Shown: in pieces, positions 1 through 64,000 of the stretch
Position numbering within the stretch: the stretch's first letter is position 1
Layout: every line of letters starts with the position of its first letter
The notes under the pieces: model-generated
Told to the model about the DNA's origin: nothing
Seen by the model: only the letters and a program-made list of their open reading frames with translations
Databases searched by the model: none
Program-made: the position numbers and the translations under genes
Source of the DNA: Thermoproteota archaeon
GTDB taxonomy: Archaea; Thermoproteota; Nitrososphaeria_A; Caldarchaeales; Calditenuaceae
DNA length: 64,000 bases
Assembly: GCA_030550235.1 (NCBI GenBank)
Contig: JAUQPU010000001.1
Coordinates: forward strand, 381,068 to 445,067
Direction of reading: 5' to 3'

Positions 1-130
1 GAGAGCATCTCCCTAGAAAACTATCTGAGAGGCATCCTCCACATAGCCCTTCTCACAATAAACTTCGTACCATTTCTGAGGGGCGGTGATACGCCATATC
101 TATAAATCTGGGGCTAGTTCGAGTGAAAAC

Positions 131-142
131 AAATATATATTA
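131..142 (+). promoter_or_regulatory. Putative archaeal TATA box (aaatatatatta) upstream of rpl7ae
   Basis: AT-rich TATA-like element about 35-45 nt upstream of the ATG at 177; typical archaeal promoter spacing. Confidence 0.4.
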
Positions 143-176
143 TGCGCTCGACTGATTCGTTCATCGGTGCTTAGCA

Positions 177-560
177 ATGACGCCCGAGCTAAGCTTCTAT
201 GTCAAGTTTAAGACGCCACCAGAGCTAGCTAACGCCACGCTCGAGATAGTGAAGATGGCTAGGGAGACTGGAAAGATAAGGAAGGGCGTGAACGAGGTGA
301 TCAAATCAATTGAGAGGGGGCAAGCTAAACTGGTGGTTATCGCCGAGAATGTAGACCCCCCGGAGATCGTGGCCTTCCTGCCCTCTCTATGCGACGAGAA
401 GAAGATACCCTACATCTATGTTCCGAGGAAGGAGGACTTGGGAAGGGCGGCTGGCCTGGAGGTTTCATCAAGCAGCGTATCGGTTATAGACGTTGGAGAG
501 GCCAAGACGTATTTTGAGGAGATTCTGAAACAGCTTGAGAGGATTAGGCGGTCGGGTTAG
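177..560 (+). CDS. rpl7ae: 50S ribosomal protein L7Ae (kink-turn binding, also C/D and H/ACA sRNP component)
   Basis: 127 aa; strong resemblance to the L7Ae/L30e family (KGVNEV...KLVVIAENVDP...YVP motif); conserved position before S28e-L24e-ndk. Confidence 0.9.
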   Translation: MTPELSFYVKFKTPPELANATLEIVKMARETGKIRKGVNEVIKSIERGQAKLVVIAENVDPPEIVAFLPSLCDEKKIPYIYVPRKEDLGRAAGLEVSSSSVSVIDVGEAKTYFEEILKQLERIRRSG

Positions 561-605
561 CGTTAAATAGTTTCTGCCCACTTTTGTAAGGATGGCTCGG
601 GGCGT

Positions 606-809
606 ATGAGTAGCTCAGGTGTTCCCGCTGTTGTGGAGCAGGTTGTTGGGAGGACAGGGGTTAGGGGTGACGTTACCCAGGTAAGGGTAAGAATACTCGA
701 GGGAGCTGATGCTGGAAGGGTTATCACGAGGAATGTTAAGGGGCCGGTCAGGGTCGGCGATATCCTAATTTTGATGGATACTGAGAGAGAAGCTGAGAAG
801 ATTAGGTGA
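606..809 (+). CDS. rps28e: 30S ribosomal protein S28e
   Basis: 67 aa; PAEV(I/V)...GRTG..G.VTQV.V..L...GR...RNVKGP.R.GDIL.L.E.EREA motif characteristic of S28e. Confidence 0.9.
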
Positions 810-1012
810 GGAGAGCGGGTGTGCCAACAATGCATACATGTAGTTTCTGTGGTAGGAGTTTTGTCCACGGTACTGGAATGTTGCTAGTTAAGAGAGATGG
901 CGCGCTAAACTGGTTTTGTAGTAAGAGATGCTTCGTCTACATGGTGGAGCATAAGAAGGATCCGAGAAAAATAAAGTGGACTAGCTACTATGGCAAGGAG
1001 AGGCGCGCCTAG
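806..1012 (+). CDS. rpl24e: 50S ribosomal protein L24e
   Basis: 68 aa; C-x2-C...C-x-K-R-C zinc-ribbon L24e signature (CSFCG...FCSKRC); 4-nt overlap with S28e stop. Confidence 0.9.
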
Positions 1013-1432
1013 TTAGTCCAGAATTTCATCCTTTGAGAAGAATATCTTATGCTCGTATTCATATGATTCTTGGCTATCGGATGCATGTATTATATTGCTC
1101 GTGATGTCGAGGCCATAGTCGCCCCTGATGGTGCCAGGACTAGCCTTGACAGGGTCTGTGGCCCCTACCATTAGCCTCACGACCTCGACTGCGCTTCTTC
1201 CTTCAAGAATAGCAACAACAACCTCCTTGCCAGTTATCGAGTCTATGAGGGATTGGTAGAATGGCTTCCCCACATGAATTGCGTAGAGTCTCTCGGCCAT
1301 CTCCCTCTTCACCCTCACTAGCTTTAGAGCTGCTATCCTAAACCCCTTAGATTCGAATCGTGAAATAATGCTGCCGACAAGCCCCCGAGACACTGCTATC
1401 GGCTTAAGCATGATAAAAGTTCTTTCAGCCAT
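1013..1432 (-). CDS. ndk: Nucleoside diphosphate kinase
   Basis: 139 aa; ERTF.M.KP motif and NxxHASD active-site histidine region; conserved archaeal neighbour of the L7Ae-S28e-L24e cluster. Confidence 0.9.
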   Translation of the reverse strand: MAERTFIMLKPIAVSRGLVGSIISRFESKGFRIAALKLVRVKREMAERLYAIHVGKPFYQSLIDSITGKEVVVAILEGRSAVEVVRLMVGATDPVKASPGTIRGDYGLDITSNIIHASDSQESYEYEHKIFFSKDEILD

Positions 1433-1468
1433 AGCAATATTTATGGGAAATGCGCCTATTGATATATA

Positions 1469-4400
1469 CTATCCCTGGATCCCCGTCTCTCTCTTGCGCT
1501 CCATGAGTAGGGGGGCTATTCTCTGACGGTTAATCCCCCAGAGCTCGCCCATCTCCATGACACTCATGTCGAGGACCCCTTCTGACAGTCTCTTAAAGGC
1601 TATGGATAGTTCCTGAGCGAGTTCTGTGTTGAGGACGAGCGGGATGTTATGGTCTGCCGCAGCCCTTCTTATCTCGTAGTCGATCTGTGGAATGTAGCCT
1701 GTGCTGGCCAGCATGCCTATCCTCCTCATCTTGATGGCTTTGACTGCTGCCTCGCTTCGAATCTCTGGTACCCCGGGTATAGGCATCTCCTCCAGCGTCA
1801 GGACCTCGTAGCCAGCCGCCTGCAGCACTTCAACCACCGTCTCAAACTTTGCTACAGTCCGAGTAGAGTCCGGGTATACCAAAATAGGGGCTTCCTTCGG
1901 TGGGATGGTGTTTGGTGTGGCCGAGAGCCAGCTCTTAAGCAAGGCCTCGTGAAAATCTAAGCCCAATGCAGCCACCTCACCGGTGCTCCTCATCTCCGGG
2001 CCGAGGAATGGATAGGAACCCCGAATCTGGGCCCATGAAAACTGGGGAGACTTCACACCCCACACAAGCTGCAGGGGGGCGAAGACCCCCTCGGATACCT
2101 CAGCCAATCTATCATCCTTCAGCTCGAGGCGCTCACCCAGTATACATCTGGTCCCATAACCCATCAGGTCGACGTTATAGATCTTGCTGCTGAAGGGCAT
2201 GGAGCGGCTACACCTCAAGTTGCATTCAATCACATAGACATCGCCTCCCTTGACTAGGTATTGTATGTTGAAGGGCCCCTTCACCTTTAGAGCTCTGGCA
2301 ATTAGTCCGGTGTATTCGGCTATCTTGGTGATTGTCTTTTCCTCTGTTCTATAGGGCGGGATTGAGATCGTTGCATCGCCACTATGCACGCCCGCATATT
2401 CTACATGGTCCATCGGAAGCATAAGGATGTTTGAGCCATCCGAGACACAGTCGACCTCAGCCTCTACGGCGTCCTCCACAAAATTGCTGATAACAACAGG
2501 CTTGTCAACATGTTTCGAGAGTTTCCCCACGAGTTCTTTGAGCTCATCCTCGTCATAGGCTATGAATACTGATGTTCCACTTAGGATATAGCTTGGCCGT
2601 AAGATGACAGGGTATCCAACTTCCTCAGCGATACGGGGGAGCCTGGCCAAGTTTGTAACAGTGGCCCACCTAGGTTGCTTTATCCCCAGCTCCTCTAGAA
2701 GTTTGCTAAATTTTGAGCGGTTCTCTGCAAACCCTACCGACGAGGGGTGTGTACCAAGTATCGGGACGCCACGCCTATCTAGCTCTTCTGCAACATTATT
2801 CCCTATCTGACCAGCAGAAGAGATAATGACTCCATCACAGTTCTGAATAGAGGCTATTCTTTCAATCGCCTCGGGCGTAAGCTCAGAGTTAATTAGAAAA
2901 TCGACTACATCCCAATCCGTCGAAACCGTCTCTGGATTATAGTTGATTATCGCAGCATTCTTCTCCATCTCTTTCAAGTTCTTATAGATGTTTACTGTCC
3001 CCCAGTCGAACTCTACAGAGACACCTATCCTGAAGCAACCAGCTCCCAGGACCAGGATTAACCCGTCAGAGTTCTGGCTTACTACATCATGCTCCATCCC
3101 TGAATATGTTGTGTATGAGTAGTTTGTCACTGCGGGTTTTTCTCCGGCCAGCGTGTCTATATTCTTCAGCCAGGGCTTCACCCCGTTTGCCAGGCATATC
3201 TCCACGCTCCTTTTCCCCGCTATAGCGGCTATCTGCTCCACAGTGAACCCGGCTTTAAGCGCCTCCCTAACAAGGGTCTCCCTTGTCTCAGGGCCTAGCG
3301 AGTCAAGCCGCCGGATAAGCGAGGCGATATTGACTATTTTCTCAACAGGCCTGAGGAAGAATGGGTCTACCCCCGTTATTCTGGAGATCTCGTCCACGGA
3401 TGAGCCTAGGTATAGGGCCTTTGCAACATCTATGAGCCAGTAGGGCCTGAACTGTTTTAGGCGCTCCATGATTTCTGAAAGGTCTTCCGAGTTGTTGAAT
3501 AGGTCTGGGCCGACTAGACCCATGAGGCCTGTGTCAAGCATCCTCGAGGACTTTTGATAGACCTCCTCCATGTTCCTACCTATCGCCATCACTTCGCCGA
3601 TGCTCATCATCTCCGACCCCAGAACCTCCTCCCTAGGCCAGAACTTGTCTAGGTCCCAGCGCGGAGCCTTCAACACTACATAGTCGAGGCTAGGCTCGAA
3701 GAATGCGGTCGTGCTCCGAGTTATCATGTTGAGAAGCTCGTCCAGCAGGTAGCCTAGGCAGAGTTTAGCTGCTATGTATGCGAGGGGATAGCCAGTCGCC
3801 TTGCTTGCAAGCGCGCTGCTCCGCGACATCCTCGGATTTGTCTCTATCACGTAGTATTCTCCACTCTTTTGCTCTAGTGCAAGTTGGACGTTACACTCGC
3901 CTACAAGCTTTATCGCCGATGCAACACCGAAAGATGCCTTTCTTAGGGTCTGGTATTCATTGTTAGTAAGTGTCTGGCTTGGCGCTACGACTAATGACTC
4001 TCCTGTATGAATGCCCATAGGTTCGATATTCTCAAGACACGCGACAGCAACCATGTTCCCCGTCCTATCCCTCATCACCTCATACTCAATCTCCTTCCAC
4101 TTCTCCAGATACTTCTCTACAAGGACGTTACCAACTATGCTGTGGGAGAAAGCCCTTGTTAGCTTCGCCTCCAGCTCCTCCCTCCTATATGCTATGAAAG
4201 AACCTCTGCCCCCTAGGTTAAAGCTGACGCGGACTATTACCGGGTAGCCAACCTCCTCAGCCGCCCTAACAGCCTCGCGGATATTGTTTGCTGGCTGTGA
4301 CGGAGGGACTGGAAGGCCAGCCTTAATCATTGTTTCGCGGAATATCGAGCGTGTAAGTGCCGCCTCAATCCCTTCGATGGGTGTACCCAGAACCTTCACG

Positions 4401-4726
4401 CCATACCTATCCAGGACCCCCTGGCGGTATAATTGGACCCCGACGCTCAGGGCGCTCTGTCCTCCGAAACCCACCATTATCCCGTCGGGCTGCTCCCTCT
4501 CGATTATCTTCTCCAAATACTCGACGGTGATTGGGGCTAGGTATACCCTGTCCGCCAGTAGGTGGGTTGTTTGGATAGTAGCGATGTTGGGATTCACAAG
4601 GACGGTTGAGACTCTCTCATCCTTAAGCGCCTTCAAAGCCTGACTCCCGCTATAGTCGAACTCTGCAGCCTCCGCCACCTTTATCCCGCCTGAACCTATC
4701 AAGAGAACCTTACTAACCGTCTCCAT
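1469..4726 (-). CDS. carB: Carbamoyl-phosphate synthase large subunit (ORF open to 4771; likely start METVSKVLLIGSGG at 4726, overlapping carA stop)
   Basis: about 1085-1100 aa; duplicated ATP-grasp halves, KVLLIGSG...IGQA.EFDYSG N-terminus and MGS-like C-terminus typical of CarB. Confidence 0.9.
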   Translation of the reverse strand: METVSKVLLIGSGGIKVAEAAEFDYSGSQALKALKDERVSTVLVNPNIATIQTTHLLADRVYLAPITVEYLEKIIEREQPDGIMVGFGGQSALSVGVQLYRQGVLDRYGVKVLGTPIEGIEAALTRSIFRETMIKAGLPVPPSQPANNIREAVRAAEEVGYPVIVRVSFNLGGRGSFIAYRREELEAKLTRAFSHSIVGNVLVEKYLEKWKEIEYEVMRDRTGNMVAVACLENIEPMGIHTGESLVVAPSQTLTNNEYQTLRKASFGVASAIKLVGECNVQLALEQKSGEYYVIETNPRMSRSSALASKATGYPLAYIAAKLCLGYLLDELLNMITRSTTAFFEPSLDYVVLKAPRWDLDKFWPREEVLGSEMMSIGEVMAIGRNMEEVYQKSSRMLDTGLMGLVGPDLFNNSEDLSEIMERLKQFRPYWLIDVAKALYLGSSVDEISRITGVDPFFLRPVEKIVNIASLIRRLDSLGPETRETLVREALKAGFTVEQIAAIAGKRSVEICLANGVKPWLKNIDTLAGEKPAVTNYSYTTYSGMEHDVVSQNSDGLILVLGAGCFRIGVSVEFDWGTVNIYKNLKEMEKNAAIINYNPETVSTDWDVVDFLINSELTPEAIERIASIQNCDGVIISSAGQIGNNVAEELDRRGVPILGTHPSSVGFAENRSKFSKLLEELGIKQPRWATVTNLARLPRIAEEVGYPVILRPSYILSGTSVFIAYDEDELKELVGKLSKHVDKPVVISNFVEDAVEAEVDCVSDGSNILMLPMDHVEYAGVHSGDATISIPPYRTEEKTITKIAEYTGLIARALKVKGPFNIQYLVKGGDVYVIECNLRCSRSMPFSSKIYNVDLMGYGTRCILGERLELKDDRLAEVSEGVFAPLQLVWGVKSPQFSWAQIRGSYPFLGPEMRSTGEVAALGLDFHEALLKSWLSATPNTIPPKEAPILVYPDSTRTVAKFETVVEVLQAAGYEVLTLEEMPIPGVPEIRSEAAVKAIKMRRIGMLASTGYIPQIDYEIRRAAADHNIPLVLNTELAQELSIAFKRLSEGVLDMSVMEMGELWGINRQRIAPLLMERKRETGIQG

Positions 4727-5846
4727 TCTCCAACACCAGTTTCTCAAACATTTCGAAGACGTAGAGAGCATCCCGCGGGCCAGGCCTCCCCTCTGGGTGA
4801 AACTGAACCGAGATCACAGGATAGGACTCGTGGACCAGACCTTCTATTGTCCCGTCATCGCAGTCTACAAACCAGGGCTTAAACCCAGCCCCCTCCAGTC
4901 TCTCCTCAGAGACAGCGTAGCCGTGATTCTGAAGCGTTATTACACGCCTACCTGTGACCAAGTCTCTGCAGGCCTTGTTGATTCCTCTATGCCCATATTT
5001 CAGCTTATATGTCTCGGCTCCAAGGGCCAGCGCGAGGAGCTGGTGTCCAAGGCAGACACCGAGCGTCGGTGTCCCGCTCTCTACAATCTCCTTCACAAGC
5101 TTTATTGCCATGGACATCTTTGCAGGGTTTCCAGGCCCGTTACTAATTACTATTCCTCTTGGTCCATATGAGAAGACCGCGTCAGAGCCAAGCCGCCCAG
5201 GAACCACGACAACACGGTACCCCATCTCTACAAGCCTGTGTATTATTCCATACTTTACTCCAAAGTCTACCACGACTATCGTGGAGCGTCCTCTATCATT
5301 GAAGATCGTTGGCTCTCTGTATGAGGAGTATTCGAAGATACGTGAGTCGTAGTCGACCTCTCGAGCCATCCTTAATAGCTCTTCCCTGTTGATCTCAGCG
5401 GGTGAGTCGGCGACCTGTACCGCCCCACCCATGACACCCTCCTCTCTTATCTTCTTCACCAACATCCTTGTGTCAACGTCCATCACGCCAGGAACGGAGT
5501 TCTCCAGGAGCCAGTCGCTGAGCGATTTCTTTGAGCATGGGTGGCTTGGCTCAGTAGCCTGTCCAACAATTAACGCCTCAATCTTTATGCCGTCTGACTC
5601 GAAGTCTGGCGGTACACCATAGTTTCCTATCAATGGGTATGTGAGTATGAGTATTTGACCGACGTATGAGGGGTCTGTCAGTGATTCTGTGTAGCCGTTC
5701 ATCGCTGTGCTAAACACGACTTCGCCGCTTCTCTTCCCCTCAGCTCCGAAGCCTTTACCGATAATGAAGGAGCCATCCTCGAGGGCGAGGGCAGCTGCCA
5801 TGCCCCCAACAATGCGCTTCACGAGCCCCTCCAAGGAATTATCCAT
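4713..5846 (-). CDS. carA: Carbamoyl-phosphate synthase small subunit (glutamine amidotransferase); alternative start at 5801 (MAAALALEDGS)
   Basis: 377 aa; CarA N-domain plus class-I GATase with catalytic GVCLGHQ cysteine motif; immediately upstream of and overlapping carB. Confidence 0.9.
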   Translation of the reverse strand: MDNSLEGLVKRIVGGMAAALALEDGSFIIGKGFGAEGKRSGEVVFSTAMNGYTESLTDPSYVGQILILTYPLIGNYGVPPDFESDGIKIEALIVGQATEPSHPCSKKSLSDWLLENSVPGVMDVDTRMLVKKIREEGVMGGAVQVADSPAEINREELLRMAREVDYDSRIFEYSSYREPTIFNDRGRSTIVVVDFGVKYGIIHRLVEMGYRVVVVPGRLGSDAVFSYGPRGIVISNGPGNPAKMSMAIKLVKEIVESGTPTLGVCLGHQLLALALGAETYKLKYGHRGINKACRDLVTGRRVITLQNHGYAVSEERLEGAGFKPWFVDCDDGTIEGLVHESYPVISVQFHPEGRPGPRDALYVFEMFEKLVLENGDG

Positions 5847-5909
5847 TCAGTCTCTATGATAATAGACATGTGTTGCTTCAAGGTATATACTTATTGACCG
5901 GTTTCGGTC

Positions 5910-6599
5910 ATGTGGATACTGGGCTTGTATCGAGATTGGTCTGTGAGTAAGGCGGTCCGCTACCTAATCGGTCTGGAGAAAGGATATAAGTCGGCGCTAG
6001 ACGGTGGATACGCCAATCTATCCGCCCTCGCCAAGCTCTTAAAACCGACCGTTGACGCCCTCATTGGGCGGGATGTCAAATACTCCACCATCGTAACGTC
6101 GTTGAAGAGGCTTCGAGCCCGTGTCCCTGTTAGGAGATTGGCCATAGCACAGGTCATTGCGAGAAGCAAGCTAGAGGCCAAGACTGGTCTGGCCAAGCTT
6201 ACACTGAAGCGGAATAGAGCCTCGCTTGGCATCGCGAGGGACCTGGCGGTGAGGGCGAGGGGGTTCTTCCAACTACTCGATGGAATAACGTCAATAACAC
6301 TGATCTGTAGCCGCGAGAGACTAGAGGAGGTTAAAAAAGAATTACCACGCCAACTAATTGTAGGTGAGTCGGAGAGTATTGCCGCACTCATAATTGTAAG
6401 CCCAGCCACAATAGAGAAAACCCACGGCGTGATCTCACATATCCTAGAGTGGTTGGCGTATAGGGAAATAAATGTCGAGGAGGTTATAAGCTGCTACAAA
6501 GACACCATAATTCTCGTGGCCACAGAGGATGGTGGGAAGGCATTCGATGCACTCAACGAGCTTATCTCGAGCTGTAAGCGAGTAGTTTCGAAGACCTGA
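5910..6599 (+). CDS. ACT-domain-containing protein, possible amino-acid-responsive regulator
   Basis: 229 aa; C-terminal half has an ACT-like bab-abb pattern (ITLICSRERLEEVKKEL...ILVATEDGGKAFDALNELI); divergent from carAB. Confidence 0.45.
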   Translation: MWILGLYRDWSVSKAVRYLIGLEKGYKSALDGGYANLSALAKLLKPTVDALIGRDVKYSTIVTSLKRLRARVPVRRLAIAQVIARSKLEAKTGLAKLTLKRNRASLGIARDLAVRARGFFQLLDGITSITLICSRERLEEVKKELPRQLIVGESESIAALIIVSPATIEKTHGVISHILEWLAYREINVEEVISCYKDTIILVATEDGGKAFDALNELISSCKRVVSKT

Positions 6600-6614
6600 G
6601 AATATTCAATGGAA

Positions 6615-8978
6615 TTATTTCTTCGCCTTCTTCACAGCTTCCAGAATTGTTTGAGGGGTTATTGGAAGCTGTGTAATCCTTAAGTCGATAGCCCTTGAGA
6701 CAGCGTTTGCAATTGCAGCAGCTACCCCTATTATCGGCGGCTCACCAAGACCCTTTGCCCCCAAGGTGTTAGCACGCGTGTCTAGTGGCTCGACGAATAC
6801 TGGCATTATCTCGGGTGCTTCGAAGCTTGTCGGTAAGAGATAGTCAAATAGGTTGGGATTGATTATCGAGCCGGATGCTGGGTCTACAGCCCTCTGCTCG
6901 AGGAGGGCGAATCCCAGCCCCTGCACTACGCCGCCTATCACCTGCCCCTCAGCTGTTAGCTTGTTAATTATTCTCCCCGAATCGTGGGCCGACGTAACCC
7001 TCAAAACCCTAACAGCGCCAGTCTCAACGTCCACCTCAACCTCGGCAAATTGAGCTGCGAAGGTCTCAACAGCATATCCGTCGGGATTTGGCCCCCTCGC
7101 ACCCCTACCAACAATAGCAAAGTCCCTAAGCTGCCTGAGGAGATCTTCGAGCCTGATCGACTTCTCACCTTCCTTTGTCTCTATCCTTCCATCCCTGAGC
7201 TCAAGTATCTCCGGTGGGGCGTCGAGAAACTGTGAGGCTATGTCTAAGAGCTGGTTGCGGGCGTCTATCGCTGCTGCCCTTACAGCGGGGCCCATTGAAG
7301 CCAGTGTTCCGCTTCCACCGCTCCCCGGCGAGAAAAGCTCCAGTGATGTATCTCCTATGACTACTCTAACGCGCTCGATGGGGACTGACAATTCCTCGGC
7401 TACTATCTGAGCTAAGACGGTTCTAGTCCCAGTTCCTATGTCTTGAGTTGATGTGAGTACCTGAATTGTGCCATCCATATTCAGCTTAACCTCAGCGTAG
7501 GCCGGCGGCCCTCCACCTCCCCACCAGACAACGCTGGCTAACCCTGCGGCCCGAACCTTGCCGTTCTCCTTCCTCACACTGCGAGCCTGCTCCCATCCAA
7601 ACTCTCTAGCACCTATCAGGTAGGCATCCCTCAGAGCCTTCGACGTATATCTCACACCACTCTCAGGCTCAACCTCTGCATAGTTTCTGAGCCTTATCTC
7701 AAGCGGGTCTATTCCAAGCTCCTCAGCAGCCATATCCATTATAGACTCTAGGCCGAAGGTACCCTCTGTGAACCCTGGAGCCCTCATCGCAGTGTGCGGG
7801 GTAGTGTTTGTGAATACCCCCCACTCAACTGTCTCTAGATTAGGTATCTGATAGAGCATTCTGTATGGCCCACCGACGAGCGGAACCCACTCGGCATAGG
7901 CACCCAGATTAATTATAGCCTCCAGCCTCATTGCCGTTATCCTTCCATCCCTCTTGAACCCTGCCTTGACCCTCTGTATCGACTGGGCCCTGCAGCCCGC
8001 GGCCAAATTCTCCTCGGTCCTAGACAAATATACCTTTACAGGCCTCCCAGTCATTCGGGAGGCGAGGGCCGCAAGAATCGTATGTCTCCCAGGGTCGAAC
8101 TTTGCCCCGAAGCCACCTCCCATATACTCGCACACAACCCTTACCATGGAGAGGGGGATTGAGAATATCTGGCTAAGCCTCTGCCTAATGTTGTTTATTG
8201 CTTGTGTAGACTCCCAGACCGTGAGCCCTATCGAAGTCCAGTGCGCCACTGCTGAATGTGTTTCTAGCGAGTTATGTAGGACGGCGCTTGTCCTGAAAGT
8301 CTCCTCTAAGACTACGTCGGCCTCCCCAAACCCTTGCTCTATGCTTCCCCTAGAAATCTTAGAGGGCCCACCGGCGAAGATGTTTCCGTCTGGGTGAACT
8401 TTAGGAGCGTCTTCCCTCATAGCCTCGACTGGATCGACGACGAAGGGAAGCCTCTCGTATTCGACAGTTATGGCCTCGACTGCGTCCTCAGCTACACCCT
8501 CATCCTCTGCCACGACGAAGGCAACCTCCTCGCCCTGAAACCTCAAAACATCTGATAGAATGTTTGTTAGACCGCCATACCACGGAATCTTAGGCACGTT
8601 TAGAAATGTAAATACTCCCCGAACACCTTTCATCCTTTCAGCGTCTGAGGTGTCAATGCGCAGGATGCGCGCGTGTGGGTAGGGGCATCTGAGGAATTTA
8701 CCCACCAGCATGCCTTTAAGCGATACGTCGACGGTGTAGGTTGCTGAGCCTGTGACTTTCGCGACACCATCTACAGTCTTCACTCTTCCACCGATATATC
8801 TAAAACTCGCCTCCGCAGGCCATGGCGAGATCTTCTCCTCCTCCTCAACTACGAACTCCTCCCTCCACCGTCCCTCAATCTCGGCTCTAGTCTTCCTAAC
8901 CCTAACCATCGGTATTCCTACTTCTTCGTTGCTAAATAAATGTTCAAAAGTCAAAGCATAGGCTTGTATATCATCCAT
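6615..8978 (-). CDS. Xanthine dehydrogenase/CO dehydrogenase family molybdopterin-binding large subunit (CoxL/aldehyde oxidoreductase-like)
   Basis: 787 aa; a/b-hammerhead and molybdopterin-binding domain motifs of the XDH/CoxL family; no CoxM/CoxS-like subunit genes adjacent. Confidence 0.8.
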   Translation of the reverse strand: MDDIQAYALTFEHLFSNEEVGIPMVRVRKTRAEIEGRWREEFVVEEEEKISPWPAEASFRYIGGRVKTVDGVAKVTGSATYTVDVSLKGMLVGKFLRCPYPHARILRIDTSDAERMKGVRGVFTFLNVPKIPWYGGLTNILSDVLRFQGEEVAFVVAEDEGVAEDAVEAITVEYERLPFVVDPVEAMREDAPKVHPDGNIFAGGPSKISRGSIEQGFGEADVVLEETFRTSAVLHNSLETHSAVAHWTSIGLTVWESTQAINNIRQRLSQIFSIPLSMVRVVCEYMGGGFGAKFDPGRHTILAALASRMTGRPVKVYLSRTEENLAAGCRAQSIQRVKAGFKRDGRITAMRLEAIINLGAYAEWVPLVGGPYRMLYQIPNLETVEWGVFTNTTPHTAMRAPGFTEGTFGLESIMDMAAEELGIDPLEIRLRNYAEVEPESGVRYTSKALRDAYLIGAREFGWEQARSVRKENGKVRAAGLASVVWWGGGGPPAYAEVKLNMDGTIQVLTSTQDIGTGTRTVLAQIVAEELSVPIERVRVVIGDTSLELFSPGSGGSGTLASMGPAVRAAAIDARNQLLDIASQFLDAPPEILELRDGRIETKEGEKSIRLEDLLRQLRDFAIVGRGARGPNPDGYAVETFAAQFAEVEVDVETGAVRVLRVTSAHDSGRIINKLTAEGQVIGGVVQGLGFALLEQRAVDPASGSIINPNLFDYLLPTSFEAPEIMPVFVEPLDTRANTLGAKGLGEPPIIGVAAAIANAVSRAIDLRITQLPITPQTILEAVKKAKK

Positions 8979-8989
8979 GAGGATTATGT

Positions 8990-9898
8990 GTGGGGTTGGG
9001 AGATAGGCAGGGGCGTCACTGTGTGGGGGCCGGCTTCGCTTTCCAGGTTCCTCTGCATCTGACGGGCTTCTTCTTCCCTGTATATGGCGAGAGGGAGGAG
9101 TTGACGGGCTCCCTCGGAGCTGGCCTCGTTATCGAGCCGGGCTTGAGGTGTATTGTGGAGAGGGGCGAGGGGATATGGTTTGAGGGCAGGCCCATAATCG
9201 GTGGACCGGCCCACAGCATCTATGAGGACCTGGGAGGGGGCTTCTCAATCACTCTCAGCGGACAATGCACCCCCGGAGCGGGCTACGCCTTCAGCGCAGC
9301 CTCAAGTCTAGCTGTTGCAGCCTGCTTCGCGTTATCGGGGAGGCTAGACGTTCTTGATGCCGCGCAGATGGCCCATACATACGAGGTTAGGCACAGGACA
9401 GGCTTAGGAGATGTCTTGGCGATATGGGATGGTTATGGCCTAGTCATGAGGAGGAAGCCAGGCTCGCCTGGAATAGGTGAGGTGGAGAGCATCAAGCTAG
9501 CCGACAAGATAGCAATAATAACCTCGGAGCTTGGAAGACTTCCTACAGAGAACCTCCTCTCAGCCTACCACAACAAGATAGTAGAGACTGGAGTGAGGAT
9601 GTATCAAGAGTTCCTCAGAGAGCCGACTCTCGATAACTTCCTCAGACTCTCAAACAGGTTCTCACGGGAGCTGGGGCTTGTGGATGAGAAGGTTGATAGG
9701 GTCATCAGGCCTCTAGAGCACCATATAATAGGCTGGTACGTGAAGAAGAGGGTGCTAGTGATTGTTGCAGAGGAGGCTGAAGTGGGGGAGGTTTCAGTAA
9801 ATATAGCCGCCTCACTCCCTATTGTTAGGGTCTTCAAGCCGGGTGAGGTTGAGTGGAGGAGATACCTCAAGACCATCCTCGATACGTCTCGCTCATGA
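8990..9898 (+). CDS. Pantoate kinase (archaeal CoA pathway, GHMP-kinase family)
   Basis: 302 aa; GHMP-kinase glycine-rich motif (P.GAGLSSSAA-like: TPGAGYAFSAASSLA); first gene of PoK-PPS-panB-panE cluster. Confidence 0.65.
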   Translation: MGLGDRQGRHCVGAGFAFQVPLHLTGFFFPVYGEREELTGSLGAGLVIEPGLRCIVERGEGIWFEGRPIIGGPAHSIYEDLGGGFSITLSGQCTPGAGYAFSAASSLAVAACFALSGRLDVLDAAQMAHTYEVRHRTGLGDVLAIWDGYGLVMRRKPGSPGIGEVESIKLADKIAIITSELGRLPTENLLSAYHNKIVETGVRMYQEFLREPTLDNFLRLSNRFSRELGLVDEKVDRVIRPLEHHIIGWYVKKRVLVIVAEEAEVGEVSVNIAASLPIVRVFKPGEVEWRRYLKTILDTSRS

Positions 9899-10620
9899 TC
9901 AGGAGGAAGATTGTGGAGGGCTTTGAAGCTGGAATTGTTGTGCCGCAGGGCCTCCTTGCCCATGGGAGGGGCGAGGCGATAGACTATATCTTGGGCGAGA
10001 CTACACACCCCCCAGCGCTCGAGGCCACTAGAGCAGCTGCAGCACTACTCCTCCTATCCAAACATCCTGTAATATCCGTAAACGGGAACACATCCTCTCT
10101 CGTCCCTCACGAGATAATCAGGCTTTCAAAGCTGCTTAAAGCAAGAATCGAGGTCAACCTCTTCCACCGCACCCCAGAACGAGTCAAGAGGATTAAGGAG
10201 TTCCTTGAAAAGATGGGGGCGGAGGATATCCTCGGAGACTCTGACCTAGTGGAGATCCCGGGCCTCAGCAGTCAGAGGAGGTTTGTCGCGAGGGAGGGCA
10301 TCTACTCGGCTGACACCGTCCTAGTGCCACTAGAGGATGGGGATCGAGCCGAAAAGCTTGTAGCCATGAAGAAGAATGTTGTGGCAATCGACCTAAACCC
10401 ACTCTCACGGACGTCTAAGGCGGCGACAATATCTATTGTGGATAATGTGGTGAGGGCGATGCCTAACCTCTGTAGAGCCGTGGAGGAGCTGAAGGTGAAA
10501 CCAACCAGCGAGCTGGAGAGAATTTACCATTTATTCAACAACGAGGAGAATCTTAGACGGATGATAGAACTCATATTTAGGCGCCTATCCCGACTAGCCG
10601 GGTTGGAGGAGCAGATATGA
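9853..10620 (+). CDS. Phosphopantothenate synthetase (archaeal CoA pathway)
   Basis: 255 aa; IP..HPRY...GL.AHGRGEA.DY..GE...PA...AAA.LLL...PVISVNGN motifs of archaeal PPS (DUF137/COG1701 family). Confidence 0.7.
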   Translation: MEEIPQDHPRYVSLMIRRKIVEGFEAGIVVPQGLLAHGRGEAIDYILGETTHPPALEATRAAAALLLLSKHPVISVNGNTSSLVPHEIIRLSKLLKARIEVNLFHRTPERVKRIKEFLEKMGAEDILGDSDLVEIPGLSSQRRFVAREGIYSADTVLVPLEDGDRAEKLVAMKKNVVAIDLNPLSRTSKAATISIVDNVVRAMPNLCRAVEELKVKPTSELERIYHLFNNEENLRRMIELIFRRLSRLAGLEEQI

Positions 10621-11468
10621 GCGAGAAGCTAACCGCTAGGGACATTATGCGATTCAAGAAGGAGGGGAGAAAGATAGTCATGATAACCGCCTATGACTAC
10701 GCATTCGCCCAGATAGTAGACCAGGCTGGCGTAGACATCATACTCGTAGGCGACTCAGCCTCTATGGTTATGATGGGCTATAGAGATACACGCTTCGTGA
10801 CGCTCTCGGATATGATAACCTTCTGTAAGTCGGTATCCCGCGGTGTTGAGAGGGCGTTCGTTGTCGGTGACATGCCTTTTATGTCATATCAGATCTCGAG
10901 AGAGCAGGCTGTTAGGAATGCAGGGCGGATGGTCAAGGAGGGAATGGTTGATGCCGTGAAGCTTGAGGGGGGTAAGGAGTATGTTGGGACTGTTAGGACG
11001 ATTGTTGATGCAGGCATCCCAGTAATGGGGCACATTGGCTTAACCCCACAGAGCGCTGCGACGAGCACAGGGTATAGACTGACGGGGAAAGACGCTGACG
11101 ACGCAGTCAAGCTCTTTGAGGATGCCATAGCTCTAGAGGAGGCCGGTGCATTCGCTATAGTCTTGGAGTTCGTGACGGCAGAGGTCGCAGAATATATCTC
11201 CCACCACCTCAAGATACCTGTCATAGGTATAGGCTCGGGCCCAGGATGCGATGGCCAAGTCCTAGTACTCCACGACAGCCTGGGGCTCTACGGCAAGTCT
11301 CCACCATTCTCGAAGAAGTATGTCGACCTAGCCTCCATAGCGAGGGAGGCAGTCTCTAGGTATAGATCTGAGGTCTTGGAGGGGCTATTCCCCGCTGAGG
11401 AACATACAAAACATATGAAGAGGGAGGAGTTTGAAGAATTCCTCAAAAGAGTAAGGACGCTCAGATGA
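10617..11468 (+). CDS. panB: 3-methyl-2-oxobutanoate hydroxymethyltransferase (ketopantoate hydroxymethyltransferase)
   Basis: 283 aa; ITAYDY...VGDS..MV.GY..T..V....M..H...V.RG.....VV.DMPF signature of PanB; ATGA overlap with upstream gene. Confidence 0.9.
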   Translation: MSEKLTARDIMRFKKEGRKIVMITAYDYAFAQIVDQAGVDIILVGDSASMVMMGYRDTRFVTLSDMITFCKSVSRGVERAFVVGDMPFMSYQISREQAVRNAGRMVKEGMVDAVKLEGGKEYVGTVRTIVDAGIPVMGHIGLTPQSAATSTGYRLTGKDADDAVKLFEDAIALEEAGAFAIVLEFVTAEVAEYISHHLKIPVIGIGSGPGCDGQVLVLHDSLGLYGKSPPFSKKYVDLASIAREAVSRYRSEVLEGLFPAEEHTKHMKREEFEEFLKRVRTLR

Positions 11469-12406
11469 GGATACTGGTCGTTGGTGCAGGCGCTCTTGGA
11501 ATTCTATTCGCGGGGATAATTAGCCGTCATGGCGGAGATGTTGCAGTATTGACGCGGAGGAGGGAGGCGGCTGAGGCCATCAGACAGGATGGTGTCATTG
11601 TTGAGGATGGGGTTTCAGCATGGAGGGCAAGGCCTGAGTGCTCGACAGACCCGAGGATAGCATCGGACGCTGAGGCCTGCTTGATTTGCGTCAAGTCCTA
11701 CGATACAGAGTTCGTTGGGAGAATGATCTCGCCCCATGTAAGGAATGACTGCCTGTTTGTCACGGTGCAGAATGGGCTAAACAATGTGGAGAGGCTCACA
11801 GGAATCTTTGGCAGAGAGAGGGTGATCGGGGGCTACACTATGCAGGCCTCCACACTCACTGGGCTTAACAGGGTCTTCCATGCGTATGATGGTGAGACAG
11901 TGCTGGGTGGGCATCCATCCACTTCTACAGGGATTTACAGGATAAGGGCTGTGGCCGAGGAATTGTCTAGGCTGGGGCTGAAGACAACGGCTATAGAAGA
12001 CATATATCCTGAGGTCGTGACCAAGCTGATTATCAACTCCGTGATCAATCCTTTAACTGCGCTTCTGGGTGTGAGGAATGGGGAGCTTTTAGAGATTGAG
12101 GTGATTGCCGAGGTGATTGATGGGCTTGTAAGGGAAGGGGTGGAGGCCGGCTCACTCCTGGGGGTCAAGCTATCTCTGGAGGAGACCAGGAGGAGGGTAC
12201 ACGAAGCGATAGTGGCCACAGCCAATAATAAGTCCTCAATGCTCCAGGATGTTGAGAGAGGTAGGAGGACAGAGATAGAATTCATCAACGGGTCTCTGGC
12301 GCGAGTCCTTAAAGACGCAGGTAGGCCGGCGCCCCTCAATACTTTATTGACACGGCTGATTCTCGCAGTTGAGTGGAGAGGTGCAAAGCATGGAAGAGGA
12401 GGCTAG
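11465..12406 (+). CDS. panE: 2-dehydropantoate 2-reductase (ketopantoate reductase)
   Basis: 313 aa; N-terminal Rossmann (ILVVGAGALG) and ApbA/PanE C-terminal domain; ATGA overlap with panB. Confidence 0.8.
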   Translation: MRILVVGAGALGILFAGIISRHGGDVAVLTRRREAAEAIRQDGVIVEDGVSAWRARPECSTDPRIASDAEACLICVKSYDTEFVGRMISPHVRNDCLFVTVQNGLNNVERLTGIFGRERVIGGYTMQASTLTGLNRVFHAYDGETVLGGHPSTSTGIYRIRAVAEELSRLGLKTTAIEDIYPEVVTKLIINSVINPLTALLGVRNGELLEIEVIAEVIDGLVREGVEAGSLLGVKLSLEETRRRVHEAIVATANNKSSMLQDVERGRRTEIEFINGSLARVLKDAGRPAPLNTLLTRLILAVEWRGAKHGRGG

Positions 12407-13382
12407 AGATAGAAGTCTAGTGGAGCTGGGGGAGGATTGGATTCTATCCAAGATTCTGAAATCCCTTAAGCCAATCAGCGAAGGGCGGCTCCAAGTCGGG
12501 GACGATGCTGTTGAGATACCGTCCAGCGGCCTGCTAGTTGTCTCGGGTGATATGTTCTTCGCTTCGACCGATGCTCCTCCTGGAATGAAGCCGCGCCAGA
12601 TGGGCTCCAAGGCGATTGTTAGCGTTGTAAGCGACTTTGCCGCAAAGGCCGCACAGCCACTCTACTTCATCGTGGAGCTGGGTCTTCCAGGGAAGATGAG
12701 GGGGGATGAGTTCCTTGAGCTTTGGTCAGGGATACTCGAGGCTGGACGAGACTACGGCGGTGAGGTGGTTGCGGGCGACACAAATCAGGCTCTTGAGATC
12801 TCGATAGGCGTGGTTGGGATAGGAGTCTCAGAGAAACCCATCCCCCGAGGTGGAGCGCGACCAGGCGACATACTCGCGGTTACGGGGATGTTTGGCAAGA
12901 CATACACAGGCCTACACGCAGCCTTCCACTCAAATCTCGAGGAGAGATGGAGGCCACTCTTAGACGCGATTTATAACCCGAGGCCCAGGATTAGGGAGGG
13001 CCTGGCGATAGGCAGGGCTAGGCTCGCCACAGCCTCGATAGACTCAAGCGATGGCTTGGAGGCCTGTCTCTTCGAGCTCTCAAGATGGAGCGGGGTTGGC
13101 TTCGAGGTAACAGACCCTCCAATAGATCCGCTAGCCCGAGAGTATGTATCCGCCTACAACCTCGATGTAGTTGAGGCTGTTTTTCGCGGTGGGGAAGAAT
13201 ATGAGCTAGTATTGACTATCCCGCGGGAGTCTTTCGACGAGGCTGCTTCCATCTTGAAGGGTCTGGGCTCTAGGCTCATACCAATAGGCGAGGCAAAACC
13301 TGATAGGTCCATCGTCGCATGGATTGACGGCAAAACCTATCATCTAAGCGGGAGGGGGTGGCGGCACTTCAGCCATCCCTGA
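12369..13382 (+). CDS. thiL: Thiamine-monophosphate kinase (AIR synthase-related/PurM-like); possible later start at 12390
   Basis: 337 aa; LGEDW...GDDAA.......LLV..D..V...HF motif and PurM-like fold signature. Confidence 0.7.
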   Translation: MSGEVQSMEEEARDRSLVELGEDWILSKILKSLKPISEGRLQVGDDAVEIPSSGLLVVSGDMFFASTDAPPGMKPRQMGSKAIVSVVSDFAAKAAQPLYFIVELGLPGKMRGDEFLELWSGILEAGRDYGGEVVAGDTNQALEISIGVVGIGVSEKPIPRGGARPGDILAVTGMFGKTYTGLHAAFHSNLEERWRPLLDAIYNPRPRIREGLAIGRARLATASIDSSDGLEACLFELSRWSGVGFEVTDPPIDPLAREYVSAYNLDVVEAVFRGGEEYELVLTIPRESFDEAASILKGLGSRLIPIGEAKPDRSIVAWIDGKTYHLSGRGWRHFSHP

Positions 13383-13438
13383 GCCTGAACCTCTACTGAG
13401 ACACAACTAAGATATATGAACACCATCAGACAGCATCT

Positions 13439-16345
13439 ATGAGGATGCCTGCCCGGTCAGCCATCCCGTACGAGGAGAAATGGGCTAAGAAGTTACTGGA
13501 GGAAAGTATCTTCGAGTCAGACCCAGACCCCAGACGCCAAAAAGTCTTCGTCACGTTCCCTTACTCCTATCAGAATGGGCCGCTGCATGTCGGCCACGGA
13601 TTCACGGCGACACGCGTCGACATGTATGCCCGGTATATGAGGATGAAGGGCTACAATGTTCTATTCCCATGGGCCTGGCATTGGACCGGGGAGGCAGTCG
13701 CGGGGACGGCTGAGAGGCTTAGGCGTGGAGACACTACTGTCCTGAAGATGCTCAAAGAGATCGACAAGGTCCCTGAGGAGCTCCTTCCAAACTTCACAGA
13801 CCCCGCTTTCATCAGTAGATACTACACTAATGATAATAGGGAGGTTGTCAAGCTGATGGGTTTCTCTATAGACTGGAGGAGGGAGTTCCACACATCAGAC
13901 CTACACCCCTACTATAGCCGTTTCATAGAGTGGCAGTATAGGACGCTTTATGAGCTTGGAAGGTTGAGGAAGGGCTCCCACCCTGTTGTCTGGTGCCCTC
14001 GATGCGAGAGCCCCACAGGAGACCACGACAGGCTTGTGGGGGAGGGCGTCTCGCCTGTCGAGTTCACACTTGTGTTCTTTAAGCTTGAATACGGAGAAGC
14101 TTATCTCGCTGCATCCACACTGAGGCCGGAGACGATCTATGGGGCGACTAACGTCTGGGTTAGACCAGACGCAAGCTACGTGGAGATAGAGCTCGATGGT
14201 GTGAGGATTATTGTAAGCCGTGAAGCGTTCACCAAGCTCAGGGAGCAGCACAAGAACCTGGTTGATACAGGCAAGACCGTGGATGGGGGAAGCCTGATCG
14301 GGAGATACTGTACAACTCCCATAACGGGTAGGAGGCTGATAATTCTTCCCGCGGAGTTTGTCGACCCAAATCTAGGCACTGGCGTCGTTTACAGCGTGCC
14401 GAGCCACGCGCCTTATGACTACGCCGGACTGAAGGAGTTGAAGTTAAGGCCTGAAGTTCTGAAGCAGTACAACATAGACCAGGCTGTCTTGGAGATGCTT
14501 GCGCCAGTTAACATAATCTCGACACCTGGCATGCCACCCCACCCAGCCATAGAAGTGGTCGAGAGAGCGGGAATAACGGTCTCGACAGACCCCAGACTAG
14601 AGGACCTAACACAAGAAATATACTCCAGAGAATTCTACGAAGGGGTACTCAACGAGCTCTGTGGCGAATATAGCGGTAAGACTGTCAAGGAGGCTCGTGA
14701 CCTAGTCAAGGCGCGGCTCCTCAAGGAAAGACTGGGCTCCATCATGTATGACCTCCCCCAGCCCGTGATCTGTAGGAGTGGAGACCGCTGTCTGGTCAAG
14801 ATAGTGGAGGACCAGTGGTTCGTTACATATGGCGATGAGGATTGGAAGCAGCTAGTGAGGATGCACATCACAGAGAACATGAGGATCTATCCTGAGGGTG
14901 CTAGGCAGTGGTTTCTGAACGTTGTCGACTGGCTTAGGGACTGGCCCTGCACGCGTAAGACAGGCCTCGGAACAAGGTTCCCATTCGATAGAAGCTGGAT
15001 CGTAGAGACACTGAGCGACTCTACAATATACCAAGCACTATACACTGTCAGCAAGTATCTGAATAACGGCCTTGTTAGGCCTGAGCAGCTTAGGCATGAG
15101 GTCTTCGAGTATATTTTCAGGGGGCAGGGGGAGAGGGACGAGGTCTCGAGACAGACGGGGATACACCCTGAGCTCCTCGACGCCATGAAGATGGAGTTTG
15201 AATACTGGTATCCTGTTGACCTCAGGGTCTCCGCTAAGGAGCTCCTCCCAAACCACCTCACATTCTACATCTTCCAGCATGTAGCCATTTTTCCGCCTGA
15301 CAAGTGGCCCAGAACTGTCGGCATAAACGGGATGGTCAGAATCGAGGGCCAGGAGATGCATAAGAGTAGGGGCGTATTCGTATCTTTGAAGGAGGCTATA
15401 GCTCGCGTCGGGGCAGACGCCACTAGACTCGCCATTATACTCTCCGCCGAAGACATGGATGACCCCGACTGGAAATGGAAGAATGCAGAGGATGTAAGGA
15501 GGTTCTTGGACAGCTTTCTAAAGATCGTCGAGGAATACGTAGCCTCAAGCATCGATGCTGAGTGGAAGGAGGCTGATGTATGGGCTATCTCAAGGCTTAG
15601 ACAAGTCGTGGAGGAGGTTGAGCAGAGCTTGAACATCTTGAAGACCCGTACAGCTGCATCCAAGATTCTCTACGAGATGCATAACCTTTGGAGGAAGTAT
15701 CTGAGGAGGAGGGCAGATAGCTTGGGACCGGCTGCTAAAACCCTAGTAGAGGCCTGGATCAAGATGCTATCTATAGTAGCACCATTCACAGCAGAGGAGG
15801 CTTGGAGCCGTCTCGGGAATGAAGGCTACGTCGCAGAGTCCAGATGGCCTGTCATAGAGAGGCCCATTAACAATGAGGTCCTACTCAGAGACGAGGTCCT
15901 AGACAGCGTCATAGAAGACATAAGGAGCATAACACAGTCGACAAAGAAGAAACCGTCAAAAATCTACATATACGTCTCCAGAAAATCAATGATCCCCATC
16001 ATTAAAAGAATAGCTGAGAAATGGGATGTAATCGCCCAGAGAGGATACAACAGCATAATAGGTGAAATGGTAAAGATTGAGGACATAGAGAAGAGCAAGC
16101 TACCCATAATTGCTAAGAGATTATTTGAGATGATGCATGGCTATATTCAGCGATACAGCGCTGAGACCATCATGAGTGTTGTGGAACGAGAGTTTGACCT
16201 ATACCTTGCAAATCGCGAATATCTCGAAAGCGAGTGTGGTGGAAGCATACAGGTTCTTAGGTCTGAGGAGGTGGAGTATGACCCGATGGGGAAGGTGACG
16301 ACTGCCGTTCCTCTGCGCCCCGGGATATACTCGGAGCTCGTCTAA
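13439..16345 (+). CDS. leuS: Leucyl-tRNA synthetase (archaeal type)
   Basis: 968 aa; class-I HVGH (HIGH) motif near N-terminus, KMSKS-like KSRG motif, CP1 editing domain. Confidence 0.95.
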   Translation: MRMPARSAIPYEEKWAKKLLEESIFESDPDPRRQKVFVTFPYSYQNGPLHVGHGFTATRVDMYARYMRMKGYNVLFPWAWHWTGEAVAGTAERLRRGDTTVLKMLKEIDKVPEELLPNFTDPAFISRYYTNDNREVVKLMGFSIDWRREFHTSDLHPYYSRFIEWQYRTLYELGRLRKGSHPVVWCPRCESPTGDHDRLVGEGVSPVEFTLVFFKLEYGEAYLAASTLRPETIYGATNVWVRPDASYVEIELDGVRIIVSREAFTKLREQHKNLVDTGKTVDGGSLIGRYCTTPITGRRLIILPAEFVDPNLGTGVVYSVPSHAPYDYAGLKELKLRPEVLKQYNIDQAVLEMLAPVNIISTPGMPPHPAIEVVERAGITVSTDPRLEDLTQEIYSREFYEGVLNELCGEYSGKTVKEARDLVKARLLKERLGSIMYDLPQPVICRSGDRCLVKIVEDQWFVTYGDEDWKQLVRMHITENMRIYPEGARQWFLNVVDWLRDWPCTRKTGLGTRFPFDRSWIVETLSDSTIYQALYTVSKYLNNGLVRPEQLRHEVFEYIFRGQGERDEVSRQTGIHPELLDAMKMEFEYWYPVDLRVSAKELLPNHLTFYIFQHVAIFPPDKWPRTVGINGMVRIEGQEMHKSRGVFVSLKEAIARVGADATRLAIILSAEDMDDPDWKWKNAEDVRRFLDSFLKIVEEYVASSIDAEWKEADVWAISRLRQVVEEVEQSLNILKTRTAASKILYEMHNLWRKYLRRRADSLGPAAKTLVEAWIKMLSIVAPFTAEEAWSRLGNEGYVAESRWPVIERPINNEVLLRDEVLDSVIEDIRSITQSTKKKPSKIYIYVSRKSMIPIIKRIAEKWDVIAQRGYNSIIGEMVKIEDIEKSKLPIIAKRLFEMMHGYIQRYSAETIMSVVEREFDLYLANREYLESECGGSIQVLRSEEVEYDPMGKVTTAVPLRPGIYSELV

Positions 16346-16362
16346 ACGCGCGTCGCCTATGG

Positions 16363-16377
16363 AAAATTATAAATTTA
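16363..16377 (+). promoter_or_regulatory. Putative TATA box (aaaattataaattta) for the ArsB/NhaD-family transporter gene
   Basis: AT-rich box about 25-30 nt upstream of the GTG start at 16397, consistent with a leaderless archaeal transcript. Confidence 0.35.
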
Positions 16378-16396
16378 GAGATGTAGTATTCCCCCT

Positions 16397-17785
16397 GTGA
16401 TCCGTGGCAAAATACTCGCATGGGCCTTAGGCCTGTTGCTCATTTACACTTTATTTAGCCTTACAGGCCTATTCTCTGGCAATCAGGTCATATCTTTAGC
16501 GGTATTCTTCGGCATTATTCTAAGCATTCTCTTCTTCTGGAGATTGAGAGTGGCATTTGCATTTATCGGGATTTTTGTATTATTCATTACTGGGCTCATA
16601 GATATCCCCCACTTGGTCGAGTTTGCGGGACTCGACATTGTGGTATTCCTGATCGGCATGATGATTGTAGTCGGATTTCTGGAGGAGAGGCATTTCTTCG
16701 AATACATTCTCAACAGATTAATGAAGGTTGCGCGGACGCCTATGGGCGTGATGGTTATGTTGATGGGTATGTCAGCGCTTTCAGCCGCTCTTGTAGATGA
16801 AGTAACATCAATTTTATTTATGACGGCTTTGGTCTTGCGACTTGCAAGCCGGCTGGCGATTCCATTCCAGCCGTTGTTGATATCTGTAGTATTCGCCACC
16901 AATATTGGGAGTAGCGCCACAGTGGTAGGTAACCCTGTCGGAGTAATGATAGCACTTAGGGCTGGATTAAGCTTTGCAGAATTTCTCAGATGGGCCACGC
17001 CAATCTCGATAACCACTCTCATAGTAACAATGTTTATCTGCTATGTTTACTATAGGAAATACTTACGAGTTATGGGTGAGAGGCTCAGTGTATACCAGCT
17101 TGCCTCGGCGGGTCTACAGCCGGATAATGGGGTGGTAGATAAACTGGATAAGAAGGCGCTACTCCTCTTCGCATCCACGATCTCTCTACTTGTCCTGCAC
17201 ACCCGGATAGAAAATGCCTTGTCGCTAGAGAAGAATACAGTTCTAGTTGCCGCACCCCTATTAGGGGCAGCTATCGCGCTCTTTCTCCAGAAAGAACATG
17301 CAAGGGAGCTTTTCGAGAAACGAGTTGACTGGTGGACCCTGACTTTCTTCTTAATGTTCTTCGCCACGGTAGGCACTCTGAAGTATGTTGGTGTCACTGG
17401 CATATTTGCATCAGTATTCACCTCAGCTGCTGGTGGGGACTTAAAGCTGGCCATACCACTTTTAGGATACATCTCTGGCTTTATGTCAGCGTTTATGGAT
17501 AACATCTTGGCTGTGGCTGTCTGGATTCCGATAATTCAAGAGCTAGGGGAAGCTGGCCTGTATACTTATCCCCTCTGGTGGACTCTACTTTTTGCAGGCA
17601 CGTTGATGGGAAATCTTACACTAATTGGCAGCACAGCAAACATAGTGGCTATAGGCATGATTGAGAGGCGGAAGATTGGACACATATCTCTTAGGGATTG
17701 GATTAAGATCGGCGCACTGGTGAGTATACCAACCTTCTCACTTGCGCTCCTTTTACTCTATCTCCAGCTTCCATTGATGGCCTAG
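16397..17785 (+). CDS. ArsB/NhaD-superfamily ion transporter (arsenite/citrate/Na+:H+ antiporter-like permease)
   Basis: 462 aa, about 12 TM; duplicated halves with GS.AN..A motifs typical of the ArsB/NhaD permease family; GTG start. Confidence 0.7.
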   Translation: MIRGKILAWALGLLLIYTLFSLTGLFSGNQVISLAVFFGIILSILFFWRLRVAFAFIGIFVLFITGLIDIPHLVEFAGLDIVVFLIGMMIVVGFLEERHFFEYILNRLMKVARTPMGVMVMLMGMSALSAALVDEVTSILFMTALVLRLASRLAIPFQPLLISVVFATNIGSSATVVGNPVGVMIALRAGLSFAEFLRWATPISITTLIVTMFICYVYYRKYLRVMGERLSVYQLASAGLQPDNGVVDKLDKKALLLFASTISLLVLHTRIENALSLEKNTVLVAAPLLGAAIALFLQKEHARELFEKRVDWWTLTFFLMFFATVGTLKYVGVTGIFASVFTSAAGGDLKLAIPLLGYISGFMSAFMDNILAVAVWIPIIQELGEAGLYTYPLWWTLLFAGTLMGNLTLIGSTANIVAIGMIERRKIGHISLRDWIKIGALVSIPTFSLALLLLYLQLPLMA

Positions 17786-18027
17786 TCTGCGATGGGCTTA
17801 GAAACTATGTACATGTCTTTCCCCCGCCGCTCAACCCATATCTCGTGGTTTATGCTTAGTAGAAGAGAGCATATCTTGCTCCATGGTAGCTTGTCCCCCT
17901 CTAAAATCTTAATCGCATACCCTCCATACTCTTCTGTTACTTCTCCCCAGCCATCCACAATCTCCACCAACTCATCCAAAATATCAGCAGCCTCCCCCAG
18001 CGCTATTTCACCCGTGATATTTATCAC
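17782..18027 (-). CDS. Small acidic hypothetical protein, last gene of the Rieske/cytochrome b operon
   Basis: 81 aa ORF directly downstream of cytochrome b on the same strand with a 45-nt gap; no recognisable family. Confidence 0.4.
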   Translation of the reverse strand: MINITGEIALGEAADILDELVEIVDGWGEVTEEYGGYAIKILEGDKLPWSKICSLLLSINHEIWVERRGKDMYIVSKPIAD

Positions 18028-18072
18028 GGGACTGCCTGCAATAAAAACTTTAAACTCTAAAGAACATATAAA

Positions 18073-19446
18073 TCACTGCGCTATTGTCTCGGCCCTTTGC
18101 TCCCTTTGGGCCCTTAGCCTCTCCCCAGTATATAGCGCGTGACGGTAGACGTGGAGTAGTAGTCCGAACAGGAAAAAGGAGATTCCCAAGTAAAACATAG
18201 AGTGGTTAGGGAGGTTTACTGAGTAGGTGTAGAAGGTTGCCGCCGCTGCGAGAGCTATTAGGACTAGAAGTACCAGTATGATGTTGGCTGATGCCCTAGG
18301 CGAGAGTATGACAGGCTTGGTTGGTGTAGGCCGTGTTGGCCTACGCATTCTTGACATGTAGAGGTATGTAGCATAGAAGCTGGCCAGAGTCACGAGGCCT
18401 ATCGTACCGTAAAAGACCGTGGGCTCTATATAGAGCTGGTCAAAGGCCGTCTCCTTTGTGAAGTCAACGTAGAATCCCCAGACCGTGGTTATGGCTATAA
18501 GCGCGATGCTAGCTATGCCGAGTCCTGTGAAGAATGGCCTGTCTCTCCATGATAGTTTCCTTGACTTGTCGACGAAGGGCACTATCAGGAAAAGTATCAC
18601 GAAGAGCAATGGAAGTAAAGCTCCCGCCGTGAACCTCTCAGTACCTGATCTCAGGAAGGCGTAGATGGCTGTAAGATACCATTCAGGAACCTCCACGATT
18701 CCTCTTGTCAGGTCAAATTTTATACCGAGCTCGGCAGGGAAGAGACCCGCTGAGATGAATATCACACCCACCACCGCAGAGATGATAGGGAAGTCTATGA
18801 CAAGAGCTCGCGGGAAATGGACTGCAGCCAGGAGGAGCATGATCAGTGGGAGTATAAACACGTGGAGGGCGTAGAACCTGATTACAAGGTCGAAGAGGCC
18901 TCCGCCCAGTAGAATGGGGGCTACCGATGGGCCTAGGAGGGGGGCAGAATACGTGAGCCCCATTCCGATGTTCACCGCTAAGAGGGCCCTCTGATTCATT
19001 ATCAGGTTATAGCCAGTATAAGCCTCCAGGACTGTTAAGACGCCTAGAACTATACCAGTGACCCAGAGAACCTCGTTTTTTATCTTATAGCGTCCCGAGA
19101 AATACTGGTAATAAAGGTGTAGGATTGCCAAGAAGACCATAAAATTCGAGGCGTGATAGTGTATATTTCTCATTATGAAGCCGAAGGGGACTTTTTCCTG
19201 GATCTCTTGGACGCTTAGGTATGCGAGCTCGACGTCTGGCCTGTAGTAGAACATTAGGAAGGCTCCTGAGACTCCTAGGATTGCGAAGACAATCGCCGTC
19301 AATGTTCCAAGGAAACCGAACGGGCTCACATACTGCTTCGGCACGGTGAACTTGTACACCACTATGGTTGTTCTCTCAAGCCTATCAACGGTCCACTTCC
19401 ATAGATTACTTATGAGTTCCCGCATAGTTTTAGAGCCGTACGACAT
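18073..19446 (-). CDS. Cytochrome b subunit of a bc-type quinol-oxidising complex (SoxN/cytochrome b6-like)
   Basis: 457 aa polytopic; R.IH...AS..F........H......Y and W..G......AF.GY.L heme-ligand motifs of cytochrome b. Confidence 0.85.
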   Translation of the reverse strand: MSYGSKTMRELISNLWKWTVDRLERTTIVVYKFTVPKQYVSPFGFLGTLTAIVFAILGVSGAFLMFYYRPDVELAYLSVQEIQEKVPFGFIMRNIHYHASNFMVFLAILHLYYQYFSGRYKIKNEVLWVTGIVLGVLTVLEAYTGYNLIMNQRALLAVNIGMGLTYSAPLLGPSVAPILLGGGLFDLVIRFYALHVFILPLIMLLLAAVHFPRALVIDFPIISAVVGVIFISAGLFPAELGIKFDLTRGIVEVPEWYLTAIYAFLRSGTERFTAGALLPLLFVILFLIVPFVDKSRKLSWRDRPFFTGLGIASIALIAITTVWGFYVDFTKETAFDQLYIEPTVFYGTIGLVTLASFYATYLYMSRMRRPTRPTPTKPVILSPRASANIILVLLVLIALAAAATFYTYSVNLPNHSMFYLGISFFLFGLLLHVYRHALYTGERLRAQREQRAETIAQ

Positions 19447-19452
19447 GCCGTC

Positions 19453-19992
19453 TTACACCTTCTTGACTAGGTCCTCTGGCTTGAGAGCATGCCACTCTCT
19501 TCCATAGCCTATCCTACCCTCAATCCCTACCATCCAGATGTCACCATTCTCGTCTACCTCTATTCTCCCCATAGGCAGGGCGTTTGTGGGATATGACTGA
19601 TAGGCGGCGGGGCCGTCCACCGCCACACCATCCTCCTCTCTATAGATCGAGCCGTGACATGGGCAGATCATCTGACCCCTCGTGGGGATATAGGCTGGAA
19701 GACACCAGAGGTGGACACACACCCTACTATAGACTCTTAGCTGACCATCACGCGTCATTATTAGTACATACTGCCTGAACGGGTCATTGTCAACTTTAGA
19801 GTCTCCAGTCGCGGGGTATGAGAAATAGATGTAGCTTCCAGGTGATAGCTCCTTCAAATTGGCTATCTTCTGTCTTCTCACGCTTGTCTCCTCCTTCCGA
19901 TAAAAATAGCCAATCAGGTTGATGAAGGGGGATAACACGGCCACGGCAGCCGCTGTTAAAAAGCCTTGTAAAATCCTTCTCCGTGCCGTCAA
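19453..19992 (-). CDS. Rieske [2Fe-2S] iron-sulfur protein
   Basis: 179 aa; N-terminal TM anchor; CVHLWC (box I) and CPCHGS (box II) Rieske cluster-binding motifs. Confidence 0.85.
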   Translation of the reverse strand: MTARRRILQGFLTAAAVAVLSPFINLIGYFYRKEETSVRRQKIANLKELSPGSYIYFSYPATGDSKVDNDPFRQYVLIMTRDGQLRVYSRVCVHLWCLPAYIPTRGQMICPCHGSIYREEDGVAVDGPAAYQSYPTNALPMGRIEVDENGDIWMVGIEGRIGYGREWHALKPEDLVKKV

Positions 19993-20105
19993 GCCGACTC
20001 TCTCTTCAATAGGCAGGTGCTTGTTCTTAAAGCTAATTGTGGGTCACGAGTTTTTGCCTCACGCTGCATGTTTAAATCTCGATATAGCGTTGAGGTAAAA
20101 GAAGA

Positions 20106-20651
20106 TTGCCCATAAATGCGAGGCTGGCTGTCCTAGTTCTCTCACTTATAATCGCCACATCCACAGCTACACTAGTCTACATAAACATCGTCGCATATCC
20201 TGAGGGCCCTAGTAGGTCGGTATGCACCCCTACCCGGCTAGGTAATTATCTCTTTGAGGCGTATATTTTCCCAGCATCCCCCAAAGTTGGAGAGGAGTTC
20301 CAAATAACCGCGACTATCCAAGGAGCGGAAACAAGTCCAACACCCTTAAACATCACAATGATGTTGCTTAGGCCGGGTAGTCTCTCTGTTATTTTAGGCC
20401 CTGATCCGGCTCCTCTCGGCATAAAGACATGGAATTATAAGATACCCGAGGCTGGTCTTTACGATGTGTACTTTATAGTCACTGACCCGGGGGGCTCTCG
20501 TCAGATAAGGGGCAGGATACAGATATTGTCAGAGAATGAAGCCTCACTCTACTCTATCATAAGGATTTTATCATACGCCTCCCTATGGATAGGTGTACCC
20601 CTTCTCCTAGCTGTAATTGTTTTCTCCAAGATGGGACAGGGGCATGAATAG
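20106..20651 (+). CDS. Hypothetical membrane-anchored extracytoplasmic protein
   Basis: 181 aa; N-terminal signal/TM helix, beta-rich middle, C-terminal TM helix; divergent from bc-complex operon; no metal-ligand motifs recognised. Confidence 0.45.
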   Translation: MPINARLAVLVLSLIIATSTATLVYINIVAYPEGPSRSVCTPTRLGNYLFEAYIFPASPKVGEEFQITATIQGAETSPTPLNITMMLLRPGSLSVILGPDPAPLGIKTWNYKIPEAGLYDVYFIVTDPGGSRQIRGRIQILSENEASLYSIIRILSYASLWIGVPLLLAVIVFSKMGQGHE

Positions 20652-20695
20652 CCCGCGAATGATATATCGCATACCACCTCCTCTTTCAGTCTGTA

Positions 20696-21325
20696 ATGCC
20701 GGAGCAGATTATGTCGGTCATAATGTGTGGAGGGAGGGGGAGGAGGATGGGGGGCCGTGAGAAGCCGCTAGTCGAGGTTTTGGGAAAGCCTCTCATCAAA
20801 TACGCTATCGAGGCAGTGGAAGGTTGTCAGGAAATAACCGGCCTCGACTTCGTTACGAGCATAAACACTCCCCTAACAACGAGATTCCTGAGACAGATGG
20901 GTTATGAGCCATTCATAGGCTCCGGCGGGGGTTTTCTAAATGACCTCTCTGAGTACCTAGCGAAAAAAGGTGAGGGCTCATATCTCGTAGTTTCCTGTGA
21001 TGTTCCTACGATGACTACATACCACATACAGGAGGCCCTGAGGATTTCTCAGAGACATGGGGAGGAATATCTGATGTATGTACTACCTCTTGAGAGTGTT
21101 AGGGGGTTATCGAAAAATCCCACAATCATCGAGCGAGGAGGTGTCCACTTCCAACCAGCCGGGCTCAGGCTAATCAGAAAAAAGTCGGTAGGGCCTCAGA
21201 ACCACTCCAACCCAAAGCTGGTGGTTCTACACTTCAGAGAGCTTGGAATGAACGTAAACACGCTCGACGACATCAAGGCCGCAGAGTCTTATCTAAAGGC
21301 GTTGAGAGATTTGGCGAAGAGTTAA
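20696..21325 (+). CDS. MobA-like NTP transferase, CobY-like (adenosylcobinamide-phosphate guanylyltransferase type); likely start at 20711
   Basis: 209 aa; IMCGGRGRRMGG.EKPL motif of CobY/MobA nucleotidyltransferases. Confidence 0.6.
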   Translation: MPEQIMSVIMCGGRGRRMGGREKPLVEVLGKPLIKYAIEAVEGCQEITGLDFVTSINTPLTTRFLRQMGYEPFIGSGGGFLNDLSEYLAKKGEGSYLVVSCDVPTMTTYHIQEALRISQRHGEEYLMYVLPLESVRGLSKNPTIIERGGVHFQPAGLRLIRKKSVGPQNHSNPKLVVLHFRELGMNVNTLDDIKAAESYLKALRDLAKS

Positions 21326-21347
21326 ATCATCAACCAGAGAGAAAAAA

Positions 21348-21986
21348 GTGGATATGGGCTGCGATGCCGAGCAATTTATGCAGATAATTGAGAGTAGGAG
21401 CTCTTCAAAGCTGTTAACGCCCGGACCTGTAGATTTTTCCAAAATATTGCGGGCGCTTATGGTCGCCATATCTTCCCCCAGCGCACACAACTCACAGCCC
21501 TGGCGGCTCGTAATCATAGATGATAGAGAGATTATGGAGAGGCTTCTTGGAGAGATGGCCTCAGAGTGGAGGCGCGACCTAATGGCTGATGGGCTACCTG
21601 ACTGGAAAGTGGATGTGATAATAGAGGAGTCTAAGAAGAGAACTTTGAGGGCATCGATATGGATTCTCGTGTGCTTAACCATGGAGGATATGGACAGGTA
21701 TCCAGACGAGAGGAGGATGAAGTATGAATATGTGATGGCCGTCCAATCCATAGGAGCCTTCATAGAGAACCTACTACTAGCGCTACACGCGCAGGGCTTG
21801 GGGGCCTGCTGGCGCTGCGGCCCACTCTTCGCACCAGATGCTGTTCGTAAAGTCCTAGGAATCCCAAGGCATGTGGAGCCCCAAGCCCTGGTCGAGATCG
21901 CCCACCCCGGCGGGATACGCTCAAAGACTCGAAAAACACTCAAAGAAATTGCTTGGAAGAACAGGTGGGGTGAACCCCTATCATAA
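21348..21986 (+). CDS. Nitroreductase-family flavoprotein (FbiB C-terminal domain/BluB-like)
   Basis: 212 aa; nitroreductase fold motifs (SAHNSQPW...) ; sits between NTP transferase and CofD. Confidence 0.7.
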   Translation: MDMGCDAEQFMQIIESRSSSKLLTPGPVDFSKILRALMVAISSPSAHNSQPWRLVIIDDREIMERLLGEMASEWRRDLMADGLPDWKVDVIIEESKKRTLRASIWILVCLTMEDMDRYPDERRMKYEYVMAVQSIGAFIENLLLALHAQGLGACWRCGPLFAPDAVRKVLGIPRHVEPQALVEIAHPGGIRSKTRKTLKEIAWKNRWGEPLS

Positions 21987-22912
21987 CCATACTCTCAGGA
22001 GGAGTAGGTGGTGCCAGATTTGCAGCGGGAGTCCTTCACGAGTCACATGAGGATGAGGAGATCATAGTCATTGTTAACACTGCTGACGACGACGTCTTCT
22101 ACGGACTCCACGTCTCACCCGACATTGACACAGTACTCTACACCCTCTCGGGCATTGGTGACTGGGCCCGCGGATGGGGCGTGAAGGACGACACATTCAA
22201 CTGTAACGAGATGCTAGGCAGGCTGGGAGTCGAGAACTGGTTCAAGATTGGGGACAAGGACTTAGCGCTGAACCTGCTCAGGACAAGCCTCCTTGCCCAG
22301 GGGTCTAAGCTATCACAGGCAGTCGAGAAACTCAGAAAAGCCTTGGGAGTGAGGGCTAGGATACTGCCCATGACAGATGACCCGGTAAGAACTATAATCG
22401 AGACTGACAAGGGCACGTTACGATTCCAAGAATATTTCGTCAAACATGGATACCAGCTCGAGATAAGGGGAATAAGGTTTGCTGGTATAGATGATTCTGA
22501 ACCACTCCCAGAAGCACTCCAGGCGATTCAGGAGTCAGACGTAGTTGCCATAGCTCCCAGTAACCCCATAGTCAGCATAGGGCCGATACTGGCTCTGAGA
22601 GGAGTGAGAGATGCTATGCGCAGAAGCCGTGCTACGAGACTAGCGGTAAGCCCCATAGTCGGCGGCAGGACAATAAAAGGGCCGGCAGATAAGATGCTTC
22701 AGGCACTTGGGATAGAGCCCACAGCCTATGGAGTCTACAAAATGTACAGGGATATAATCGATGTGATGGTTATCGATAAAGCAGACGAGAAGGAAGCTGA
22801 GAGAATAGAAGCAGAGGGTAAACAATGTTTCGTCCTTAACACCATCATGAATACACTCCAAGATGCACGAACGCTTGCCTCACAGATACTCTCGAAAATT
22901 AGAAGAGAGTGA
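21983..22912 (+). CDS. cofD: 2-phospho-L-lactate transferase CofD (F420 biosynthesis); start codon uncertain (no ATG/GTG/TTG before the conserved LSGGVGGARF motif)
   Basis: Frame +2 translation from 21983 gives ITILSGGVGGARFAAGVL..., the N-terminal glycine-rich signature of CofD/UPF0052; rest of ORF (22181-22912) matches CofD. Confidence 0.7.
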   Translation: MTILSGGVGGARFAAGVLHESHEDEEIIVIVNTADDDVFYGLHVSPDIDTVLYTLSGIGDWARGWGVKDDTFNCNEMLGRLGVENWFKIGDKDLALNLLRTSLLAQGSKLSQAVEKLRKALGVRARILPMTDDPVRTIIETDKGTLRFQEYFVKHGYQLEIRGIRFAGIDDSEPLPEALQAIQESDVVAIAPSNPIVSIGPILALRGVRDAMRRSRATRLAVSPIVGGRTIKGPADKMLQALGIEPTAYGVYKMYRDIIDVMVIDKADEKEAERIEAEGKQCFVLNTIMNTLQDARTLASQILSKIRRE

Positions 22913-23007
22913 AGGCTGGGCGTTATAAGCAGATATGCGTCATCACGAAGCATATACACGCATTTTCATGACAATGTTTATACACCGGTGCGTGAAAGAA
23001 GCGGGGG

Positions 23008-24090
23008 ATGGATAAGTCTGAGATAGATACACCTGCCCTGATAGTTGATTTAGATGTCATGATGAGGAACATTAGGGAGATGGCTAAGCTTGCGAGGGAG
23101 AGAGATGTGAAACTGAGGCCCCACGTAAAGACCCACAAGGTTCCCGAGATAGCGAAGATACAGGTTGAGGAGGGCGGGAGAGGCATCTGCGTACAGAAGC
23201 TTGGCGAGGCAGAGGTAATGGCGGCAAACGGCCTAAACGATATCTTCATAACGAACGAGGTTGTCGGCCAAGTTAAACTGTCTAGACTTGCGAGGCTAAG
23301 AGAGCAGGTAGACGTGTATGTCGCCGTCGACCATCCTGACAACGTTTCAGACCTGTCTAGAACTATGAGAGAGCAGGGGCTTGAGCTTGGAGTTTACGTG
23401 GATGTGGACTCTGGAATGCATAGGACTGGAGTTCCGCCTGAGAAGGCTCCAGAACTAGCCGAAGCAGTCTCCAAAAGTGAGGGGTTATACCTGGTCGGCA
23501 TAATGGCTTATGAGGGACATGCAGGCGGCCCCATAAATAGGGAAGAGCGGATATCGCTTATAAACAAGGCTATGGAGCAGACACTCCTAGCCGTAAGGCT
23601 CATCCGTCAAAGAGGCATCGAGGTAGGTGAGGTGAGCGTCGGGTCCTCCGCTACAGTCAGATATAGCAGCACATTTGAAGGGATAACCGAAATACAGCCA
23701 GGCATGTATGTTTTTAACGACTATTATCTAGTCGAGAGGGAAGCGGCGACAATCGACACCTGTGCATTACATGTGCTCGCAACTGTAATGAGCAGGCCCT
23801 CTCCGGAGAGAGGAGTTGTAGACGCAGGCTCTAAGACATTCCACTTCGACATGAACAGGTATCCTATAGCCGTAGGAATAGAGGGTGTGGAGATTGTCAA
23901 ATTCTCAGAGGAGCACGGCTGGCTAATACTTAGGGGCCAAGCCCAAGAGAAGATCAAGTTAGGCGACAGACTCGAGTTCATCCCATATCACGTATGCCCC
24001 TGCGTAAACCAATTCGACATACTTTATGGGCTCAGAAGAGACAAAGTAGAGAAAAGTTGGACAATCGCGGCCAGAGGCAAAGTCACCTAA
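23008..24090 (+). CDS. PLP-dependent alanine racemase-fold enzyme, DSD1/D-threonine aldolase family
   Basis: 360 aa; N-terminal alanine-racemase TIM barrel with PLP-lysine motif (HVKTHK) and C-terminal DSD1 domain. Confidence 0.7.
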   Translation: MDKSEIDTPALIVDLDVMMRNIREMAKLARERDVKLRPHVKTHKVPEIAKIQVEEGGRGICVQKLGEAEVMAANGLNDIFITNEVVGQVKLSRLARLREQVDVYVAVDHPDNVSDLSRTMREQGLELGVYVDVDSGMHRTGVPPEKAPELAEAVSKSEGLYLVGIMAYEGHAGGPINREERISLINKAMEQTLLAVRLIRQRGIEVGEVSVGSSATVRYSSTFEGITEIQPGMYVFNDYYLVEREAATIDTCALHVLATVMSRPSPERGVVDAGSKTFHFDMNRYPIAVGIEGVEIVKFSEEHGWLILRGQAQEKIKLGDRLEFIPYHVCPCVNQFDILYGLRRDKVEKSWTIAARGKVT

Positions 24091-24114
24091 AGGCGAAAGC
24101 CAAAGATAGGCGAT

Positions 24115-25110
24115 TCAAATCTCTCTAAAATAGGGAATTATTTCCTTGCTGAAAGCCAATATTGTTCTTTCAGGAGAAGCACTAAAGTCAGTAAAAATAA
24201 GATGTGTAGTTCCAATTTTCCGGTATCTATCAATGACATCAATAAGCCCGTCAGCCTTTCTCGATATGTAATAATTCTGTAGTATCTGTTCATCGGTAAT
24301 CTGCTTGGCTGAATCCTCAATCTTCATGGGATCAGGTTCATTGAAGTTTTCCGCAATCAATGTTCCTGCATGATATTTTCTTATTTTCTTGATAGCGGCT
24401 TTTGCGTCACCTAACGCGCCCTCTATTAGCACAACCTTTTCCATTCTCCTAACATCTTTGTTAGACTCTCTAGCGGCTTGCTCGAAGGCGGGGAAGATAA
24501 AGTCTCTACATCTCTCCACAGTGCCATATGTCATTAGGTGGTCTCCATACATTCCAGCATAAGTAGCAGCCTTGGGGCCCCCTGCCGAGAAAAAGATGGG
24601 AACATGGCCCTTAGGCTTCACGTAAAGAAAAGCCTTAGACATTTTGAAGTATTTTCCATTAAAGTCGAAGGGTATCTGCTCTTTGAATAGACGCCTTATA
24701 AACGAGACAGCTTCTGCCAGCCTCTCGATCCTCTCTTTCCAGGATGGCCAGTAGCCCAGAAATCTCTCCTCGTTGATCGCTTCCCCCGAGCCCACTCCCA
24801 AATAGATACGGCCGGGATACATGGATGATAGCGTCCCCACCGCCTGTGCCACTATTGCTGGATGATAGCGTCCCCCTATTGGTACTGTCACATCAACGCC
24901 AAGCGGTATTCTCCTCGTCCTCTCAGCCGCTGCTGCCAGAACGGACCAGACGAAGAAACTATGCTTGAAAGAGTGATGCCATGGATAGATGTGGTCGCCA
25001 AACCACAATGAATCGAACCCAGCTTTTTCGCATGCTCGTAGAAAAGGCATAGAGTATTTATCATCCATCCAGAATGAGACGTCTAGCCCTAACTTGAACC
25101 TACTAACCAT
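24115..25110 (-). CDS. LLM-class (luciferase-like) flavin/F420-dependent oxidoreductase
   Basis: 331 aa; bacterial-luciferase TIM-barrel family motifs (GLDV......GFDSLWFGDH). Confidence 0.8.
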   Translation of the reverse strand: MVSRFKLGLDVSFWMDDKYSMPFLRACEKAGFDSLWFGDHIYPWHHSFKHSFFVWSVLAAAAERTRRIPLGVDVTVPIGGRYHPAIVAQAVGTLSSMYPGRIYLGVGSGEAINEERFLGYWPSWKERIERLAEAVSFIRRLFKEQIPFDFNGKYFKMSKAFLYVKPKGHVPIFFSAGGPKAATYAGMYGDHLMTYGTVERCRDFIFPAFEQAARESNKDVRRMEKVVLIEGALGDAKAAIKKIRKYHAGTLIAENFNEPDPMKIEDSAKQITDEQILQNYYISRKADGLIDVIDRYRKIGTTHLIFTDFSASPERTILAFSKEIIPYFREI

Positions 25111-25336
25111 AATACGCCTTAAAATCTGCAGCGTCGCTGAGTTAAAAAGTTAACCCTGCAGAGATTTTACTGAACCAGGTCAGATCCATCTAAGGGCAGG
25201 ACTCCGAGATTGATCGGGAAAAAATCTTCTGTGAAAAGCATCATTATCCGCATTCTGTTTGAAGGGATATGGACTATCTTTCAAAATGATGAGGATGGTG
25301 GGACCGCGTATGTCACGTGGATTAAACATTTAAGAT

Positions 25337-26422
25337 ATGGTGTGTTTCTTGGATAAGCGTGAATTGGTCTTGAGTTTTAATCCTCCCCTGATAGATCTGC
25401 ACCAGGATATCTCCCTTTATTATGTGCTTGGAGGCTATGGGTTGAAGTTTAAGCCGGAGAGTTTTGAAGTCGACCTACAGGGCAGGCATGGCGATATTCC
25501 GAAATTCAAGCGGGCTAATGTTAGGGTAGTCTTCTCCTCGATAGCCCATATCATCCCCACACAGAATCAATTCAGGCTCAGACAACAGGTTTCTGGATAT
25601 GGCGTGAAAGTAGGGGCTATGAGGATACGTTCACCCACGATGATAACATTGGAGCACATCAAAACATACTATAACTTACTAACTACCCACAGGGATGATT
25701 TAGCACTCTTAGGAGACCCGTCAGACCTTCAACAAGTGGAGAGAAAAGGGAAGACATGGTTTCTGATAGCCATCGAGGGGGCGGAGCCACTTGAGGATAT
25801 CGAGGACCTTGACCTATTCTACATGCTGGGTGTAAGGTCTTTACAGATAACATGGAACTTTGATAACAAGTATGCCGCGACATGCATGTCGAAGAGAGAC
25901 TATGGCTTGACAGGGGATGGCGAGGAGCTTATTGAGAGATGTAATGAGCTTGGCGTAATCATTGACCTAGCACATGCAAGCAAAAAAAGCACAATCGAGG
26001 CATTGGAGTTATCGAGGTTGCCAGCTATTGTGAGTCACGCCAATGCATCCTCTGTCCACCGGCATGTTAGGAATCTTGATGATGATGAGTTGGACGCTTT
26101 GAGAAAGAATGGGGGGGTGGTGGGTGTCACGATGATAGAGCCGACTCTAGGAGGTGCTGCAGATGTGAAGCGAGTGGCTGATCACATTATGTACATTTTT
26201 GAGAATTTTGGCAAGAATTTAGTCGCAATAGGAACAGACTTTTTCGGGATTATGCATGTAGACGAGCCTAAAGGTTTGGAGGATGTTACAAAGTTTGGCA
26301 ACCTATGGTCTGAGCTCCTCTCCCGCGGGCTGACAAGAGAGGATATCGAATTGATCGCGTATAGGAATGCTTTAAGAGTTATTATGGCGAACAGTGCAAG
26401 GTGGAAGCCTAGGATCTTTTAA
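25337..26422 (+). CDS. Membrane dipeptidase, peptidase family M19
   Basis: 361 aa; IDLHQD (IDGHNDLP-like) and DLAHAS motifs of renal dipeptidase family. Confidence 0.7.
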   Translation: MVCFLDKRELVLSFNPPLIDLHQDISLYYVLGGYGLKFKPESFEVDLQGRHGDIPKFKRANVRVVFSSIAHIIPTQNQFRLRQQVSGYGVKVGAMRIRSPTMITLEHIKTYYNLLTTHRDDLALLGDPSDLQQVERKGKTWFLIAIEGAEPLEDIEDLDLFYMLGVRSLQITWNFDNKYAATCMSKRDYGLTGDGEELIERCNELGVIIDLAHASKKSTIEALELSRLPAIVSHANASSVHRHVRNLDDDELDALRKNGGVVGVTMIEPTLGGAADVKRVADHIMYIFENFGKNLVAIGTDFFGIMHVDEPKGLEDVTKFGNLWSELLSRGLTREDIELIAYRNALRVIMANSARWKPRIF

Positions 26423-26559
26423 ACACCTTCTGCTACGCCCAGACATTTATAACAATGCACCTACCATATCATATTGTCAGTATTTTCTGGGTCATGGTTA
26501 ATGGAGGCTCCTAATGCTTTTCCATCTCGAACACCCAGATATGTGGTATTCACAATGTC

Positions 26560-26633
26560 TGGGCCCGGTGGGATTCGAACCCACGACCTACCGGTTATGA
26601 GCCGGCCGCTCCACCTGGCTGAGCTACGGGCCC
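26560..26633 (-). tRNA. tRNA-Met (anticodon CAU), elongator type
   Basis: Reverse complement folds as cloverleaf: acceptor GGGCCCG/CGGGCCC, D arm GCUC-AGCCAGGU-GAGC, anticodon arm GCCGG-CUCAUAA-CCGGU, T arm GUGGG-UUCGAAU-CCCAC; TATA-like box about 30 nt upstream on minus strand. Confidence 0.85.
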
Positions 26634-26746
26634 GACCTAATCGCCCCTTTTCAGCTATATTTTCTATCTGGGGGAAATTTAAGGTATCTCGTATGGTGGC
26701 GAGATAAAGCTTTAGTTGTGGACACATCTTTTGCAGGGGGGCGATT

Positions 26747-28480
26747 ATGAGTCGGGAGGAGAAGAGGGTTGAGGTAGCCTCCATTTTAAAGGCTGTCTCA
26801 TCTCCTATAAGGCTCTCAATAATTGAGGCATTGAATACGTCGCAGATGAACTTCTCCGAACTGATAAAATATACCGGGTTAAGCGAGCAGAGCGAGGTTG
26901 GGAAATTTACATACCATCTTAAGACGCTGTTGAGAGCCGGACTAGTCGAGTATTCTAGCAGATCACGGGTATACTCTTTGACGCCCCTCGGCAGTGTCAT
27001 GGTTGAGATTATACATGGTCTTCACCGAAGAACCACATCAAATGGCCTGATCGCTCTGGGCTGGGACTATTATCCTGAGCAGTTCAACAGGAATATAATA
27101 GCTGAGTACGCTGTAGAGGCGGTTCGCATCCCCATAGACTTGGCCCGGCGGGTCAGTATTCTCATCGAGAAAAGGCTTGAAGAGCTTCAGGCAAATATCA
27201 TCCCTAGGTGGCTTTTAGAGGACTTCTTAAGAGTAGAGCTACTTTTCAGCAACGTAGGTTTGGAGAAGCTTTCAAACATCACACCAGCAGGTCCAACCAT
27301 CCAGGAGCTCTACAAAGTCTTTCGTAGCTCCGTTGAAAAGGGGAGTCGGGAGTTGTTGAATCGCTACATACATGAGACAATGATGAGAAGACTGGTTGTT
27401 GAGAGGTTCTTCCCGGAGATGCTTAGACAACAATATTACCTTGGCGAGATTGATCTACACCCACTAGCGCTAAGCCTAACACATGTCCTCAGCATATCGC
27501 TCGCCAAATATGATGAATCTACTGTAGGCGCGGCCATGAAAATGACGCTCAACGACCTCACCTTCAGGGTAGACACTGAATCAAAACCCAATCTTTCTCC
27601 AGACCCTTGGTTCGGCTTGCCAGAGAATGTATATTTTTTGGTCGAAGACTCGATCCCCGAGATAATAAGTAAATACTATGCAAAAGGGGTGGATGATTCT
27701 GGGCTGGAGGCGGTGCTTAAGAGGGGTTCATGGTCTGACAGGATTAAAATAGGGCTGCCCGCTCGGAAATCCGCCCCCCTCGTCTACTCCTACTATCAAG
27801 GCGCGGAGACCCTCTTTACCCAATATATGATTAGAACATCTGCTGCGAGTGGCTTCGGAATATACTCGATAATTGGTATAAATGCGCTGAGACTGTTAAG
27901 GAGTTGCGGGTTTGAAAAATCTGCGATGCTTCAGGAGATGAATATCATGATTGGGAGACTTAGTAAATATCTGAAGAAATGCGTCCAATATCTTCATACA
28001 TTCCACGAATACTCCTCCAAGATACAGATGTTCTATCTTCTAGCTCCTATAGGATTAGTTGAGGCTCTAAAATCTATCCCAGATGGTCTGGAAGGGGAGA
28101 ATAAATATAACCTATTGTTCCAGGTCGTGGAGTCTCTTGTGGAAGCGGCGAATAGTATTCCAACTCTACGGGGAAGGGTCATTGTGGCCTCATACTGGCC
28201 AAGCAGGCTATCGGCCAGGCTCTACTCCATCGACAGAGTGATGCTCGTCGGTGGACCCTCAACATCCTCAGAAGCTTTAACACCACTATCCCCCTACTGT
28301 AACAGCCTCTCAGAGCTCTTCTCCTCACTTAATTTAGACCAGATATACAGTCTTGCTCGTCTATTGGGTGGGATAGTAATGAAGGATCAATTCTTGGATA
28401 GGCTGGTTGAGAGGCATGGCAAGGAGCATGTACAGGACCTGCTACAATCACTCCCCATACTCCTAGTCGCATCATTTTAA
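26747..28480 (+). CDS. Large protein with N-terminal ArsR-type winged-HTH fused to an about 480-aa alpha-helical domain of unknown function
   Basis: 577 aa; residues 1-90 match the ArsR/SmtB-like wHTH pattern (SSPIRLSIIEAL...FSEL......S....FTYHLK.L...GLVE); remainder has no recognised motifs. Confidence 0.55.
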   Translation: MSREEKRVEVASILKAVSSPIRLSIIEALNTSQMNFSELIKYTGLSEQSEVGKFTYHLKTLLRAGLVEYSSRSRVYSLTPLGSVMVEIIHGLHRRTTSNGLIALGWDYYPEQFNRNIIAEYAVEAVRIPIDLARRVSILIEKRLEELQANIIPRWLLEDFLRVELLFSNVGLEKLSNITPAGPTIQELYKVFRSSVEKGSRELLNRYIHETMMRRLVVERFFPEMLRQQYYLGEIDLHPLALSLTHVLSISLAKYDESTVGAAMKMTLNDLTFRVDTESKPNLSPDPWFGLPENVYFLVEDSIPEIISKYYAKGVDDSGLEAVLKRGSWSDRIKIGLPARKSAPLVYSYYQGAETLFTQYMIRTSAASGFGIYSIIGINALRLLRSCGFEKSAMLQEMNIMIGRLSKYLKKCVQYLHTFHEYSSKIQMFYLLAPIGLVEALKSIPDGLEGENKYNLLFQVVESLVEAANSIPTLRGRVIVASYWPSRLSARLYSIDRVMLVGGPSTSSEALTPLSPYCNSLSELFSSLNLDQIYSLARLLGGIVMKDQFLDRLVERHGKEHVQDLLQSLPILLVASF

Positions 28481-28486
28481 AGCAGC

Positions 28487-28882
28487 CTAGGATCTCTGAG
28501 CTCTGAGATTCATAATTGCGCGGGCCAGGTCACCCCCACTCTCTATGAGGGCTTTTCTGGCCTCCTCCGCCTCAACACCAGCCTGGGCTGCAACAAGGGC
28601 TACATCCTCGGGGCTCGGCTCATATTTAGGCAATTCAGCCTCTTTTTGCTCCAGACTCTCAACCTCCTCGCCACCAACGATCTGATAGATTTTACCTGCT
28701 TGCGAGTTTATGGCCACGACAGTAGGCCTATTTATCTTGATTGTCCTGTCTTCGAGCTCTATCGTTACCTCCTTTGCCGAGCCCAGCTCCTCCATCGAGA
28801 CCCCCAGACTACCCAGCATTCTCTCCTGCATCCTCCTTAACTCACGTGGACTAAGCCTTCTCACTTCTACTGCGACATACAT
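28487..28882 (-). CDS. nac: Nascent polypeptide-associated complex protein (NAC alpha homolog)
   Basis: 131 aa; NAC domain plus C-terminal UBA-like region (EEDVALVAAQAGVEAEEARKALIESGGDLARAIMNL). Confidence 0.85.
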   Translation of the reverse strand: MYVAVEVRRLSPRELRRMQERMLGSLGVSMEELGSAKEVTIELEDRTIKINRPTVVAINSQAGKIYQIVGGEEVESLEQKEAELPKYEPSPEDVALVAAQAGVEAEEARKALIESGGDLARAIMNLRAQRS

Positions 28883-28962
28883 TTTTCATGGCCATGATTT
28901 ATGGTTTTTAGCTCGGGAGAAGGAAACTTTTATCAACCTTGTAGTGATAATAAGCTAGTGGG

Positions 28963-30228
28963 TTGGTTCAAGTCTCTGACCTTTATGCATTTATCCCAGT
29001 AGGGGGCATGGCTAAGAGGCTCCAACCCCTGACGTTAGAGGTGTCTAAAGCCCTTATTAGGTTTCTGGGAAGACCCCTAATCGAGTACACCATAATCCAT
29101 CTGGCACAGCAGGGGGTTAGGAACTTCATCTTCGGTGTGAAGGGATATATAAATTATCGCTCCCTCTTCGACTATTTCCAAGAGGGGCATGGAATCTCCC
29201 TGAAATATGGAATAACCCCGCGAATATCCATAAAATATCAACCGAATGTCGATGACGTCGGGAATGCAGACAGCTTCCTGATAAATTTGGAATACTATAA
29301 TGTAAGCTCGCCTGCAATCGTGGCTCAAGGTGATAATGTCTTTAACCTAGACCTGAGGGCTTTGCTAGACTTTCACGAGGAGAACTCCGCCTTCGTCACT
29401 GTGGGCGTGAAGCGCGTATCTGATCCGTCGGCCTACGGCGTGGTTGAGGTTGATGGAAAGGGTAGGGTGAATAGCTTTGTGGAGAAGCCTCCTAGAGACG
29501 CGGCCCCATCAAACCTAGCCAGCACAGGAATCTATCTATTCTCATCAGACGCTAGGAGAATCTGTCTCGACCCTGAGATAAGGGCGAGGAAGGCCACTCT
29601 CAGGCGGCTCGACTTCGGCCTAGACCTAATCCCCTACCTAATTAAGAAGGGGTTCCGAGTATACGCATACGAGATAAAGGGAGAATGGTATGATGTTGGA
29701 ACACCGGAGCTCTATCTCGAGTCAATGATGAGGATTATGGATAGCGGATTGATGAATGTCTTTTTCGGGGAGACTATTTACGAGTCGGACAACTCGAGGC
29801 TCTGGATACTCGGACAGAGCCAGGCATCCATGCAAAGGAAGGAGGAGATTCTCAGAAAGGTCAGGGAGGGTAGAATCAAGATAAACGGGAACGTCCTCAT
29901 TGGTAGACACTGCCAGATCGGTGATGACGTCATCATTGGAGACTCGTATATTGATAACTACTGCTTTATAGGCGATGGTGTGACAATTGAGAGATCGGCC
30001 CTCCACGACCGCGTTTACGTCGGGGAAGGAGCCTATATTCAAGACGCAATAATAGCGCGCCACGCGAAGATACTTTCCTCCCGGACCGAGCCTACAGTTG
30101 TTTTAGGCGTTAGCATCGTGGGTGATAACGCGGTGATTGAAAAAGGCTCCTTCCTGACCAACGCAAGGATAGAGCCCCACTCCTATATTTCGCGAGAGGC
30201 TGTTCTCGCGAAAAAGGAGTCAACATAG
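28963..30228 (+). CDS. Sugar-phosphate nucleotidyltransferase with C-terminal left-handed beta-helix (GlmU/RmlA/mannose-1-P guanylyltransferase-like)
   Basis: 421 aa; N-terminal IPVGG..KRL.PLT nucleotidyltransferase motif; C-terminal hexapeptide-repeat region. Confidence 0.8.
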   Translation: MVQVSDLYAFIPVGGMAKRLQPLTLEVSKALIRFLGRPLIEYTIIHLAQQGVRNFIFGVKGYINYRSLFDYFQEGHGISLKYGITPRISIKYQPNVDDVGNADSFLINLEYYNVSSPAIVAQGDNVFNLDLRALLDFHEENSAFVTVGVKRVSDPSAYGVVEVDGKGRVNSFVEKPPRDAAPSNLASTGIYLFSSDARRICLDPEIRARKATLRRLDFGLDLIPYLIKKGFRVYAYEIKGEWYDVGTPELYLESMMRIMDSGLMNVFFGETIYESDNSRLWILGQSQASMQRKEEILRKVREGRIKINGNVLIGRHCQIGDDVIIGDSYIDNYCFIGDGVTIERSALHDRVYVGEGAYIQDAIIARHAKILSSRTEPTVVLGVSIVGDNAVIEKGSFLTNARIEPHSYISREAVLAKKEST

Positions 30229-30253
30229 GGATGCCACAATCCTAACTACTAGC

Positions 30254-30472
30254 TTATCTAGGGCCCTGCTTTTTCTGTTCTTCAATGTAGATGGCTGTTA
30301 TCATGTGGGCTATCCCACCACAGTTCGGACACTTCTCCTCGATATTGCTGAATATGTAGTCGCCCTCTTTGTGTGGTCTTGTGTGTATAGAGCCGCAGTT
30401 CAGGCATTTAAGCTGTGTTAGGACGTTGAAGGGTATTGCTCTCGCCTTGGTGAGAGCACCTCCCTGCCCCAC
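30254..30472 (-). CDS. Small zinc-ribbon protein
   Basis: 72 aa; two CxxC pairs (CLNCG...CPNCG) forming a zinc ribbon; downstream of and co-directional with the DUF1512-like gene. Confidence 0.45.
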   Translation of the reverse strand: MGQGGALTKARAIPFNVLTQLKCLNCGSIHTRPHKEGDYIFSNIEEKCPNCGGIAHMITAIYIEEQKKQGPR

Positions 30473-30507
30473 TCCTTCTACCGTATCGTCCAGTCAGAGC
30501 CCACCTC

Positions 30508-31668
30508 CTAGAGCCCCACACCTATCGTGTTTCCTATACCAGCTATAATAGCTGTACCGTTGGTGGGGACCTTGTCTCTTATCAGCTCTTTAAGTCTATT
30601 CACCACCGTATCTGCTGATTTTACAATACTCTCTCTCATAGGAGTTATCGCCTCAAGTATGGACTGGTATATTACGATGGCGTAGAGTGGAACATTCTTC
30701 TCCTTTGCAAGTGTCTCTATCTTGAACTTGTCAATGCCGGGGCCGCCTATAGCCACGCCTACCCCCTCAGCTATCTTTCCAGTCTCCTCGCCCTCCAGCT
30801 TCAGGGCAGCATCAATAGTGATTATCAGGTCTGGCTTAGTATCCATATCGTAGACGAGCTTCTTCACGGCCTCACCCGGCCGCCCCACAGTCCCTCCAGG
30901 CCCGATAGGCCTAACCACATACACCTTCCTACCCTCAAATTCGACGACATCAAGCCAAGTATCTTTAGCAATCTCTGTCTCAGATATCTTCTTACTCTCC
31001 CTGACAAACTTGGCAGCCGATAATACACCTATCCCATCTCCTATAGGTAGCCCCTTAATGAAAGCATATGAGGCCTGCCTATACGACTCCGCCAGCTCCA
31101 TAATCATAGGAAGCTGTATCTGTATCTGTAGAGCTAGGAAATAATTCGATGTCCTCTTACCCTGGAGATAATAGTGCCTGACAATTCTGTAAATTAGATT
31201 GAGCGCCCTTGCAACCTCCACAAGGTTAGAGAGGCTCTTAACCCGGTGGATATCCGCCTTTGATGCCAGCCTAGCCACACTCTCCTCAAACCTAGCATCA
31301 CCAATCTCAAGTATATGCTCCAGCTTGTAGACTATCCCATTAGGGTCCATAGACTCTGGCGAGATATAGAAGAACTCCAGTAAACCGTCTAGCTCCTTCT
31401 CTATCGCTGGCGAGTCCTTATTGCCGTCAACATACATCTTAATACTGTTTATTGCCTGCTCCCTTACCTCATCCTTAATCTGCTTAAGGATAGCAAGTCT
31501 CTTCTCTATGTATCTGAGGACAAAGGCTAGTTGGGTCCTCTGACCAAAGTAGGGGTAGATGAAGAAGAATGACAGCAAAAAAAGGAACCATACTACCTGT
31601 AATAAGAAAGATAGGGAATCGCCTGTAGTGGGTGTGAGTGTTGCCACGGCTCCTCTTTTAAATATCAC
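30508..31668 (-). CDS. Membrane-anchored hypothetical protein (archaeal DUF1512-like, tentative)
   Basis: 386 aa; single N-terminal TM helix followed by a soluble domain; family assignment from memory only. Confidence 0.45.
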   Translation of the reverse strand: MIFKRGAVATLTPTTGDSLSFLLQVVWFLFLLSFFFIYPYFGQRTQLAFVLRYIEKRLAILKQIKDEVREQAINSIKMYVDGNKDSPAIEKELDGLLEFFYISPESMDPNGIVYKLEHILEIGDARFEESVARLASKADIHRVKSLSNLVEVARALNLIYRIVRHYYLQGKRTSNYFLALQIQIQLPMIMELAESYRQASYAFIKGLPIGDGIGVLSAAKFVRESKKISETEIAKDTWLDVVEFEGRKVYVVRPIGPGGTVGRPGEAVKKLVYDMDTKPDLIITIDAALKLEGEETGKIAEGVGVAIGGPGIDKFKIETLAKEKNVPLYAIVIYQSILEAITPMRESIVKSADTVVNRLKELIRDKVPTNGTAIIAGIGNTIGVGL

Positions 31669-31798
31669 GTGATGCTCATAAATGTATCGCCGACTGTGTC
31701 TAACGGTGTGTCGGGGGTTTAGAGACCCTCCCTCTATCGCCTTGGAGGGAAAGTTTAAGGCTGAGTATTGGATGTTAAGACAAGGTTAAGAGTATAGG

Positions 31799-32638
31799 AT
31801 GCGTTGCAGTAGATGCGGCGCAGAGGAGGTATTGCCTTTCAAGTGCGCCTACTGTGGCGACTACTTCTGCTCTAAGCACAGGCTTCCCGAGACCCATGAG
31901 TGTAAAGCCCTATACCTCGCACGAAACATAGTCGAGATTGAGAGGAGGGAGTCAAGGCCTTCTGGCAGTTCTTCCCGGCATGCCACAATGCTGGCGGTAA
32001 AGACAGAGATGATCTTCTCGAGGCTTACAGCCATGGAGAGGGGGTCTGAGGTGCTCCACCTTGCCGCTGGTTCCTGTATCGTAGCGGGTGTTGCCTTCTC
32101 GATGATCTATTCTTTAGCCGCATGGATGGGGGCTTCCTTAATAGCCATCGTCGTAGCTTCAGTAGTTGCTTCATTCCTAGCACACGAGCTCGCCCATAAG
32201 ATCGAGGCAATGAGACAGGGTCACTGGGCCAGGTTCAGACTAAATCTGTTCGGCTCAATTATAAGCCTCTTATCAATCCTTCTCCCAATCAAATTTTTAG
32301 CGCCGGGTGCGGTAGTTATCTTCGGCCAAGTAACCCAGCGCGGAGTCGCAAGGGTAGCGGCCGCTGGCCCTATTGTCAACCTGGTGGTTGCAGCCATCCT
32401 CCTCCCGTTCATCTACATATCCTACGCACTCCTTGGTTTGTTAGACGCTACTTTCTCAAATGCCCTGCTTCTGATTGGGCATCTGAATATACTCATGGGC
32501 CTGATAAATCTCATACCTCTAGGCCCCCTAGACGGTTTAAAGATAATTACGACCTCTTTTAGGGCTTGGGCGTCATATATGTCCGTGGCCATTATTCTTT
32601 ACATCGTCTATCATTTCCGCCTACCTATACTCGTTTAG
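31799..32638 (+). CDS. AN1-type zinc finger fused to a site-2-protease-like (M50 family) intramembrane zinc metalloprotease
   Basis: 279 aa; N-terminal C-x2-C...C-x2-C...C-x4-H-x-C AN1 finger; TM helices carrying HELAH (HExxH) and NLIPLGPLDG (LDG) motifs characteristic of S2P/M50. Confidence 0.6.
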   Translation: MRCSRCGAEEVLPFKCAYCGDYFCSKHRLPETHECKALYLARNIVEIERRESRPSGSSSRHATMLAVKTEMIFSRLTAMERGSEVLHLAAGSCIVAGVAFSMIYSLAAWMGASLIAIVVASVVASFLAHELAHKIEAMRQGHWARFRLNLFGSIISLLSILLPIKFLAPGAVVIFGQVTQRGVARVAAAGPIVNLVVAAILLPFIYISYALLGLLDATFSNALLLIGHLNILMGLINLIPLGPLDGLKIITTSFRAWASYMSVAIILYIVYHFRLPILV

Positions 32639-32649
32639 GGGTCGCGGGG

Positions 32650-33756
32650 CTACTTTTTCTTACTGGTGATTCTCTCCTCCTTCCACTCCTTTAGGGGACC
32701 GGTTAAGATGTATCGTGCATTCCGGAACTCGTTGATGTTTGAGGCGCCACAGAGCGCGACTGCGACCCTTAGCTCTTCTTCTAGGCGCTCTATCAGACTC
32801 TTAACCTCCTCCACCCCCTGTACCGCAGCCTTCAGGAATGGCATGGCAACTCCACCCATAACGGCTCCTAGGATGATTATCTTGGCGACTTCAAGTCCAT
32901 TCCTTATCCCGCCCGAGCCTACAACCTCGAGACCTTTAACCTGAGAGACCTCTAGGATGGAGGCAGCTGTGGGTATCCCCCATTCCTGAAAAACCTCTGC
33001 CAGACGGGCCCTGTCTTGTCTCCCGGCCTCAATAGCCCTCATTCTTTCAATCTCAACCCAGCTAGTCCCGCCTCTACCTGCAACATCAACAGCCGATACA
33101 CCTATATCTCGGAGGACAACAGCGTCCTCGTAGGAGATTCCGCATCCCACCTCCTTAACTATAACCGGGACACCAATCTCCCTACAGAGACGGCGGGTCT
33201 GCGTTAGAAAGCCCCTGAATCTTCTATCCCCTTCAGGCTGTATAATCTCTTGGAGAGTGTTAACATGTACAGCTATGGCGTCGGCGTCAATCATCTTCAC
33301 AGCCTCCCATGCAAGCTCGACACCATGCTGTACCAGCTGGGCTGCTCCAATATTGGCTATCAAGAAGACATTGGGGCCTGCCTCTCTTGCAACTCTAAAG
33401 GTCTGTCTGAGCTCGGGGTTAGCGATCGCGGCCCTCTGGCTCCCCACACCCATGGGGATTCCAGCTTTCTCAGCAGCCTCCGCCAGCCTAGCATTTATCT
33501 TCGCAGCTTCCTCAGTCCCACCAGTCATACCCTCAATCAGGAGAGGTGCCGAGAATTTCCTACCTAGGAAGGATACTGTGATGTCAACTTCATCGATGTT
33601 AATGTCAGGGACAGCCCTTGGGATGAGGTGCACATATTCAAGCCAGTTGCTCCCCCTTTGTACAGAGGCATTTTCGAGCACTATCCTTATGTGGTCCCTC
33701 TTTCTCTCCGCAACGCCCATTATGTTTTCTGGAGCCTCCTTCGAGAATCGAGTCAC
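32650..33756 (-). CDS. fni: Isopentenyl-diphosphate delta-isomerase, type 2 (FMN-dependent)
   Basis: 368 aa; KRDHI...P..IEGMTGG...NVFLIANIGAAQL...GGIRNGLEVAK motifs of IDI-2. Confidence 0.9.
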   Translation of the reverse strand: MTRFSKEAPENIMGVAERKRDHIRIVLENASVQRGSNWLEYVHLIPRAVPDINIDEVDITVSFLGRKFSAPLLIEGMTGGTEEAAKINARLAEAAEKAGIPMGVGSQRAAIANPELRQTFRVAREAGPNVFLIANIGAAQLVQHGVELAWEAVKMIDADAIAVHVNTLQEIIQPEGDRRFRGFLTQTRRLCREIGVPVIVKEVGCGISYEDAVVLRDIGVSAVDVAGRGGTSWVEIERMRAIEAGRQDRARLAEVFQEWGIPTAASILEVSQVKGLEVVGSGGIRNGLEVAKIIILGAVMGGVAMPFLKAAVQGVEEVKSLIERLEEELRVAVALCGASNINEFRNARYILTGPLKEWKEERITSKKK

Positions 33757-33765
33757 GGCTAAATA

Positions 33766-34008
33766 TTAAGCGTTAACCTCTTCAACAGGCTCCTCCGCCT
33801 TCTTTTCCTCGCTCTCCTTTAGCCGTCTCTTGACCAGAGCGGTTAGATAACCTGCCACGTTGTTTATGAGCCGCTGCGACACGGTTCCCGCCAACACTTC
33901 CTTCGCTAGCAGCTTGTTTGATTGGAAATCTGGCTTGACCTTGTCCGGGTAGTTCTCAAGTATCTCAGCGGCTAATACCTTAACCTTCCTAGTGCGTATC
34001 TTACCCAA
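33766..34008 (-). CDS. rps17e: 30S ribosomal protein S17e
   Basis: 80 aa; MGKIRTRKVK...NKLLA..V.G..S..LIN.VAGYLT signature of S17e. Confidence 0.9.
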   Translation of the reverse strand: MGKIRTRKVKVLAAEILENYPDKVKPDFQSNKLLAKEVLAGTVSQRLINNVAGYLTALVKRRLKESEEKKAEEPVEEVNA

Positions 34009-34076
34009 TCCCTAATCCGACCCCATGGCGGCATGTTATTAATGTTGACCCCACCCATGCGCGTGTCTGGAATTTG

Positions 34077-35159
34077 CTAGGATGCTGGCTTGAGCCTGTT
34101 TTTAAGCCTGTCAAGCTCTCTCGGCTTAAGTGTTTGCGTCTTTGACTCGGGTATAACCCCGCTCGGCCTGAAAAACATCACTATTAGGAGTGTAGTGCTT
34201 AGGAGGAGTGGTGTGAGCCAGACAACGTCGAAGGGGAGGTAGAGCTGTAGCTCTCTCTTGAAGACGTCTATGAGGCGTGAGGAGGCCATAAATATTAGGA
34301 CGCCGAGAGCCGTGCCCCAGTTGTTTGCGGCACCGCCGACCAGCACCATAACCCAGGGTATGAAGGTATGGTTGGTCCTACTATAGTTCTTCGCATTCAC
34401 AGCTCCTGTAGTCAATGCGAGCATCGCGCCAGCCAGGCCCGCCAATGCACCGGCAAGTATAATCGTCTTCCTCTTAACACTCACAACGTCTCGCCCAAGC
34501 GCTTGAGCCAGCACCTCATCATCCCTAATCGACTTGAGAAGCCTACCATAAGGCGACTTAGTCAACAACTCCACGAAAATAAAAACTAGGAAAGCAAGAC
34601 CCACTAGTAAAGCAGTCAGGACGTAGTTCCTAGTGGGGACTGGTATCCACCCGAGAAAACTAGGCACAAAGACCCCTAAAGTCCCTCCGATAAGATTCTT
34701 ATAGTTATCGCCAATGAGTATGAGTATCTCTCCCATCGCCAGCAGTGTCATGGCTAGGTACTCCTCCTTCAGCCTAACGGCGGGGATGCTTGAGACGAGC
34801 CCGAGACCTGCACCCGCAAGCATGGCGGCAATCAGTGAAAAGATTAGAATAAGGGTTGAAAATAGAGGTTCTCTTGCGAGAATATCATTTATCCTTGGCA
34901 TAATCTGTGCATGGTTGTCGAAATAGTTCAGCCCCTCCCCCAGGTTATAGAGTGCAGCTATGAGCTGTCCTGGGAGCGCGCCGACCAGAAATGCTCCACC
35001 CGACACGCAGAGCACCTTACCGAAGTTGGGGATTCCTCCAAACCCATACTCGAGGTTGAGGCTGAGAGATATTACGAGGTAGGCGGCTATCCATGGAGCA
35101 AGATCTAGAAGAAATCTAATGAGTTGGTCGGGGGAAATCATCTCGCGGCCCGCACCCAC
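34077..35159 (-). CDS. livM: Branched-chain amino acid ABC transporter permease (LivM type)
   Basis: 360 aa polytopic; LivM-family permease; overlaps livH by 22 nt. Confidence 0.8.
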   Translation of the reverse strand: MGAGREMISPDQLIRFLLDLAPWIAAYLVISLSLNLEYGFGGIPNFGKVLCVSGGAFLVGALPGQLIAALYNLGEGLNYFDNHAQIMPRINDILAREPLFSTLILIFSLIAAMLAGAGLGLVSSIPAVRLKEEYLAMTLLAMGEILILIGDNYKNLIGGTLGVFVPSFLGWIPVPTRNYVLTALLVGLAFLVFIFVELLTKSPYGRLLKSIRDDEVLAQALGRDVVSVKRKTIILAGALAGLAGAMLALTTGAVNAKNYSRTNHTFIPWVMVLVGGAANNWGTALGVLIFMASSRLIDVFKRELQLYLPFDVVWLTPLLLSTTLLIVMFFRPSGVIPESKTQTLKPRELDRLKNRLKPAS

Positions 35160-36052
35160 CTGAGGGTAATAGACGTTATTCCCTGAGGTATTGTGAGTAG
35201 GACGATCGACATTATTAGCAGCGGTATGATCGGCCGGTATTGTATTATTTCTGTGAAGCCTAACGCCGCTATCATCTGTGGTATAAGAGAGTTGGCTGCT
35301 CCCACCATAACCCCGCCGGCAAGCGACCCGAATATGCTAGATAGCCCTCCTAGGATGCTGGATGCGAATATCGTGGGTAGGAAGTCGTCACCTGCCGTAG
35401 TTGTGACGGGAAGCCACATGGCATATATTAAGCCAGAGAACCCTCCCAGCAACCCTGCAATAAACCATGCCAGCATGTACATTCTCTCGATATTGATGCC
35501 TAACACTTGAGCTAAATCTGGATTTTCTATTGAGGCCCTTAGAGCTACCCCTGTCCGTGTCTTGTTGAGAAAGATATAGAGAAGAATTGTGGATAAGATG
35601 ACCGAGGCCAGTGATAATAGCATAACTAGAGGAATGGACTCTATTTCGAGATCGAATGATCTAAGGGCTATGTAGTTGGTCCTAACCTTATATGTCTTGC
35701 CGAAATAGTCTGCTAGAATGCTCATGACCCCAAAGATGAAGAAAGCCACAGTCAATGTCGCAATCATCTGGTAAGTTGGTGAAGCCCCTCTCTTCCGGAG
35801 TGGATTCAAAACTATCCTGTATTGCGCCACGGAGACCAGACCGCCGAGAAGAGCGGAGGCCCAGAGAACCTCATAGGGACTCCTATGCAGGATTTGGGCC
35901 CAGTACACCGCCATGTATGCACCAGTCGTGAGGAATGATCCGTGGGCAAAGTTTGGGACGCGGGTGGTCAGATAAGTGAGGGTCAGGCCAACACTCGACA
36001 TGGCCGCGATACCAGAGAAGACAAGTGTGTTTACTATCGCCGGGTCGATCAA
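35138..36052 (-). CDS. livH: Branched-chain amino acid ABC transporter permease (LivH type)
   Basis: 304 aa polytopic; LivH-family permease. Confidence 0.8.
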   Translation of the reverse strand: MIDPAIVNTLVFSGIAAMSSVGLTLTYLTTRVPNFAHGSFLTTGAYMAVYWAQILHRSPYEVLWASALLGGLVSVAQYRIVLNPLRKRGASPTYQMIATLTVAFFIFGVMSILADYFGKTYKVRTNYIALRSFDLEIESIPLVMLLSLASVILSTILLYIFLNKTRTGVALRASIENPDLAQVLGINIERMYMLAWFIAGLLGGFSGLIYAMWLPVTTTAGDDFLPTIFASSILGGLSSIFGSLAGGVMVGAANSLIPQMIAALGFTEIIQYRPIIPLLIMSIVLLTIPQGITSITLRWVRAAR

Positions 36053-36110
36053 GGAGCTAATCTATTGAATAATAAGGGTCTAAATTTAAAGTTTATATAC
36101 TGTAAGCCTC

Positions 36111-37592
36111 TTGGCATTACTTACAATGACCAACTCCAGTCTACGCGCGATTTCAACAGCCGCCGCGATAGGGTTGCTGATAGTCGGGCTGATCGTGGGT
36201 GGTGTCTTAGGAATCTTTTTGGCGCCATCCTTTAGCCCTCCAACCACGCTGACAACTACTGTTGTTCAGCAGCGGACTATTGTTCAGGAGAGAACACTAA
36301 CCACTACCGTGGGTCAGCAGCCTCAGGCGGTTAGTCCATTGCCACCGATTCTGGCACAGTCGGTAGTCAAGCTAGGAGACGGGCTTCCCTACATTCCCGC
36401 CTCTCTATTGGAAAAGGGAGTGACGTTAAGTGGTGAGATACGGATTGGAGCACTGCTCAGCTTGTCTGGTGACTTGAGGACATTCGGTGAAAATCATCGG
36501 ACCTCTCTAGAACTTGCTAGAGACGACATTAATGCTTGGCTTTCCAAGCGCGGTATTAACCTCAGGGTTGTTTTAGAGATTGAGGACACAGCTACGCAGC
36601 CCGAGCAGGCCCTCGCAAAGCTTCAGGCACTCGCCGCCCGTGGAGTGAAGATAGTTGCAGGCCCATTAAGCAGCCGTGAGGTTAGAAACCTTAAGACCTA
36701 CGCCGACGAGAACAATATACTCGTCGTCAGCCAATCCTCAACAGCCGTCGACTTGGCCGTACCAAGCGACAACATATTCAGGTTCATACCCGACGATAGA
36801 AAGCAGGGCCCAGCACTGGCCCGTTTAATGTGGGATGCAGGGATCCGGTACTATGTACCCATCTGGAGAGGAGACACGTATGGTGACGGTCTCAAGAGTG
36901 CTACTGAGAGCGCCTTCAAGAGGCTAGGCGGCACAGTAGACTCTGGGATAAGGTACAACCCAGACGCCAAGGAGTTTGCCACCGAGATCGCGACGCTTGA
37001 GAGTAAAGTGAGGGATGCGATATCAAGGTATGGGCAAGGTGCCGTGGCTGTTCACCTGATCTCCTTTGAAGAGGCTGTATTAATTCTACAGGAGGCGGCG
37101 AAGCGTGACGTCTTGCGGTCCGTTAGATGGTTTGGAAGTGACGGTACAGCCGGCTCAGGCGACATACAGAACGATGCGACATCCGCACAGTTCAACATTG
37201 ACACAAAATTCCTTCACACAATTTATGCAGCAACCACAAGCGACATATTCGAACGGGTCAGAGACAGAGTTAAACAGGTGTATGGAAGGGAGCCTGACAC
37301 CTATACATACACGATGTATGACATCCTCTGGGTCTTAGCACTCTCGATACTTACTGTTGATAAGTACGATACGACGGCGGTTAAGGGCGTCCTCCCAATC
37401 GTAAGCAGCCAATACTTCGGAGCATCAGGATGGACAGTCCTAAACGAGAGCGGTGATAGGGTCGGCGGAGACTATGACGTCTGGGCGATTGAAAAAGTTG
37501 GCGAGAAGTACGAATGGAAGATCGTCGGGAAATACCTGGCATCCACAGACACTGTAGCCTGGGCGCGTGGATACGAAGGGAAATACACTTAA
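36111..37592 (+). CDS. ABC transporter substrate-binding protein (Leu/Ile/Val-binding type I PBP family), membrane-anchored with Thr-rich linker
   Basis: 493 aa; N-terminal TM helix, low-complexity T/V/Q linker (PTTLTTTVVQQRTIVQERTLTTTVGQQPQ), then type-I periplasmic-binding fold. Confidence 0.8.
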   Translation: MALLTMTNSSLRAISTAAAIGLLIVGLIVGGVLGIFLAPSFSPPTTLTTTVVQQRTIVQERTLTTTVGQQPQAVSPLPPILAQSVVKLGDGLPYIPASLLEKGVTLSGEIRIGALLSLSGDLRTFGENHRTSLELARDDINAWLSKRGINLRVVLEIEDTATQPEQALAKLQALAARGVKIVAGPLSSREVRNLKTYADENNILVVSQSSTAVDLAVPSDNIFRFIPDDRKQGPALARLMWDAGIRYYVPIWRGDTYGDGLKSATESAFKRLGGTVDSGIRYNPDAKEFATEIATLESKVRDAISRYGQGAVAVHLISFEEAVLILQEAAKRDVLRSVRWFGSDGTAGSGDIQNDATSAQFNIDTKFLHTIYAATTSDIFERVRDRVKQVYGREPDTYTYTMYDILWVLALSILTVDKYDTTAVKGVLPIVSSQYFGASGWTVLNESGDRVGGDYDVWAIEKVGEKYEWKIVGKYLASTDTVAWARGYEGKYT

Positions 37593-37625
37593 ATCTCTGA
37601 GTATTTTTTAAGATTTTTAAAGGAA

Positions 37626-38396
37626 TTGGACGACGGTCTAGTGAAATGTTTAGAGCTGGTAAAGAGCTTCGGTGGTGTTAGGGCAGTCGAGGGAGTAAAC
37701 CTCTCGCTACATGCAGGGGTCTTCTCCCTTCTGATAGGCCCCAACGGCAGCGGGAAGAGCACACTAATCAACCTGATCGCTGGCTACTATTACCCTGACA
37801 GTGGGAAAATATTGATGCATGGGAAGGATATTACGCGCCTCAAGCCTCATGAGCGTTTTAGCATTGGGCTGGTTAGGACTTTCCAGACTGCAAGACTCTT
37901 CACGAGCCTAACAGTGCTTGATAACCTCTTGCTGGCTGCTGGGACCACTGAGGGGGAGAATATCCGGATTGCACCATTTAGGCGTAAATGGCTTGTTAGG
38001 GAGATGGAGATGGTCGAGAAGGCCTATCAAATCTTGGAGCTGGTGGGGCTGGAGAAGCTTAGAGACCAGCCTGCAGGGAAGCTTAGCGGAGGCCAGATGA
38101 AGCTCCTCGAGCTTGGCCGCGTAGTCATGAGCGGAGCCAGAGTAATCTTGATGGATGAGCCGACAGCGGGGCTTAACCCCGTGATAGCCGAGTCAGTCCT
38201 ATCCCATATACGCCGCCTTGTAACCGAGCTAGGCCTAGCCACCCTCCTAGTAGAGCATAGACTGGACCTGGCCATGAAGTATGCCGACAAGGTCTTCGCA
38301 ATGTTTAATGGACGGTTGATCGGGGAGGGGTCGCCGGAGGAGGTTCTCACAATCCCCGACGTTGTCGAGAGTTATCTTGGTGAAAGGCTGGCATGA
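37626..38396 (+). CDS. livG: ABC transporter ATP-binding protein (LivG type)
   Basis: 256 aa; Walker A GPNGSGKST, ABC signature LSGGQ, Walker B ILMDEP. Confidence 0.85.
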   Translation: MDDGLVKCLELVKSFGGVRAVEGVNLSLHAGVFSLLIGPNGSGKSTLINLIAGYYYPDSGKILMHGKDITRLKPHERFSIGLVRTFQTARLFTSLTVLDNLLLAAGTTEGENIRIAPFRRKWLVREMEMVEKAYQILELVGLEKLRDQPAGKLSGGQMKLLELGRVVMSGARVILMDEPTAGLNPVIAESVLSHIRRLVTELGLATLLVEHRLDLAMKYADKVFAMFNGRLIGEGSPEEVLTIPDVVESYLGERLA

Positions 38397-39106
38397 TAAC
38401 TGTTGAGGGTCTAGATGCAGGTTACGGCCGTCTCCAGATACTCTTTAATGTCTCTCTGAAGGCGCCGAGGGGTGAGATTACTGCCATACTAGGCCCCAAT
38501 GGCAGTGGAAAGAGCACCCTGCTTAAGAGCATATTTGGTCAGACCAGCATCTTTAAAGGCTCCATCAACCTGGATGGAGTTGAGCTGGCTGGGCGTCCCC
38601 CTCATAAGATTGCACGCCTAGGTGTAGCCTATCTACCCCAGCTCAACAACCTTTTCACGGGTCTCACTGTAAAGGAGAACCTGTTGATGAGTGGCTATAT
38701 GCTCTCAGAGGAAGAGAGAAGGGAGAGGTCGGAGGAAGTTCTGAGGTTCTTCCCCTTCCTCAGAGGCATGTTCAACAGGAAGGCCGCGACGCTAAGTGGT
38801 GGGGAGCGGCAGATGCTCTCGATAGGTATGGCATTGATGAGACGCCCACAAGTAATTATGCTGGATGAGCCTACAGCTAGTCTATCTCCGAAGATGGTCA
38901 ATATGGTGCTTGACGTTATAAAGAAGCTGAAGGACGACTATGGATTCACCATCCTCCTCGCTGAGCAGAGCGTTATTAAAGCCCTCAAGCTCTCAGACCA
39001 TGCAGCCCTGCTTGTTGGTGGAAGGGTCTTATTTGAGGGCGATCCATCCGAGCTACTAAATAATAGGGAGCTCGGCCGTATGTACTTGGGGCTGAGTGGC
39101 GCGTAA
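38393..39106 (+). CDS. livF: ABC transporter ATP-binding protein (LivF type)
   Basis: 237 aa; Walker A GPNGSGKST, signature LSGGE, Walker B IMLDEP; 4-nt overlap with livG. Confidence 0.85.
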   Translation: MITVEGLDAGYGRLQILFNVSLKAPRGEITAILGPNGSGKSTLLKSIFGQTSIFKGSINLDGVELAGRPPHKIARLGVAYLPQLNNLFTGLTVKENLLMSGYMLSEEERRERSEEVLRFFPFLRGMFNRKAATLSGGERQMLSIGMALMRRPQVIMLDEPTASLSPKMVNMVLDVIKKLKDDYGFTILLAEQSVIKALKLSDHAALLVGGRVLFEGDPSELLNNRELGRMYLGLSGA

Positions 39107-40116
39107 TGCCAATCCAGTATAGGCAGTTGGGGAGGAGCGGGCTAAAGATTTCCTGTCTAGTCATGGGGACGTGGTATCTTCCAACACTTCCAGAGGTGAA
39201 CTCCTATGGTGTCAGGAAGGTGAACGAAGAGGCGACGCTCAAGCTCTGGAGGATGGCAGTCGATATGGGAATAAACACTATAGACACGGCGAACCGTTAT
39301 CATGGAGCCATCGCCCCAGTGCCGGTGACGCACGTAGGCTATGCTGAAAGGCTTCTCGGCAGATTCCTCCAGACAGTTGATAGAGAGTCTCTAGTCATCG
39401 CTACTAAGGTTAGGTTCCCAATGGGGACTGGCCCAAACGACGAGGGCCTCTCGAGGAAGCATATAATGAGGGCGGTCCGAGATAGCCTCTCAAGGCTCCA
39501 GACAGGCTATATCGACCTCTACCAGGCGCATGGCTTCGACCCAACCACGCCGCTTGAAGAGACTATGAAGGCTTTTAACCAGCTTGTCGAGTCTGGGCTG
39601 GTCCACTATATTGGCTGCTCAAACTTCCAAGCTTGGCAGATATCAGAGGCCCTTGCCATCTCAGAGAGGCTTGGTCTAGCGAAGTTTGTGAGCGTCCAGC
39701 CGCTCTACAATCTACTCCAGCGCGACGCTGAGAGGGAGCTCTTCCCACTGGTTAGGCATGCGGGCCTCGGCGTAATATGCTACTCGCCCCTCGCCCAAGG
39801 TCTACTGGCTGGGCGCTATCTCAGAGGAGTTGGTCCAGACGTGAGAGCCTCCTATAGCCCCACAGTCAATCCCCTCCTTACCGAGAGAAACCTCAAGATA
39901 GTTAATGAGCTAGCGTTGATGGCTAAGGAGAAGGGCGTGACGCTGGCCCAGGTCAGCCTAGCTTGGCTCCTTCACCAGCCTGAGGTCACCGCTCCGATAA
40001 TCGGCTGCACTAGACCGGAGCAGCTTGAAGAGAATCTTCAGGCTGTGGATGTGAAGCTCTCCTCGGACGATATTAAAAGAATCGACGAGATTACTAGGCC
40101 GCAGGCTCCTGGATAA
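39106..40116 (+). CDS. Aldo/keto reductase
   Basis: 336 aa; AKR TIM-barrel motifs (GINTIDTANRY...; catalytic Y/K/H tetrad context). Confidence 0.85.
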   Translation: MPIQYRQLGRSGLKISCLVMGTWYLPTLPEVNSYGVRKVNEEATLKLWRMAVDMGINTIDTANRYHGAIAPVPVTHVGYAERLLGRFLQTVDRESLVIATKVRFPMGTGPNDEGLSRKHIMRAVRDSLSRLQTGYIDLYQAHGFDPTTPLEETMKAFNQLVESGLVHYIGCSNFQAWQISEALAISERLGLAKFVSVQPLYNLLQRDAERELFPLVRHAGLGVICYSPLAQGLLAGRYLRGVGPDVRASYSPTVNPLLTERNLKIVNELALMAKEKGVTLAQVSLAWLLHQPEVTAPIIGCTRPEQLEENLQAVDVKLSSDDIKRIDEITRPQAPG

Positions 40117-40128
40117 AAGCTGGAGAGG

Positions 40129-40884
40129 GTGACGTGTCTCTTGCGCGGCTCTCTATTCCACCCCGGCAAATCCTACGGTGTCCTTGAGAGGCTCTTCAAG
40201 GCTGGAGATTTCTCCCTATACTATTTCAGGGCTAAGAAGGGGGATGGGTTCACAGTAGACGCGGATGAGAATGAAAGGCTTGTCTTCTCAACTGATGGGG
40301 AAGTTGTAGTGAACGGCGAGACCCTCGGCGTAAAGGATATGATCTATGCTCCAAGGGGGGCTGGGCTGAGAGTTGTATCGATAAGCGAGTCGAGCATCTA
40401 TCTCGCCGAGGCTCGAGGATTTACAGAGCGGAGGCAGTTTGTGAAGAGGTTTAACGAGTCCGTCAAGGTCGAGTCTGGCCAAGACTGCTATGCACGGGTC
40501 ATCTTTCTGATGGTTAGTGAGAGTGACCATGTCGACCGATTTTTAGCTGGGTATACCGAGGGGGTGGGTGGGTCCTGGACTAGCTACCCTCCTCACAGGC
40601 ACGATGGGAAACCTGAAGCCTATATCTTCTACGGGATGGCTCCTGGCTTTGGTGTGCAGCTCCTAATGGATGATGAGGGTGAGGATGCCTATATAGTCAG
40701 GGATGGGGATGTAGTGCTGATCGAGAGAGGCTACCACCCCAATGTTGGCACATCCTTAAGCGGCATAAAATATGCATGGGTCATCGCGGCTCCACCCGGG
40801 AAGAGAGACCTATCGGTAGAGATTCACCCGCTCTTCAGCTCGGTCCCGCTAAGGACAACACATCTGAAAGTTAAAGAAGGATAG
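40129..40884 (+). CDS. KduI/IolB-family cupin (5-deoxy-glucuronate isomerase-like)
   Basis: 251 aa; bicupin with IolB-like motifs (SYPPHRHD...EAYIFYG). Confidence 0.65.
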   Translation: MTCLLRGSLFHPGKSYGVLERLFKAGDFSLYYFRAKKGDGFTVDADENERLVFSTDGEVVVNGETLGVKDMIYAPRGAGLRVVSISESSIYLAEARGFTERRQFVKRFNESVKVESGQDCYARVIFLMVSESDHVDRFLAGYTEGVGGSWTSYPPHRHDGKPEAYIFYGMAPGFGVQLLMDDEGEDAYIVRDGDVVLIERGYHPNVGTSLSGIKYAWVIAAPPGKRDLSVEIHPLFSSVPLRTTHLKVKEG

Positions 40885-40919
40885 ATTGTGCCGAGGCTCC
40901 TCCTAGGAGTGCAGCGCAG

Positions 40920-41081
40920 CTACCTCTTTAGCTCCCGCTTCTTCCACCTCAGGTTCCTGCTTCTACACTTCCTGCATTTCTCAGCGTTTGGAGGGTTCCT
41001 CGCCCCACAATTTCTACAGATCTTATAATGTAGCCTCCTTCTCTGAGCCAGCTGAATCAGGAAAGTATCCGTGATGACCAA
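40920..41081 (-). CDS. rpl40e: 50S ribosomal protein L40e (missed by the 60-aa ORF cutoff); TTG start inferred
   Basis: Minus-strand translation ...LIQLAQRRRLHYKICRNCGARNPPNAEKCRKCRSRNLRWKKRELKR* matches the L40e C4 zinc-ribbon consensus (KKICMRCNARN...CRKCG...LR.KK). Confidence 0.6.
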   Translation of the reverse strand: MVITDTFLIQLAQRRRLHYKICRNCGARNPPNAEKCRKCRSRNLRWKKRELKR

Positions 41082-41136
41082 CTCTGCAGACTATGATGTC
41101 CATTGCCAGCTATTAAATCTCACAGCTGTGTATAGA

Positions 41137-42525
41137 CTATTTTAGGTAGGGGAGGCTTTTGACCCATGGGTACTCTGATAATAGGCGCTCTATAGACCTC
41201 TTCACAGCCTCCTCGGGGTATTCCCAGGGCTGAAGCTTCCCCTCAAAGAACTCCTGATAGGCCTGGAGATCAAAGTGCCCGTGGCCGCAGAGGTTGAATA
41301 ATATAACCTTCTCCTCCCCTGTCCTTTTACACCTTAAGGCCTCATCAATCACATATTTTATGGTGTGGCTAGGCTCGGGTGCGGGGATTATGCCCTCGGT
41401 TCTTGCAAAGATTGTTGCCGCTTCAAAAACCTCCACCTGGTTATACGCCCTAGGCTCTATGTATCCCTCCTTCAAGAGTAGACAGAGTGTTGGTGCGTCT
41501 CCGTGGTATCGGAGTCCGCCTGCGTGGATGGGTGGTGGTATGAAGTCTGAGCCTAAAGTGTACATGGGTAGCATCGGCGTTAACCTCGCAGTGTCTCCAA
41601 AATCATAGGTGTAGATACCCTTCGTCATCGTGGGGCAGGCCGTAGGTTCCGTGCCGACGAATTTCACATTCTTCGGCGCCTTCTTTGTTACAAGATCATA
41701 ATAGAAGGGCCAGAAAAGTCCAGAGAAGCTGCTGCCACCTCCAACGCATCCAGCCACAATGTCTGGATACTCGCCAATGCTTTCAAGCTGTTTCTTAGCT
41801 TCGAGCCCCTGGATTGTCTGATGCATTAAGACATGATTCGCAACACTTCCTATGCTGTACTTCACATTTTCGTGGCTTAGCGCATCCTCTATCGCCTCGC
41901 TAATCGCTATCCCGAGGCTTCCGGGATTGTTGGGGTCTGACTTCAATACTCGCCTGCCGAACTCTGTCCTCTCGCTCGGGCTGGCCAGTACCTCCGCCCC
42001 CCACGCATGCATTAATATCCTCCGGTAAGGCTTCTGGTCATAGCTGGCCCTGACCATATAGACCGTGGTCTTAAGCCCGAAGAGCATGCAGGCGAATGCC
42101 AGTGCACTTCCCCACTGTCCCGCGCCTGTCTCCGTAGTCACTCTCTCAACCCCCTCCTTCATGTAGTAGTATGCCTGAGCGACGGCTGTGTTGGGCTTGT
42201 GGGAGCCGGGCGGTGAGACGCCCTCGTATTTGTAGTAGATTCTTGACGGGGTCTTTAGAGCCTTCTCAAGCCTTACCGCCCGTATGAGCGGTGTAGGCCT
42301 CCAGAGCCTATAAGCCTCCCTAACATCCTCAGGAATCTTTATCCATCTCTCGTTACTCATCTCCTGATTAAGCTGCTCTTTCGTGAACAGTCTCGGGAGC
42401 ACGCCAGGTCCCGGAGACCTTGTGGCAGGATCAATTGGAGGCGGAAGAGGCTTCGGAAGATCGGGCAAGATGTTATACCACTCGGTGGGAAGATCGTCAT
42501 CACTGAGAACTATTTTTCGCGACAT
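41137..42525 (-). CDS. trpB2: Tryptophan synthase beta-chain paralog TrpB2 (PLP-dependent)
   Basis: 462 aa; TrpB2-type N-terminal extension and PLP-lysine region typical of TrpB2 (COG1350). Confidence 0.85.
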
Positions 42526-42624
42526 GAGTGAGAATCCAAAACAGAGGCTGCTACTTAAAACTTTTCCTGCGGGCCCAACAAGTTTTAAAAACCTTCAATA
42601 CCCAAGTTCGGGGGTGTAGTTAGG

Positions 42625-43038
42625 TTGAAACTGTTCAGGAGGCGTAGGCCTCTGGGACCGACCATAAGCCTCGAAGAAGCGCTAAAGATGATTCCTGCTA
42701 GAAACCCAAACACCGAATCCTCCACCACCCCCTCAGGAGAGTTGAGTGTCAGGCTTAAAATGCCTCAGCCCCGCGGCCTCCTCCAGCGGCTTCTCCCCAT
42801 CCCCGAGTACCGTACTTTCATACTCGATAAGGTCGGAGGGGTTGTATGGGAGAACATAGATGGTGAGAGAAGTGTCAGAGATATTGTAGATCTGTTGGTT
42901 AAGAGTTTCAAGATGACGCGGGAGGAAGCGGAGATAAGCCTCGTCAACTATCTTCAGATGCTCTACAGCCGAGGCCTCATCTACGTGAAGGTGAGGAAGG
43001 ATAAGGAGGCGGGCCAACGCTTAAATCAATCTGGGTAG
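42625..43038 (+). CDS. PqqD-family protein (RiPP recognition element-type peptide chaperone fold)
   Basis: 137 aa; C-terminal region ILDKVGGVVWENIDGERSVRDIVDLLVKSFKMTREEAEISLVNYLQMLYSRGLI matches the PqqD consensus (LNeta..IWeLiDGkrtv.eIv.eL.eeydv..eea..Dv..Fl..L...gli). Confidence 0.65.
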   Translation: MKLFRRRRPLGPTISLEEALKMIPARNPNTESSTTPSGELSVRLKMPQPRGLLQRLLPIPEYRTFILDKVGGVVWENIDGERSVRDIVDLLVKSFKMTREEAEISLVNYLQMLYSRGLIYVKVRKDKEAGQRLNQSG

Positions 43039-43047
43039 ATGCGTTAA

Positions 43048-43650
43048 ATGATGAGTAGTGGAGAGAGAAAATACGGTCGTGTCTCTTTCCCCCTCAGCGA
43101 GTTATTTAGGCTTGTCACACTCAACATTAGAAAGAGGTTGGGTCGCTCACTTCTGACGACACTTTCCGTCCTTCTAGCGATCGCCTTTATGACGGTAATC
43201 TTCACGCTCAGCTCAGTAAATCGTGCAGCTACGGGGGCTGAATTCGCAGCATATCAATTCTGGCTAATCTTCGTCGCACTTCTTGTGGCTGGCCTTGGGA
43301 TATTCAACTCCCTGTTAATTTCGGTCGCTGAGCGTTACAGGGAGATAGCGACAATCAAGACGCTGGGGGCGGCAGACAGACACATACTACTCCTATACCT
43401 CATAGAGTCTCTTGTGATAGGAATCATTGGCGGCGCCCTCGGTGTAGTAATAGGCCTCGGAGTCAGCATAGGACTTCTAGCAGCCTACGGCAGGGCTGCG
43501 GATATCGGGCTAGTCCCCATCGTGGAGTACCTCTACATAATGGGTCAGGGACTACTATACGCAGCCATACTCTCGCTGGTCGCCACATCCTATCCCTCCT
43601 ACCACGCCTCAAAGATGAGCCCCGCGGAGGCATTCCGCGTCGAGATATGA
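43048..43650 (+). CDS. Minimal FtsX-like ABC permease (4 TM, no extracytoplasmic domain)
   Basis: 200 aa; TM1 followed after only about 20 residues by a canonical FtsX/MacB C-terminal 3-TM domain (RYREIATIKTLGA...); 10-nt gap to PqqD-like gene, ATGA overlap with downstream gene. Confidence 0.6.
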   Translation: MMSSGERKYGRVSFPLSELFRLVTLNIRKRLGRSLLTTLSVLLAIAFMTVIFTLSSVNRAATGAEFAAYQFWLIFVALLVAGLGIFNSLLISVAERYREIATIKTLGAADRHILLLYLIESLVIGIIGGALGVVIGLGVSIGLLAAYGRAADIGLVPIVEYLYIMGQGLLYAAILSLVATSYPSYHASKMSPAEAFRVEI

Positions 43651-44480
43651 GAATCTCCCTAGAGCGGCTAATATTCATGCGAAGGCCTGTAGGAGAGTTC
43701 CTCGAACACGCTTGGAGGGCAGGTGTTGATGGTGTAGAGTTTGCTGAGTTCGAGCTTCAGAGGCTGATACAAGAGGGGAGATACGACCATTCAAGCCTCT
43801 ACAAGGATGTGAAAAATAAGGGTCTAACAATATCGGGAATCTACTGGTCGGCCGAGTTTCACAAGAGCGAGGAACGTTCCAAGATACTATCCCAAGCGGC
43901 GGGGTTGGCGGAGGTTTATGGGAAGATTGAGTGCAGGAATGTTGTGATAGGGCCTCCGCGTGGGGGGCTGGGTGCAGGGCTCCCTCCTAGCCAGGTATAT
44001 AGGCTTCTCGACCAGCTCGTAGAGACTTTGAGGGAAGCCTTAAAAATATTCGTAGACAACGGCATAACTCCCTCGCTCCACAACCACTACGACACACTGA
44101 TCGAGACGGAGGCTGAGCTTGAGTACGTCTTATCTAGGATCGAGCCTGAGCTGCTGAAGTTTTGCCCCGACACGGCCCACCTGGCACTGGCCGGGATGGA
44201 CCCTGTGCAAATGATTAGAAGGCATCTAGACAGGATAGTCTATGCTCACCTTAAGGACCTCAAAAGCTTCCAAGCCGAAGGTAAGCGTGTAGAGAGGTGG
44301 TATGAGCTTACGACGGAGCTAGGCAGTGGCGTGATAGACTTCCCCATGATAGTTAGACTGCTGAGATCTACGGGTAGGGTGGAGTGGCTGGTCGTGGAGC
44401 AGGACTTCACAGAGAAAACCCCTGAGGAGAGTGTGAGGATGAGCCTCAACTACCTAGCCCCTCTGGTTCGGGGAGACTGA
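43647..44480 (+). CDS. Xylose isomerase-like TIM-barrel protein (sugar phosphate isomerase/epimerase, IolE/IolI-like)
   Basis: 277 aa; AP-endonuclease-2/xylose-isomerase TIM barrel pattern with conserved E/D/H metal ligands (HLKD, VVEQD). Confidence 0.7.
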   Translation: MRISLERLIFMRRPVGEFLEHAWRAGVDGVEFAEFELQRLIQEGRYDHSSLYKDVKNKGLTISGIYWSAEFHKSEERSKILSQAAGLAEVYGKIECRNVVIGPPRGGLGAGLPPSQVYRLLDQLVETLREALKIFVDNGITPSLHNHYDTLIETEAELEYVLSRIEPELLKFCPDTAHLALAGMDPVQMIRRHLDRIVYAHLKDLKSFQAEGKRVERWYELTTELGSGVIDFPMIVRLLRSTGRVEWLVVEQDFTEKTPEESVRMSLNYLAPLVRGD

Positions 44481-44520
44481 CGCCTAGAGTCTTTTTATTC
44501 CACTCTGCTGATTTTAGACT

Positions 44521-45495
44521 GTGCCACGAGCTGGTGTAAGATTCGGAATCTCCTTCCCCAACTTCTCGCTAGAATCTGCCGCCAAGATAGCGCGCGATGC
44601 TGAGAAGGCGGGGCTTGATAGCGTGTGGGTCAATGACGACATAGTTGGGGTCTTCCAGAAGGAGACCTTCGACGCCATTCTCTGTATGGCGGAGATGGCT
44701 AGGGCCACTCGTAGGATTAAGATCGGGAGTGCCGTCCTGGCAACATATAGGAGACACCCAGTCAATACTTCGATGTCGCTTGTATCCTTGGACCACATCT
44801 CCGGAGGAAGACTGATAGCTGGTCTAGGAAGCTGCTGCCCTAGCCCAGAGTGGGGATTTCCCCTATCAGGTGACGTGGCTGATAGATTCTTGGAATTCCT
44901 CAACGTCCTGAAGAGACTCCTAACCGGAGGAGCGGTGGAGTTTCAGGGCAGATTCTTCAGCCTAAAGAGCTCGGGCCTAACCGTTAGGCCTAGGCAGAGG
45001 CCCCACCCACCGATATGGGCCGCGGCAAATATAGATAGGACAATAAGGAAAATCGCACAAATAGCTGACGGATGGCTACCGATATGTGTCCCACCACAAA
45101 TCTACACCACGGAGCTTCAGACCCTGCGTGATTCTGCCAAAAGCACAGGGAGAAGGCCGAGGGAGATAGAAGCGGGCCTGATGGCCTTCATTCTGGTGGA
45201 GAAGACGAGGAGTATGGCTCTCAAGAGGGCGATGCCCCTACTTGCTCAAACTGCACTATGGTTTAACGCAGCTAGGATAAGAAAGATGGGCTTCGGGGCA
45301 GTGGGCTCTGTGAGCGATGTAACTCCAGAGATGGTTCAAGCTCTCAACATAGTAGGAACTGTCGAGGAGGCTGCTCAGAGGATAGGGGAGTATATCGATG
45401 CAGGGGCTAGGCACTTAGTCCTACAGCCCCTACCGGTTAAGGAGGCTCGGGAGGCTATTCCACGAATAGTAGATTCGATAAGACAGGCTGTATAG
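44521..45495 (+). CDS. LLM-class (luciferase-like) flavin/F420-dependent oxidoreductase
   Basis: 324 aa; GISFPNF...AGLDSVWVNDD luciferase-like monooxygenase family N-terminus. Confidence 0.8.
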   Translation: MPRAGVRFGISFPNFSLESAAKIARDAEKAGLDSVWVNDDIVGVFQKETFDAILCMAEMARATRRIKIGSAVLATYRRHPVNTSMSLVSLDHISGGRLIAGLGSCCPSPEWGFPLSGDVADRFLEFLNVLKRLLTGGAVEFQGRFFSLKSSGLTVRPRQRPHPPIWAAANIDRTIRKIAQIADGWLPICVPPQIYTTELQTLRDSAKSTGRRPREIEAGLMAFILVEKTRSMALKRAMPLLAQTALWFNAARIRKMGFGAVGSVSDVTPEMVQALNIVGTVEEAAQRIGEYIDAGARHLVLQPLPVKEAREAIPRIVDSIRQAV

Positions 45496-45496
45496 T

Positions 45497-48400
45497 TTAG
45501 CGGAGCTGCTCCCACAGGCTAGTTGGCGTCGTCTCTAAAACTTCAGAATCCCTAATAATACATATTCTCTTGCTGAGTCGCTGGGCAGCGAGTAAGGCGA
45601 TGGAGGAAAGGTAACCATCGTCAGATGAGATGCAGATTAGGTCGCAGTCCTTTGCCGCCTCTATCACAGCCTTGGCATCCGAGACCATCGATCCAGAGCT
45701 AGGTATCCTCACCACGACCACCCTGACCAGGTTCGCCTCCAGCATCTCAACCTCTCTCTTCAAGTCATCCTCTGAGGCCCCTCGCCAAACAACCCTGACC
45801 TCGCTCGGATTATAGACAGTGAGGAGCGGCTGGATATGAGCCAGGTCTCGGGAGAAGGGGACGAGTATCCTGATGGTTAAGGATGTGTACTCTATTATGA
45901 ATTGGCGGATGAGCTGAACGATCTCTCTGACATACTGGTCGATGAACCTAGCATCCTGCGCCTCAATCTTCGACCGGAGTTTGACAAAACCCCATCCGTC
46001 CTGCTCATATACATCAAGTATGCATGAGGCCCTGAATGCTCTCTGCTCGGTAGATGAGTAGGTAAACCTGAGTCTATGCAGACCTGCCTCGGTATTTTCT
46101 TCAACACCATGAACCATAATATTCACGGTGGTGGTATAGCTATATTCGCTGAGCCTCGAGTTCATGTAGGTTATAAAGTGTTTAATCTTCGATACCTTAA
46201 GCTTGGCGGGTAGCTCGACTGTCCAATACCCCTCCTCATCTAAGGCCTTTGTCAGAACCCACTTCCATGTCTGCGCCGGCGTGGAGAGAATGATATTCCT
46301 TCGAACCGATAGTATGTGTGACGAAATGAAAATAACAGATGAGAGGGCGAAAACGCCCATGACGCTCTCCTGAGTTAGTTTGAAGTCAATTGGTATGGGG
46401 ATGATTTTAGGGACTATGCTGAAGACCCCAAGAGTCACCAGGACTCCAAGGTATGAGGAGATTACTCCTAGGAATATAGCTTCCGCGACGCTTAGCAGTA
46501 AGATATGGGCTGGATTAAGACCCAGCGTCGACATTGTCAAAAACTCTCCCCTCCTCTCATAGTAATTCGCCAGTGACGCCACCAAAAGATTTAGAAAGGC
46601 GATGCCTGCAACCACCATAACCTCTCCACCCGATATACTGGCAAGACTAACAAGATTGAAGACGTAAACCTCCCCTCCAGGCCTGATTAGTCTCACCTTC
46701 AGATTGGTGTGAAGACTCATCGTCTCGGCAATCCTATCGATTTCTTCCACACCTCCCCCCGAGGCGTATATCTTGGTTGGCAGCGCACCTAGCTTCAGAG
46801 CCCCGTCAAATCCAGTAATTATGACATTCGACCATCCTGCCGGTGCAACTGGAGACATGGGAGGCATGACTAGCGTCGATAGGAAGTAGCCATCAATATC
46901 CTTAAGATAGGTAGGACAGTCTGTACTTAGTATTCCGTCTATCTGCAGGATCACGCCGTTTACTCTTATCCAAGACCCCACTGTTAAGCCGAGGTTTGCC
47001 GCCAAGTCACTCGAGACGATGGATGCTGAAGGATCTTGTCCAATCCGATTTATCTCCCCCTCGATGATGCATTGTGAGAGCTGCTTCGGTAGGAGGGTGC
47101 TACCCGATACACCAATAACACCCCTCAAGTTATAACTCTTATCGTTGATTATGTATTCGCGGCCCGATGGTGGAAAGATAGGAGTCTCAGCTCGGAGGCC
47201 CAAATCCAGGCCCAAACTTCTGAAGAACTCTACATAGCGGGTATCCACAGGCGCGAGGTTATCGAATCTGTATCCCCTATCATATACTATGATGTATGGT
47301 GTCTCTACTGGGTTAACCTTCTCCGTAGGGTTGGAGATGAATACCTCGCTCTCGACGCCTATGTTGACCAGCAGTAGGGTAGCTGAGACGGTGATCGTGG
47401 CCATGGCAACCATCATCCAGGTTCTGAGGGGCCTAGTTTTTAGAAACCTCTTCGCAACACTGAACGCGAGGGAGGAGGCTGCGAGGAGTGCGACTCCGCG
47501 CTGTGTCTTGACCTCGAGGCCTAGGGCTGGGATGCTCCAGACAAGGCCAACTATTACGAGTATGCTGTAGAGGAGGGCGGACCATCCCCACGCATCGCTA
47601 GGCAGGATTGAAGGATGAGAAGCAGCAATAAGGCTGAAAGTAAAGATACTTAGCAAGGACAGGCCAGCAGCTATACTAGACTTCTTCTCACCTAAGACTA
47701 GGTGGCTCAGGGAGAGCGCCCCCAAAACTAGGAACAATGGAAGTAGAATCCCACCACCCCATCTCACACTATAATCGTTTAATGCAGAGTTGATTCCTAC
47801 AAGGTCGATGTAGGTTTTTCGGAGCAGTTGATACGCCTCACCCATGTTTCCCAGGAGATAATGCTCCCTCGAGGCTGCGAGACGCTCCTCAGCCTTTTTA
47901 AGCCTATCAAGCTGATAGCCAAGATAGATGCCAGACTGTGAAAGCCCTTGAAGCCTATAGCCGGTCACCTCGGTGAAATTCTGAACGGCGCCAAATGCTC
48001 TAGGGTAAATAGTGTGCAGCAGAGAGACGATTCGATTCTCGCCTATAAGGCCTGTAAGGTCTTCCATCCATCTAAGCCCTTCACCACCTACTACCGCAAA
48101 CTCTCCATAAAGCCTATAGTCAATAGACTGTGGGACCAGAATTTCGCCATCTCCAAGACCTATCAACCTCTTCAGCACATCAATACTATGGCTCCAGTGG
48201 ATCTCACTGGGATACCAAAGCCCTGCCCCCCACAGCTCAAGCCTATACCGGGCTGAGACGGGGCTGCCATCAATCCAGGGATACAGTCCAATAAACCTGA
48301 CAATGGATGCCCTTTGAAGAACTATCGCCGGCTCTGAATCTAAATAGGGAAGGAGTTTGAGGATAGATATATCGACCGGAAGATATGTCCTTCCATCCTC

Positions 48401-48670
48401 AACTAACGGGCCCACAAGGCGAGAGCCCAGAACTACCGATGCTTCTAAACGCCCATCCCTAGTTTCTAAAAGTACCCGCTCGCCTGAAGGCTCCAACAAA
48501 ATAAACTTCAGCCCGTCCTCCACCGGCATATAATCGTTATCTAATACAGTTATGACTATGGTGGTCGAGTTATCCCTAGCTGTATCCGTGTTTGCTGTAG
48601 CACATACTGTAAACAGCATAAAGATAACAGTCAGCGAGACAGGCGTCAAAGCTGCTAAACGGTAATCCAA
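45497..48670 (-). CDS. Giant FtsX-family permease with large extracytoplasmic domains and a C-terminal cytoplasmic USP-like (universal stress protein-type a/b) domain
   Basis: 1057 aa; signal/TM N-terminus, about 10 predicted TM helices, FtsX domain near residues 650-790, C-terminal about 250 aa soluble domain ending ...DLICISSDDGYLSSIALLAAQRLSKRICIIRD resembling the USP G-x2-G...S nucleotide-binding tail. Confidence 0.55.
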   Translation of the reverse strand: MDYRLAALTPVSLTVIFMLFTVCATANTDTARDNSTTIVITVLDNDYMPVEDGLKFILLEPSGERVLLETRDGRLEASVVLGSRLVGPLVEDGRTYLPVDISILKLLPYLDSEPAIVLQRASIVRFIGLYPWIDGSPVSARYRLELWGAGLWYPSEIHWSHSIDVLKRLIGLGDGEILVPQSIDYRLYGEFAVVGGEGLRWMEDLTGLIGENRIVSLLHTIYPRAFGAVQNFTEVTGYRLQGLSQSGIYLGYQLDRLKKAEERLAASREHYLLGNMGEAYQLLRKTYIDLVGINSALNDYSVRWGGGILLPLFLVLGALSLSHLVLGEKKSSIAAGLSLLSIFTFSLIAASHPSILPSDAWGWSALLYSILVIVGLVWSIPALGLEVKTQRGVALLAASSLAFSVAKRFLKTRPLRTWMMVAMATITVSATLLLVNIGVESEVFISNPTEKVNPVETPYIIVYDRGYRFDNLAPVDTRYVEFFRSLGLDLGLRAETPIFPPSGREYIINDKSYNLRGVIGVSGSTLLPKQLSQCIIEGEINRIGQDPSASIVSSDLAANLGLTVGSWIRVNGVILQIDGILSTDCPTYLKDIDGYFLSTLVMPPMSPVAPAGWSNVIITGFDGALKLGALPTKIYASGGGVEEIDRIAETMSLHTNLKVRLIRPGGEVYVFNLVSLASISGGEVMVVAGIAFLNLLVASLANYYERRGEFLTMSTLGLNPAHILLLSVAEAIFLGVISSYLGVLVTLGVFSIVPKIIPIPIDFKLTQESVMGVFALSSVIFISSHILSVRRNIILSTPAQTWKWVLTKALDEEGYWTVELPAKLKVSKIKHFITYMNSRLSEYSYTTTVNIMVHGVEENTEAGLHRLRFTYSSTEQRAFRASCILDVYEQDGWGFVKLRSKIEAQDARFIDQYVREIVQLIRQFIIEYTSLTIRILVPFSRDLAHIQPLLTVYNPSEVRVVWRGASEDDLKREVEMLEANLVRVVVVRIPSSGSMVSDAKAVIEAAKDCDLICISSDDGYLSSIALLAAQRLSKRICIIRDSEVLETTPTSLWEQLR

Positions 48671-48764
48671 TCTACTCCTTGACTAGCTAGTGTGGTGTAT
48701 AAATTTTATCCAATCCTCATCTATTAATTCTACGAAGCTTAATGACTAGGCCGGTTAATCGGAG

Positions 48765-50309
48765 ATGAAGCTTGATGCAATTAACATTTTATACATTCTT
48801 ACTTTGAGTGGTTTAATTTTAGCTGGTGCCACACTGCGCCTCTATAATTTGGATGCAGAGAGCGGATGGCACGATTATGATGAAGGAGTACACCTATCGG
48901 CGGCCTTGCTTCTATCCAGAGGCTACACACCGTATGTCGACTTCTTTTTCGCCCATCCTCCACTCTCCCTCCACATCCTAACATACACTGTGGGAGATGG
49001 TGGGAGTGAGGCGTATGCACGGTCAAGGTCTGTATCAGCGGTTCTAGGATCTTTAACTTTGATAGTTTTAGCGGCTGCTGCTCATCTCTCGGTTGGAAAG
49101 ATAACTGCGCTCGCGGGAACAGCTTTTCTAGCCCTTGATGGCTTCGTTTCATACAATTCGAGGATGGTCATGCTAGAGCCCTATACCGACTTCTTCCTCT
49201 CACTATCTGTCATATGCTACGTCTTGCTTAAAAGATGTAGAAATTCTAGGCAGGAGATTCTATCCTCGACTGGCTCTGGAGTTGCTTTAGGCCTGTCTGT
49301 CTCCTCGAAAATGACCGGGCTATTCGGAGCCGCTGCAATTATACTCCACGCACTGGTGTTCAAGAGGACTCGCGCTTCTTTATTCATAATTGCCTCAGCT
49401 GCCCTGACTTATCTCTTGATAAGCGCGAAATACATCTTTGCAGACCCTGACGCATATCTTAAACAGACAGTCCTCTTCCATATCGTCAGGCCGCAAGATG
49501 GTATACCTCAGTCTGAGAGGCTTCACTGGTTACTAACATCTATCTTGGATTTAGGGGTGATGTGGGCTGGTTTTCCAGCCCTTGCCGCCGCCCTACTCAT
49601 GGCTCCACATCTCTCCCGCTCAAAAGTAATCTCTCATGAATCCTACATATGGATAATGTGGAGTCTTTCATACTTGATAGCGTTCTCCATGACAAAAACC
49701 TTCTTTGGGCATTACGTCCAACATATTATAACCCCCCTCTCCTTCGTCCCTGGCATGGCATTGGAGTTCGGGTCAAAGTTTAGGCTTCCACCTTGGAGAG
49801 GATCTATAGTCCATGTATTCTCTACCAGAATCTTACCGGTCTGGATAATATTCATGGCTCTGACACAGGCCGGCATAATATCTGCGGTTAATCCACCCGC
49901 CACGAGAGATGACACGCCTGTAATGGTGTCCATGCGGCTCATAGATCTTGGAGCAGCCAGTTTCTCCATAATCGCTTTTGAGCCCATCTACACCTTTTTA
50001 TCAAAAACAACTCCCTCAAACAGAGTCATAGATTCCTATGGGTACATGATGTATGAGGGCATGGGGTTAGGGCGCTTCGGATTCCTAGAAGCGCTCATGA
50101 AATATTTCTCTGGTGAGCTCTATAGCTCTTGGCCAATATATGAGGAGAGAATACAGGAAAAAATGGTGAGGGATATTCTCGTCAGCGACTACGTCATAAT
50201 TGACTGGCGCGCGAGATGGCAGCTTACAAGACCCTCGCTCTATACAGTCTATCAACACATGACCTGCCTCAATAGAGTAAGGGATATTGAGATCTGTGGG
50301 GTCTCATAA
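48765..50309 (+). CDS. GT-C fold membrane glycosyltransferase (PMT/ArnT, GT39/GT83-like)
   Basis: 514 aa polytopic; first extracytoplasmic loop carries the DE motif (HDYDEGVH...YTPYVDFFFAHPPL) diagnostic of PMT/ArnT-family GT-C enzymes. Confidence 0.7.
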   Translation: MKLDAINILYILTLSGLILAGATLRLYNLDAESGWHDYDEGVHLSAALLLSRGYTPYVDFFFAHPPLSLHILTYTVGDGGSEAYARSRSVSAVLGSLTLIVLAAAAHLSVGKITALAGTAFLALDGFVSYNSRMVMLEPYTDFFLSLSVICYVLLKRCRNSRQEILSSTGSGVALGLSVSSKMTGLFGAAAIILHALVFKRTRASLFIIASAALTYLLISAKYIFADPDAYLKQTVLFHIVRPQDGIPQSERLHWLLTSILDLGVMWAGFPALAAALLMAPHLSRSKVISHESYIWIMWSLSYLIAFSMTKTFFGHYVQHIITPLSFVPGMALEFGSKFRLPPWRGSIVHVFSTRILPVWIIFMALTQAGIISAVNPPATRDDTPVMVSMRLIDLGAASFSIIAFEPIYTFLSKTTPSNRVIDSYGYMMYEGMGLGRFGFLEALMKYFSGELYSSWPIYEERIQEKMVRDILVSDYVIIDWRARWQLTRPSLYTVYQHMTCLNRVRDIEICGVS

Positions 50310-50939
50310 GTTAAGAGCCCTGGACTCGAGTTCTCGGGTAAATTCTATAAGTTCCCCGGCGAGAAAGTCAAGAAGCTCATATATCCTTTTAACGATTGGC
50401 CCAAACCTCCATTCAGAGCCAGGTCCCTTAATGGCTGTTATGAGCCATCCAATCATCTTAGGAGACTCGTAGTGTTTTCTGAGAGCATCGTCGGGCGAGC
50501 TCGCGCCGGTTAGGTCAAAGTAAGTGTTTACGTGCAGCTCATCGACGACGGAGCGCTTAAGCAGTCTTAAGAGTTGATTGTTTCTGTTTAGCCTTATCAT
50601 TAAATCATCTACGGGAGCCACATCTGGGAACACTTTGGATAAGAGCTCTGACGTTACCCACTCGTAAGAATACCTAAATATCCCCCGCCTCCTTATCTGG
50701 ACCTCTCTACGCTTCATCTCCCTATATAGCTGCCCTCCACTATCATCCACCACTTCGCGGATAATTAGAGGTGTTACAAAATGCCACTCCCAGTCGAAAG
50801 ATATCCCCACCAATCTTCGAGAAATCTTCAAGCTACGCAGCCTCGAGTCTTTGAGTAGAATCACCCATCCATCAAGGTCCCAAGAGGCACTATCCACATT
50901 TTTCCCGAGTGCTAGCTTGATAACCTCTAATTCGCTCAA
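50304..50939 (-). CDS. Hypothetical soluble protein co-transcribed downstream of polytopic membrane protein A
   Basis: 211 aa ORF, 45-nt gap after upstream gene on same strand; no recognisable family. Confidence 0.45.
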   Translation of the reverse strand: MSELEVIKLALGKNVDSASWDLDGWVILLKDSRLRSLKISRRLVGISFDWEWHFVTPLIIREVVDDSGGQLYREMKRREVQIRRRGIFRYSYEWVTSELLSKVFPDVAPVDDLMIRLNRNNQLLRLLKRSVVDELHVNTYFDLTGASSPDDALRKHYESPKMIGWLITAIKGPGSEWRFGPIVKRIYELLDFLAGELIEFTRELESRALNL

Positions 50940-50983
50940 TTTTTACCCAAGATATTTAGAGGAAATAGGGGTGAAAAAAAGAT

Positions 50984-53074
50984 TTAGGGTACGAACTGGG
51001 CCGAGAATCTCGGCAGCACTACTGCGAAGAACTCTATAAGCCCCGCCAGCAGTATTGGCGCGCCAAATCCTAGGGATATTCCGGCTGCGACAGGTATAAC
51101 ATACGACTCAAACCTCCTAATGCCTATGGTCCTAATCATTATCACCTTAATTATTAGTGCAACAAGCCCTGAAAGCCAGGTCCATATCAGGCCCACCGCC
51201 ATACTCATGGTCAGCGAGGTTGGATCTATGAAGAACCATGCAAACCTCGATCTCAGGAACCAGACTACGGCAACGATTATGATTCCAATCAAGCCGTAGG
51301 TGAGCCCTGGAGCCCAGTCAACCGCGCCGACTGGTACATACGAGGTGCCTCCAATGAAGTTGCTGAACTTCATGCCCGCAGTCCAAGACCATGCATTAGA
51401 GTTTGCAAGCCCACCTGCATGGTTCAGAAGCCAAATCCTCCAGATGTATCCGAAGACAACGCCAATCGCGATAATCGTGGCTGCTGATACAAGTGCGTCA
51501 CGGACGTTTGTGCCTGTATCTCTAGCGATCTTGTAGTAGGATACTGCTGCTCCAGGCCCGAAGCCATTAACCCTCAGCGTCCACGTGTTGTTGAAGGGAA
51601 TAGTTAGTATTCCTGTCGCGAAGAGCCCTGAGTTTGTTGTGCCCGTTGTCGGTACTGTACCTGGCCAGTAACCAAGGGCAACACCTAGCGGGAAGATATA
51701 TGTTCCAACCCCTCCATTGTTTGCGAAGTCGTCGACGTGCCACCACATGGTCGCAGTTACTCTGGCAAGCGCGCTCCAGTAGATATATGCGAAGACGACC
51801 ATTGCTAGGGAGATGATAAACGGCACACCAGAGGCAGTGAAGAGCGCTAGAATGGCTATCGTGACAATAAGTCCAAACCAAGCTATGGATCTCGTAGATA
51901 GTCCATATTCGTCTTCAGACTTTCCTGTCAGGGCCCTAGCAAGGTCAACAAATCTTGACCTCAGAGTTATCAGGGTAATTATACCCAGTCCCACCATCAT
52001 TCCTAGTATTCCAACGGTTCTGTAGGGGAATGGGAACCAGTTGGCGGGTATGTCCTCCCAATTCCATAGAAACTCCATTCCTGGGTTGTAGGGGAGTGAC
52101 CCAGTTATGACGCCGATCCACTGATAGAGTAGGCCGAAGACAACATACGCTAGTACGGCTGTTATGAGCAGATTGTTTGGGAGGAGTAGCCACAGGGCCA
52201 CTTGGTCGACTTGGAAGACACCCTTTGCCATTGCTCCTGGCATTATGGATGGAAGCCCAAAGATCAATATCGGCTGTTCTCCCCAAGCAAATGCCCCGAA
52301 TACTGCTAGTGGTGGCACGATCTCGCCGAAAACAGGAATAAGCGACGCTATCAGCCCGATGAAGAATGCGACCCAGAAGACCCTAAGGGTTGGCTCCTGT
52401 ATTCGGAACCATCGAGACTTGTTGGTGGTCGGGTCAATGTCGGAGGCATTTCTAACCATGTATACCATAGGGATTGAAAGAGGGAAGATTAGGCGCTCAA
52501 CATCTACCCATCTTCTCCCCCAAACGCCGAAGCCCAGGAAGAGAGCCAAGTAGTACATGAGGATGGTATAGAGTGACCAGTAGATTATTGGCGGTAGGAA
52601 CTCTCCCCAAAGGATTTGTTGCCCCGGTGTTAGCCCAGTCTGCCAGGCCGCAATCATTGTGGGGTCTTTCGGGAACATCCACGGCGGCGTCATCGCCCTC
52701 CAATAAGTCCCCGTAGTGGGGTCATTCATCCCCGCCCCAACCGATACAATCGTCTTCTCGATATAGCCAGAGAGAGCCTCACCACCGCTCAAGGCACCTT
52801 TAGGATAGTACTTTATACTATTCACAAGCGCAAGTGCCGGAAAGATACAAACAAGCTCCTGTGCGGTGAGCCTCAGCCTAGGGTTTGACCGGCCTATAAG
52901 CTCGTTCAGCAGCACGATGTAGATAAACGGAACCCAGAATGCATTGATAGTACCGGTCTTTGATGTGTATAGCCAAGTCATGTCGCCGATTGCTTGGGCG
53001 ACGATAACCAAGATTGCGCCGATCAATATTGACCTTGTGGTCAATCCCCTTATAGAGGCTATTTGTGTGCTCAT
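50984..53074 (-). CDS. Large polytopic membrane protein A (paralog of 53190-55097; possibly OPT-type transporter-like)
   Basis: 696 aa, about 16 predicted TM helices; N-terminal MST...(R/K)(L/K)TAQEL/PLRKQEL block and overall hydropathy shared with paralog B. Confidence 0.55.
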   Translation of the reverse strand: MSTQIASIRGLTTRSILIGAILVIVAQAIGDMTWLYTSKTGTINAFWVPFIYIVLLNELIGRSNPRLRLTAQELVCIFPALALVNSIKYYPKGALSGGEALSGYIEKTIVSVGAGMNDPTTGTYWRAMTPPWMFPKDPTMIAAWQTGLTPGQQILWGEFLPPIIYWSLYTILMYYLALFLGFGVWGRRWVDVERLIFPLSIPMVYMVRNASDIDPTTNKSRWFRIQEPTLRVFWVAFFIGLIASLIPVFGEIVPPLAVFGAFAWGEQPILIFGLPSIMPGAMAKGVFQVDQVALWLLLPNNLLITAVLAYVVFGLLYQWIGVITGSLPYNPGMEFLWNWEDIPANWFPFPYRTVGILGMMVGLGIITLITLRSRFVDLARALTGKSEDEYGLSTRSIAWFGLIVTIAILALFTASGVPFIISLAMVVFAYIYWSALARVTATMWWHVDDFANNGGVGTYIFPLGVALGYWPGTVPTTGTTNSGLFATGILTIPFNNTWTLRVNGFGPGAAVSYYKIARDTGTNVRDALVSAATIIAIGVVFGYIWRIWLLNHAGGLANSNAWSWTAGMKFSNFIGGTSYVPVGAVDWAPGLTYGLIGIIIVAVVWFLRSRFAWFFIDPTSLTMSMAVGLIWTWLSGLVALIIKVIMIRTIGIRRFESYVIPVAAGISLGFGAPILLAGLIEFFAVVLPRFSAQFVP

Positions 53075-53100
53075 TCTCAGCTAAGCGTAAATTATGCCAG

Positions 53101-53115
53101 TATATAAATTTTTTA
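53101..53115. promoter_or_regulatory. AT-rich TATA-like element (tatataaatttttta) in the divergent promoter region, positioned for the minus-strand membrane protein A gene
   Basis: About 27-40 nt upstream of the start at 53074 on the minus strand. Confidence 0.3.
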
Positions 53116-53145
53116 ACACGACTCCTCGCACTTTAACTTCAAGCG

Positions 53146-53159
53146 TATAAACCTATAAA
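53146..53159 (+). promoter_or_regulatory. TATA-like element (tataaacctataaa) for membrane protein B gene
   Basis: About 31-44 nt upstream of ATG at 53190. Confidence 0.3.
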
Positions 53160-53189
53160 GCAGTCCGAATTAGTTGGGTTGCAACCGGT

Positions 53190-55097
53190 ATGTCCACGGA
53201 GCTTGAGAAAACTTCACCGGTTGAATTACTTGAATATGGCATCTCGTGGAGGGTAATCCTAGCTATCTTGACTGCCGCTGTCCTTTTCATCCCCGTCTCA
53301 CTATACCTCAACCTCATATCAGGGGCCCTCTCGCCCGCGATAGCTGTCACGATAATCGCTATACTCTTCGCAGAGCTGACCAGGTTCTTCGGAGCTCCAC
53401 TAAGGAAACAGGAGCTGTTTGTAATATACAGTAGCGTTGCAGTTATGTCATCTACTCTACCACCCTATTACTGGCTAGTTTATAGAACATTTTATGTTAC
53501 GACGCCGATTACCCAATACTTCTTAATTGATGGAACGCCCATCAATCAACTAGTCCCTACGTGGTTGGCACCACCTGCCTTTTCACCAGTCTATCAGCTG
53601 AGAACGCTTCTCCACCCCGACTGGACTTACGCATTAATCGTGACCGGATTATCATTCGCACTGCTAGCTATGGCGGAGATAGGCTTAGCCATCATGTTCA
53701 CATACATATTTGTAAAAGAGGAGAAGCTGAATTATCCACTAGCGCATGTAGAAGCCTCCCTGATAAGCGTCCTTATAGAGAGGGAGGAACAGCACATGTC
53801 CATATACATTCTGGGCATAGTGACAGGTGTTGTCTACGCCTTCATGACTTATGCAGGCTTCCTACTCGGTGTGCCTCTTCTCCCGATACCCTGGTTCGAT
53901 TTTGTCTGGATCACCGAGAAATATATTCCAGGAGCCCTGGTTGGTGTGGCGACAGACCCATTCACACTTGGGCTCGGAATGGTTCTCCCAGTCAAGGTCG
54001 CAGTATCAACACTGATAGGATCTATAGCAATATGGATCATCGCTAACACTATCTTCACCTCATCCCCCAACTTCTTCCCCCTCTGGTTCTCAGAATACTA
54101 TAAAGGAATGACTATAGGCTCGATATATCAGCGGTCCTTCCAGAGAATCTGGATTAGTCCACAGTTCGGCTTCATAATCGGAATAGCAGTCGCCTTGATA
54201 CTAGCGTTTCGAAAGACAATTCTACGGAGTTTTAGACTATTTGCATCGGCAATCGTTAGGCCAAGGGAGACAGAGCTCCCATTAAGGTTCGCACTAACTC
54301 TATTCCTAGTTGCATCGATTGGTTCTGTAATTCTCTTCCTGATATTGGTACCTGGGTTTCCCGCTTGGATTGCACTGGTTACTTCTCTTGTTTTGAGCTT
54401 CTTCATAGCGATGGTCGCTGCAAGATCTCTCGGAGAAGTAGGATACTTTCCAGCAATTCCATGGCCCTGGCAAGTTATTGTCTATTTCACTCCATATAAT
54501 GGCTACGCTGGATGGGTTTATTCCCCCTACATAAACCTAGGATATACTGGCTACCTCTCACAACTTGGTAAGGTCAGCTACCTCACCTCAACGCGCCCAA
54601 CCCACTATTTCATAGGAGTCGCAGGTGCATTCGCATTAATCGGCATAATTGGATTAATATCAATGGACTTCTTCTGGAGGCTATCACCTATACCCTCAAA
54701 TGTCTACCCAATCACGATGATTTACTGGCCCATCTATGCGACTAACGATAGTCTATTCGCTACGCGCCAGATTGCCGTTATACCTGAACACATCGGCATA
54801 GGGGCTCTCTCGACTCTTGGAATAGTATCCTTGGAGGTCTTGTTCCGAAGGATTGGTCTGGCGTTCCCCACATTCCCAATAGTGCTGGGATTCTTCATAC
54901 TTCCTCCATACGCTATAACTATACTAATAGGTTCACTGCTGGCGAATATTATCATTTCCAAGACGTTCGGGAAGGAAAGGTGGGAGGCCATAAAAAACTT
55001 CTTCATAGCTGGCTTCTTCTCCGGTCTAGGTATCACGGTTGGTGTCGGAATATCGTTTACGCTGCTTTCAAAGGCGTCCTGGATCTGGCCTTGGTGA
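53190..55097 (+). CDS. Large polytopic membrane protein B (paralog of 50984-53074; FAELTRFF resembles the ELTxR N-terminal motif of OPT-family transporters, tentative)
   Basis: 635 aa, about 16 predicted TM helices; paralogy to protein A visible by eye. Confidence 0.55.
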   Translation: MSTELEKTSPVELLEYGISWRVILAILTAAVLFIPVSLYLNLISGALSPAIAVTIIAILFAELTRFFGAPLRKQELFVIYSSVAVMSSTLPPYYWLVYRTFYVTTPITQYFLIDGTPINQLVPTWLAPPAFSPVYQLRTLLHPDWTYALIVTGLSFALLAMAEIGLAIMFTYIFVKEEKLNYPLAHVEASLISVLIEREEQHMSIYILGIVTGVVYAFMTYAGFLLGVPLLPIPWFDFVWITEKYIPGALVGVATDPFTLGLGMVLPVKVAVSTLIGSIAIWIIANTIFTSSPNFFPLWFSEYYKGMTIGSIYQRSFQRIWISPQFGFIIGIAVALILAFRKTILRSFRLFASAIVRPRETELPLRFALTLFLVASIGSVILFLILVPGFPAWIALVTSLVLSFFIAMVAARSLGEVGYFPAIPWPWQVIVYFTPYNGYAGWVYSPYINLGYTGYLSQLGKVSYLTSTRPTHYFIGVAGAFALIGIIGLISMDFFWRLSPIPSNVYPITMIYWPIYATNDSLFATRQIAVIPEHIGIGALSTLGIVSLEVLFRRIGLAFPTFPIVLGFFILPPYAITILIGSLLANIIISKTFGKERWEAIKNFFIAGFFSGLGITVGVGISFTLLSKASWIWPW

Positions 55098-55135
55098 CTC
55101 AAACAATTATATTCCCGTCTCAAAGGTGAATAGGC

Positions 55136-55933
55136 GTGAAGCTCTCATGCCAGGATAATCTTGTACCGGGCAGCACCTTGACTGAGAAGCTTGAGAACTT
55201 GGAGAAGCTGGGATTCAGCGGAATAGAGCTTTGGGGTAGGCCTCACCTGGGCGAGAATCTTAGAGAGGTGAAGGATACGCTGGCATCTTTTAAAGTGAGC
55301 CCATCGGTCATCTGCGCAGGGTACAGTGGAGACCTCCTCAGTCCTGAGCCTAAGGCAAGAGCTGAAGCAGTTCAGGGGATAGTTCAGAGGCTTGAATGGG
55401 CCAGCGAGATTGGGGCCGTAGGCGTCATATTCGTCCCAACATTTGGTGGAGCCAAACTTCCTGATCTATCACCGCTCTATCAAAACGTCATCGAACTTGA
55501 AAAAAGATTGCTGGTAGCTGAGTGTAAGACTCTGGCTAAGAAGGGGGAGGAGCTGGGTGTATGCGCCATATTAGAGCCGCTCAACAGATACGAGACACAT
55601 CTGATAAATACTCTCAAACAAGGATTAGAGATTATAAGGGAAGTAAACTATGAAGGTTTAAGGCTGATGGCCGATTTCTTTCACATGAACATAGAGGAGA
55701 GTAACATCGATGACGCTTTGTCAGAAGCGTCAGACTACTTGGTGCATGTGCACCTAGCCGACAGCAACAGATGCCTCCCAGGCTACGGGCACACTGATTT
55801 CACACCCATAAAGATACTTCTATCAAGAGGGTACAGCAAGTATTTCTCGCTGGAGTGCAGAATAATTGGCGACCCACTGGAGGAGCTGAGAAAATTTGTA
55901 AAATTTATTTCTAAATATGGTGATGTGAGATGA
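55136..55933 (+). CDS. Xylose isomerase-like TIM-barrel protein (sugar phosphate isomerase/epimerase, IolI/IolE-like)
   Basis: 265 aa; TIM-barrel AP-endo2 family motifs (ILEPLNRYE, HLAD, E/H metal ligands). Confidence 0.75.
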   Translation: MKLSCQDNLVPGSTLTEKLENLEKLGFSGIELWGRPHLGENLREVKDTLASFKVSPSVICAGYSGDLLSPEPKARAEAVQGIVQRLEWASEIGAVGVIFVPTFGGAKLPDLSPLYQNVIELEKRLLVAECKTLAKKGEELGVCAILEPLNRYETHLINTLKQGLEIIREVNYEGLRLMADFFHMNIEESNIDDALSEASDYLVHVHLADSNRCLPGYGHTDFTPIKILLSRGYSKYFSLECRIIGDPLEELRKFVKFISKYGDVR

Positions 55934-56910
55934 ATCCGATAGGTATAGTTTTAATTGGCTGTGGCGGCATAATGAATGTCCATGCAAAGAGTCTAATGAC
56001 GTTAAGGGATGGTGTCCGCGTTGTAGCTTGTGCTGACATTGTGAAGGAGAGGGCAGAAGAGTTTGCAAATAGGTTTGGATGCGCGGCCTATACGGATCCT
56101 GTGGAAGCTGTGTCCGAGACGCATCCTGACGTCGCAATAATAGCTGTCCCGCCAAATGCACATGGATTTGAGGAAGAGATAATCGAGCATGGAGTTCACC
56201 TCTTGATAGAAAAGCCTGTGGCAATAAATCTAGAAGTAGCCTCACGCATACTGCGTAAGATTGAGAAGGCCGGAGTTATCAATAGTGTAGGCTACATGTG
56301 GAGATATCTTGATGTTGTCCAGATAGCGAAGAAAGAGATCTCCAACCCCGCTGATATCGGGATGATTTATGGACAGTATGTTTGGGCAGCGAACTTTCCG
56401 CCTGGGCACTGGTGGTTGAGAAAATCCCAGAGCGGCGGGCAGATAGTCGAGCAAGTCACACATATGGTCGACCTAATAAGATACTTCGCGGGGGAGGCTT
56501 CTTCAGTCTATGCAAGGCTTGAAAAAAGGCTCTCGAAGGATGAGGCAATAGACGTTGAGGATTCCTCCGTAATCACTATCAGGCATAAAAGCGGCGTCAC
56601 ATCCACGATAGTGGCCACCTGGAAGAGTACAAACACAATGCAGGATACGTTCATACGGATATTTGCCAGAGACCTAGTGGCAGATATTGTTGGGCATCAG
56701 AGGAAAGCAACATTCTATAGGACCAATAAGGTTGAGGAACTGAGGAGTGCTGTTGACCCATATCTTGAGGAGCTACGGACATTTGTTGAGGCTGTACGAA
56801 CCGGAGATCAGTCTAGAATACTTTCACCCTATTCGGACGCATACAAGACCCTCGAGTTGACCATCAAGGCGAATGAATCTCACAAGTTGGCCAGGATAAT
56901 CGAGGTTTGA
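55930..56910 (+). CDS. Gfo/Idh/MocA-family NAD(P)-dependent oxidoreductase (IolG-like)
   Basis: 326 aa; N-terminal Rossmann GxGxxG (IGCGGIMN) and EKP motif (LLIEKPVA) diagnostic of the family; ATGA overlap with upstream TIM-barrel gene. Confidence 0.8.
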   Translation: MNPIGIVLIGCGGIMNVHAKSLMTLRDGVRVVACADIVKERAEEFANRFGCAAYTDPVEAVSETHPDVAIIAVPPNAHGFEEEIIEHGVHLLIEKPVAINLEVASRILRKIEKAGVINSVGYMWRYLDVVQIAKKEISNPADIGMIYGQYVWAANFPPGHWWLRKSQSGGQIVEQVTHMVDLIRYFAGEASSVYARLEKRLSKDEAIDVEDSSVITIRHKSGVTSTIVATWKSTNTMQDTFIRIFARDLVADIVGHQRKATFYRTNKVEELRSAVDPYLEELRTFVEAVRTGDQSRILSPYSDAYKTLELTIKANESHKLARIIEV

Positions 56911-58571
56911 GTGGTCAGCAGCTAAACAAAAGGTACGCAGTCGCCCTTTGCGTGACCCTCCTCTCTTACTGGCTATTTAGCAGTGGGGTATTCTCATATC
57001 AATATGTGCCATTGACTTCCATGCCGGCGTACAAGCCCTATTTTCAGGATGTCACGAGTGATTCAGGTCTCTTAGTAAGAGTAGTCGATGACCGAGAGAT
57101 GGTATGGATCCCGGGCGGTGGGAGCTGTTGGGGAGATTACGATAGGGATGGCGACCTAGACGTTTATGTCGTGGGCTGGAATGCAACTGGAAGGTTATTC
57201 AGGAATGATGGCGGCCTGTTTACGGATGTGACGCGTGAGTCTGGACTTCTTATCGAGGGTATTGTTGCCGGGAAGGGAATGGGCTGCTCTTGGGCCGACT
57301 ATGATAACAGTGGATTTCCATCTCTGCTTGTAACCTTCTACGATTCTCCCTATGGCAATGTTCACCTGTTTAAAAACCTGGGCGATGGCTCGTTTAGGCT
57401 TGTAACAGATGAGGTGGGCCTCTCTCTTAATCATGGAAGATATGCCTCTGGGGTCGCCTGGGGAGATGTAAATAGGGACGGATGTCTTGACCTCTATATA
57501 GGCTACTACATCAACCTCCGACAGGTCAAAGAGGGCGCAATATTCAGCCAAGGCTCTGGAAATCAGCTCTTCATCAACAACTGTGACGGCTCCTTCAGAG
57601 AATCCGCTGAAATCTACGGTGTCGTTGACTATGGCTATACATTCCAACCCATTTTCATAGACTACGACCTAGACTTTTTCCCTGACCTTTTCCTGGCCAA
57701 TGACTTCGGATACACGAGGCTGTATAGGAACGAGGAGGGTAGGCGTTTCATCCTATCCGCATCGTCTATAGGTGCTGAGAGAGTAGGACAGTGGATGGGG
57801 GTAGCGTATGGGGACTTAGACATGGATGGATACTGGGATATAATTGTGACAAATTACGACGACAACCTCCTCCTAAAATATACAGGTGCGTATTTTAACG
57901 ATATCACGGCAAGGCTCAGGCTAACAGATCCCTACCAGGTCGGCTGGGGAGTATGCATCATCGACATAGACAATAATGGCCTTCTCGACATAATAGTGGC
58001 TAATGGTAAGATAGGCGTTAGGACTGACAAGCCAAGCAATCAAGTTAACAGGGTCTTCTATAATGCTGGGCCATTCTTCTATGATGCCACGTGGCATGCG
58101 GGGCTCATAAGACATGTCAACACACGTGGATTGTCATGCGTGGACATGGACAAAGACGGAGGCGTTGACCTACTATTCTATGACTTACTAGGGTATCCTA
58201 TACTGTATAGAAACCTGATATCGAATTATACAGGCAATCGGTGGGTTCAGGTGAGGCTCGAGGGGGCTACCTGGCTCTGCGGCGCCTGCACCTACAGGAC
58301 TAGCAGGGAGGCTGTAGGCGCTGTAGTGGAGGTGGAGTCTTTAGGTAAGATTTACCGTCAGACAGTTACAAAGGGTACTTCATTCATGTCAGATAATGGC
58401 CCCTGGCTGTACTTTGGCTTAGGGCGGGCCTCTCGTATTGAGAGATTGACAGTCTATTGGCCTAGTGGAATAGTAGAGAATTATAGAGACCTCCCGGTAA
58501 ATAGTGTAATCTTGATCGTGGAGCAAGGGGGTTGCAGTGTGATCGGTGGATTGTCGGGGCATGAAGAGTGA
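56907..58571 (+). CDS. Secreted FG-GAP/VCBS-repeat protein with ASPIC/UnbV-like C-terminal domain (CRTAC1-like)
   Basis: 554 aa; signal peptide/TM; at least 7 repeats of the WxDYDxDGDxDxxV FG-GAP calcium-binding motif; C-terminal ASPIC-like region. Confidence 0.7.
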   Translation: MSGQQLNKRYAVALCVTLLSYWLFSSGVFSYQYVPLTSMPAYKPYFQDVTSDSGLLVRVVDDREMVWIPGGGSCWGDYDRDGDLDVYVVGWNATGRLFRNDGGLFTDVTRESGLLIEGIVAGKGMGCSWADYDNSGFPSLLVTFYDSPYGNVHLFKNLGDGSFRLVTDEVGLSLNHGRYASGVAWGDVNRDGCLDLYIGYYINLRQVKEGAIFSQGSGNQLFINNCDGSFRESAEIYGVVDYGYTFQPIFIDYDLDFFPDLFLANDFGYTRLYRNEEGRRFILSASSIGAERVGQWMGVAYGDLDMDGYWDIIVTNYDDNLLLKYTGAYFNDITARLRLTDPYQVGWGVCIIDIDNNGLLDIIVANGKIGVRTDKPSNQVNRVFYNAGPFFYDATWHAGLIRHVNTRGLSCVDMDKDGGVDLLFYDLLGYPILYRNLISNYTGNRWVQVRLEGATWLCGACTYRTSREAVGAVVEVESLGKIYRQTVTKGTSFMSDNGPWLYFGLGRASRIERLTVYWPSGIVENYRDLPVNSVILIVEQGGCSVIGGLSGHEE

Positions 58572-59904
58572 GCCTACGCAGCCTGTTAGCGTGTCAAGCA
58601 GATTTCTCCTATTATTGAGCCGAGACAGTCTTCTAAACACTATTGTGCTAACAGCTTTTATTACGCAGACACTCCATATGATAGAGCATAGCGCCCAGAT
58701 GTATCAGCACGTTGTCCTTGGCCTGCCAGCTAAGCTTTCTAACGGGCTCCTATTCTTCCTAGACCTAGAGTGGAATCACTTCCTCTTCAACACGCTCTAT
58801 TTAACATTTCTAATCATAATATTTGCAAGGCTGAAACCCTGGTTAACCACTGGCCTAAGTGAGAAGGAGATGCTCCCAATACTCTTCACCACTGGGCTAT
58901 TTATACAATCCTACCATGTTCTGGAACATACATACAGAATGTACGAGTTTCTAACAATAGGATGCACACCATGCTCAGGGATATTGGGAAGATTCTTTGA
59001 CATGGTTCACTTTCACTTTTTCTTAAACCTAGCTGCCTACCCGTTAATTGCTGCCTTGTTTGTTAAAGCCGGGGGTTTAAGACAGCTGCTCAATCCATCA
59101 CCGACAGACGAGACGCATGAGGCTCCTTGGCATAAGCTCGTCAAATCTCCTGCACCAGTATTGGGCATAGTTCTAGTTTATGGCCTTTATACTGGCTATT
59201 CTGTTGAAGCCTACCTGCTCGGCACAACAGTCTTTACAGCCATTGGTGTGGCACTATTTCTCTCCATTTTTGAAGGAGACCTGATACGAAACATTATGGA
59301 CGCTATTGTTGTTGCGTTTTTGGCAGTTATGTGCATCACGTCGTATTTTAGTGCATTGGCTATAGTCTTGGTCAGCCTCTTCTCTGCTAGGGTTTTGCAA
59401 AGATCAAGGGCTCCGGCGCTGAATTATATAGCATTCTCATTCGCAGCGATTCTTACTCTTTCTATGCCTTCGCTTGTTGCCTCACGGTGGGGCAACTACA
59501 ATCTCTACACCTTCTTCACATTGCTCCTTTTTCTCGGCCTCTCAATAAACGCCCTCTCTAAAACAACGGACATTGTTCTAGCTTATATCACTACATGGAT
59601 AACACTATTTATCCCTTTTGAGTTGGCACGGCTAGCCGTTGCTCCCGGCGAGGCGCTTCTCCTACTCCCATCCCACGCCCTAAAAGTGTTTACCAATCCT
59701 ATTTTGATCCTTATAGCCTTCTTCATCGTCCCGCTCCAGAATACTTTTCCACCAAAAAGGTGGCGTATAGTGTATCCAATAGGCTGTGTAACAATTTCTT
59801 TCTTACTATCCTACATCATTCCTATTGATGTAGCGGCCTTCTCTGGCATAGCACTAGCCAACATAGCATATATCGTTGTTGACTGGGCTCTCCACAGAGG
59901 ATAA
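58546..59904 (+). CDS. Hypothetical polytopic membrane protein with duplicated H-x-x-E-H-x4-MY motif and a CxxC (possible membrane metalloenzyme)
   Basis: 452 aa (start possibly at 58561); HMIEHSAQMY and HVLEHTYRMY internal repeat in the first two helices, CTPCSG; overlaps FG-GAP gene by 26 nt. Confidence 0.5.
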   Translation: MDCRGMKSEPTQPVSVSSRFLLLLSRDSLLNTIVLTAFITQTLHMIEHSAQMYQHVVLGLPAKLSNGLLFFLDLEWNHFLFNTLYLTFLIIIFARLKPWLTTGLSEKEMLPILFTTGLFIQSYHVLEHTYRMYEFLTIGCTPCSGILGRFFDMVHFHFFLNLAAYPLIAALFVKAGGLRQLLNPSPTDETHEAPWHKLVKSPAPVLGIVLVYGLYTGYSVEAYLLGTTVFTAIGVALFLSIFEGDLIRNIMDAIVVAFLAVMCITSYFSALAIVLVSLFSARVLQRSRAPALNYIAFSFAAILTLSMPSLVASRWGNYNLYTFFTLLLFLGLSINALSKTTDIVLAYITTWITLFIPFELARLAVAPGEALLLLPSHALKVFTNPILILIAFFIVPLQNTFPPKRWRIVYPIGCVTISFLLSYIIPIDVAAFSGIALANIAYIVVDWALHRG

Positions 59905-59924
59905 GAAGTGGCCTCTATCTACTG

Positions 59925-60677
59925 CTACGCCTGTTTTTCTCGGCTTTCCTCAACCTCTATCTCGCCGACCCTCACCTTCACCGCGACCCTCTCCTCCTCC
60001 CTCTCTATTTTTCCATCACGTATCCATAGAATCCTGTCAGATACATCTATCATCTTCAAGTCGTGGGTCGCTGCTATGACTGTAACTTTCCTATCCAAGT
60101 TAAGCTGTTTTAGCAGGTCTATAATTTGCCTGCCAGTCTTCAGGTCAAGGTTTCCGGTTGGCTCATCTGCCAGTATTATGCTTGGGTCATTGGCTAATGC
60201 CCTAGCTATCGCGACCCTCTGCTGCTGACCTCCGGAGAGTTCCATAGGTCTGTGATGGAGCCTGTCGCCAAGCCCAACTGTCTGGAGGAGTTCAGTAGCC
60301 TTTCTAAACCTATCCTCCCTGCTGACGCCTGCGAAAATCATGGGAAGCATCACATTCTCTAATGCCGTCAATGTTGGGATGAGATTAAAAGTTTGGAAGA
60401 TGTACCCAATCTTTCTATTTCTGAGCCAAGCCAGCTCGTATGAGTCTAGCTTCGAGATATCGACGCCATCGACATAGACTGTACCCTCCGTGGGCTTGTC
60501 TAGTCCACCGATCATGTTGAATAGAGTAGTCTTGCCTGAGCCTGAGGGGCCCATAATAGAGATATACTCGCCGCGATAGATCTTGAGATCAACGCCGTCT
60601 AGGGCTACAACATCAACTTTTCCCAGCTTATAGATCTTTTTTAAACCCTCGGTCGCGACTACGACCTCTCTTGCCAA
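59925..60677 (-). CDS. ABC transporter ATP-binding protein, MacB/LolD/FtsE type (partner class for FtsX permeases)
   Basis: 250 aa; Walker A GPSGSGKTT, Q-loop, signature LSGGQQQR, Walker B ILADEPTGNLD, H-loop ATHD. Confidence 0.85.
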   Translation of the reverse strand: MAREVVVATEGLKKIYKLGKVDVVALDGVDLKIYRGEYISIMGPSGSGKTTLFNMIGGLDKPTEGTVYVDGVDISKLDSYELAWLRNRKIGYIFQTFNLIPTLTALENVMLPMIFAGVSREDRFRKATELLQTVGLGDRLHHRPMELSGGQQQRVAIARALANDPSIILADEPTGNLDLKTGRQIIDLLKQLNLDRKVTVIAATHDLKMIDVSDRILWIRDGKIEREEERVAVKVRVGEIEVEESREKQA

Positions 60678-60712
60678 CTCACTCGGAATATGTTGTTCGC
60701 TAAATAAAAATC

Positions 60713-61813
60713 TTATGGAGAGCTTTCATATTCACGCTCGGTTAATTCTGAGAACTTTCTTGGGTTATAGGTTGATGGGCCTGAAGCGGGTGGGGCTGTA
60801 TTGAGTAGGAGCCCCCTCTCTAATACTTCCTCCCAGCTCAGTGTGTTAGTGGCGACTAATACCTCGATGGGTAGGAGCATTGGTTTTGGGAACCGTGCTT
60901 GGTCCTCAATGCTCAGCCGCGGGCAGGCAGTGTTGACGTAGGCATCGTAGGTGAAGTCAGCTAGGTTATTTACATCTATCTCGTCTGACATGATTATGCT
61001 TGCCTCTCGCCCGCTATCTATAATTATTTTTTTGAGCCTTTGTGCTAGCCCCATCATGTATTGGCCCGGCTTTCTGCTCACGAGTATCGCGACTCTCCGC
61101 GCCTCTCTGAATTTTTGAATCATGTAATACCTGGTGGCCAGTATTCTTTTGGCCCTCTCGCTCATCCATTCGACCCGTTGGGCGTGGGGGTCAACCATGA
61201 GCGTCGGTTTCTGGGATGTGAGGGCGATACCAAGAGCATGGAAGACTGAGCCCACGACAAGGAAGCTGTCAACCATCGATTCTATACTCTTCAACGATGT
61301 GTAGTCACATCCTAGGACCTGCCCCCTGTGAGCTAGGTGACCGCCGGGTTCACCTACCAAGACGGTGTATCCCATGGCTCTAAGATCGTTCGTGAACTGG
61401 GTTAGGTGGTTGAGCCACTGGACGCTAAGCCCCACGCCTACCTTCCTATACCCGTTTTTCTCCAACTCCGTCGATATTGACGAGATAAGGTCCCTTAGTG
61501 GCTTGTAGTCTCTGTAGCGCGCCTCGACGTAGAGTACTGGGAGCTCGGTGTGAGAGAGAAATGGCGCGTGTCCCACGTGTATGATGGCATCGGCCCCCAC
61601 CCTCCTAGCCTCTTCAATAGCTATGTCGCATCCGCCCCACGTCGGGCTTGATGAGATGATGGCCTCAACTCCAGTCTGGCGTACCATCCTATCCAGCTGC
61701 TCAGCCATGCCTCTAAGGCCTAGAGGGGATTGAATAAGTACCCGGCGGGGAGACACCATCCTCAACCATTCGAAGATCTCCGCACTGTCGAGCTCTACAG
61801 ACAGATTAACCAC
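60713..61813 (-). CDS. dph2: 2-(3-amino-3-carboxypropyl)histidine synthase (diphthamide biosynthesis, radical-SAM-like Dph2)
   Basis: 366 aa; three-domain Dph2 architecture with conserved cysteines (GGCDIA..., LGCDY, TACPRL). Confidence 0.75.
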   Translation of the reverse strand: MVNLSVELDSAEIFEWLRMVSPRRVLIQSPLGLRGMAEQLDRMVRQTGVEAIISSSPTWGGCDIAIEEARRVGADAIIHVGHAPFLSHTELPVLYVEARYRDYKPLRDLISSISTELEKNGYRKVGVGLSVQWLNHLTQFTNDLRAMGYTVLVGEPGGHLAHRGQVLGCDYTSLKSIESMVDSFLVVGSVFHALGIALTSQKPTLMVDPHAQRVEWMSERAKRILATRYYMIQKFREARRVAILVSRKPGQYMMGLAQRLKKIIIDSGREASIIMSDEIDVNNLADFTYDAYVNTACPRLSIEDQARFPKPMLLPIEVLVATNTLSWEEVLERGLLLNTAPPASGPSTYNPRKFSELTEREYESSP

Positions 61814-61825
61814 CCCTGTTAAACC

Positions 61826-61884
61826 ATAGCTCAGACCACTTCGAGGCTCTTCACAATCTCCGCACTCGGCAAATTCATCATCGC
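61826..61884 (-). ncRNA. Candidate C/D box sRNA (2'-O-methylation guide)
   Basis: Minus-strand transcript GGCG-AUGAUGA(C)-12 nt-CGGA(D' variant)-GAUU-GUGAAGA(C' variant)-12 nt-UCUGA(D): canonical C/D-spacing in a 59-nt intergenic element; L7Ae encoded in this window. Confidence 0.3.
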
Positions 61885-61946
61885 CAAGATAAAATAGTAT
61901 GGGGCAGCTATTATGTATTGCTTACGAGTAAAAATTGACCCCGTGT

Positions 61947-62573
61947 TTATTTGACTTGGCGTCTAATTACTGGCTGCTTGGCTGGGATGTTAGGGAGTGT
62001 AGCCACTATTCTGCTGTATATTGCGTAGGCTGGGAGTACACTTAGGAAGACGTGTAGGATGTTGAAGATGGATGTGAAAGCCACCATCACTGTTGCGAGG
62101 GTTAAGTCTGACTCCACTGAGATACCTATGCCTCCTAGCACCTTCCTCGAGAAGGGAAGATAGACGCTCGGGAATAGATAATAATATAGGATAAAGGTGG
62201 CTGCTGCCATGATAACAGTCCTCAGGAGAAGAGACAGGGAGACGCCGTTCAGCGCCGTCGAGCCTCCCTTAATGCGAGACGCTATCTCCAATCCAGCGAT
62301 GGTGGTTAGAACAGCTAGGAGCTTCATGGTTGGCCCAACCAGCTGATGAAATGGTGTCCCGAAGTTTAGGGCAATCCAGTGGGCAATGGCCGCGACTAGT
62401 CCTCCGGAGAGGCCAAACAAGAGGTAGGCGAGAATGTCCGGTATCTCGGAGAAGTCGAACGACAGGAATGGCAGGAGAGGGAAGCGGATATGTAGCCTCA
62501 TCAGCGAGAGGGCGTAGGCCAGGGCTGCCAAAGTCGCCACGCCTGCAACCCATTTTGTATTAACTCGCACCAT
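61947..62573 (-). CDS. Small polytopic membrane protein (ECF-transporter S-component-like, tentative); paralog of 63011-63724
   Basis: 208 aa, about 6 TM; shared block LPFLSFDFSEIPDILAYLLFG...HWIALNFG with paralog. Confidence 0.55.
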   Translation of the reverse strand: MVRVNTKWVAGVATLAALAYALSLMRLHIRFPLLPFLSFDFSEIPDILAYLLFGLSGGLVAAIAHWIALNFGTPFHQLVGPTMKLLAVLTTIAGLEIASRIKGGSTALNGVSLSLLLRTVIMAAATFILYYYLFPSVYLPFSRKVLGGIGISVESDLTLATVMVAFTSIFNILHVFLSVLPAYAIYSRIVATLPNIPAKQPVIRRQVK

Positions 62574-62665
62574 AGCGTACTGATTAAAGAGAATAGAGTC
62601 TAATAAGTATGCAATTCATTGTCATATTCTTTGAGCATTAAATCACCAATAAATGAATCTCTATA

Positions 62666-62968
62666 TCACTCACTTGTGATAATTCCCATCGAAGCTAAGG
62701 AATTATACAATGACTCTATGTTCAGCCCCTTCTTGACCGATACAACCCTGCTCCGTCCCACCTCGTAGATGTTTACCAGTCCAGCCTTGCGAAGGATAGC
62801 TATGTGCCTATAGACCGCCGAATACCTCTTCTTCAACAATCGCGCGTATGCTTTAATGTGGAGTGGCCTTTCGTTCTCAGCAGCTATGAGGAGTATTTTG
62901 AGCCTGGTCGTGTTTCCGAGGGCATTAAATATTCCACCCAATTCAGCCAACTTCTGCTCCGACAACAT
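62666..62968 (-). CDS. ArsR/SmtB-family winged-HTH transcriptional regulator
   Basis: 100 aa; LGNTTRLKILLIAAENERPLHIKAYARLLKKRYSAVYRHIAILRKAGLV wHTH pattern. Confidence 0.75.
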   Translation of the reverse strand: MLSEQKLAELGGIFNALGNTTRLKILLIAAENERPLHIKAYARLLKKRYSAVYRHIAILRKAGLVNIYEVGRSRVVSVKKGLNIESLYNSLASMGIITSE

Positions 62969-63010
62969 GTCAATTATATCTTAGATTAGTGTTTATAATA
63001 ATTATTATTT

Positions 63011-63724
63011 TTGATACTCAGCCATGTGTTGCTACTCATGCTTTATAAGATGAGCCGGTATGGGGCACATAGAGGGGCGTTGCTTAAGAGTAGAGACTTT
63101 ATGATAGGAGCTGTTTTTGGTGGTCTAGCCTTCACGATGGGGTTTCTGCCCCTCAGCTTCATGTTCCCTCCTCTTCCCTACCTAAAGTTCGACTTCGCAG
63201 AGATCCCTTCCTTTATAGCGATGCTGATGTTCGGTCCAGCTATAGGATTCATATCCGCCACAAGCCACTTTATCGCGCTGCTCATGTTCGGGGAATGGAG
63301 CCCCGTTGGCCCCATAATGAAATATCTAGCGGTCTCATCTAGCCTTTTAGGTTTCTGGATGGCTGCTCGCCTGACAGATGGGAGGGGAATTAGGGTCTGC
63401 TCTCTCTCGCTGGCCCTATTCGGGGCCGCCGTAAGAGTGGTACTCTTGGGCCTAGCTAACTATGTTCTACTGACCGTCCTCTTCCCCTTTTTCCTGGACT
63501 TCGGGGCCCAGTCTCTAGCAAGCGTTATGGGGCTTACAATACCCACGTTCGAGGAAAAGCTCTTCTTCGTGCTATTATTCACAGGCTTCTACAACGCGCT
63601 ACATATTCCCCTCTCGATGATTCCAGCCCTACTCATCACGCGCTCCCTCGCGCCTGTCTCTCCCCTACTGGGCTCCTCATCACCTTGGATAACTACCGTT
63701 GCCCAGGCTAAGAGAAACAAGTAG
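63011..63724 (+). CDS. Small polytopic membrane protein (ECF-transporter S-component-like, tentative); paralog of 61947-62573
   Basis: 237 aa, about 6 TM; LPYLKFDFAEIPSFIAMLMFG...HFIALLMFG block shared with paralog. Confidence 0.55.
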   Translation: MILSHVLLLMLYKMSRYGAHRGALLKSRDFMIGAVFGGLAFTMGFLPLSFMFPPLPYLKFDFAEIPSFIAMLMFGPAIGFISATSHFIALLMFGEWSPVGPIMKYLAVSSSLLGFWMAARLTDGRGIRVCSLSLALFGAAVRVVLLGLANYVLLTVLFPFFLDFGAQSLASVMGLTIPTFEEKLFFVLLFTGFYNALHIPLSMIPALLITRSLAPVSPLLGSSSPWITTVAQAKRNK

Positions 63725-63738
63725 AAGGCTGTAATGAG

Positions 63739-64000
63739 CTACATGACCCCTGGGGCGCGTCCCCGCTTATATAATCTCTCCAAAGCCCTCGCGGCTTTAA
63801 TCTGCTCTATCTCTTCGTCAAGCCTCCTATAGTCGAGCGTGATGCCGAGTATCTTTGATAATACCTCTAACACAGCCTTAGCGGCGGCAGGCTGTCTAAC
63901 ATGTGGGTCGCCGATTTCACCAAGCAGGCATGCGCCTGTCAGCCCCCGCTCGCGTGCAATCCCTAGTAATAGACCGTTAAATCCTGTAATGTATCCTTCA
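63739..64000 (-). CDS. C-terminal fragment of a PAC2-family (proteasome assembly chaperone-like, COG1938) protein; 5' end beyond window
   Basis: Minus-strand translation ...EGYITGFNGLLLGIARERGLTGACLLGEIGDPHVRQPAAAKAVLEVLSKILGITLDYRRLDEEIEQIKAARALERLYKRGRAPGVM* resembles the C-terminal region of archaeal PAC2-like proteins. Confidence 0.35.
   Translation of the reverse strand, partial: EGYITGFNGLLLGIARERGLTGACLLGEIGDPHVRQPAAAKAVLEVLSKILGITLDYRRLDEEIEQIKAARALERLYKRGRAPGVM

Follow-up and report, generated by a model that had tools for sequence, protein, structure and literature searches.

A conserved near-cognate codon as the probable start of cofD, downstream of CobY-like and FbiE-like genes in Calditenuaceae

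Where co-directional genes of an operon overlap as ATGA or NTGA, the Shine-Dalgarno (SD) sequence lies inside the upstream gene and the downstream start is at most a few nucleotides away from the upstream stop (PMC6728339; review PMC12548453). Experiments in an archaeon have established termination-reinitiation at such overlapping pairs (Huber et al. 2019, Nat Commun, PMC6728339), and it frequently has the help of an SD motif (PMC6728339; PMC7531240). The start codons listed for archaea in a review are AUG, GUG and UUG only (PMC7531240). The nitroreductase-cofD junction described here is likewise co-directional, operonic and tightly spaced, with the SD-like sequence inside the upstream gene, and its ancestral state is a textbook ATGA overlap. 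It differs in that the start would be ATC or ATT (overlap of -7) or ATA (-4, ATAA) instead of NTG, and in that the coupling is predicted. In bacteria, infC and pcnB have AUU start codons, and ATT, ATC and ATA are included as starts in NCBI translation table 11. As in those two genes, a codon that differs from AUG at the third position is conserved here across species in a functional gene. On the other hand, the host is archaeal and has aIF-based initiation, the codon is mainly AUC, and no autoregulatory logic is known for it. No archaeal AUC or AUU start with experimental verification came to our notice.

The second body of work that bears on this locus concerns coenzyme F420. CofC/FbiD is a 2-phospholactate or PEP guanylyltransferase (PF01983). 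As the sequence-only reading of this DNA had correctly pointed out, actinobacteria carry a nitroreductase domain fused to the F420 glutamyl ligase (FbiB); FbiB's C-terminal domain is an FMN-dependent dehydro-F420-0 reductase (Bashiri 2019, PMC6450877). A stand-alone reductase of this kind, FbiE, is attributed to T. roseum (Braga 2020, as cited in PMC8498797). Bashiri et al. (2019, PMC6450877) did not find an archaeal dehydro-F420-0 reductase near cofE. In Chloroflexota, an analogous operon has the order CofE-NTR-CofD-CofC.

We analyzed a 64-kb window (the whole stretch of 64,000 nucleotides) from a genome of the Calditenuaceae, which are hot-spring archaea belonging to the Aigarchaeota within the Nitrososphaerota. 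Three consecutive genes on the plus strand are of interest: gene 1 (20696..21325), which encodes a 209-aa CobY-like, MobA-fold NTP (probably guanylyl) transferase; a gene for a stand-alone FbiE-like protein of the nitroreductase superfamily (21354..21986; PF00881); and cofD (21980..22912), which comprises 310 codons when read from ATC 21980 and ends at TGA 22910-12. The order is conserved, with gene 1 first, and the trio is kept in two different genomic neighborhoods among Aigarchaeota. The three genes probably constitute an operon module for the middle steps of F420 synthesis, combining a CobY-like guanylyltransferase, an FbiE-type nitroreductase and CofD, although the substrates of all three enzymes are inferred. 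Upstream of gene 1, a search for an archaeal TATA box shared between species gave no clear conservation.

The CofD homology, which the sequence-only reading had left to a profile search, was confirmed by a full-length match to TIGR01819 above the cut-off (325.3 bits against 257.45, model positions 1-299 of 301). The protein also matches PF01933 (E 2e-54) and the structures of M. mazei CofD (3C3D, 231 bits) and M. smegmatis FbiA (6UVX, 189 bits). Its assignment to CofD/FbiA is solid, and activity as an Fo phospholactyl/enolpyruvyl transferase is predicted from family membership. The glycine-rich strand-loop of the family, [IV]L[SA]GG[VT]G, stands at the very start of the protein. It is contained in IITILSGGVGGARF (21980-22021), which aligns from residues 1-3 onward of both 3C3D and 6UVX. 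In these alignments the Met residues of the characterized CofD and FbiA proteins fall no more than one codon from ATC 21980, and position 1 of TIGR01819 and Met1 of 3C3D both align at ATA 21983.

No canonical start codon is available at this point. Re-reading the sequence reproduced the earlier coordinates exactly: the cofD frame is closed upstream by TGA 21971-73, there is no ATG, GTG or TTG between this stop and the glycine motif, and the nitroreductase ORF (frame 0) ends at TAA 21984-86, which overlaps ATA 21983. After the TGA, the cofD frame reads ACC CCT ATC(21980) ATA(21983) ACC ATA(21989) CTC TCA GGA GGA GTA GGT GGT, that is, T P I I T I L S G G V G G. The earliest in-frame ATG, GTG or TTG is GTG 22181, 67 codons into the protein. 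By chance alone, the absence of a start from only 7 codons is not improbable. However, the TGA upstream forces the CofD N-terminus to begin inside those 7 codons, and among the 94 cofD loci that we surveyed, 14 have no canonical start anywhere from the upstream stop to the glycine motif; all 14 belong to this clade, and each of the remaining 80 has one. It is the upstream stop together with this census that makes the missing start significant, and not the 7-codon absence in itself. A scan of the window for further genes with long leaders lacking a start yielded cases that are explained by overlap with a neighbor or by short intergenic stretches.

Existing annotations differ on where the protein begins. 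NCBI records of this species start CofD at ATC 21980 (310 aa) or at ATA 21989 (307 aa), and several pipelines call a truncated CofD of 231-305 aa in the clade (P0004, P0005, P0006, P0018, P0021, P0025 and P0115). Most pipelines deprive CofD of this clade of its conserved N-terminal glycine motif or give it inconsistent starts, and because of these mis-called starts, pathway reconstructions for Aigarchaeota may mis-score F420 synthesis.

We compared four independent assemblies of the species: their junctions agree letter for letter, although elsewhere one of the four differs by ~1%. Seven further Calditenuaceae species share the arrangement TGGGGTGA-N6-AT[C/T]-ATA-AC. CofD is 67-86% identical between pairs of the eight species and synonymous divergence among them is saturated (pS 0.69). 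The codon at the 21980 site is ATC in seven species and ATT in one, and the adjoining ATA is invariant in the clade. In sister Aigarchaeota, the homologous codon is ATG (loci L082 and L083), TTG (L081) or GTG (L090), and the nitroreductase stops on the TGA of the resulting ATGA, TTGA or GTGA overlap. It had been proposed that a canonical start at this position in orthologs would reveal a sequencing error. The sisters do carry ATG, TTG or GTG at that codon, but no error is implied, as the non-canonical codon is shared by the whole Calditenuaceae clade.

As shown by the aligned sister sequences, the ancestral state was an ATGA start/stop overlap of the nitroreductase gene and cofD. A single G-to-C change (G-to-T in one species) converted the cofD ATG to ATC or ATT and, at the same time, the nitroreductase TGA to a sense codon, so that the nitroreductase now ends one codon later, at TAA. 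In a neighbor-joining tree the ATC and ATT lineages fall in one clade. The same aligned codon is CTG in two loci, L084 and L089. In L084, which is nested in the clade, the upstream TGA has become GGA, a usable in-frame GTG lies five codons upstream and ATC has become CTG, which shows that there are other solutions. Across the phylum the start site is labile, with ATG, TTG, GTG, CTG, ATC and ATT at one homologous position. The third-base C of ATC is also the second base of a Ser codon, TCA, in the nitroreductase frame, and the conservation of this C could reflect the nitroreductase frame as well.

Purifying selection on the start-less region is strong. Across the eight species, pN/pS was 0.14 for codons 1-67 of cofD and 0.10 for the first 20 codons, compared with 0.24 for the rest of the gene, which means that these N-terminal 67 codons are translated in the cofD frame. 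The two codons preceding ATC show no conservation in that frame.

A candidate ribosome-binding site accompanies the near-cognate codons. The SD-like GGGGTGA (21967..21973, plus strand) lies inside the 3' end of the nitroreductase gene, 6 nt before ATC 21980 (21980..21982) and 9 nt before ATA 21983 (21983..21985), and it ends in the very TGA by which the cofD frame is closed upstream. The sequence TGGGGTGA is invariant in all eight species of the clade and complements the 3' end of archaeal 16S rRNA, AUCACCUCCU (PMC7531240). The same geometry is seen at canonical starts in the window (9853, 55136 and 55930), each with GGTGA and then 6 nt ahead of it, and at the TTG start of the sister locus L081. 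The nitroreductase stop TAA 21984-86 overlaps ATC 21980 by -7 or ATA 21983 by -4, on the same strand, and the ATAA formed with the second of these codons has the overlap geometry of the ancestral ATGA.

We consider it likely that a full-length, separate CofD is made by initiation at ATC 21980 or ATA 21983, assisted by the SD-like sequence and by termination-reinitiation. Ribosomes would start at the near-cognate ATC, which corresponds by homology to the start codon (ATG, TTG or GTG) of the sister lineages, or possibly at the adjacent ATA. They would be helped by the invariant GGGGTGA, 6 nt upstream of ATC, and by termination-reinitiation, since ribosomes completing the nitroreductase stop only 1-7 nt away. 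We infer from the sequence both the initiation codon used, for which ATA 21989 is a third candidate, and the dependence on upstream translation. Initiation at a rare ATA or ATC codon with tight coupling had been one of three explanations offered in the sequence-only reading, and it is the one that the conserved junction, the SD-like sequence and the signature of selection favor.

Another of the three was a programmed frameshift. A -1 shift near the end of the nitroreductase gene would produce a nitroreductase-CofD fusion and dispense with separate cofD initiation, and the two genes do overlap, with cofD shifted by -1 from the nitroreductase frame. Natural fusions of 536-585 aa (P0121-P0124; PF00881+PF01933), such as that of the Anaerolineae locus L044, indicate that joining these two consecutive enzymes is viable and, having the same two domains in the same order, confirm the functional link. 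However, those fusions are single ORFs with a linker of 25-70 aa; here that linker is missing, the frames differ and stop codons lie between the domains. A search with the hypothetical fusion protein returned ordinary single ORFs with linkers, from Anaerolineae. Moreover, a shift could take place only in the three codons that separate the TGA of the cofD frame from the nitroreductase TAA. The codons there vary (CCC CTA, CCG ATA, CCG TTA, CCT CTA, ACC CTA, TCC ATA, CCG GTA), they form an X XXY YYZ heptamer in none of the species, and the final sense codon (TCA or TTA) is unable to re-pair in the -1 frame. Downstream, no conserved structure was detected (RNAalifold consensus -6.18 kcal/mol with a covariation term of +0.05; single-sequence MFE z-score -0.32), and the ATGA sister lineages clearly make two proteins. 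With neither a conserved slippery sequence nor a conserved downstream structure, we regard a programmed frameshift as very unlikely.

It is less probable still that translation begins at the in-frame GTG 21965 (GTG GGG TGA) and reads through TGA 21971-73 to give CofD a short, variable N-terminal extension. This GTG is conserved, and in loci L084 and L089, where the equivalent frame is open, gene callers chose it as the start. TGA, however, is the normal stop in these genomes, ending cofD itself and the sister nitroreductases; the two codons that follow it are not conserved in the cofD frame; and no conserved SD sequence lies upstream of GTG 21965. The base after the TGA is A or G, which to our knowledge is not among the contexts that favor readthrough. 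A reassignment of TGA as a sense codon was rejected, since TGA terminates cofD and the sister nitroreductases. The last possibility is that sequencing or assembly produced a faulty junction, that cofD is a pseudogene or that a truncated CofD is made from an internal GTG or ATG, as the 231-305 aa calls of several pipelines would have it. The comparative data effectively refute it: the junction is the same in the four assemblies and conserved in eight species, pN/pS is 0.10-0.14 in an N-terminus that would supposedly be untranslated, this N-terminus carries the conserved ILSGGVGG motif with which the CofD family models begin, and the HMM match is full-length and above cut-off. The single-base indel suggested earlier therefore does not hold against four identical assemblies and ATC or ATT in seven species with saturated synonymous sites. 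Initiation at ATC or ATA is the reading we retain for cofD.

The nitroreductase gene starts at ATG 21354, the call in NCBI records (210 aa), or at GTG 21348. Its product matches PF00881 (E 4e-25), and its best NCBIfam matches are the FbiB C-terminal domain TIGR03553 (123.9 bits, below the cut-off of 249.55) and PRK13294. The best PDB match is also the FbiB C-terminal domain (4XOM, E 6e-23), and the protein is 38% identical to its homolog in the CofE-NTR-CofD-CofC operon of Thermosporothrix. The gene overlaps cofD in all Aigarchaeota loci, and homologs are fused to CofD in Anaerolineae. These data suggest an FbiE-like protein and a putative dehydro-F420-0 reductase. Like FbiB's C-terminal domain it has the nitroreductase fold; it is stand-alone, as T. 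roseum FbiE is, and has cofD as a neighbor, which is also the case in the Chloroflexota operons. It differs from FbiE and FbiB in being archaeal and in its linkage to cofD and not cofE, as well as in its sub-cut-off TIGR03553 score; its activity is predicted. An FbiE-like gene is joined to cofD across a whole archaeal phylum, in the company of a CobY-like and not a CofC-like enzyme.

The product of gene 1 matches PF12804 (E 2e-15). The earlier suggestion that it resembles CobY more than CofC stands, since profile, sequence and fold matches agree. Its best PDB match by both sequence and fold is M. jannaschii CobY (MJ1117, 3RSB), with which it shares 27-30% identity and the nucleotide-binding motif GGxGxRMG. 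The AF2 model (pLDDT 92.7) has the CobY fold, its top Foldseek PDB matches being CobY 3RSB and 2MZB (E 6e-15, TM 0.68-0.78; TM 0.78 for 3RSB). CofC profiles, by comparison, give it 11-32 bits: it scores 12.7 bits on TIGR03552 (cut-off 105) and 12.8 bits on a profile built from canonical CofC only, against 186-240 for true members. No PF01983 match was obtained at E <= 0.01, and no CofC or FbiD structure was among the top PDB matches. The predicted reaction would be of the same type in either case, the guanylylation of a phosphate monoester catalyzed by CobY and, within the same superfamily fold, by CofC/FbiD.

Gene 1 lies directly upstream of nitroreductase-cofD, contiguous with it or overlapping it, in every Aigarchaeota locus examined, filling the slot beside nitroreductase-cofD that CofC has in Chloroflexota. 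Canonical CofC is an immediate neighbor of cofD in 20 non-Aigarchaeota loci; we found none in the Aigarchaeota loci or in the 64-kb window, where local profiles also detected neither cofC nor cofE elsewhere. Because gene 1 travels with nitroreductase-cofD across Aigarchaeota, it is, from genomic context, a plausible candidate for a CofC/FbiD replacement.

A sizeable minority chance remains that gene 1 encodes a genuine adenosylcobinamide-phosphate guanylyltransferase of cobamide salvage, that the genome has a canonical CofC gene at another place and that the adjacency has no role in F420 synthesis. Whether by sequence, by profile or by fold, the best match is to CobY; the ortholog P0177 carries the name CobY at JGI; and among the family's more distant relatives is a CobS-CobY fusion. 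In addition, Ca. Calditenuis aerorheumensis is reported to have both cobalamin salvage and F420 pathways (PMC4681859). However, gene 1 is far below the CobY equivalog cut-offs (62.3 against 250 for NF045495; 91.6 against 174.7 for TIGR00454), as are all 12 members of its family. The subfamily is narrow and Aigarchaeota-specific, set apart from other CobY-like proteins by a score gap from 324 to 152 bits. The linkage to nitroreductase-cofD holds in two unrelated neighborhoods, and the lack of a canonical CofC in the loci and window weighs on the same side. In loci with Pfam gene tables, the neighbors over a distance of 3-6 kb include cytochrome b, Rieske, nitroreductase and cofD, and the conserved ones are F420 genes and not cobS or cbiB. 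Fusions among distant relatives were limited to Asn-synthase-like, ECF-S and CobS partners, with no fusion of a CobY-like domain to CofD, and none of the papers searched links CobY to F420.

It could be speculated that Calditenuaceae and related Aigarchaeota use a PEP/dehydro-F420-0 route in which a CobY-derived enzyme has displaced CofC, and that Calditenuaceae translate cofD solely by AUC/AUU termination-reinitiation; we offer this combined view tentatively. If it is true, nature would have shown that tight translational coupling can release a gene in archaea from its dependence on AUG, GUG or UUG, and the start-codon lability across the phylum points to the same relaxation of the start by coupling. 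The change from ATGA to ATCATAA is an evolutionarily polarized case of a conserved archaeal near-cognate start, and it could be used to test whether termination-reinitiation relaxes start-codon stringency. With the trio there are concrete candidate enzymes for a PEP-dependent route in archaea and for an F420 guanylyltransferase of a new class.

The window also contains two genes that the sequence-only reading had assigned to the luciferase-like class, and both match PF00296. One, at 24115..25110 on the minus strand (E 3e-45), encodes a luciferase-like monooxygenase/oxidoreductase that is possibly F420-dependent, and the second luciferase-like enzyme is encoded at 44521..45495 on the plus strand (E 1e-53); both are noted here as context only.

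Gene 1 (20696-21325, 209 aa), a nitroreductase-family gene and cofD lie in the same direction. The nitroreductase gene starts at ATG 21354 or GTG 21348 and stops at TAA 21984-86, while the cofD ORF, in the -1 frame relative to it, ends at TGA 22910-12. The cofD frame is closed upstream by TGA 21971-73, after which it reads ACC CCT ATC(21980) ATA(21983) ACC ATA(21989) CTC TCA GGA GGA GTA GGT GGT (T P I I T I L S G G V G G). ATA 21983 shares two bases with the nitroreductase TAA, and the earliest ATG, GTG or TTG in the cofD frame is GTG 22181, 67 codons downstream. When the reading frames were re-derived, all of the coordinates that the sequence-only reading had given for these genes and their junction proved right. 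The cofD frame also holds a conserved three-codon mini-ORF, GTG GGG TGA (21965-21973), which arises from nitroreductase codons for (R/M/L/V)-W-G-E.

The proposed homology to CofD is backed by TIGR01819 (325 bits, cut-off 257; model positions 1-299 of 301 aligned) and PF01933 (E 2e-54). The protein also matches M. mazei CofD (3C3D, 231 bits) and M. smegmatis FbiA (6UVX, 189 bits), and the initiator Met of each aligns no more than one codon from ATC 21980. One CofD homolog, P0046 (JGI; 56% identity across 94% of the query), is 409 aa long, about 100 aa over the usual length. The nitroreductase matches PF00881; of the specific models, TIGR03553 for the FbiB C-terminal domain (124 bits, short of its 250 cut-off) and PRK13294 score best, and the top PDB match, 4XOM (E 6e-23), is again the FbiB C-terminal domain. 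By these similarities it is of the stand-alone “FbiE” type, a putative dehydro-F420-0 reductase; this type has been described for Thermomicrobium roseum, and its presence in some archaeal genomes has been remarked on (PMC8498797; PMC6450877).

One possibility for the missing start codon was a single-base indel in the assembly. The window matched NCBI MAGs of one Nitrososphaerota species, and the cofD junction was identical in all four assemblies, three of which differed from the window by 1-3 mismatches per 8.6 kb and the fourth by 91. A scan of GTDB species representatives, together with individual protein look-ups, identified seven other species-level lineages of the same kind (L001-L006 and L087, with near-duplicates L085, L086 and L088), including Ca. 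Calditenuaceae HR02 and SKYB103. All lineages of this clade share TGGGGTGA, six variable bases and AT[C/T] ATA AC[C/A] AT[A/T]; the codon at the start site is ATT in L005 and ATC in the other seven species, that of the window among them. In pairwise comparison the CofD proteins of these eight species are 67-86% identical, and synonymous sites are saturated (pS 0.69). In a census of 94 cofD loci, all 14 clade loci, and none of the 80 others, were devoid of a canonical start in the interval from the upstream stop to the glycine motif. The identical junction in four assemblies and an arrangement kept across eight species rule out an assembly error, and the startless cofD is not an artefact. Because a canonical start is absent, automatic gene callers shorten CofD to 231-305 aa in clade genomes. 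In NCBI records CofD may instead begin at ATC (giving 310-311 aa) or at ATA, the third Ile codon (giving 307 aa), so that the NCBI pipeline has already placed non-canonical starts on this gene. Two other genes in the window, 30508-31668 (-) and 60713-61813 (-), have 36-39 in-frame stop-free codons without a canonical start upstream of their first ATG, GTG or TTG; these leaders are intergenic and probably reflect chance.

The region ahead of GTG 22181 has the signature of a translated sequence. Across the eight species, codons 1-67 gave a pN of 0.097 and a pS of 0.69 (ratio 0.14), and pN/pS was 0.10 for the first 20 codons as compared to 0.24 for the rest of cofD. Clean third-position periodicity in the cofD frame was observed from the ATA/ACN codons onward, while the two codons between TGA 21971-73 and ATC are conserved in the nitroreductase frame only. 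On these patterns, ATC or ATA is the point from which the cofD frame is coding. A cofD pseudogene and an internal cofD start were rejected on the low N-terminal pN/pS (0.10-0.14) and the full-length HMM match. Readthrough from GTG 21965 and TGA as a sense codon were rejected too, since cofD and the sister nitroreductases terminate on TGA and the codons after TGA 21971-73 lack conservation in the cofD frame.

Comparison with other Aigarchaeota points to the origin of this codon. In the sister lineages (CofD identity 54-62%) the nitroreductase and cofD genes are paired in the same way and overlap by 4 nt (NTGA) where the homologous codon lies: ATGA in L082 and L083, TTGA in L081, GTGA in L090 and CTGA in L084 (1315-1335) and L089 (6001-6025). 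L084 and L089 also have an upstream GTG, in frame and 5-6 codons away, from which the frame is open to cofD. Another 24 prokaryotic loci have ATG, TTG or GTG as the aligned codon; in the others a canonical start lies 1 to 17 codons further upstream, except that L044 encodes a nitroreductase-CofD fusion. Orthologs thus do carry a canonical codon at this site, as had been considered from the sequence; the sequencing error that this was taken to imply does not follow, as ATC/ATT is clade-wide. The sister overlaps show that a single substitution at the third base of the ancestral ATG, G to C (T in L005), cost cofD its canonical start and the nitroreductase its TGA (now TCA/TTA); the nitroreductase now stops one codon further, on the TAA formed by ATA-A. 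In a neighbor-joining tree the ATC/ATT lineages all fell in one clade with L084 tentatively nested inside. GGA has replaced the upstream TGA in L084, so that the frame is open to GTG, and ATC has changed to CTG. Such drift is expected if ATC is constrained only while needed as a start, but this is only suggestive since L084 is a single 2.3-kb contig.

How might translation begin at such a codon? A Shine-Dalgarno-like (SD) GGGGTGA at 21967-73 could pair over 7 bp, one of them G-U, with the archaeal 16S 3' end AUCACCUCCU, which is conserved (PMC7531240). Throughout the clade the motif does not vary, even at the synonymous third position of the Gly codon GGT, and it ends 6 nt ahead of ATC and 9 nt ahead of ATA. 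G 21965 is likewise invariant although it falls in the third position of a variable codon, and it may belong to an extended SD (AGGTG). In the window, GGTGA with 6-nt spacing also precedes canonical starts of operon-internal genes (9853, 55136 and 55930), and with 9-nt spacing the start at 38393; the TTG-start sister L081 has an identical SD register. A ribosome terminating on the nitroreductase gene would be 1-7 nt from ATC/ATA, and AUA 21983 recreates the -4 geometry as ATAA. Termination-reinitiation at such overlaps, often SD-assisted, has been demonstrated experimentally in Haloferax and E. coli (PMC6728339; PMC7531240; PMC12548453), and a ribosome ending the nitroreductase would aid the cofD start in the same manner. 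From the SD and the coupling geometry we infer that Met-tRNAi would initiate cofD at near-cognate AUC (AUU in L005), with AUA 21983 as a possible alternative. Homology and SD spacing favor ATC as the candidate start. The rare ATA/ATC start with tight coupling that had been proposed is therefore the reading we retain, on the invariant SD, the 1-7 nt stop distance and the N-terminal pN/pS. The sole tRNA in the window (26560-26633, -) has a CAT anticodon and could be initiator, elongator Met or Ile2 (agmatidine, AUA-reading).

On the other hand, a programmed -1 frameshift could produce a nitroreductase-CofD fusion, for which the two frames stand in the right relationship. However, the sole permissible shift window comprises three variable codons without a slippery heptamer, and the last sense codon is unable to re-pair in the -1 frame. 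No conserved structure was found downstream (RNAalifold -6.2 kcal/mol without covariation; MFE z-score -0.32). Real fusions do exist: P0121-P0124 are single-ORF FbiE-like nitroreductase-CofD proteins of 536-585 aa (PF00881+PF01933, 25-70 aa linkers), encoded for example at L044:2888-4516 in Anaerolineae MAG M17. In these proteins the nitroreductase is joined to CofD, whereas in FbiB it is joined to CofE. A frameshift in the clade is nevertheless very improbable, and initiation at ATC or ATA stands as the preferred explanation.

Each element belongs to a known kind: non-AUG/GUG/UUG starts, NTGA coupling, stand-alone FbiE and CofD. We found no description of a clade-wide conserved, clearly polarised ATG to ATC/ATT change in an archaeon, nor of six different codons (ATG, TTG, GTG, CTG, ATC and ATT) at a coupled cofD start across Aigarchaeota. 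The startless cofD can be tested by simple reporter, proteomic and enzymatic experiments.

Gene 1 matches PF12804, and the suggestion that it resembles CobY rather than CofC was borne out. Its best models were TIGR00454 (92 bits) and CobY NF045495 (62 bits), each falling well short of its cut-off, while CofC TIGR03552 gave only 12.7 bits. Its best PDB matches were CobY 3RSB and 2MZB (sequence E 2e-15; family profile 100 bits), and its AF2 model (pLDDT 92.7) matched the same structures by Foldseek (E 6e-15, TM 0.68-0.78); no CofC/FbiD structure was among the top sequence, profile or fold matches. The subfamily is narrow: of 1.84 billion representatives, two clusters (at 50% identity) score above 300 bits, and the next score drops to 152 bits.

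The three genes are contiguous or overlapping in every Aigarchaeota locus examined, and we found no description of this constant association of a CobY-like, not CofC-like, transferase with FbiE-cofD. A canonical CofC was found neither in any of these loci nor in the 64-kb window. Outside Aigarchaeota it directly follows cofD at 20 loci, and CofE is a neighbor at 39. The equivalent Chloroflexota operon is CofE-nitroreductase-CofD-CofC with a canonical PF01983 CofC, found as a complete set of four genes in Thermosporothrix hazakensis (L043:2545-5592) and Anaerolineales (L050:2068-5571). CobY and CofC have their reaction type in common, since both guanylylate a phosphate monoester, and a CobY paralogue recruited as the F420 guanylyltransferase is therefore plausible. 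We lean somewhat towards a role for gene 1 in F420 synthesis; however, a cobalamin salvage pathway, which needs a CobY, has been reported for Ca. Calditenuis (PMC4681859). Given the attached FbiE-type reductase, the natural reading of the pathway would be the PEP / dehydro-F420-0 route (PMC6450877, PMC8498797).

In the clade and its closest sisters L081-L083 the neighborhood consists of cytochrome b and Rieske genes. Upstream in the window (18073-20651) are divergently oriented genes for cytochrome b (457 aa) and a Rieske protein (179 aa), followed by one for a 181-aa protein with no Pfam match, an arrangement that travels with the three genes in Calditenuaceae-type loci and is not found in L089 or L090. 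In these two loci the neighborhood is unrelated, with TBP and HTH_10 upstream and MoCF_biosynth downstream. Downstream in the window, a D-serine dehydratase / alanine racemase-N family gene (23008-24090, +) and an M19 membrane dipeptidase gene (25337-26422, +) flank a luciferase-like gene (24115-25110). Both luciferase-like (LLM-class) genes previously picked out in the window match PF00296.

Distant relatives of gene 1 include genuine CobY, and none of the fusions found among them is to CofD. These fusions comprise CobS with NTP_transf_3 (P0327, a CobS-CobY fusion), NTP_transf_3 with Asn_synthase-like, i.e. PP-loop ATPase-like, domains (P0202, P0198) and NTP_transf_3 with an ECF S-component (P0255).

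Follow-up and report, generated by a model that had tools for sequence, protein, structure and literature searches.

A distinct PqqD/RRE-fold protein subfamily is genomically linked to a MacB-type ABC system in archaea and bacteria

RRE and PqqD domains serve as class-independent beacons in the mining of RiPP gene clusters. In the known members of the MacB, LolCDE, and FtsEX family of transporters, the extracytoplasmic domain is the working part of the protein. Both kinds of protein are represented in a 64,000-nucleotide stretch of DNA from a Thermoproteota archaeon of the Caldarchaeales (contig JAUQPU010000001.1, positions 381,068 to 445,067; here called the window), where the gene for a small PqqD-like protein, P, is followed by the gene for an FtsX-type permease that has no extracytoplasmic domain. 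An initial annotation of this locus proposed either an export module for peptides or small molecules or a PqqD fold newly employed as an adaptor for an FtsX-class transporter. The combination of a PqqD-fold gene with a gene for such a permease appears to be undescribed. The features of the window are listed in Table 1.

Table 1. Features of the P locus and of the scattered genes related to it (window coordinates).
Feature	Position	Strand	Basis or remark
Putative divergent promoter region	42554-42591	+	Two A/T-rich TATA-like boxes
P, PqqD/RRE-fold protein, 137 aa	42625-43038	+	TTG start
Mini-FtsX, MacB-type four-TM permease without extracytoplasmic domain, 200 aa	43048-43650	+	Pfam, PDB matches, hydropathy
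TIM barrel protein, xylose-isomerase-like, weakly IolE-like, 277 aa	43647-44480	+	Pfam and NCBIfam
F420-type LLM oxidoreductase, 324 aa	44521-45495	+	Pfam Bac_luciferase (E = 1.3e-53), NCBIfam
Giant FtsX-domain membrane protein, 1057 aa	45497-48670	-	Pfam FtsX; PADLOC "CARF_m8 CARF-LolE-TM"
U211, unannotated protein, 211 aa	50304-50939	-	No Pfam, NCBIfam, or PADLOC match
DUF6785/DUF6784 polytopic membrane protein, 696 aa	50984-53074	-	Pfam
M660, OPT-like polytopic membrane protein, 635 aa	53190-55097	+	Cluster 7, HMM, weak Pfam OPT match
MacB/LolD-type ABC ATPase without adjacent permease	59925-60677	-	Pfam ABC_tran

The PqqD model of Pfam (PF05402) matched residues 63 to 119 of P with an E value of 9.8e-11 and a score of 42.3 bits (cutoff, 23.4). 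None of the named PqqD families of NCBIfam reached its cutoff with P; the PqqD family of PQQ biosynthesis (TIGR03859) scored 30.1 bits against a cutoff of 46, and the lasso B1 family (NF033536) scored 36.7 bits against a cutoff of 80. An AF2 model of P built from a 45-sequence alignment had a pLDDT of 88 and a pTM of 0.75; an earlier alignment of 7 sequences had given an unusable model with a pLDDT of 46.7. The predicted structure contains the three-stranded sheet (residues 30 to 34, 40 to 45, and 62 to 67) and the subsequent winged-helix-like three-helix bundle (residues 69 to 76, 84 to 95, and 99 to 115) of RREs, together with extra strands at residues 22 to 26 and 119 to 123. When the model was searched against the PDB with Foldseek, the best matches were TbiB1 (5v1u; TMt, 0.81), 6jx3, and PqqD (5sxy), and the top matches as a group were leader-bound lasso B1 RREs and PqqD, with TMt values of 0.72 to 0.82. 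The Pfam match, the AF2 model, and the Foldseek matches to RREs thus confirm the PqqD/RRE-like region that had been recognized in this 137-residue ORF.

A full-length alignment of P with 832 relatives (50%-identity clusters) revealed a conserved N-terminal extension with the motif P-x-RNP..W..G-x-V, and the extra C-terminal strand is also typical of these proteins. P is a genuine PqqD/RRE-fold protein of a distinct, unnamed subfamily, the members of which are annotated in source databases simply as "PqqD family" or hypothetical. The possibility that the ORF is the C-terminal piece of a longer protein was ruled out, since the N-terminal 60 residues are kept across the family and a divergent TrpB-like gene begins 99 nt upstream. 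Hydropathy analysis of P detected neither a transmembrane (TM) segment nor a signal peptide.

In the region upstream of P, two TATA-like boxes, CTTAAAAC at positions 42554 to 42561 and TTTTAAAAA at positions 42583 to 42591, are the sole conserved blocks among five aligned Caldarchaeales intergenic regions. About 35 nt separate the second box from the TTG start codon downstream of it, and the pair may act as a divergent promoter. No conserved operator-like repeat was found upstream of P. This speaks against the reading of P as a small winged-helix protein that controls transcription of the genes downstream of it, which we consider very improbable. The RRE fold is a variant of the winged helix-turn-helix (wHTH), and the predicted three-helix domain of P, its basic N terminus, its position at the head of the archaeal operon, and a weak match to a regulatory wHTH protein of a Sulfolobus plasmid (E = 0.018, under the cutoff) would all suit a regulator. 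However, what P resembles in sequence and structure is specifically the peptide-binding RREs and not DNA-binding wHTH proteins, and the mid-operon, translationally coupled position of P in bacteria would be atypical of a regulator.

The protein encoded downstream of P, here called mini-FtsX, matched the FtsX family (PF02687) over residues 73 to 192 with an E value of 1.1e-17. Its PDB matches (MacB, LolC/E, LolF, and YtrF) span the N-terminal helix with TM1 as well as TM2 to TM4, and the alignments to MacB and 5xu1 include both the N-terminal segment and TM2 to TM4. Hydropathy analysis showed that only about 12 residues (57 to 68) separate TM1 from TM2, so the extracytoplasmic domain is missing. 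Pfam, the PDB alignments, and hydropathy therefore agree with the description of this gene product as an FtsX-type permease without that domain. Mini-FtsX is 31 to 37% identical over its full length to the products of the bacterial mini-FtsX genes that follow P, and these orthologs of 188 to 257 residues likewise have no extracytoplasmic domain.

The FtsX gene does lie closely downstream of P as reported, although the gap is 9 nt and not 10. Its ATGA overlap with the TIM barrel gene (positions 43647 to 43650) is real, and the ORFs and Pfam matches bear out the succession of a TIM barrel gene (AP_endonuc_2, E = 3.4e-24) and, after a T-rich spacer of 40 nt, an LLM oxidoreductase gene. The clusters containing these two proteins were found at Caldarchaeales loci only, and the TIM barrel HMM found nothing downstream of P outside this order. 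Since both genes are linked to P only within the Caldarchaeales, they fall outside the conserved module, contrary to the grouping first suggested. Both are lineage-specific operon passengers or neighbors.

The genomic linkage of P was examined at 80 species-level loci, a sample that was fetched with one peptide pattern, is dominated by Armatimonadota, and is neither unbiased nor phylogenetically independent. Genes at these loci were labeled from all ORFs by HMM. A same-strand FtsX gene lay directly downstream of P at 42 of the 80 loci. These come from at least five phyla and include 26 of the 29 loci in Armatimonadota, 3 of the 4 in Planctomycetota, both of the 2 in Hebobacteria, the 1 in Lentisphaeria, and all 4 in Caldarchaeales. 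A locus with a distant FtsX match (L010) was left aside because its contig was riddled with frameshifts. The P and FtsX genes overlap by 4 nt at 13 loci, and a gene for a MacB/LolD-type ABC ATPase follows the pair at 38 loci. In bacteria, P lies mid-operon and is translationally coupled, and in archaea it is the first gene of the operon. The pairing of P with mini-FtsX is thus conserved in other genomes, often with overlapping genes. P had no FtsX or ABC neighbor in Bathyarchaeia (0/22), Thermoprotei (0/4), or Zipacnadia (0/2), which indicates that, in genomic terms at least, members of the family can occur without the transporter.

These data bear on whether the adjacency of P and mini-FtsX has any meaning. 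Conceivably, it reflects inherited synteny and chance, with P serving some other pathway whose genes lie elsewhere. Synteny among Caldarchaeales relatives extends over the entire 20 kb, so conservation within this order is uninformative for linkage, and the relatives of P in Bathyarchaeia and Thermoprotei have housekeeping genes as neighbors. Against this, the P-FtsX pairing, with overlapping genes and an orthologous ATPase gene, recurs in at least five phyla whose gene orders otherwise differ, and 42 direct adjacencies among 80 loci are far above chance, because FtsX-domain genes make up a small share of any genome. The cross-phylum linkage largely refutes a meaningless adjacency, to which we give hardly any credence. 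A functional link between P and the FtsX/ABC proteins is well supported. Taken as a statement about gene neighborhoods, the proposal that the PqqD fold has been put to new use together with an FtsX-class transporter accounts best for the locus, because the P-FtsX pairing is conserved far beyond the Caldarchaeales.

Two other signals at these loci were evaluated. A single ORF joining P and mini-FtsX at one locus (L082) was rejected as a Rosetta-stone fusion and attributed to a long-read indel in a homopolymer. An independent short-read protein (P0212) ends in KRARRR*, as expected if one extra base is present in the GGACCCCAAG homopolymer of L082; this ending exposes the artifact, and the fusion was therefore withdrawn as evidence. 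Genes of the Gfo/Idh/MocA family recur near P at 11 loci. Because their distance and orientation relative to P vary, they are unconvincing as partners of P.

The fuller bacterial operon adds genes for a giant FtsX protein, an OPT-like membrane protein of about 660 residues (M660), and an unannotated protein of about 300 residues (U300). Among its carriers are members of two cultivated genera of Armatimonadota, Chthonomonas and Fimbriimonas, in which the operon was seen in MAGs. Short four-gene operons with P also occur, in which no giant protein is encoded within 8 kb. The window holds a scattered version of the bacterial operon, comprising the giant protein, M660, and the ATPase, with U300 absent. 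Four proteins of the window (mini-FtsX, the giant, M660, and the ATPase) each grouped with their counterparts from the bacterial operon, and the adjacency of P and mini-FtsX is kept in the Caldarchaeales despite the dispersal of the remaining genes. The permease is consequently not really an orphan: besides the OPT-like protein, the window encodes the probable cognate ATPase 16 kb away and the giant protein 1.8 kb away.

The window ATPase is 62 to 70% identical (292 to 354 bits) to the ATPases whose genes come right after P-FtsX at the 38 bacterial loci, compared with about 30 to 34% identity to Liv-type ATPases. Its matches to the characterized proteins MacB, LolD, and MJ0796 scored 195 to 250 bits. 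On the strength of the 62 to 70% identity, it is probably the cognate ATPase of the P-FtsX system. M660 belongs to a cluster from 21 loci (HMM E value of the window member, 6e-198) and is the ortholog of the gene of about 660 codons between the giant and U300 genes in bacterial operons. Pfam OPT (PF03169) matched the window M660 weakly, with 29.2 bits against a cutoff of 25.8, over most of its length; it matched none of the 11 bacterial orthologs scanned, nor the DUF6785/DUF6784 protein of the window. The latter is 19% identical to M660, and the two genes form a divergent pair. It is possibly a distant paralog of M660, and its place in the system is uncertain. M660 had no relative in the PDB. 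The U211 cluster (cluster 27) includes two Bathyarchaeia loci (L022 and L023) at which its gene adjoins those for U300 and P. U211 was rejected as a divergent U300 (hhalign probability, 0.2%).

The giant protein clusters with giants of 711 to 1,591 residues that are encoded about 3 to 4 kb upstream of P at 22 loci. It consists of a signal/TM segment, an extracytoplasmic domain, a TM block, a MacB_PCD-like domain, the FtsX TM segments, and a cytoplasmic C-terminal region of about 260 residues, with one clear FtsX module per giant. Residues 239 to 1057 matched positions 10 to 810 of the 810-position PADLOC model PDLC01991 (E = 2.6e-209). The bacterial giants additionally carry MacB_PCD and, in 6 of the 14 scanned, Peptidase_M28; no M28 domain was detectable in the giant of the window or of the other Caldarchaeales loci. 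PDB relatives were found only for the FtsX module, and the C-terminal region, which has an alternating beta/alpha pattern, had none by sequence.

The match to this model raises a different reading, in which the system is a signal-controlled envelope or defense-type machine. The giant CARF_m8/LolE-type protein would sense a cytoplasmic nucleotide, ATPase-driven mechanotransmission as in FtsEX or LolCDE would drive an extracytoplasmic activity, and P and U300 would feed regulatory signals into the machine instead of handling cargo. Besides the match over the full model, the MacB_PCD and M28 extracytoplasmic domains of the bacterial giants are consistent with such a machine, and the one FtsX module of the giant, the mini-FtsX permease, and one ATPase would fit a LolC/LolE-like heterodimer. 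The CARF assignment, however, derives from the name of a model, and the C-terminal region has no relative by sequence in the PDB. Furthermore, the window contains neither a CRISPR array nor cas genes, PADLOC gave no match for P, M660, U211, or U300, and the short four-gene operons have no giant nearby. We judge this reading to be quite unlikely.

Because RRE domains point to RiPP pathways, genes for RiPP machinery are of particular interest here. About 30 proteins of the window were scanned with Pfam, and none proved to be a radical SAM, YcaO, lasso, or PQQ protein; such genes were also missing from the annotated syntenic loci, and no RiPP enzymes occurred around the relatives of P that are not accompanied by FtsX. 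Small ORFs were clustered across loci in a search for precursor peptides, and the only genuine cluster was a TatA-like gene; the other clusters were rejected because they mirror conserved genes on the antisense strand or in another frame. A 31-residue ORF at positions 42528 to 42623 was also rejected as a precursor, since it is not conserved, and scanning of the intergenic regions for short conserved peptide ORFs yielded none. The absence of precursor, radical SAM, YcaO, and lasso genes first remarked near P is therefore borne out by Pfam in the window and holds for its relatives. With neither a precursor nor a known RRE-dependent modifying enzyme, the context of P is not that of a known RiPP pathway.

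The most frequent neighbor of P is U300, found at 48 of the 80 loci, including 8 of the 22 in Bathyarchaeia. Cys and His residues are conserved in U300, as are Trp positions. The protein matched no known family and no sequence in the PDB, and no catalytic fold or motif was identified. When the six-frame translation of the window was searched with the U300 profile (hmmsearch), nothing was found at an E value of 10 or below, and U300 was likewise missing from the four other Caldarchaeales loci. Without this most frequent partner of P in the window, the archaeal version may operate in another way. U300 is also central to another possible reading, a cryptic RiPP-like pathway in which it would modify peptides as a new RRE-dependent enzyme, P would serve as the RRE, FtsX/ABC would be an exporter or immunity pump, the M28 domain of the giant would be an extracytoplasmic leader peptidase, and the precursor gene would be unrecognized or located elsewhere. 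The frequency and conserved residues of U300, one fused U300-P ORF (P0155), the M28 domain in nearly half of the scanned giants, the OPT-like M660, and a gene layout that recalls a RiPP gene cluster are all consistent with such a pathway. Yet no small ORF other than the TatA-like gene is conserved, P0155 is a singleton on one short contig, U300 offers no recognizable catalytic site, and the Caldarchaeales loci have retained P and mini-FtsX with neither U300 nor a detectable M28 domain. We regard a cryptic RiPP-like pathway as unlikely.

We lean slightly toward the view that the P subfamily works with a MacB-type ABC system. Outside the Bathyarchaeia and Thermoprotei, the conserved genomic partner of P is such a (type VII) system and not a RiPP enzyme, with the mini-FtsX permease, the LolD/MacB-type ATPase, the giant CARF_m8/LolE-type protein, and the OPT-like membrane protein as its parts. 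P, we infer, would be a soluble cytoplasmic accessory subunit of the ABC machine, its RRE peptide-binding edge holding either a peptide as cargo or part of a partner protein, which in most lineages would be U300. In this way P would load or regulate the machine. A role of P as a cytoplasmic adaptor or regulator, its physical interaction with the other proteins, its binding of peptides, and the kind and direction of any transport are proposals that such a system would entail. Classical MacB-type transporters do not move their substrates from the cytoplasm, so a simple model of cargo hand-off for export fits poorly.

A bolder proposal is offered tentatively, and we are somewhat more inclined to doubt it than to accept it. 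P would be an integral cytoplasmic subunit of an unrecognized membrane machine of bacteria and archaea, and this would be the first known case in which the RRE fold does a job other than natural-product biosynthesis, namely loading or gating an ABC transporter. Built from mini-FtsX, the LolD-type ATPase, the giant CARF_m8/LolE protein, the OPT-like protein, and usually the partner of about 300 residues, the machine could possibly serve a new kind of peptide secretion or signal-controlled envelope remodeling. If the link to the ABC system is true, the ABC-linked PqqD subfamily, with hundreds of 50%-identity clusters, would be a source of systematic false positives in RiPP mining; it could instead mean a genuinely new job for the RRE/PqqD fold. 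A MacB-type permease without an extracytoplasmic domain challenges the mechanotransmission picture of the ABC field, and its defined cytoplasmic partners make the question testable. The otherwise orphan "CARF_m8-LolE" giants now share a common genomic context with an OPT-like family.

Among described proteins, P most resembles the PqqD and lasso B1 RREs (the B1 proteins TbiB1 [5v1u] and 6jx3; PqqD, 5sxy and 3g2b), with which it shares a PF05402 score above the gathering cutoff; its model superposes on leader-bound B1 proteins with a target-normalized TM score of about 0.8. Like discrete RREs, P is small, soluble, and stand-alone. In contrast to them, it has about 45 more N-terminal residues (P-x-RNP..W) and the additional C-terminal strand, neither P nor its relatives are accompanied by a precursor, radical SAM enzyme, B2 protease, lasso cyclase, or pqqABCE, and the conserved neighbors are ABC-transporter components. 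The likeness to the "CARF_m8 CARF-LolE-TM" family (PADLOC PDLC01991/PDLC01990), whose 810-position model the window giant matches end to end, concerns this neighboring protein and not the P and mini-FtsX genes. The family reportedly goes back to the census of CARF proteins by Makarova et al. (2020). A literature search found no link of this family to PqqD, to an FtsX protein without an extracytoplasmic domain, or to the ATPase; the neighborhood tables of the CARF census, which lay outside this search, may list parts of the operon. M660, of which the window member weakly reaches the OPT gathering score and the bacterial orthologs do not, would at best be a divergent OPT family.

In characterized type VII ABC systems, we know of nothing that corresponds to P and U300, the conserved partners in the cytoplasm. 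The membrane components are closer to known proteins. Mini-FtsX shares the FtsX domain, a MacB-like N-terminal helix, and four TM segments with MacB, LolCDE, and FtsEX, the ATPase of the system is closest to MJ0796, MacB, and LolD, and an operon with two FtsX-type genes and one ATPase gene is similar to that of LolC, LolE, and LolD. The system differs from these transporters in that the loop of the P-adjacent permease has about 12 residues instead of about 200 and in that the second FtsX protein has 1,000 to 1,600 residues and carries extra domains.

The four open reading frames (ORFs) annotated initially in this Calditenuaceae archaeon (Caldarchaeales, "Aigarchaeota") were found at the positions assigned to them. 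The gene for the PqqD-like protein (P) is separated from the FtsX permease gene by 9 nt, not the 10 nt first given, and the two happen to share a reading frame. The FtsX stop codon overlaps the start of the TIM-barrel gene in the reported ATGA, and the gene for the luciferase-like oxidoreductase (LLM) is preceded by a 40-nt T-rich spacer. The permease retains a MacB-like N-terminal helix and four transmembrane (TM) segments and, as claimed, truly lacks the extracytoplasmic domain, since the loop joining TM1 to TM2 is only about 12 residues long. A tRNA was the sole Rfam match in the window, and a 77-aa ORF overlapping it was rejected as spurious.

Features of the window, in window positions
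Feature	Position	Strand	Length	Remarks
77-aa ORF	26474-26707	+	77 aa	Spurious
tRNA	26560-26633	-		Rfam match
AKR	39106-40116
KduI/IolB	40129-40884
P	42625-43038		137 aa	Pfam PqqD (PF05402), E=9.8e-11, well above gathering score
FtsX permease (mini-FtsX)	43048-43650		200 aa	FtsX domain, E=1.1e-17
TIM barrel, xylose-isomerase-like	43647-44480
LLM, F420-type	44521-45495
Giant FtsX protein	45497-48670	-	1057 aa	Clusters with bacterial giant proteins
Unannotated protein	50304-50939	-	211 aa	Conserved in Caldarchaeales
DUF6785/DUF6784 protein	50984-53074	-		Large, polytopic
M660 ortholog	53190-55097	+		Large, polytopic; HMM E=6e-198
Second xylose-isomerase-like TIM barrel and Gfo/Idh/MocA oxidoreductase	55136-56910	+
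FG-GAP/ASPIC-UnbV repeat protein	56907-58571	+	554 aa
Unannotated ORF	58546-59904		452 aa
MacB/LolD-type ABC ATPase	59925-60677	-		62-70% identical to operon ATPases

The Pfam match and the predicted fold, which matches RRE proteins, uphold the PqqD assignment of P. An AF2 model made from a 45-sequence alignment (pLDDT 88, pTM 0.75) found its closest PDB folds in the leader-bound lasso B1 proteins TbiB1 (5v1u; target-normalised TM 0.81) and 6jx3 and in PqqD (5sxy), and P is a PqqD/RRE-fold protein. No TM segment was found in P, and it reached the cut-off of none of the named PqqD subfamilies in NCBIfam. An exhaustive HMMER search returned 832 relatives when clustered at 50% identity, 97 of them with E<=1e-10; among the best 150 of the 832, nearly all were 110-220 aa long, and their alignments spanned the full query with its first 60 residues. 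A P-x-RNP..W..G-x-V motif N-terminal to the PqqD core and a hydrophobic strand C-terminal to the last helix are both conserved, and database names are limited to "PqqD family protein" or hypothetical. The P family is a distinct PqqD subfamily. A single 676-aa sequence (P0172), in which a P-type PqqD domain at the N-terminus is followed by one TM segment and a presumably extracytoplasmic region of ~550 aa, would be a membrane-anchored variant.

All close relatives (52-99% identity) share 20 kb of synteny. This is uninformative, and therefore 80 species-level loci with subfamily members were gathered from reference genomes and their ORFs labeled by profile HMMs. In this Armatimonadota-rich set, retrieved by a single peptide pattern and labeled with crude ORF calling in which overlapping long ORFs cost some loci their labels, an FtsX-domain gene lay directly 3' of P on the same strand at 42/80 loci: Armatimonadota (26/29), Planctomycetota (3/4), Hebobacteria (2/2), Lentisphaeria (1/1), Caldarchaeales (4/4) and unclassified bacteria (6/8). 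A MacB/LolD-type ATPase gene comes next at 38 loci, and at 13 loci P and FtsX share a 4-nt overlap. Many of these permeases are 188-257 aa long, without an extracytoplasmic domain, and are 31-37% identical to that of the window over the full length. The P/FtsX adjacency is thus conserved in several phyla beyond Caldarchaeales, linking P to a MacB-type ABC system, and a reading of it as meaningless synteny is largely excluded. Neither FtsX nor ABC genes were found near P in Bathyarchaeia (0/22), Thermoprotei (0/4) or Zipacnadia (0/2), where the neighbors are mixed housekeeping genes and no RiPP enzymes lie beside P. The clusters of the TIM barrel and of LLM do not extend beyond Caldarchaeales; these two genes, included in the initial picture, sit beside P through a lineage-specific chance of gene order and are not part of the conserved module.

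Apparent gene fusions were of little help. A 378-aa ORF joining P and mini-FtsX (L082) was rejected as a homopolymer indel artifact at a CCCC run (8453-8462) of the long-read MAG chromosome OY969427.1. The independent short-read protein P0212 is identical to it through residue 170 and then ends in KRARRR and a stop, exactly the frame expected if the GGACCCCAAG homopolymer were one base longer, in which case the FtsX gene begins at an ATG some 50 nt before the stop codon of P. This case is a caution on inferring domain fusions from long-read MAG assemblies. A U300-P fusion (P0155; U300 is an unannotated ~300-aa family) is weak evidence, since it was seen only once, on a contig of 4 kb.

At about 20 bacterial loci, a longer same-strand operon encodes a giant FtsX protein (1000-1600 aa), the ~660-aa polytopic membrane protein M660, U300, P, FtsX and the ABC ATPase; short four-gene operons occur with no giant protein nearby. 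At 12 loci (L034-L036, L039, L043, L044, L046, L080, L081, L083, L086, L088), a TatA/E-like gene of ~70 aa (…FG..E..IIVIIVVLFGARRLPELARSVGESLREFKKA…) is inserted between M660 and U300 or just 5' of U300. Since bacterial P genes sit in mid-operon and P matches RREs specifically, P is unlikely to be a wHTH regulator. The window carries a dispersed version of this gene set, and selection on the P/mini-FtsX pair is argued for because the pair stays adjacent while the other members are scattered. U300, which neighbors P more often than any other protein does (at 48/80 loci, 8/22 among Bathyarchaeia), was not found in the window.

No permease gene adjoins the window ATPase, whose neighbors are a diphthamide synthase gene and the 452-aa ORF. 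It shares ~30-34% identity with Liv ATPases, and its scores with characterized MacB, LolD and MJ0796 reach only 195-250 bits. On sequence identity, it is probably the cognate ATPase of the system. Its identity to the operon ATPases is unusually high for an archaeon-bacterium pair, and the system may have been horizontally transferred. The stretch from the M660 block to the ATPase contains the FG-GAP/ASPIC-UnbV gene and then the 452-aa ORF.

All giant proteins contain an FtsX domain, with Peptidase_M28 in 6/14 scanned and MacB_PCD in 5/14, and only one MacB-type module is detectable in each. That of the window gives a match spanning the whole PADLOC model CARF_m8--CARF_LolE_TM (E=2.6e-209), which links it to a family catalogued by the CARF census. 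Caldarchaeales giant proteins have about 100 more C-terminal residues than bacterial ones, in an alternating strand/helix (Rossmann-like) pattern. This extension may itself be the actual CARF_m8 domain; no sequence relative of the window protein's extension was found in the PDB. A signal-controlled envelope or defense machine centered on this protein seems improbable to us, as its CARF_m8 basis is a model name only.

M660 is at best OPT-like. It forms a divergent pair with the DUF6785/DUF6784 protein (19% identical), and the two may be distant paralogs. U300 had no relatives in Pfam, NCBIfam, PADLOC or the PDB. In Bathyarchaeia, the 211-aa protein adjoins U300 and P at two loci, L022 and L023, the latter carrying a second P paralog. 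Gfo/Idh/MocA genes, found in the window on the same strand after M660, also lie 1-8 kb from P in 11 other loci (among them L064, L073, and L052 and L090, where one directly follows the ATPase); AKR and KduI/IolB genes add to the sugar/inositol flavor of the window neighborhood.

Several components are peptide-related (RRE, M28, OPT-like), a theme rather than proof. That U300 is the enzyme of a cryptic RiPP-like pathway is a minor possibility: no precursor was found, and the window has neither U300 nor the M28 domain. Most likely, P would be a soluble cytoplasmic accessory subunit of the ABC machine, its RRE peptide-binding edge holding a peptide (cargo, or a partner segment, e.g., of U300) and thereby loading or regulating the machine. 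The cross-phylum linkage supports the initial idea of coupling between a PqqD-fold protein and an FtsX-class transporter and extends it to a conserved multi-component system. This system appears undescribed; no paper in the literature searched mentioned PqqD with FtsX, CARF with FtsX, or DUF6785. Although the short four-gene operons have no giant protein nearby, the FtsX lacking an extracytoplasmic domain may pair with the single FtsX module of the giant protein under one ATPase dimer, an arrangement that would resemble the pairing of LolC with LolE.

Follow-up and report, generated by a model that had tools for sequence, protein, structure and literature searches.

A conserved chromosomal neighbourhood of Calditenuaceae contains an uncharacterised transporter module shared with three other archaeal lineages

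About half of the membrane genes scattered over an 18-kb block of a hot-spring Calditenuaceae chromosome belong to an uncharacterised transporter module shared with three other archaeal lineages. The block lies in a 64-kb stretch of DNA that was analysed as a whole (the window) and is a stable, vertically inherited chromosomal neighbourhood of the Calditenuaceae (Caldarchaeales, "Aigarchaeota"), not a mobile island. We read it as a mosaic of a minimal ABC system (unit A), an archaeal four-gene module (unit B) and lineage-specific cargo (unit C), in which type VII ABC and OPT-fold proteins would cooperate in uptake. Our confidence in this reading, which was built by comparison of sequences and modelled structures, is evenly balanced against our doubts.

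The block is flanked by genes for a TrpB-like PLP enzyme (trpB2; NF009057, 706 bits) and Dph2, and its ORFs are divided between the two strands, making up at least six transcription units. ORF and profile checks agreed with the initial annotation on the coordinates and domains of all 14 ORFs (Table 1). Its count of only one transporter ATPase is true within the block; two Liv-type ATPases are encoded 4-5 kb upstream (37626-39106).

Table 1. Genes and protein regions of the 18-kb block (positions in the window)
Feature	Coordinates	Strand	Evidence or extent
PqqD-like, 137 aa	42625..43038	+	Pfam PqqD 42 bits
FtsX200, 200 aa	43048..43650	+	Pfam FtsX residues 73-192
IolE-like xylose-isomerase-like TIM barrel, 277 aa (TIM277)	43647..44480	+	Pfam AP_endonuc_2
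F420-type luciferase-like oxidoreductase, 324 aa (LLM324)	44521..45495	+	Pfam Bac_luciferase 183 bits
Giant FtsX-domain protein, short form, 1057 aa	45497..48670	-	Pfam FtsX 686-790; PADLOC PDLC01991
Giant FtsX: C-terminal extension, ~125 aa, Rossmann-like	45500..45886	-	Alignment pattern and PADLOC name
Giant FtsX: single detectable FtsX unit	46310..47416	-	Residues 419-787
Giant FtsX: ectodomain 1	47750..48601	-	Residues 24-307
GT-C glycosyltransferase, PMT/ArnT-like, 514 aa	48765..50309	+	Pfam PMT 55 bits, PMT_2 27.7 bits
unk211, 211 aa	50304..50939	-	No family match
DUF6785/DUF6784 protein, 696 aa	50984..53074	-	Pfam DUF6785 68 bits, DUF6784 30 bits
OPT635, 635 aa	53190..55097	+	Pfam OPT 29 bits (cut-off 25.8), weak
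IolO/epimerase-like xylose-isomerase-like TIM barrel, 265 aa	55136..55933	+	Pfam AP_endonuc_2 110 bits
GFO/IDH/MocA oxidoreductase, IolG-like, 326 aa	55930..56910	+	Pfam match
FG-GAP + ASPIC/UnbV (CRTAC1-like), 554 aa	56907..58571	+	Pfam FG-GAP_3 122 bits, UnbV_ASPIC 56 bits
mem452, ~10-TM, 452 aa	58546..59904	+	No Pfam match
ABC250, MacB/LolD-type ABC ATPase	59925..60677	-	Best PDB match MJ0796

Unit B is an uncharacterised archaeal module of four genes, encoding the DUF6785 protein, OPT635, the giant FtsX-domain protein and unk211. A Foldseek search with the AF2 model of the DUF6785/DUF6784 protein (pLDDT 82, pTM 0.88) matched barley YS1 (7wst/7wsr) with an E value of 6e-9, a probability of 1.0 and TM scores of 0.59/0.67; as modelled, the protein is a secondary transporter with an OPT/Yellow-Stripe fold. 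The Pfam OPT match of OPT635 spans profile positions 102-615 of 623. These two proteins had been described as 16-TM paralogs. Pairwise BLASTP between them was not significant (E 0.046), whereas hhalign aligned their family profiles over 584 columns (99.6 %, E 1e-24); they are therefore remote paralogs. The OPT635 gene is divergent from the DUF6785 gene and opens a same-strand run of five genes, from OPT635 to mem452, tied together by overlaps of 4 bp and 26 bp. Directly downstream of the DUF6785 gene, unk211 encodes a soluble, cytoplasmic protein without a signal peptide, for which searches of Pfam, NCBIfam, PADLOC and PDB gave no match. Its AF2 model (pLDDT 82, pTM 0.83) found no fold match in the PDB by Foldseek (best hit E 0.058, TM 0.26). 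Orthologs of unk211 adjoin DUF6785 genes in Thermoprotei and Hodarchaeales.

The genes for the DUF6785, giant FtsX and OPT-like proteins were found next to one another in Thermofilaceae/Thermoprotei (loci L016, L017, L167-L169), in Bathyarchaeia (L018, L019) and in eight genome loci of Hodarchaeales, with partial support from L151 and L159. Seven block genes have orthologs in a single contiguous cluster of Hodarchaeales (Asgard), where PqqD, FtsX200, two ATPases, DUF6785, giant FtsX, OPT-like and unk211 genes lie within 17 kb, and four of the seven recur jointly in Thermofilaceae and Bathyarchaeia. This cluster and the four-gene recurrence bear out the proposal that the block holds an uncharacterised membrane system. 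In the Thermofilaceae and Bathyarchaeia loci, the 10 kb on either side of the giant FtsX gene contained no ATPase gene.

Unit A, made up of the PqqD-like protein, the ectodomain-less FtsX200 and the LolD/MacB-type ABC250, is a minimal type VII (MacB/FtsX-type) ABC system. By hydropathy FtsX200 has four TM segments, with a TM1-TM2 loop of about 15 aa and no extracytoplasmic domain; its residues 70-199 alone align with MacB and LolC/E/F, none of them shorter than 330 aa. The PqqD-like protein carries an N-terminal extension of about 55 aa and its gene a TATA-like box at -41. In 14 metagenomic loci, as in the Hodarchaeales cluster, FtsX200 is immediately preceded by a PqqD ortholog. The FtsX200 stop and the TIM277 start share a 4-bp overlap, and the PqqD, FtsX200, TIM277 and LLM324 genes form a putative operon with PqqD as its first gene. 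ABC250, which matched MJ0796 in the PDB with an E value of 2e-73 and had LolD and MacB as its top NCBIfam matches (below cut-off), is encoded 16 kb from FtsX200, downstream of dph2, so that the two genes occupy opposite ends of the block. Elsewhere, 65 of 80 metagenomic loci had an ABC250 ortholog close to FtsX200, typically adjacent to it (of 75 such ORFs, 74 share its strand; median offset +670 bp). ABC250 shares 63-75 % identity with the ATPases encoded directly after FtsX200 orthologs but only 29-31 % with the window's Liv ATPases. FtsX200 and ABC250 are a cognate pair, normally adjacent, that was pulled apart in the Calditenuaceae lineage; the split of transporter components remarked on in the initial annotation is real. 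Most FtsX200-ABC pairs (about 60 of the 80 loci) stand in a housekeeping context and lack any DUF6785 gene in the surrounding 10 kb; in L133 the pair lies 4 kb from DUF6785 remnants. Since most pairs have no DUF6785 gene nearby, unit A clearly works alone in many archaea, and its link to unit B comes from two or three lineages only.

Unit C is cargo specific to the lineage: cytoplasmic enzymes (IolE/IolO/IolG-like and F420-dependent), the GT-C transferase, and a surface FG-GAP/ASPIC protein with mem452 as its membrane partner. The enzyme genes accompany the module in Calditenuaceae only. TIM277 scored 88 bits against TIGR04379 IolE (cut-off 290), the 265-aa TIM barrel 143 bits against NF041099 IolO (cut-off 300) and the IolG-like oxidoreductase, whose gene overlaps each neighbour by 4 bp, 110 bits against TIGR04380 IolG (cut-off 355); many F420 LLM models of NCBIfam matched LLM324, all below cut-off. 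LLM-like genes also adjoin FtsX200-ABC in L116, L133, L135 and L143. Where TIM-barrel and GFO genes stand close to DUF6785 genes in bacteria, chance may be the reason, since such genomes are rich in both families. The GT-C gene, placed between those of unk211 and giant FtsX, is confined to the Calditenuaceae version, and no GT-C homolog adjoins the module in other lineages. The FG-GAP/ASPIC protein has an N-terminal anchor or signal; its homologs adjoin DUF6785 genes in two bacterial phyla, Latescibacterota and Gemmatimonadota (L041, L044, L060). The mem452 gene, which overlaps the FG-GAP gene by 26 bp, encodes an N-terminal His/Glu-rich 4-TM domain (DNA 58633-59115) and a C-terminal part of about six TM segments. 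This N-domain, matched on its own by 249 representative clusters, has the invariant residues H, H, E, H, H, E, H and N and a well conserved GCxPCPG stretch in which one Gly alone is invariant. It is fused to FG-GAP/ASPIC in P0100, P0085 and P0200 and to Beta_helix/NosD elsewhere. Pfam and PDB searches gave no match to it, and this membrane domain is new.

The solitary FtsX200-ABC pairs, the confinement of unit C genes to Calditenuaceae and the spread of the block over both strands would all fit neighbours without a functional link, kept by inertia in one family, the similar clusters reflecting a few ancient transfers. We consider this unlikely, though deserving of some weight. The DUF6785/giant FtsX/OPT-like adjacency persists at only 17-27 % protein identity, in four archaeal lineages and in differing orders, and gene overlaps and fusion proteins bind several pairs. 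Alternatively, the block could serve envelope biogenesis or export. In that case the FtsX/ABC proteins would export or set free a component of the cell surface, perhaps a peptide for which the PqqD-like protein acts as chaperone; glycosylation of this component would fall to the GT-C enzyme, and the FG-GAP/ASPIC protein would belong to the surface layer. Export or extraction is the task of the MacB-type systems known so far (PMC5985334), NCBIfam names link PqqD domains to peptide binding in RiPP pathways, and the block does encode GT-C and FG-GAP proteins. Such a role nevertheless appears decidedly unlikely, as no RiPP enzyme or precursor gene lies nearby, the GT-C gene is missing from the module elsewhere, every OPT/YSL member characterised to date is an importer (PMC9691689, PMC3061005) and, judging from gene layout, cytoplasmic catabolic-type enzymes are putatively co-transcribed with OPT635.

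In the giant FtsX protein an N-terminal TM segment and ectodomain 1 are followed by a 3-TM block, one true FtsX unit and two cytoplasmic parts, a conserved domain of about 160 aa and a Rossmann-like extension. Ectodomain 1 of the short form is beta-sandwich-like and not PA/M28; the nearest short-form homolog (L019, 1131 aa) gave weak CarboxypepD_reg-like matches (24.6 bits, below the Pfam cut-off of 32.3), and long forms have PA and Peptidase_M28 at this position. The FtsX unit, in the order TM, MacB-type periplasmic core domain, 3 TM, aligned with the FtsX200 family at 98 % probability (hhalign), and MacB_PCD matches were found in giant FtsX homologs; the first TM block (residues 295-410) had no hhalign match to that family. 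With one detectable FtsX unit the protein would therefore need a partner. About 270 aa follow the last TM in short forms and about 160 in long forms, the Rossmann-like extension, recognised by eye from its alternating hydrophobic-strand pattern, being present in short forms only. A PDB sequence search with the extension gave no match, and the canonical [DN]x[ST]xxx[RK] motif was not evident by eye in its alignment. The extension is probably a CARF-like domain, a label taken solely from the name of PADLOC model PDLC01991 ("CARF_m8--CARF_LolE_TM"), whose positions 10-810 of 810 matched residues 239-1057 (695 bits, E 3e-209). So strong a full-length match could mean that the protein is a membrane effector of the CARF type, serving cyclic-oligoadenylate signalling in type III CRISPR, and that the module is defence-related; membranes are the predicted, and in some cases the demonstrated, target of CARF-TM effectors (PMC9704534, PMC12642688). 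This is very unlikely: the 64-kb window has no CRISPR array and the ORFs scanned no cas gene, the surrounding genes are housekeeping ones, and Asgard and Thermofilaceae long forms keep the same transporter neighbours without the extension.

The initial annotation had called the region accessory-like. Whole-block synteny was found in Calditenuaceae loci L001-L014, and L087-L090, in which FtsX200 is only 75-84 % identical, are syntenic from PqqD to the OPT-like gene, where their flank ends. With the flanking trpB2 as bait, 24 contigs of the same species were fetched, and every one of them carried the block; relatives outside the species were all recovered with block genes as bait, a sampling to which block-less lineages are invisible. 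Instead of the variable presence that had been envisaged, the block was present and syntenic in every relative recovered; against the alternative of universal conservation with good annotation, it is conserved and its genes are poorly annotated. Codon-usage distance is the same for block genes and the other 35 genes of the window (p 0.92), and GC3 is slightly lower in the block but within range (0.542 versus 0.573, p 0.026). Scans of the window agreed that obvious boundaries are absent: its sole tRNA gene lies at 26560, no CRISPR-like or flanking repeats were found, and no integrase or transposase domains were present among the ORFs scanned. A recently acquired genomic island is barely credible given this synteny, codon usage and lack of boundaries, even though GC3 is reduced, tetranucleotide correlation drops at 48-60 kb (with comparable dips outside the block at 24-28 kb), FtsX200 and ABC250 bracket the block as though DNA had been inserted between them, and the closest DUF6785 homologs beyond the family are those of Thermofilaceae (56-61 %).

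Type VII ABC systems work by mechanotransmission (PMC5985334, PMC12646458), and HvYS1 is a homodimeric proton symporter (PMC9691689). In the uptake reading that we favour, the OPT/YSL-fold pair, possibly a heterodimer, would import an organic substrate by proton symport, with peptide-like, chelate-like or glycoside-like compounds as candidates. The giant FtsX protein would be energised by ABC250, thereby sharing the ATPase of FtsX200, with which it may pair. Its ectodomains, on the model of other type VII ABC systems, would perform mechanical work at the outer face, the substrate being captured, released or handed over, not transported. The CARF-like cytoplasmic domain would provide ligand control, and the co-located enzymes would process the imported material. 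Judged from its components, the system probably captures a substrate at the cell surface and takes it up there.

The block at positions 42625-60677 lies between a TrpB-like PLP enzyme (NF009057, 706 bits) on the left and Dph2 on the right. ORF calls and Pfam and NCBIfam searches returned its 14 ORFs with the coordinates and domains given by the initial annotation, which had regarded the region as accessory-like and lacking tRNA, integrase or repeat boundaries. The absence of boundaries was borne out. The only tRNA in the window lies at 26.5 kb, away from the block; no flanking direct repeats or CRISPR-like repeats were found in the window, and no integrase or recombinase domain among the ORFs scanned. 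The comparison of GC content and codon usage with other genes, proposed at the time, was also run. The codon-usage distance between the block genes and the pooled other 35 genes was as among those 35 themselves (p 0.92), the GC3 of the block was slightly lower (0.542 vs 0.573) and inside the range of the other genes, and tetranucleotide dips equal in size were found elsewhere in the window. Six other species of Calditenuaceae (L009-L014, L013 being a short contig) had the full block in synteny, and its left part, from the PqqD-like gene to the OPT-like gene, was kept in four more distant metagenomic relatives (L087-L090), whose flank stops at the latter gene and whose 200-aa FtsX permease (FtsX200) is 75-84% identical. 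Since all of these loci had been fetched with block genes as bait, the look-up was repeated with the TrpB2 protein of the flank. A further check that had been suggested, whether the block is variably present among close relatives, showed no such variation: the block was carried by 24 of the 24 contigs read in this look-up and by all Calditenuaceae loci recovered. Homolog searches with FtsX200 returned Calditenuaceae proteins at 75-100% identity and then proteins at 40%, with nothing between 75% and 40%, and those with the 211-aa protein (unk211) returned Calditenuaceae matches only. The missing boundaries, the ordinary codon usage and the presence in all Calditenuaceae relatives sampled give no support to a genomic island, which is very unlikely; among these relatives the region is not accessory.

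The host is a Calditenuaceae archaeon (Caldarchaeales, "Aigarchaeota") whose nearest loci bear the labels Candidatus Calditenuaceae, Caldarchaeales or HR02; the same species recurs in many hot-spring MAGs. In one genome of this species (GCA_038852825.1) the gene for the secreted FG-GAP/ASPIC protein is called in two pieces (393 and 123 aa), its membrane partner is called as 277 aa, and about 220 extra bp lie near the ArsR-type gene; these differences could be strain variation or assembly noise. Leftward beyond trpB2 are a ribosomal L40e gene, genes for a KduI/IolB-like protein and an aldo-keto reductase, and the full gene set of a Liv-type ABC importer; elsewhere in the window the genes are of housekeeping type (carbamoyl-phosphate synthase, LeuRS, cytochrome b, molybdenum hydroxylase). 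The giant FtsX and DUF6785 genes have the same TATA-like element, "AAAATTTATA", 33-34 nt ahead of their start codons, and TATA-like boxes also precede the OPT635 and PqqD genes. The common elements are compatible with short-leader transcripts and perhaps with shared regulation; they come from a simple TATA-box scan, to be read as a hint only, a sigma-70 promoter and terminator scanner being unsuitable for an archaeon.

Table. Position and properties of features in the window and in related loci. Scores are for the best NCBIfam match.
Feature	Locus	Coordinates	Strand	Properties
Aldo-keto reductase with KduI/IolB-like isomerase	window	39106-40884	+	just left of trpB2
KduI/IolB-like isomerase	window	40129-40884	+	IolB, 65 vs cut-off 205
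FtsX200	window	43048-43650	+	200 aa
Giant FtsX protein	window	45497-48670	-	1057 aa, short form
Region upstream of giant FtsX gene	window	48671-48764		TATA-like element
Region upstream of DUF6785 gene	window	53075-53189		TATA-like element
TIM277 (TIM barrel)	window			IolE, 88 vs cut-off 290
TIM265 (TIM barrel)	window			IolO, 143 vs cut-off 300
GFO326	window			IolG, 110 bits vs cut-off 355
mem452 N-terminal domain	window	58633-59115	+	four-helix, ~160 residues
ABC250 ATPase	window	59925-60677	-	
ArsR/HVO_A0114-type regulator with a membrane gene on each side	window	61947-63724		right of dph2
Membrane gene left of regulator	window	61947-62573		no Pfam match here, faint one on record
Membrane gene right of regulator	window	63011-63724		sub-threshold ECF S-component match
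FG-GAP/ASPIC gene in pieces and membrane partner, same species (GCA_038852825.1)	L006	3395-6054		
Trio loci, Thermofilaceae/Thermoprotei	L016, L017, L167-L169			
Trio loci, Bathyarchaeia	L018, L019			
Trio loci, Asgard	eight loci			mutually similar, mostly labelled Hodarchaeota or Heimdallarchaeota
Two giant FtsX genes, Bathyarchaeia	L019	2-9853		long and short form
DUF6785 homolog in three ORFs	L133	15103-16834		
Hodarchaeales cluster	L039	2657-20813		
Hodarchaeales cluster	L054	1355-21243		
Hodarchaeales extra gene				Cys-rich, 128 aa, overlaps FtsX200 start
Hodarchaeales extra gene				330 aa
Hodarchaeales extra gene				~820 aa (823), soluble, no Pfam match
Hodarchaeales extra gene				~740 aa (737), secreted and anchored

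Alignment of the DUF6785/DUF6784 protein (696 aa) led to 78 genomic loci, the ORFs of which were then searched locally with all block proteins. In three further lineages the DUF6785 gene, an ortholog of the OPT-type protein OPT635 and a giant FtsX-domain gene were adjacent, with identities to the window's proteins down to 17-27%. The unk211 gene follows DUF6785 in Thermoprotei and is the last gene of the cluster in the Asgard loci. In the latter, the DUF6785 gene is preceded, at 3-4 kb, by a PqqD-like gene, FtsX200 and two ATPases resembling ABC250, so that seven genes dispersed in the window are contiguous there. Two metagenomic contigs (L151, L159) carried part of the Asgard arrangement before the contig ended, and in a further lineage (L133) the FtsX200-ABC pair, a gene of LLM type and a fragmented DUF6785 gene lay inside 7 kb. 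The fragmented gene, 4 kb downstream of the intact pair and LLM-like gene, may belong to a module copy in decay or be an artefact of assembly. The Hodarchaeales clusters (the two in the table and six similar ones) hold four more conserved genes and two different ATPases, not one. Neither these four genes nor a 789-aa gene of Thermoprotei had a homolog in the window, and on comparison they showed no relationship with unk211 or with the giant protein's C-terminal domain. The initial interpretation was right in part: accessory status fell, but the region contains a conserved module, catalogued in pieces and never characterised. These arrangements contradict, for the trio and for the quartet that includes unk211, the view that the genes are merely neighbours without a functional link; for the ABC pair and the enzymes such a view is possible.

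Alignment of FtsX200 orthologs led to 80 metagenomic loci, in 65 of which an ABC250 ortholog was present. Nearly all ABC250-ortholog ORFs near FtsX200 were on the same strand (74 of 75), at a median offset of 670 bp. ABC250 was 63-75% identical to the ATPases partnering FtsX200, as against 40% to an unrelated MacB-type ATPase and 29-31% to the Liv ATPases of the window. The neighbourhood and the identities together indicate that FtsX200 and ABC250 are a cognate pair. The split transporter described initially is thus real, the two genes being usually adjacent elsewhere and here placed at the two ends of the block, 16 kb apart and on opposite strands. The best NCBIfam matches of ABC250 were LolD, MacB, YbbA and FtsE and its best PDB matches MJ0796, MacB and LolD. 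FtsX200 has four TM helices and lacks the extracytoplasmic TM1-TM2 domain characteristic of type VII ABC systems, a loop of about 15 aa standing where MacB, LolC/E/F, YtrF and FtsX hold their ectodomain. In 14 loci the gene immediately upstream of FtsX200 is PqqD-like and has the same N-terminal extension. The PqqD-like protein matched Pfam PqqD (42.3 bits vs cut-off 23.4); no RiPP maturation enzyme (radical SAM, lasso cyclase, protease) or precursor was found in the block or in the Pfam-scanned loci. Pairs of an ectodomain-less FtsX and a MacB-type ATPase are widespread in thermophile metagenomes. At about 30 loci (within L093-L143) the FtsX200-ABC pair sits among housekeeping genes (RPA-like OB-fold, GGGP-synthase-like and Elf1-like zinc ribbon, as identified by sequence inspection); these contexts make the pair an independent, widespread archaeal unit and hint at a core role apart from the block.

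The giant FtsX protein consists of an N-terminal TM helix, ectodomain 1, a three-helix block, one FtsX unit that includes a periplasmic core of the MacB type, and a conserved cytoplasmic stretch of about 160 residues. Its FtsX unit holds about 230 aa between TM 419-437 and TM 670-688, a segment matching MacB_PCD in homologs. Pfam FtsX was matched by FtsX200 and the giant protein, with profile matches to MacB, LolC/E/F and YtrF. A duplicated FtsX within the giant protein was considered and rejected, the first TM block giving no FtsX signal and offering a topological likeness only. With the type VII ABC systems (MacB, LolCDE, FtsEX, BceAB, YbbAP-TesA) the block has in common a LolD/MacB-type ATPase, ABC250, the TM2-TM4 core of FtsX, present in FtsX200 and in the second half of the giant protein, and the MacB-type periplasmic core domain of the latter. 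It departs from them in that FtsX200 has no ectodomain whatever, whereas the giant protein is extended by a second TM block of unrelated type, by a further ectodomain, by a conserved domain on the cytoplasmic side and by a CARF-like tail; in that the ABC250 gene is distant from the permease genes, while permease and ATPase genes are usually adjacent; and in that the constant partners are carriers of the OPT/Yellow-Stripe (YSL) fold. We know of no type VII system with such partners, and the characterised members known to us are all bacterial. We rate the region as a variant of a type VII ABC system plus OPT/YSL carriers.

Some relatives of the giant protein are longer (about 1500 aa) and carry a PA plus M28-like ectodomain 1 that matches aminopeptidases, the transferrin receptor (TfR), GCPII and nicalin. 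Ten such long forms were examined (L016, L017, L018, the first copy in L019, L020-L022, L039, L054 and L168). The catalytic Glu-Glu pair (Glu151/Glu152 equivalents) was replaced in all ten, by H/Y/F and W/H/N/Y, and His97, the first zinc ligand, was variable. Since the pair is replaced throughout, the long forms are probably receptor-like pseudo-peptidases, their PA plus M28 domain being comparable to the ectodomains of the transferrin receptor, nicastrin and nicalin; the window's protein differs from these receptors as a short form devoid of the domain. An active extracellular aminopeptidase was rejected as an account of the module, the catalytic residues being absent from the long forms and the entire domain from the window's protein. 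A literature search found no papers on FtsX plus M28 in archaea. One contig of Bathyarchaeia (L019) carries both a long form (1520 aa, with the PA domain) and a short form (1131 aa, with the C-terminal tail), which flank an OPT-like gene and after which comes a DUF6785 gene; the two forms thus coexist and are not simple mutual replacements. Ectodomain 1 of this short form, the short-form homolog nearest to the window's protein, gave weak sub-threshold CarboxypepD_reg-like matches only.

The DUF6785 protein and OPT635 are remote paralogs (hhalign 99.6%, E 1e-24, 584 columns), a relationship visible by profile comparison only, the BLASTP comparison of the two being not significant. OPT635 scored above the Pfam OPT cut-off (29.2 vs 25.8 bits), whereas the DUF6785 protein fails that model and is filed under two DUFs, DUF6785 and DUF6784, its only Pfam matches. 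The AF2 model of the latter (pLDDT 82, pTM 0.88) found a sole match among solved structures, barley Yellow Stripe 1 (HvYS1; OPT/YSL, TC 2.A.67), with which it has the fold in common (E 6e-9, TM 0.59/0.67) at 12-14% sequence identity. OPT proteins are importers of peptides and chelates (PMC3061005), and HvYS1 is a homodimeric proton symporter (PMC9691689), so that a heterodimer of the DUF6785 protein and OPT635 is conceivable by analogy. A literature search found no paper mentioning DUF6785 and no description of a paralog pair around an FtsX protein. To our knowledge, the OPT/YSL branch of DUF6785 has no prokaryotic member with a known substrate. The AF2 model of unk211, built from 16 Calditenuaceae sequences, was confident (pLDDT 82, pTM 0.83). 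No Foldseek PDB match below E 0.05 and no Pfam, NCBIfam or PADLOC match was obtained for this protein, and a PDB sequence search gave nothing useful.

The remaining genes are lineage-specific. OPT635, TIM265, GFO326, FG-GAP/ASPIC and mem452 form one same-strand run, with overlaps of 4 bp and 26 bp, and PqqD, FtsX200, TIM277 and LLM324 a second. The closest families of GFO326, TIM277, TIM265 and the KduI/IolB-like isomerase are those of inositol (iol) catabolism. None of the four reached an equivalog-level Iol match, and no homologs of IolC, IolD or IolA were found among the ORFs scanned; the BLASTP comparison of TIM277 with TIM265 was not significant. Their chemistry is probably of the keto-sugar or cyclitol type. 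The aldo-keto reductase and IolB-like genes left of trpB2 form, with the IolE/IolO/IolG-like genes of the block, a loose cyclitol or keto-sugar-type set at sub-cut-off scores. The GT-C gene, which accompanies the module only in Calditenuaceae, matched PMT (55 bits vs 22.7) and PMT_2 (27.7 vs 26.1), with at least six hydropathy peaks and an acidic YDEG motif visible after TM1. This gene and the MacB precedents would suit a role in export or envelope biogenesis, which fits the data in part; the importer family to which the OPT-type proteins belong and the catabolic type of the enzymes argue against it.

The FG-GAP/ASPIC protein has the same domain pair as CRTAC1-like proteins, for which we know of no function in prokaryotes, and is distinguished from them by its coupling to a His/Glu-rich four-TM domain not described before. 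FG-GAP/ASPIC genes adjoin DUF6785 genes in Latescibacterota and Gemmatimonadota, once overlapping them (L044). An exhaustive search with the membrane protein mem452 gave 249 representative clusters, nearly all matching its first ~160 residues only. This domain has invariant H, H, E, H, H, E, H and N residues and a well-conserved GCxPCPG motif of which one Gly alone is invariant. It showed no Pfam or PDB relative and a faint DUF6008 similarity only, and PDB sequence searches with mem452 and with the HxxEH domain profile gave nothing useful. In three homologs (P0085, P0100, P0200) the domain is fused to counterparts of the FG-GAP/ASPIC protein encoded upstream, and in others to Beta_helix/NosD, RHS or Laminin_G proteins. 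Given the overlapping genes here and the fusions elsewhere, the FG-GAP/ASPIC and mem452 proteins are very likely partners, and the mem452 domain has the look of a membrane anchor for secreted proteins with a metal or redox site, of a kind not described so far.

The short form of the giant protein has about 125 additional residues at its C-terminus, a tail that appears Rossmann-like. The protein matched the PADLOC model PDLC01991, "CARF_m8--CARF_LolE_TM", from end to end (695 bits); its family is therefore already catalogued as a CARF-domain membrane protein. In the description attributed to Makarova et al. 2014, CARF domains are Rossmann-like in fold, strand 1 being followed by a polar residue and strand 4 by a [DN]x[ST]xxx[RK] motif. 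In the alignment of the tail a beta-alpha pattern and an S/G-rich loop (CISSDDG or CISGTS) are visible, the basic residue not being conserved. PDB sequence searches with the giant protein and with a profile of the C-terminal extension gave nothing useful, and a literature search found no study of CARF_m8. While the window's protein matches the whole model, it does so outside any CRISPR context, with no CRISPR array in the 64-kb window and no cas gene among the ORFs scanned, and the putative CARF part is missing from the long forms related to it. A CRISPR-ancillary role, suggested by the CARF label as its only support, is contradicted by the genomic context and the tail-less orthologs.

Characterised type VII ABC systems all convert cytoplasmic ATP hydrolysis into movement of ectodomains, not of substrate through the membrane (PMC5985334, PMC12646458). 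By analogy with these systems, ABC250 would drive the giant FtsX protein, which would act on something at the cell surface. As the giant protein has only one FtsX unit, it would perhaps pair with FtsX200. The two OPT/YSL-fold proteins would import the substrate, the CARF-like tail and unk211 would act on the cytoplasmic side, and the neighbouring enzymes would metabolise the imported compound. The homologies, folds, synteny and fusions were observed; a complex, a shared ATPase, inward transport and any particular substrate are proposals only. The main weakness is that the FtsX200-ABC pair mostly occurs alone; in addition, the giant FtsX gene of the Thermofilaceae and Bathyarchaeia loci has no ATPase gene close by. 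In its fullest form the proposal is of an undescribed hybrid uptake machine, extending from Asgard archaea to Thermoproteota, in which a type VII complex feeds a proton-symporter heterodimer of the OPT/Yellow-Stripe fold; we consider it unlikely that all of this applies. In such a machine a MacB-type ATPase and a giant FtsX bearing a receptor-like ectodomain, perhaps joined by the ectodomain-less FtsX, would use ATP for capture or release of substrate at the cell surface, controlled by a cytoplasmic CARF-like sensor together with the 211-aa protein that has no structural match.

Should the genes be neighbours and nothing more, the region would be an ordinary one. Should they work as a single machine, this would be the first coupling of a MacB/FtsX-type mechanotransducer to secondary carriers and would give a first functional handle on DUF6785/DUF6784, on the CARF_m8 membrane family and on the conserved 211-aa protein. 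For the lineages concerned, namely Aigarchaeota, Bathyarchaeia, Thermofilaceae and Hodarchaeales, nearly all that is known of nutrient acquisition comes from annotation. The analysis yielded two by-products that may be of use by themselves: the pair of an ectodomain-less FtsX and its ATPase, widespread in thermophilic archaea, and a His/Glu/Cys-rich four-helix membrane domain, in at least 249 clusters, to which secreted beta-propeller and beta-helix proteins are joined.
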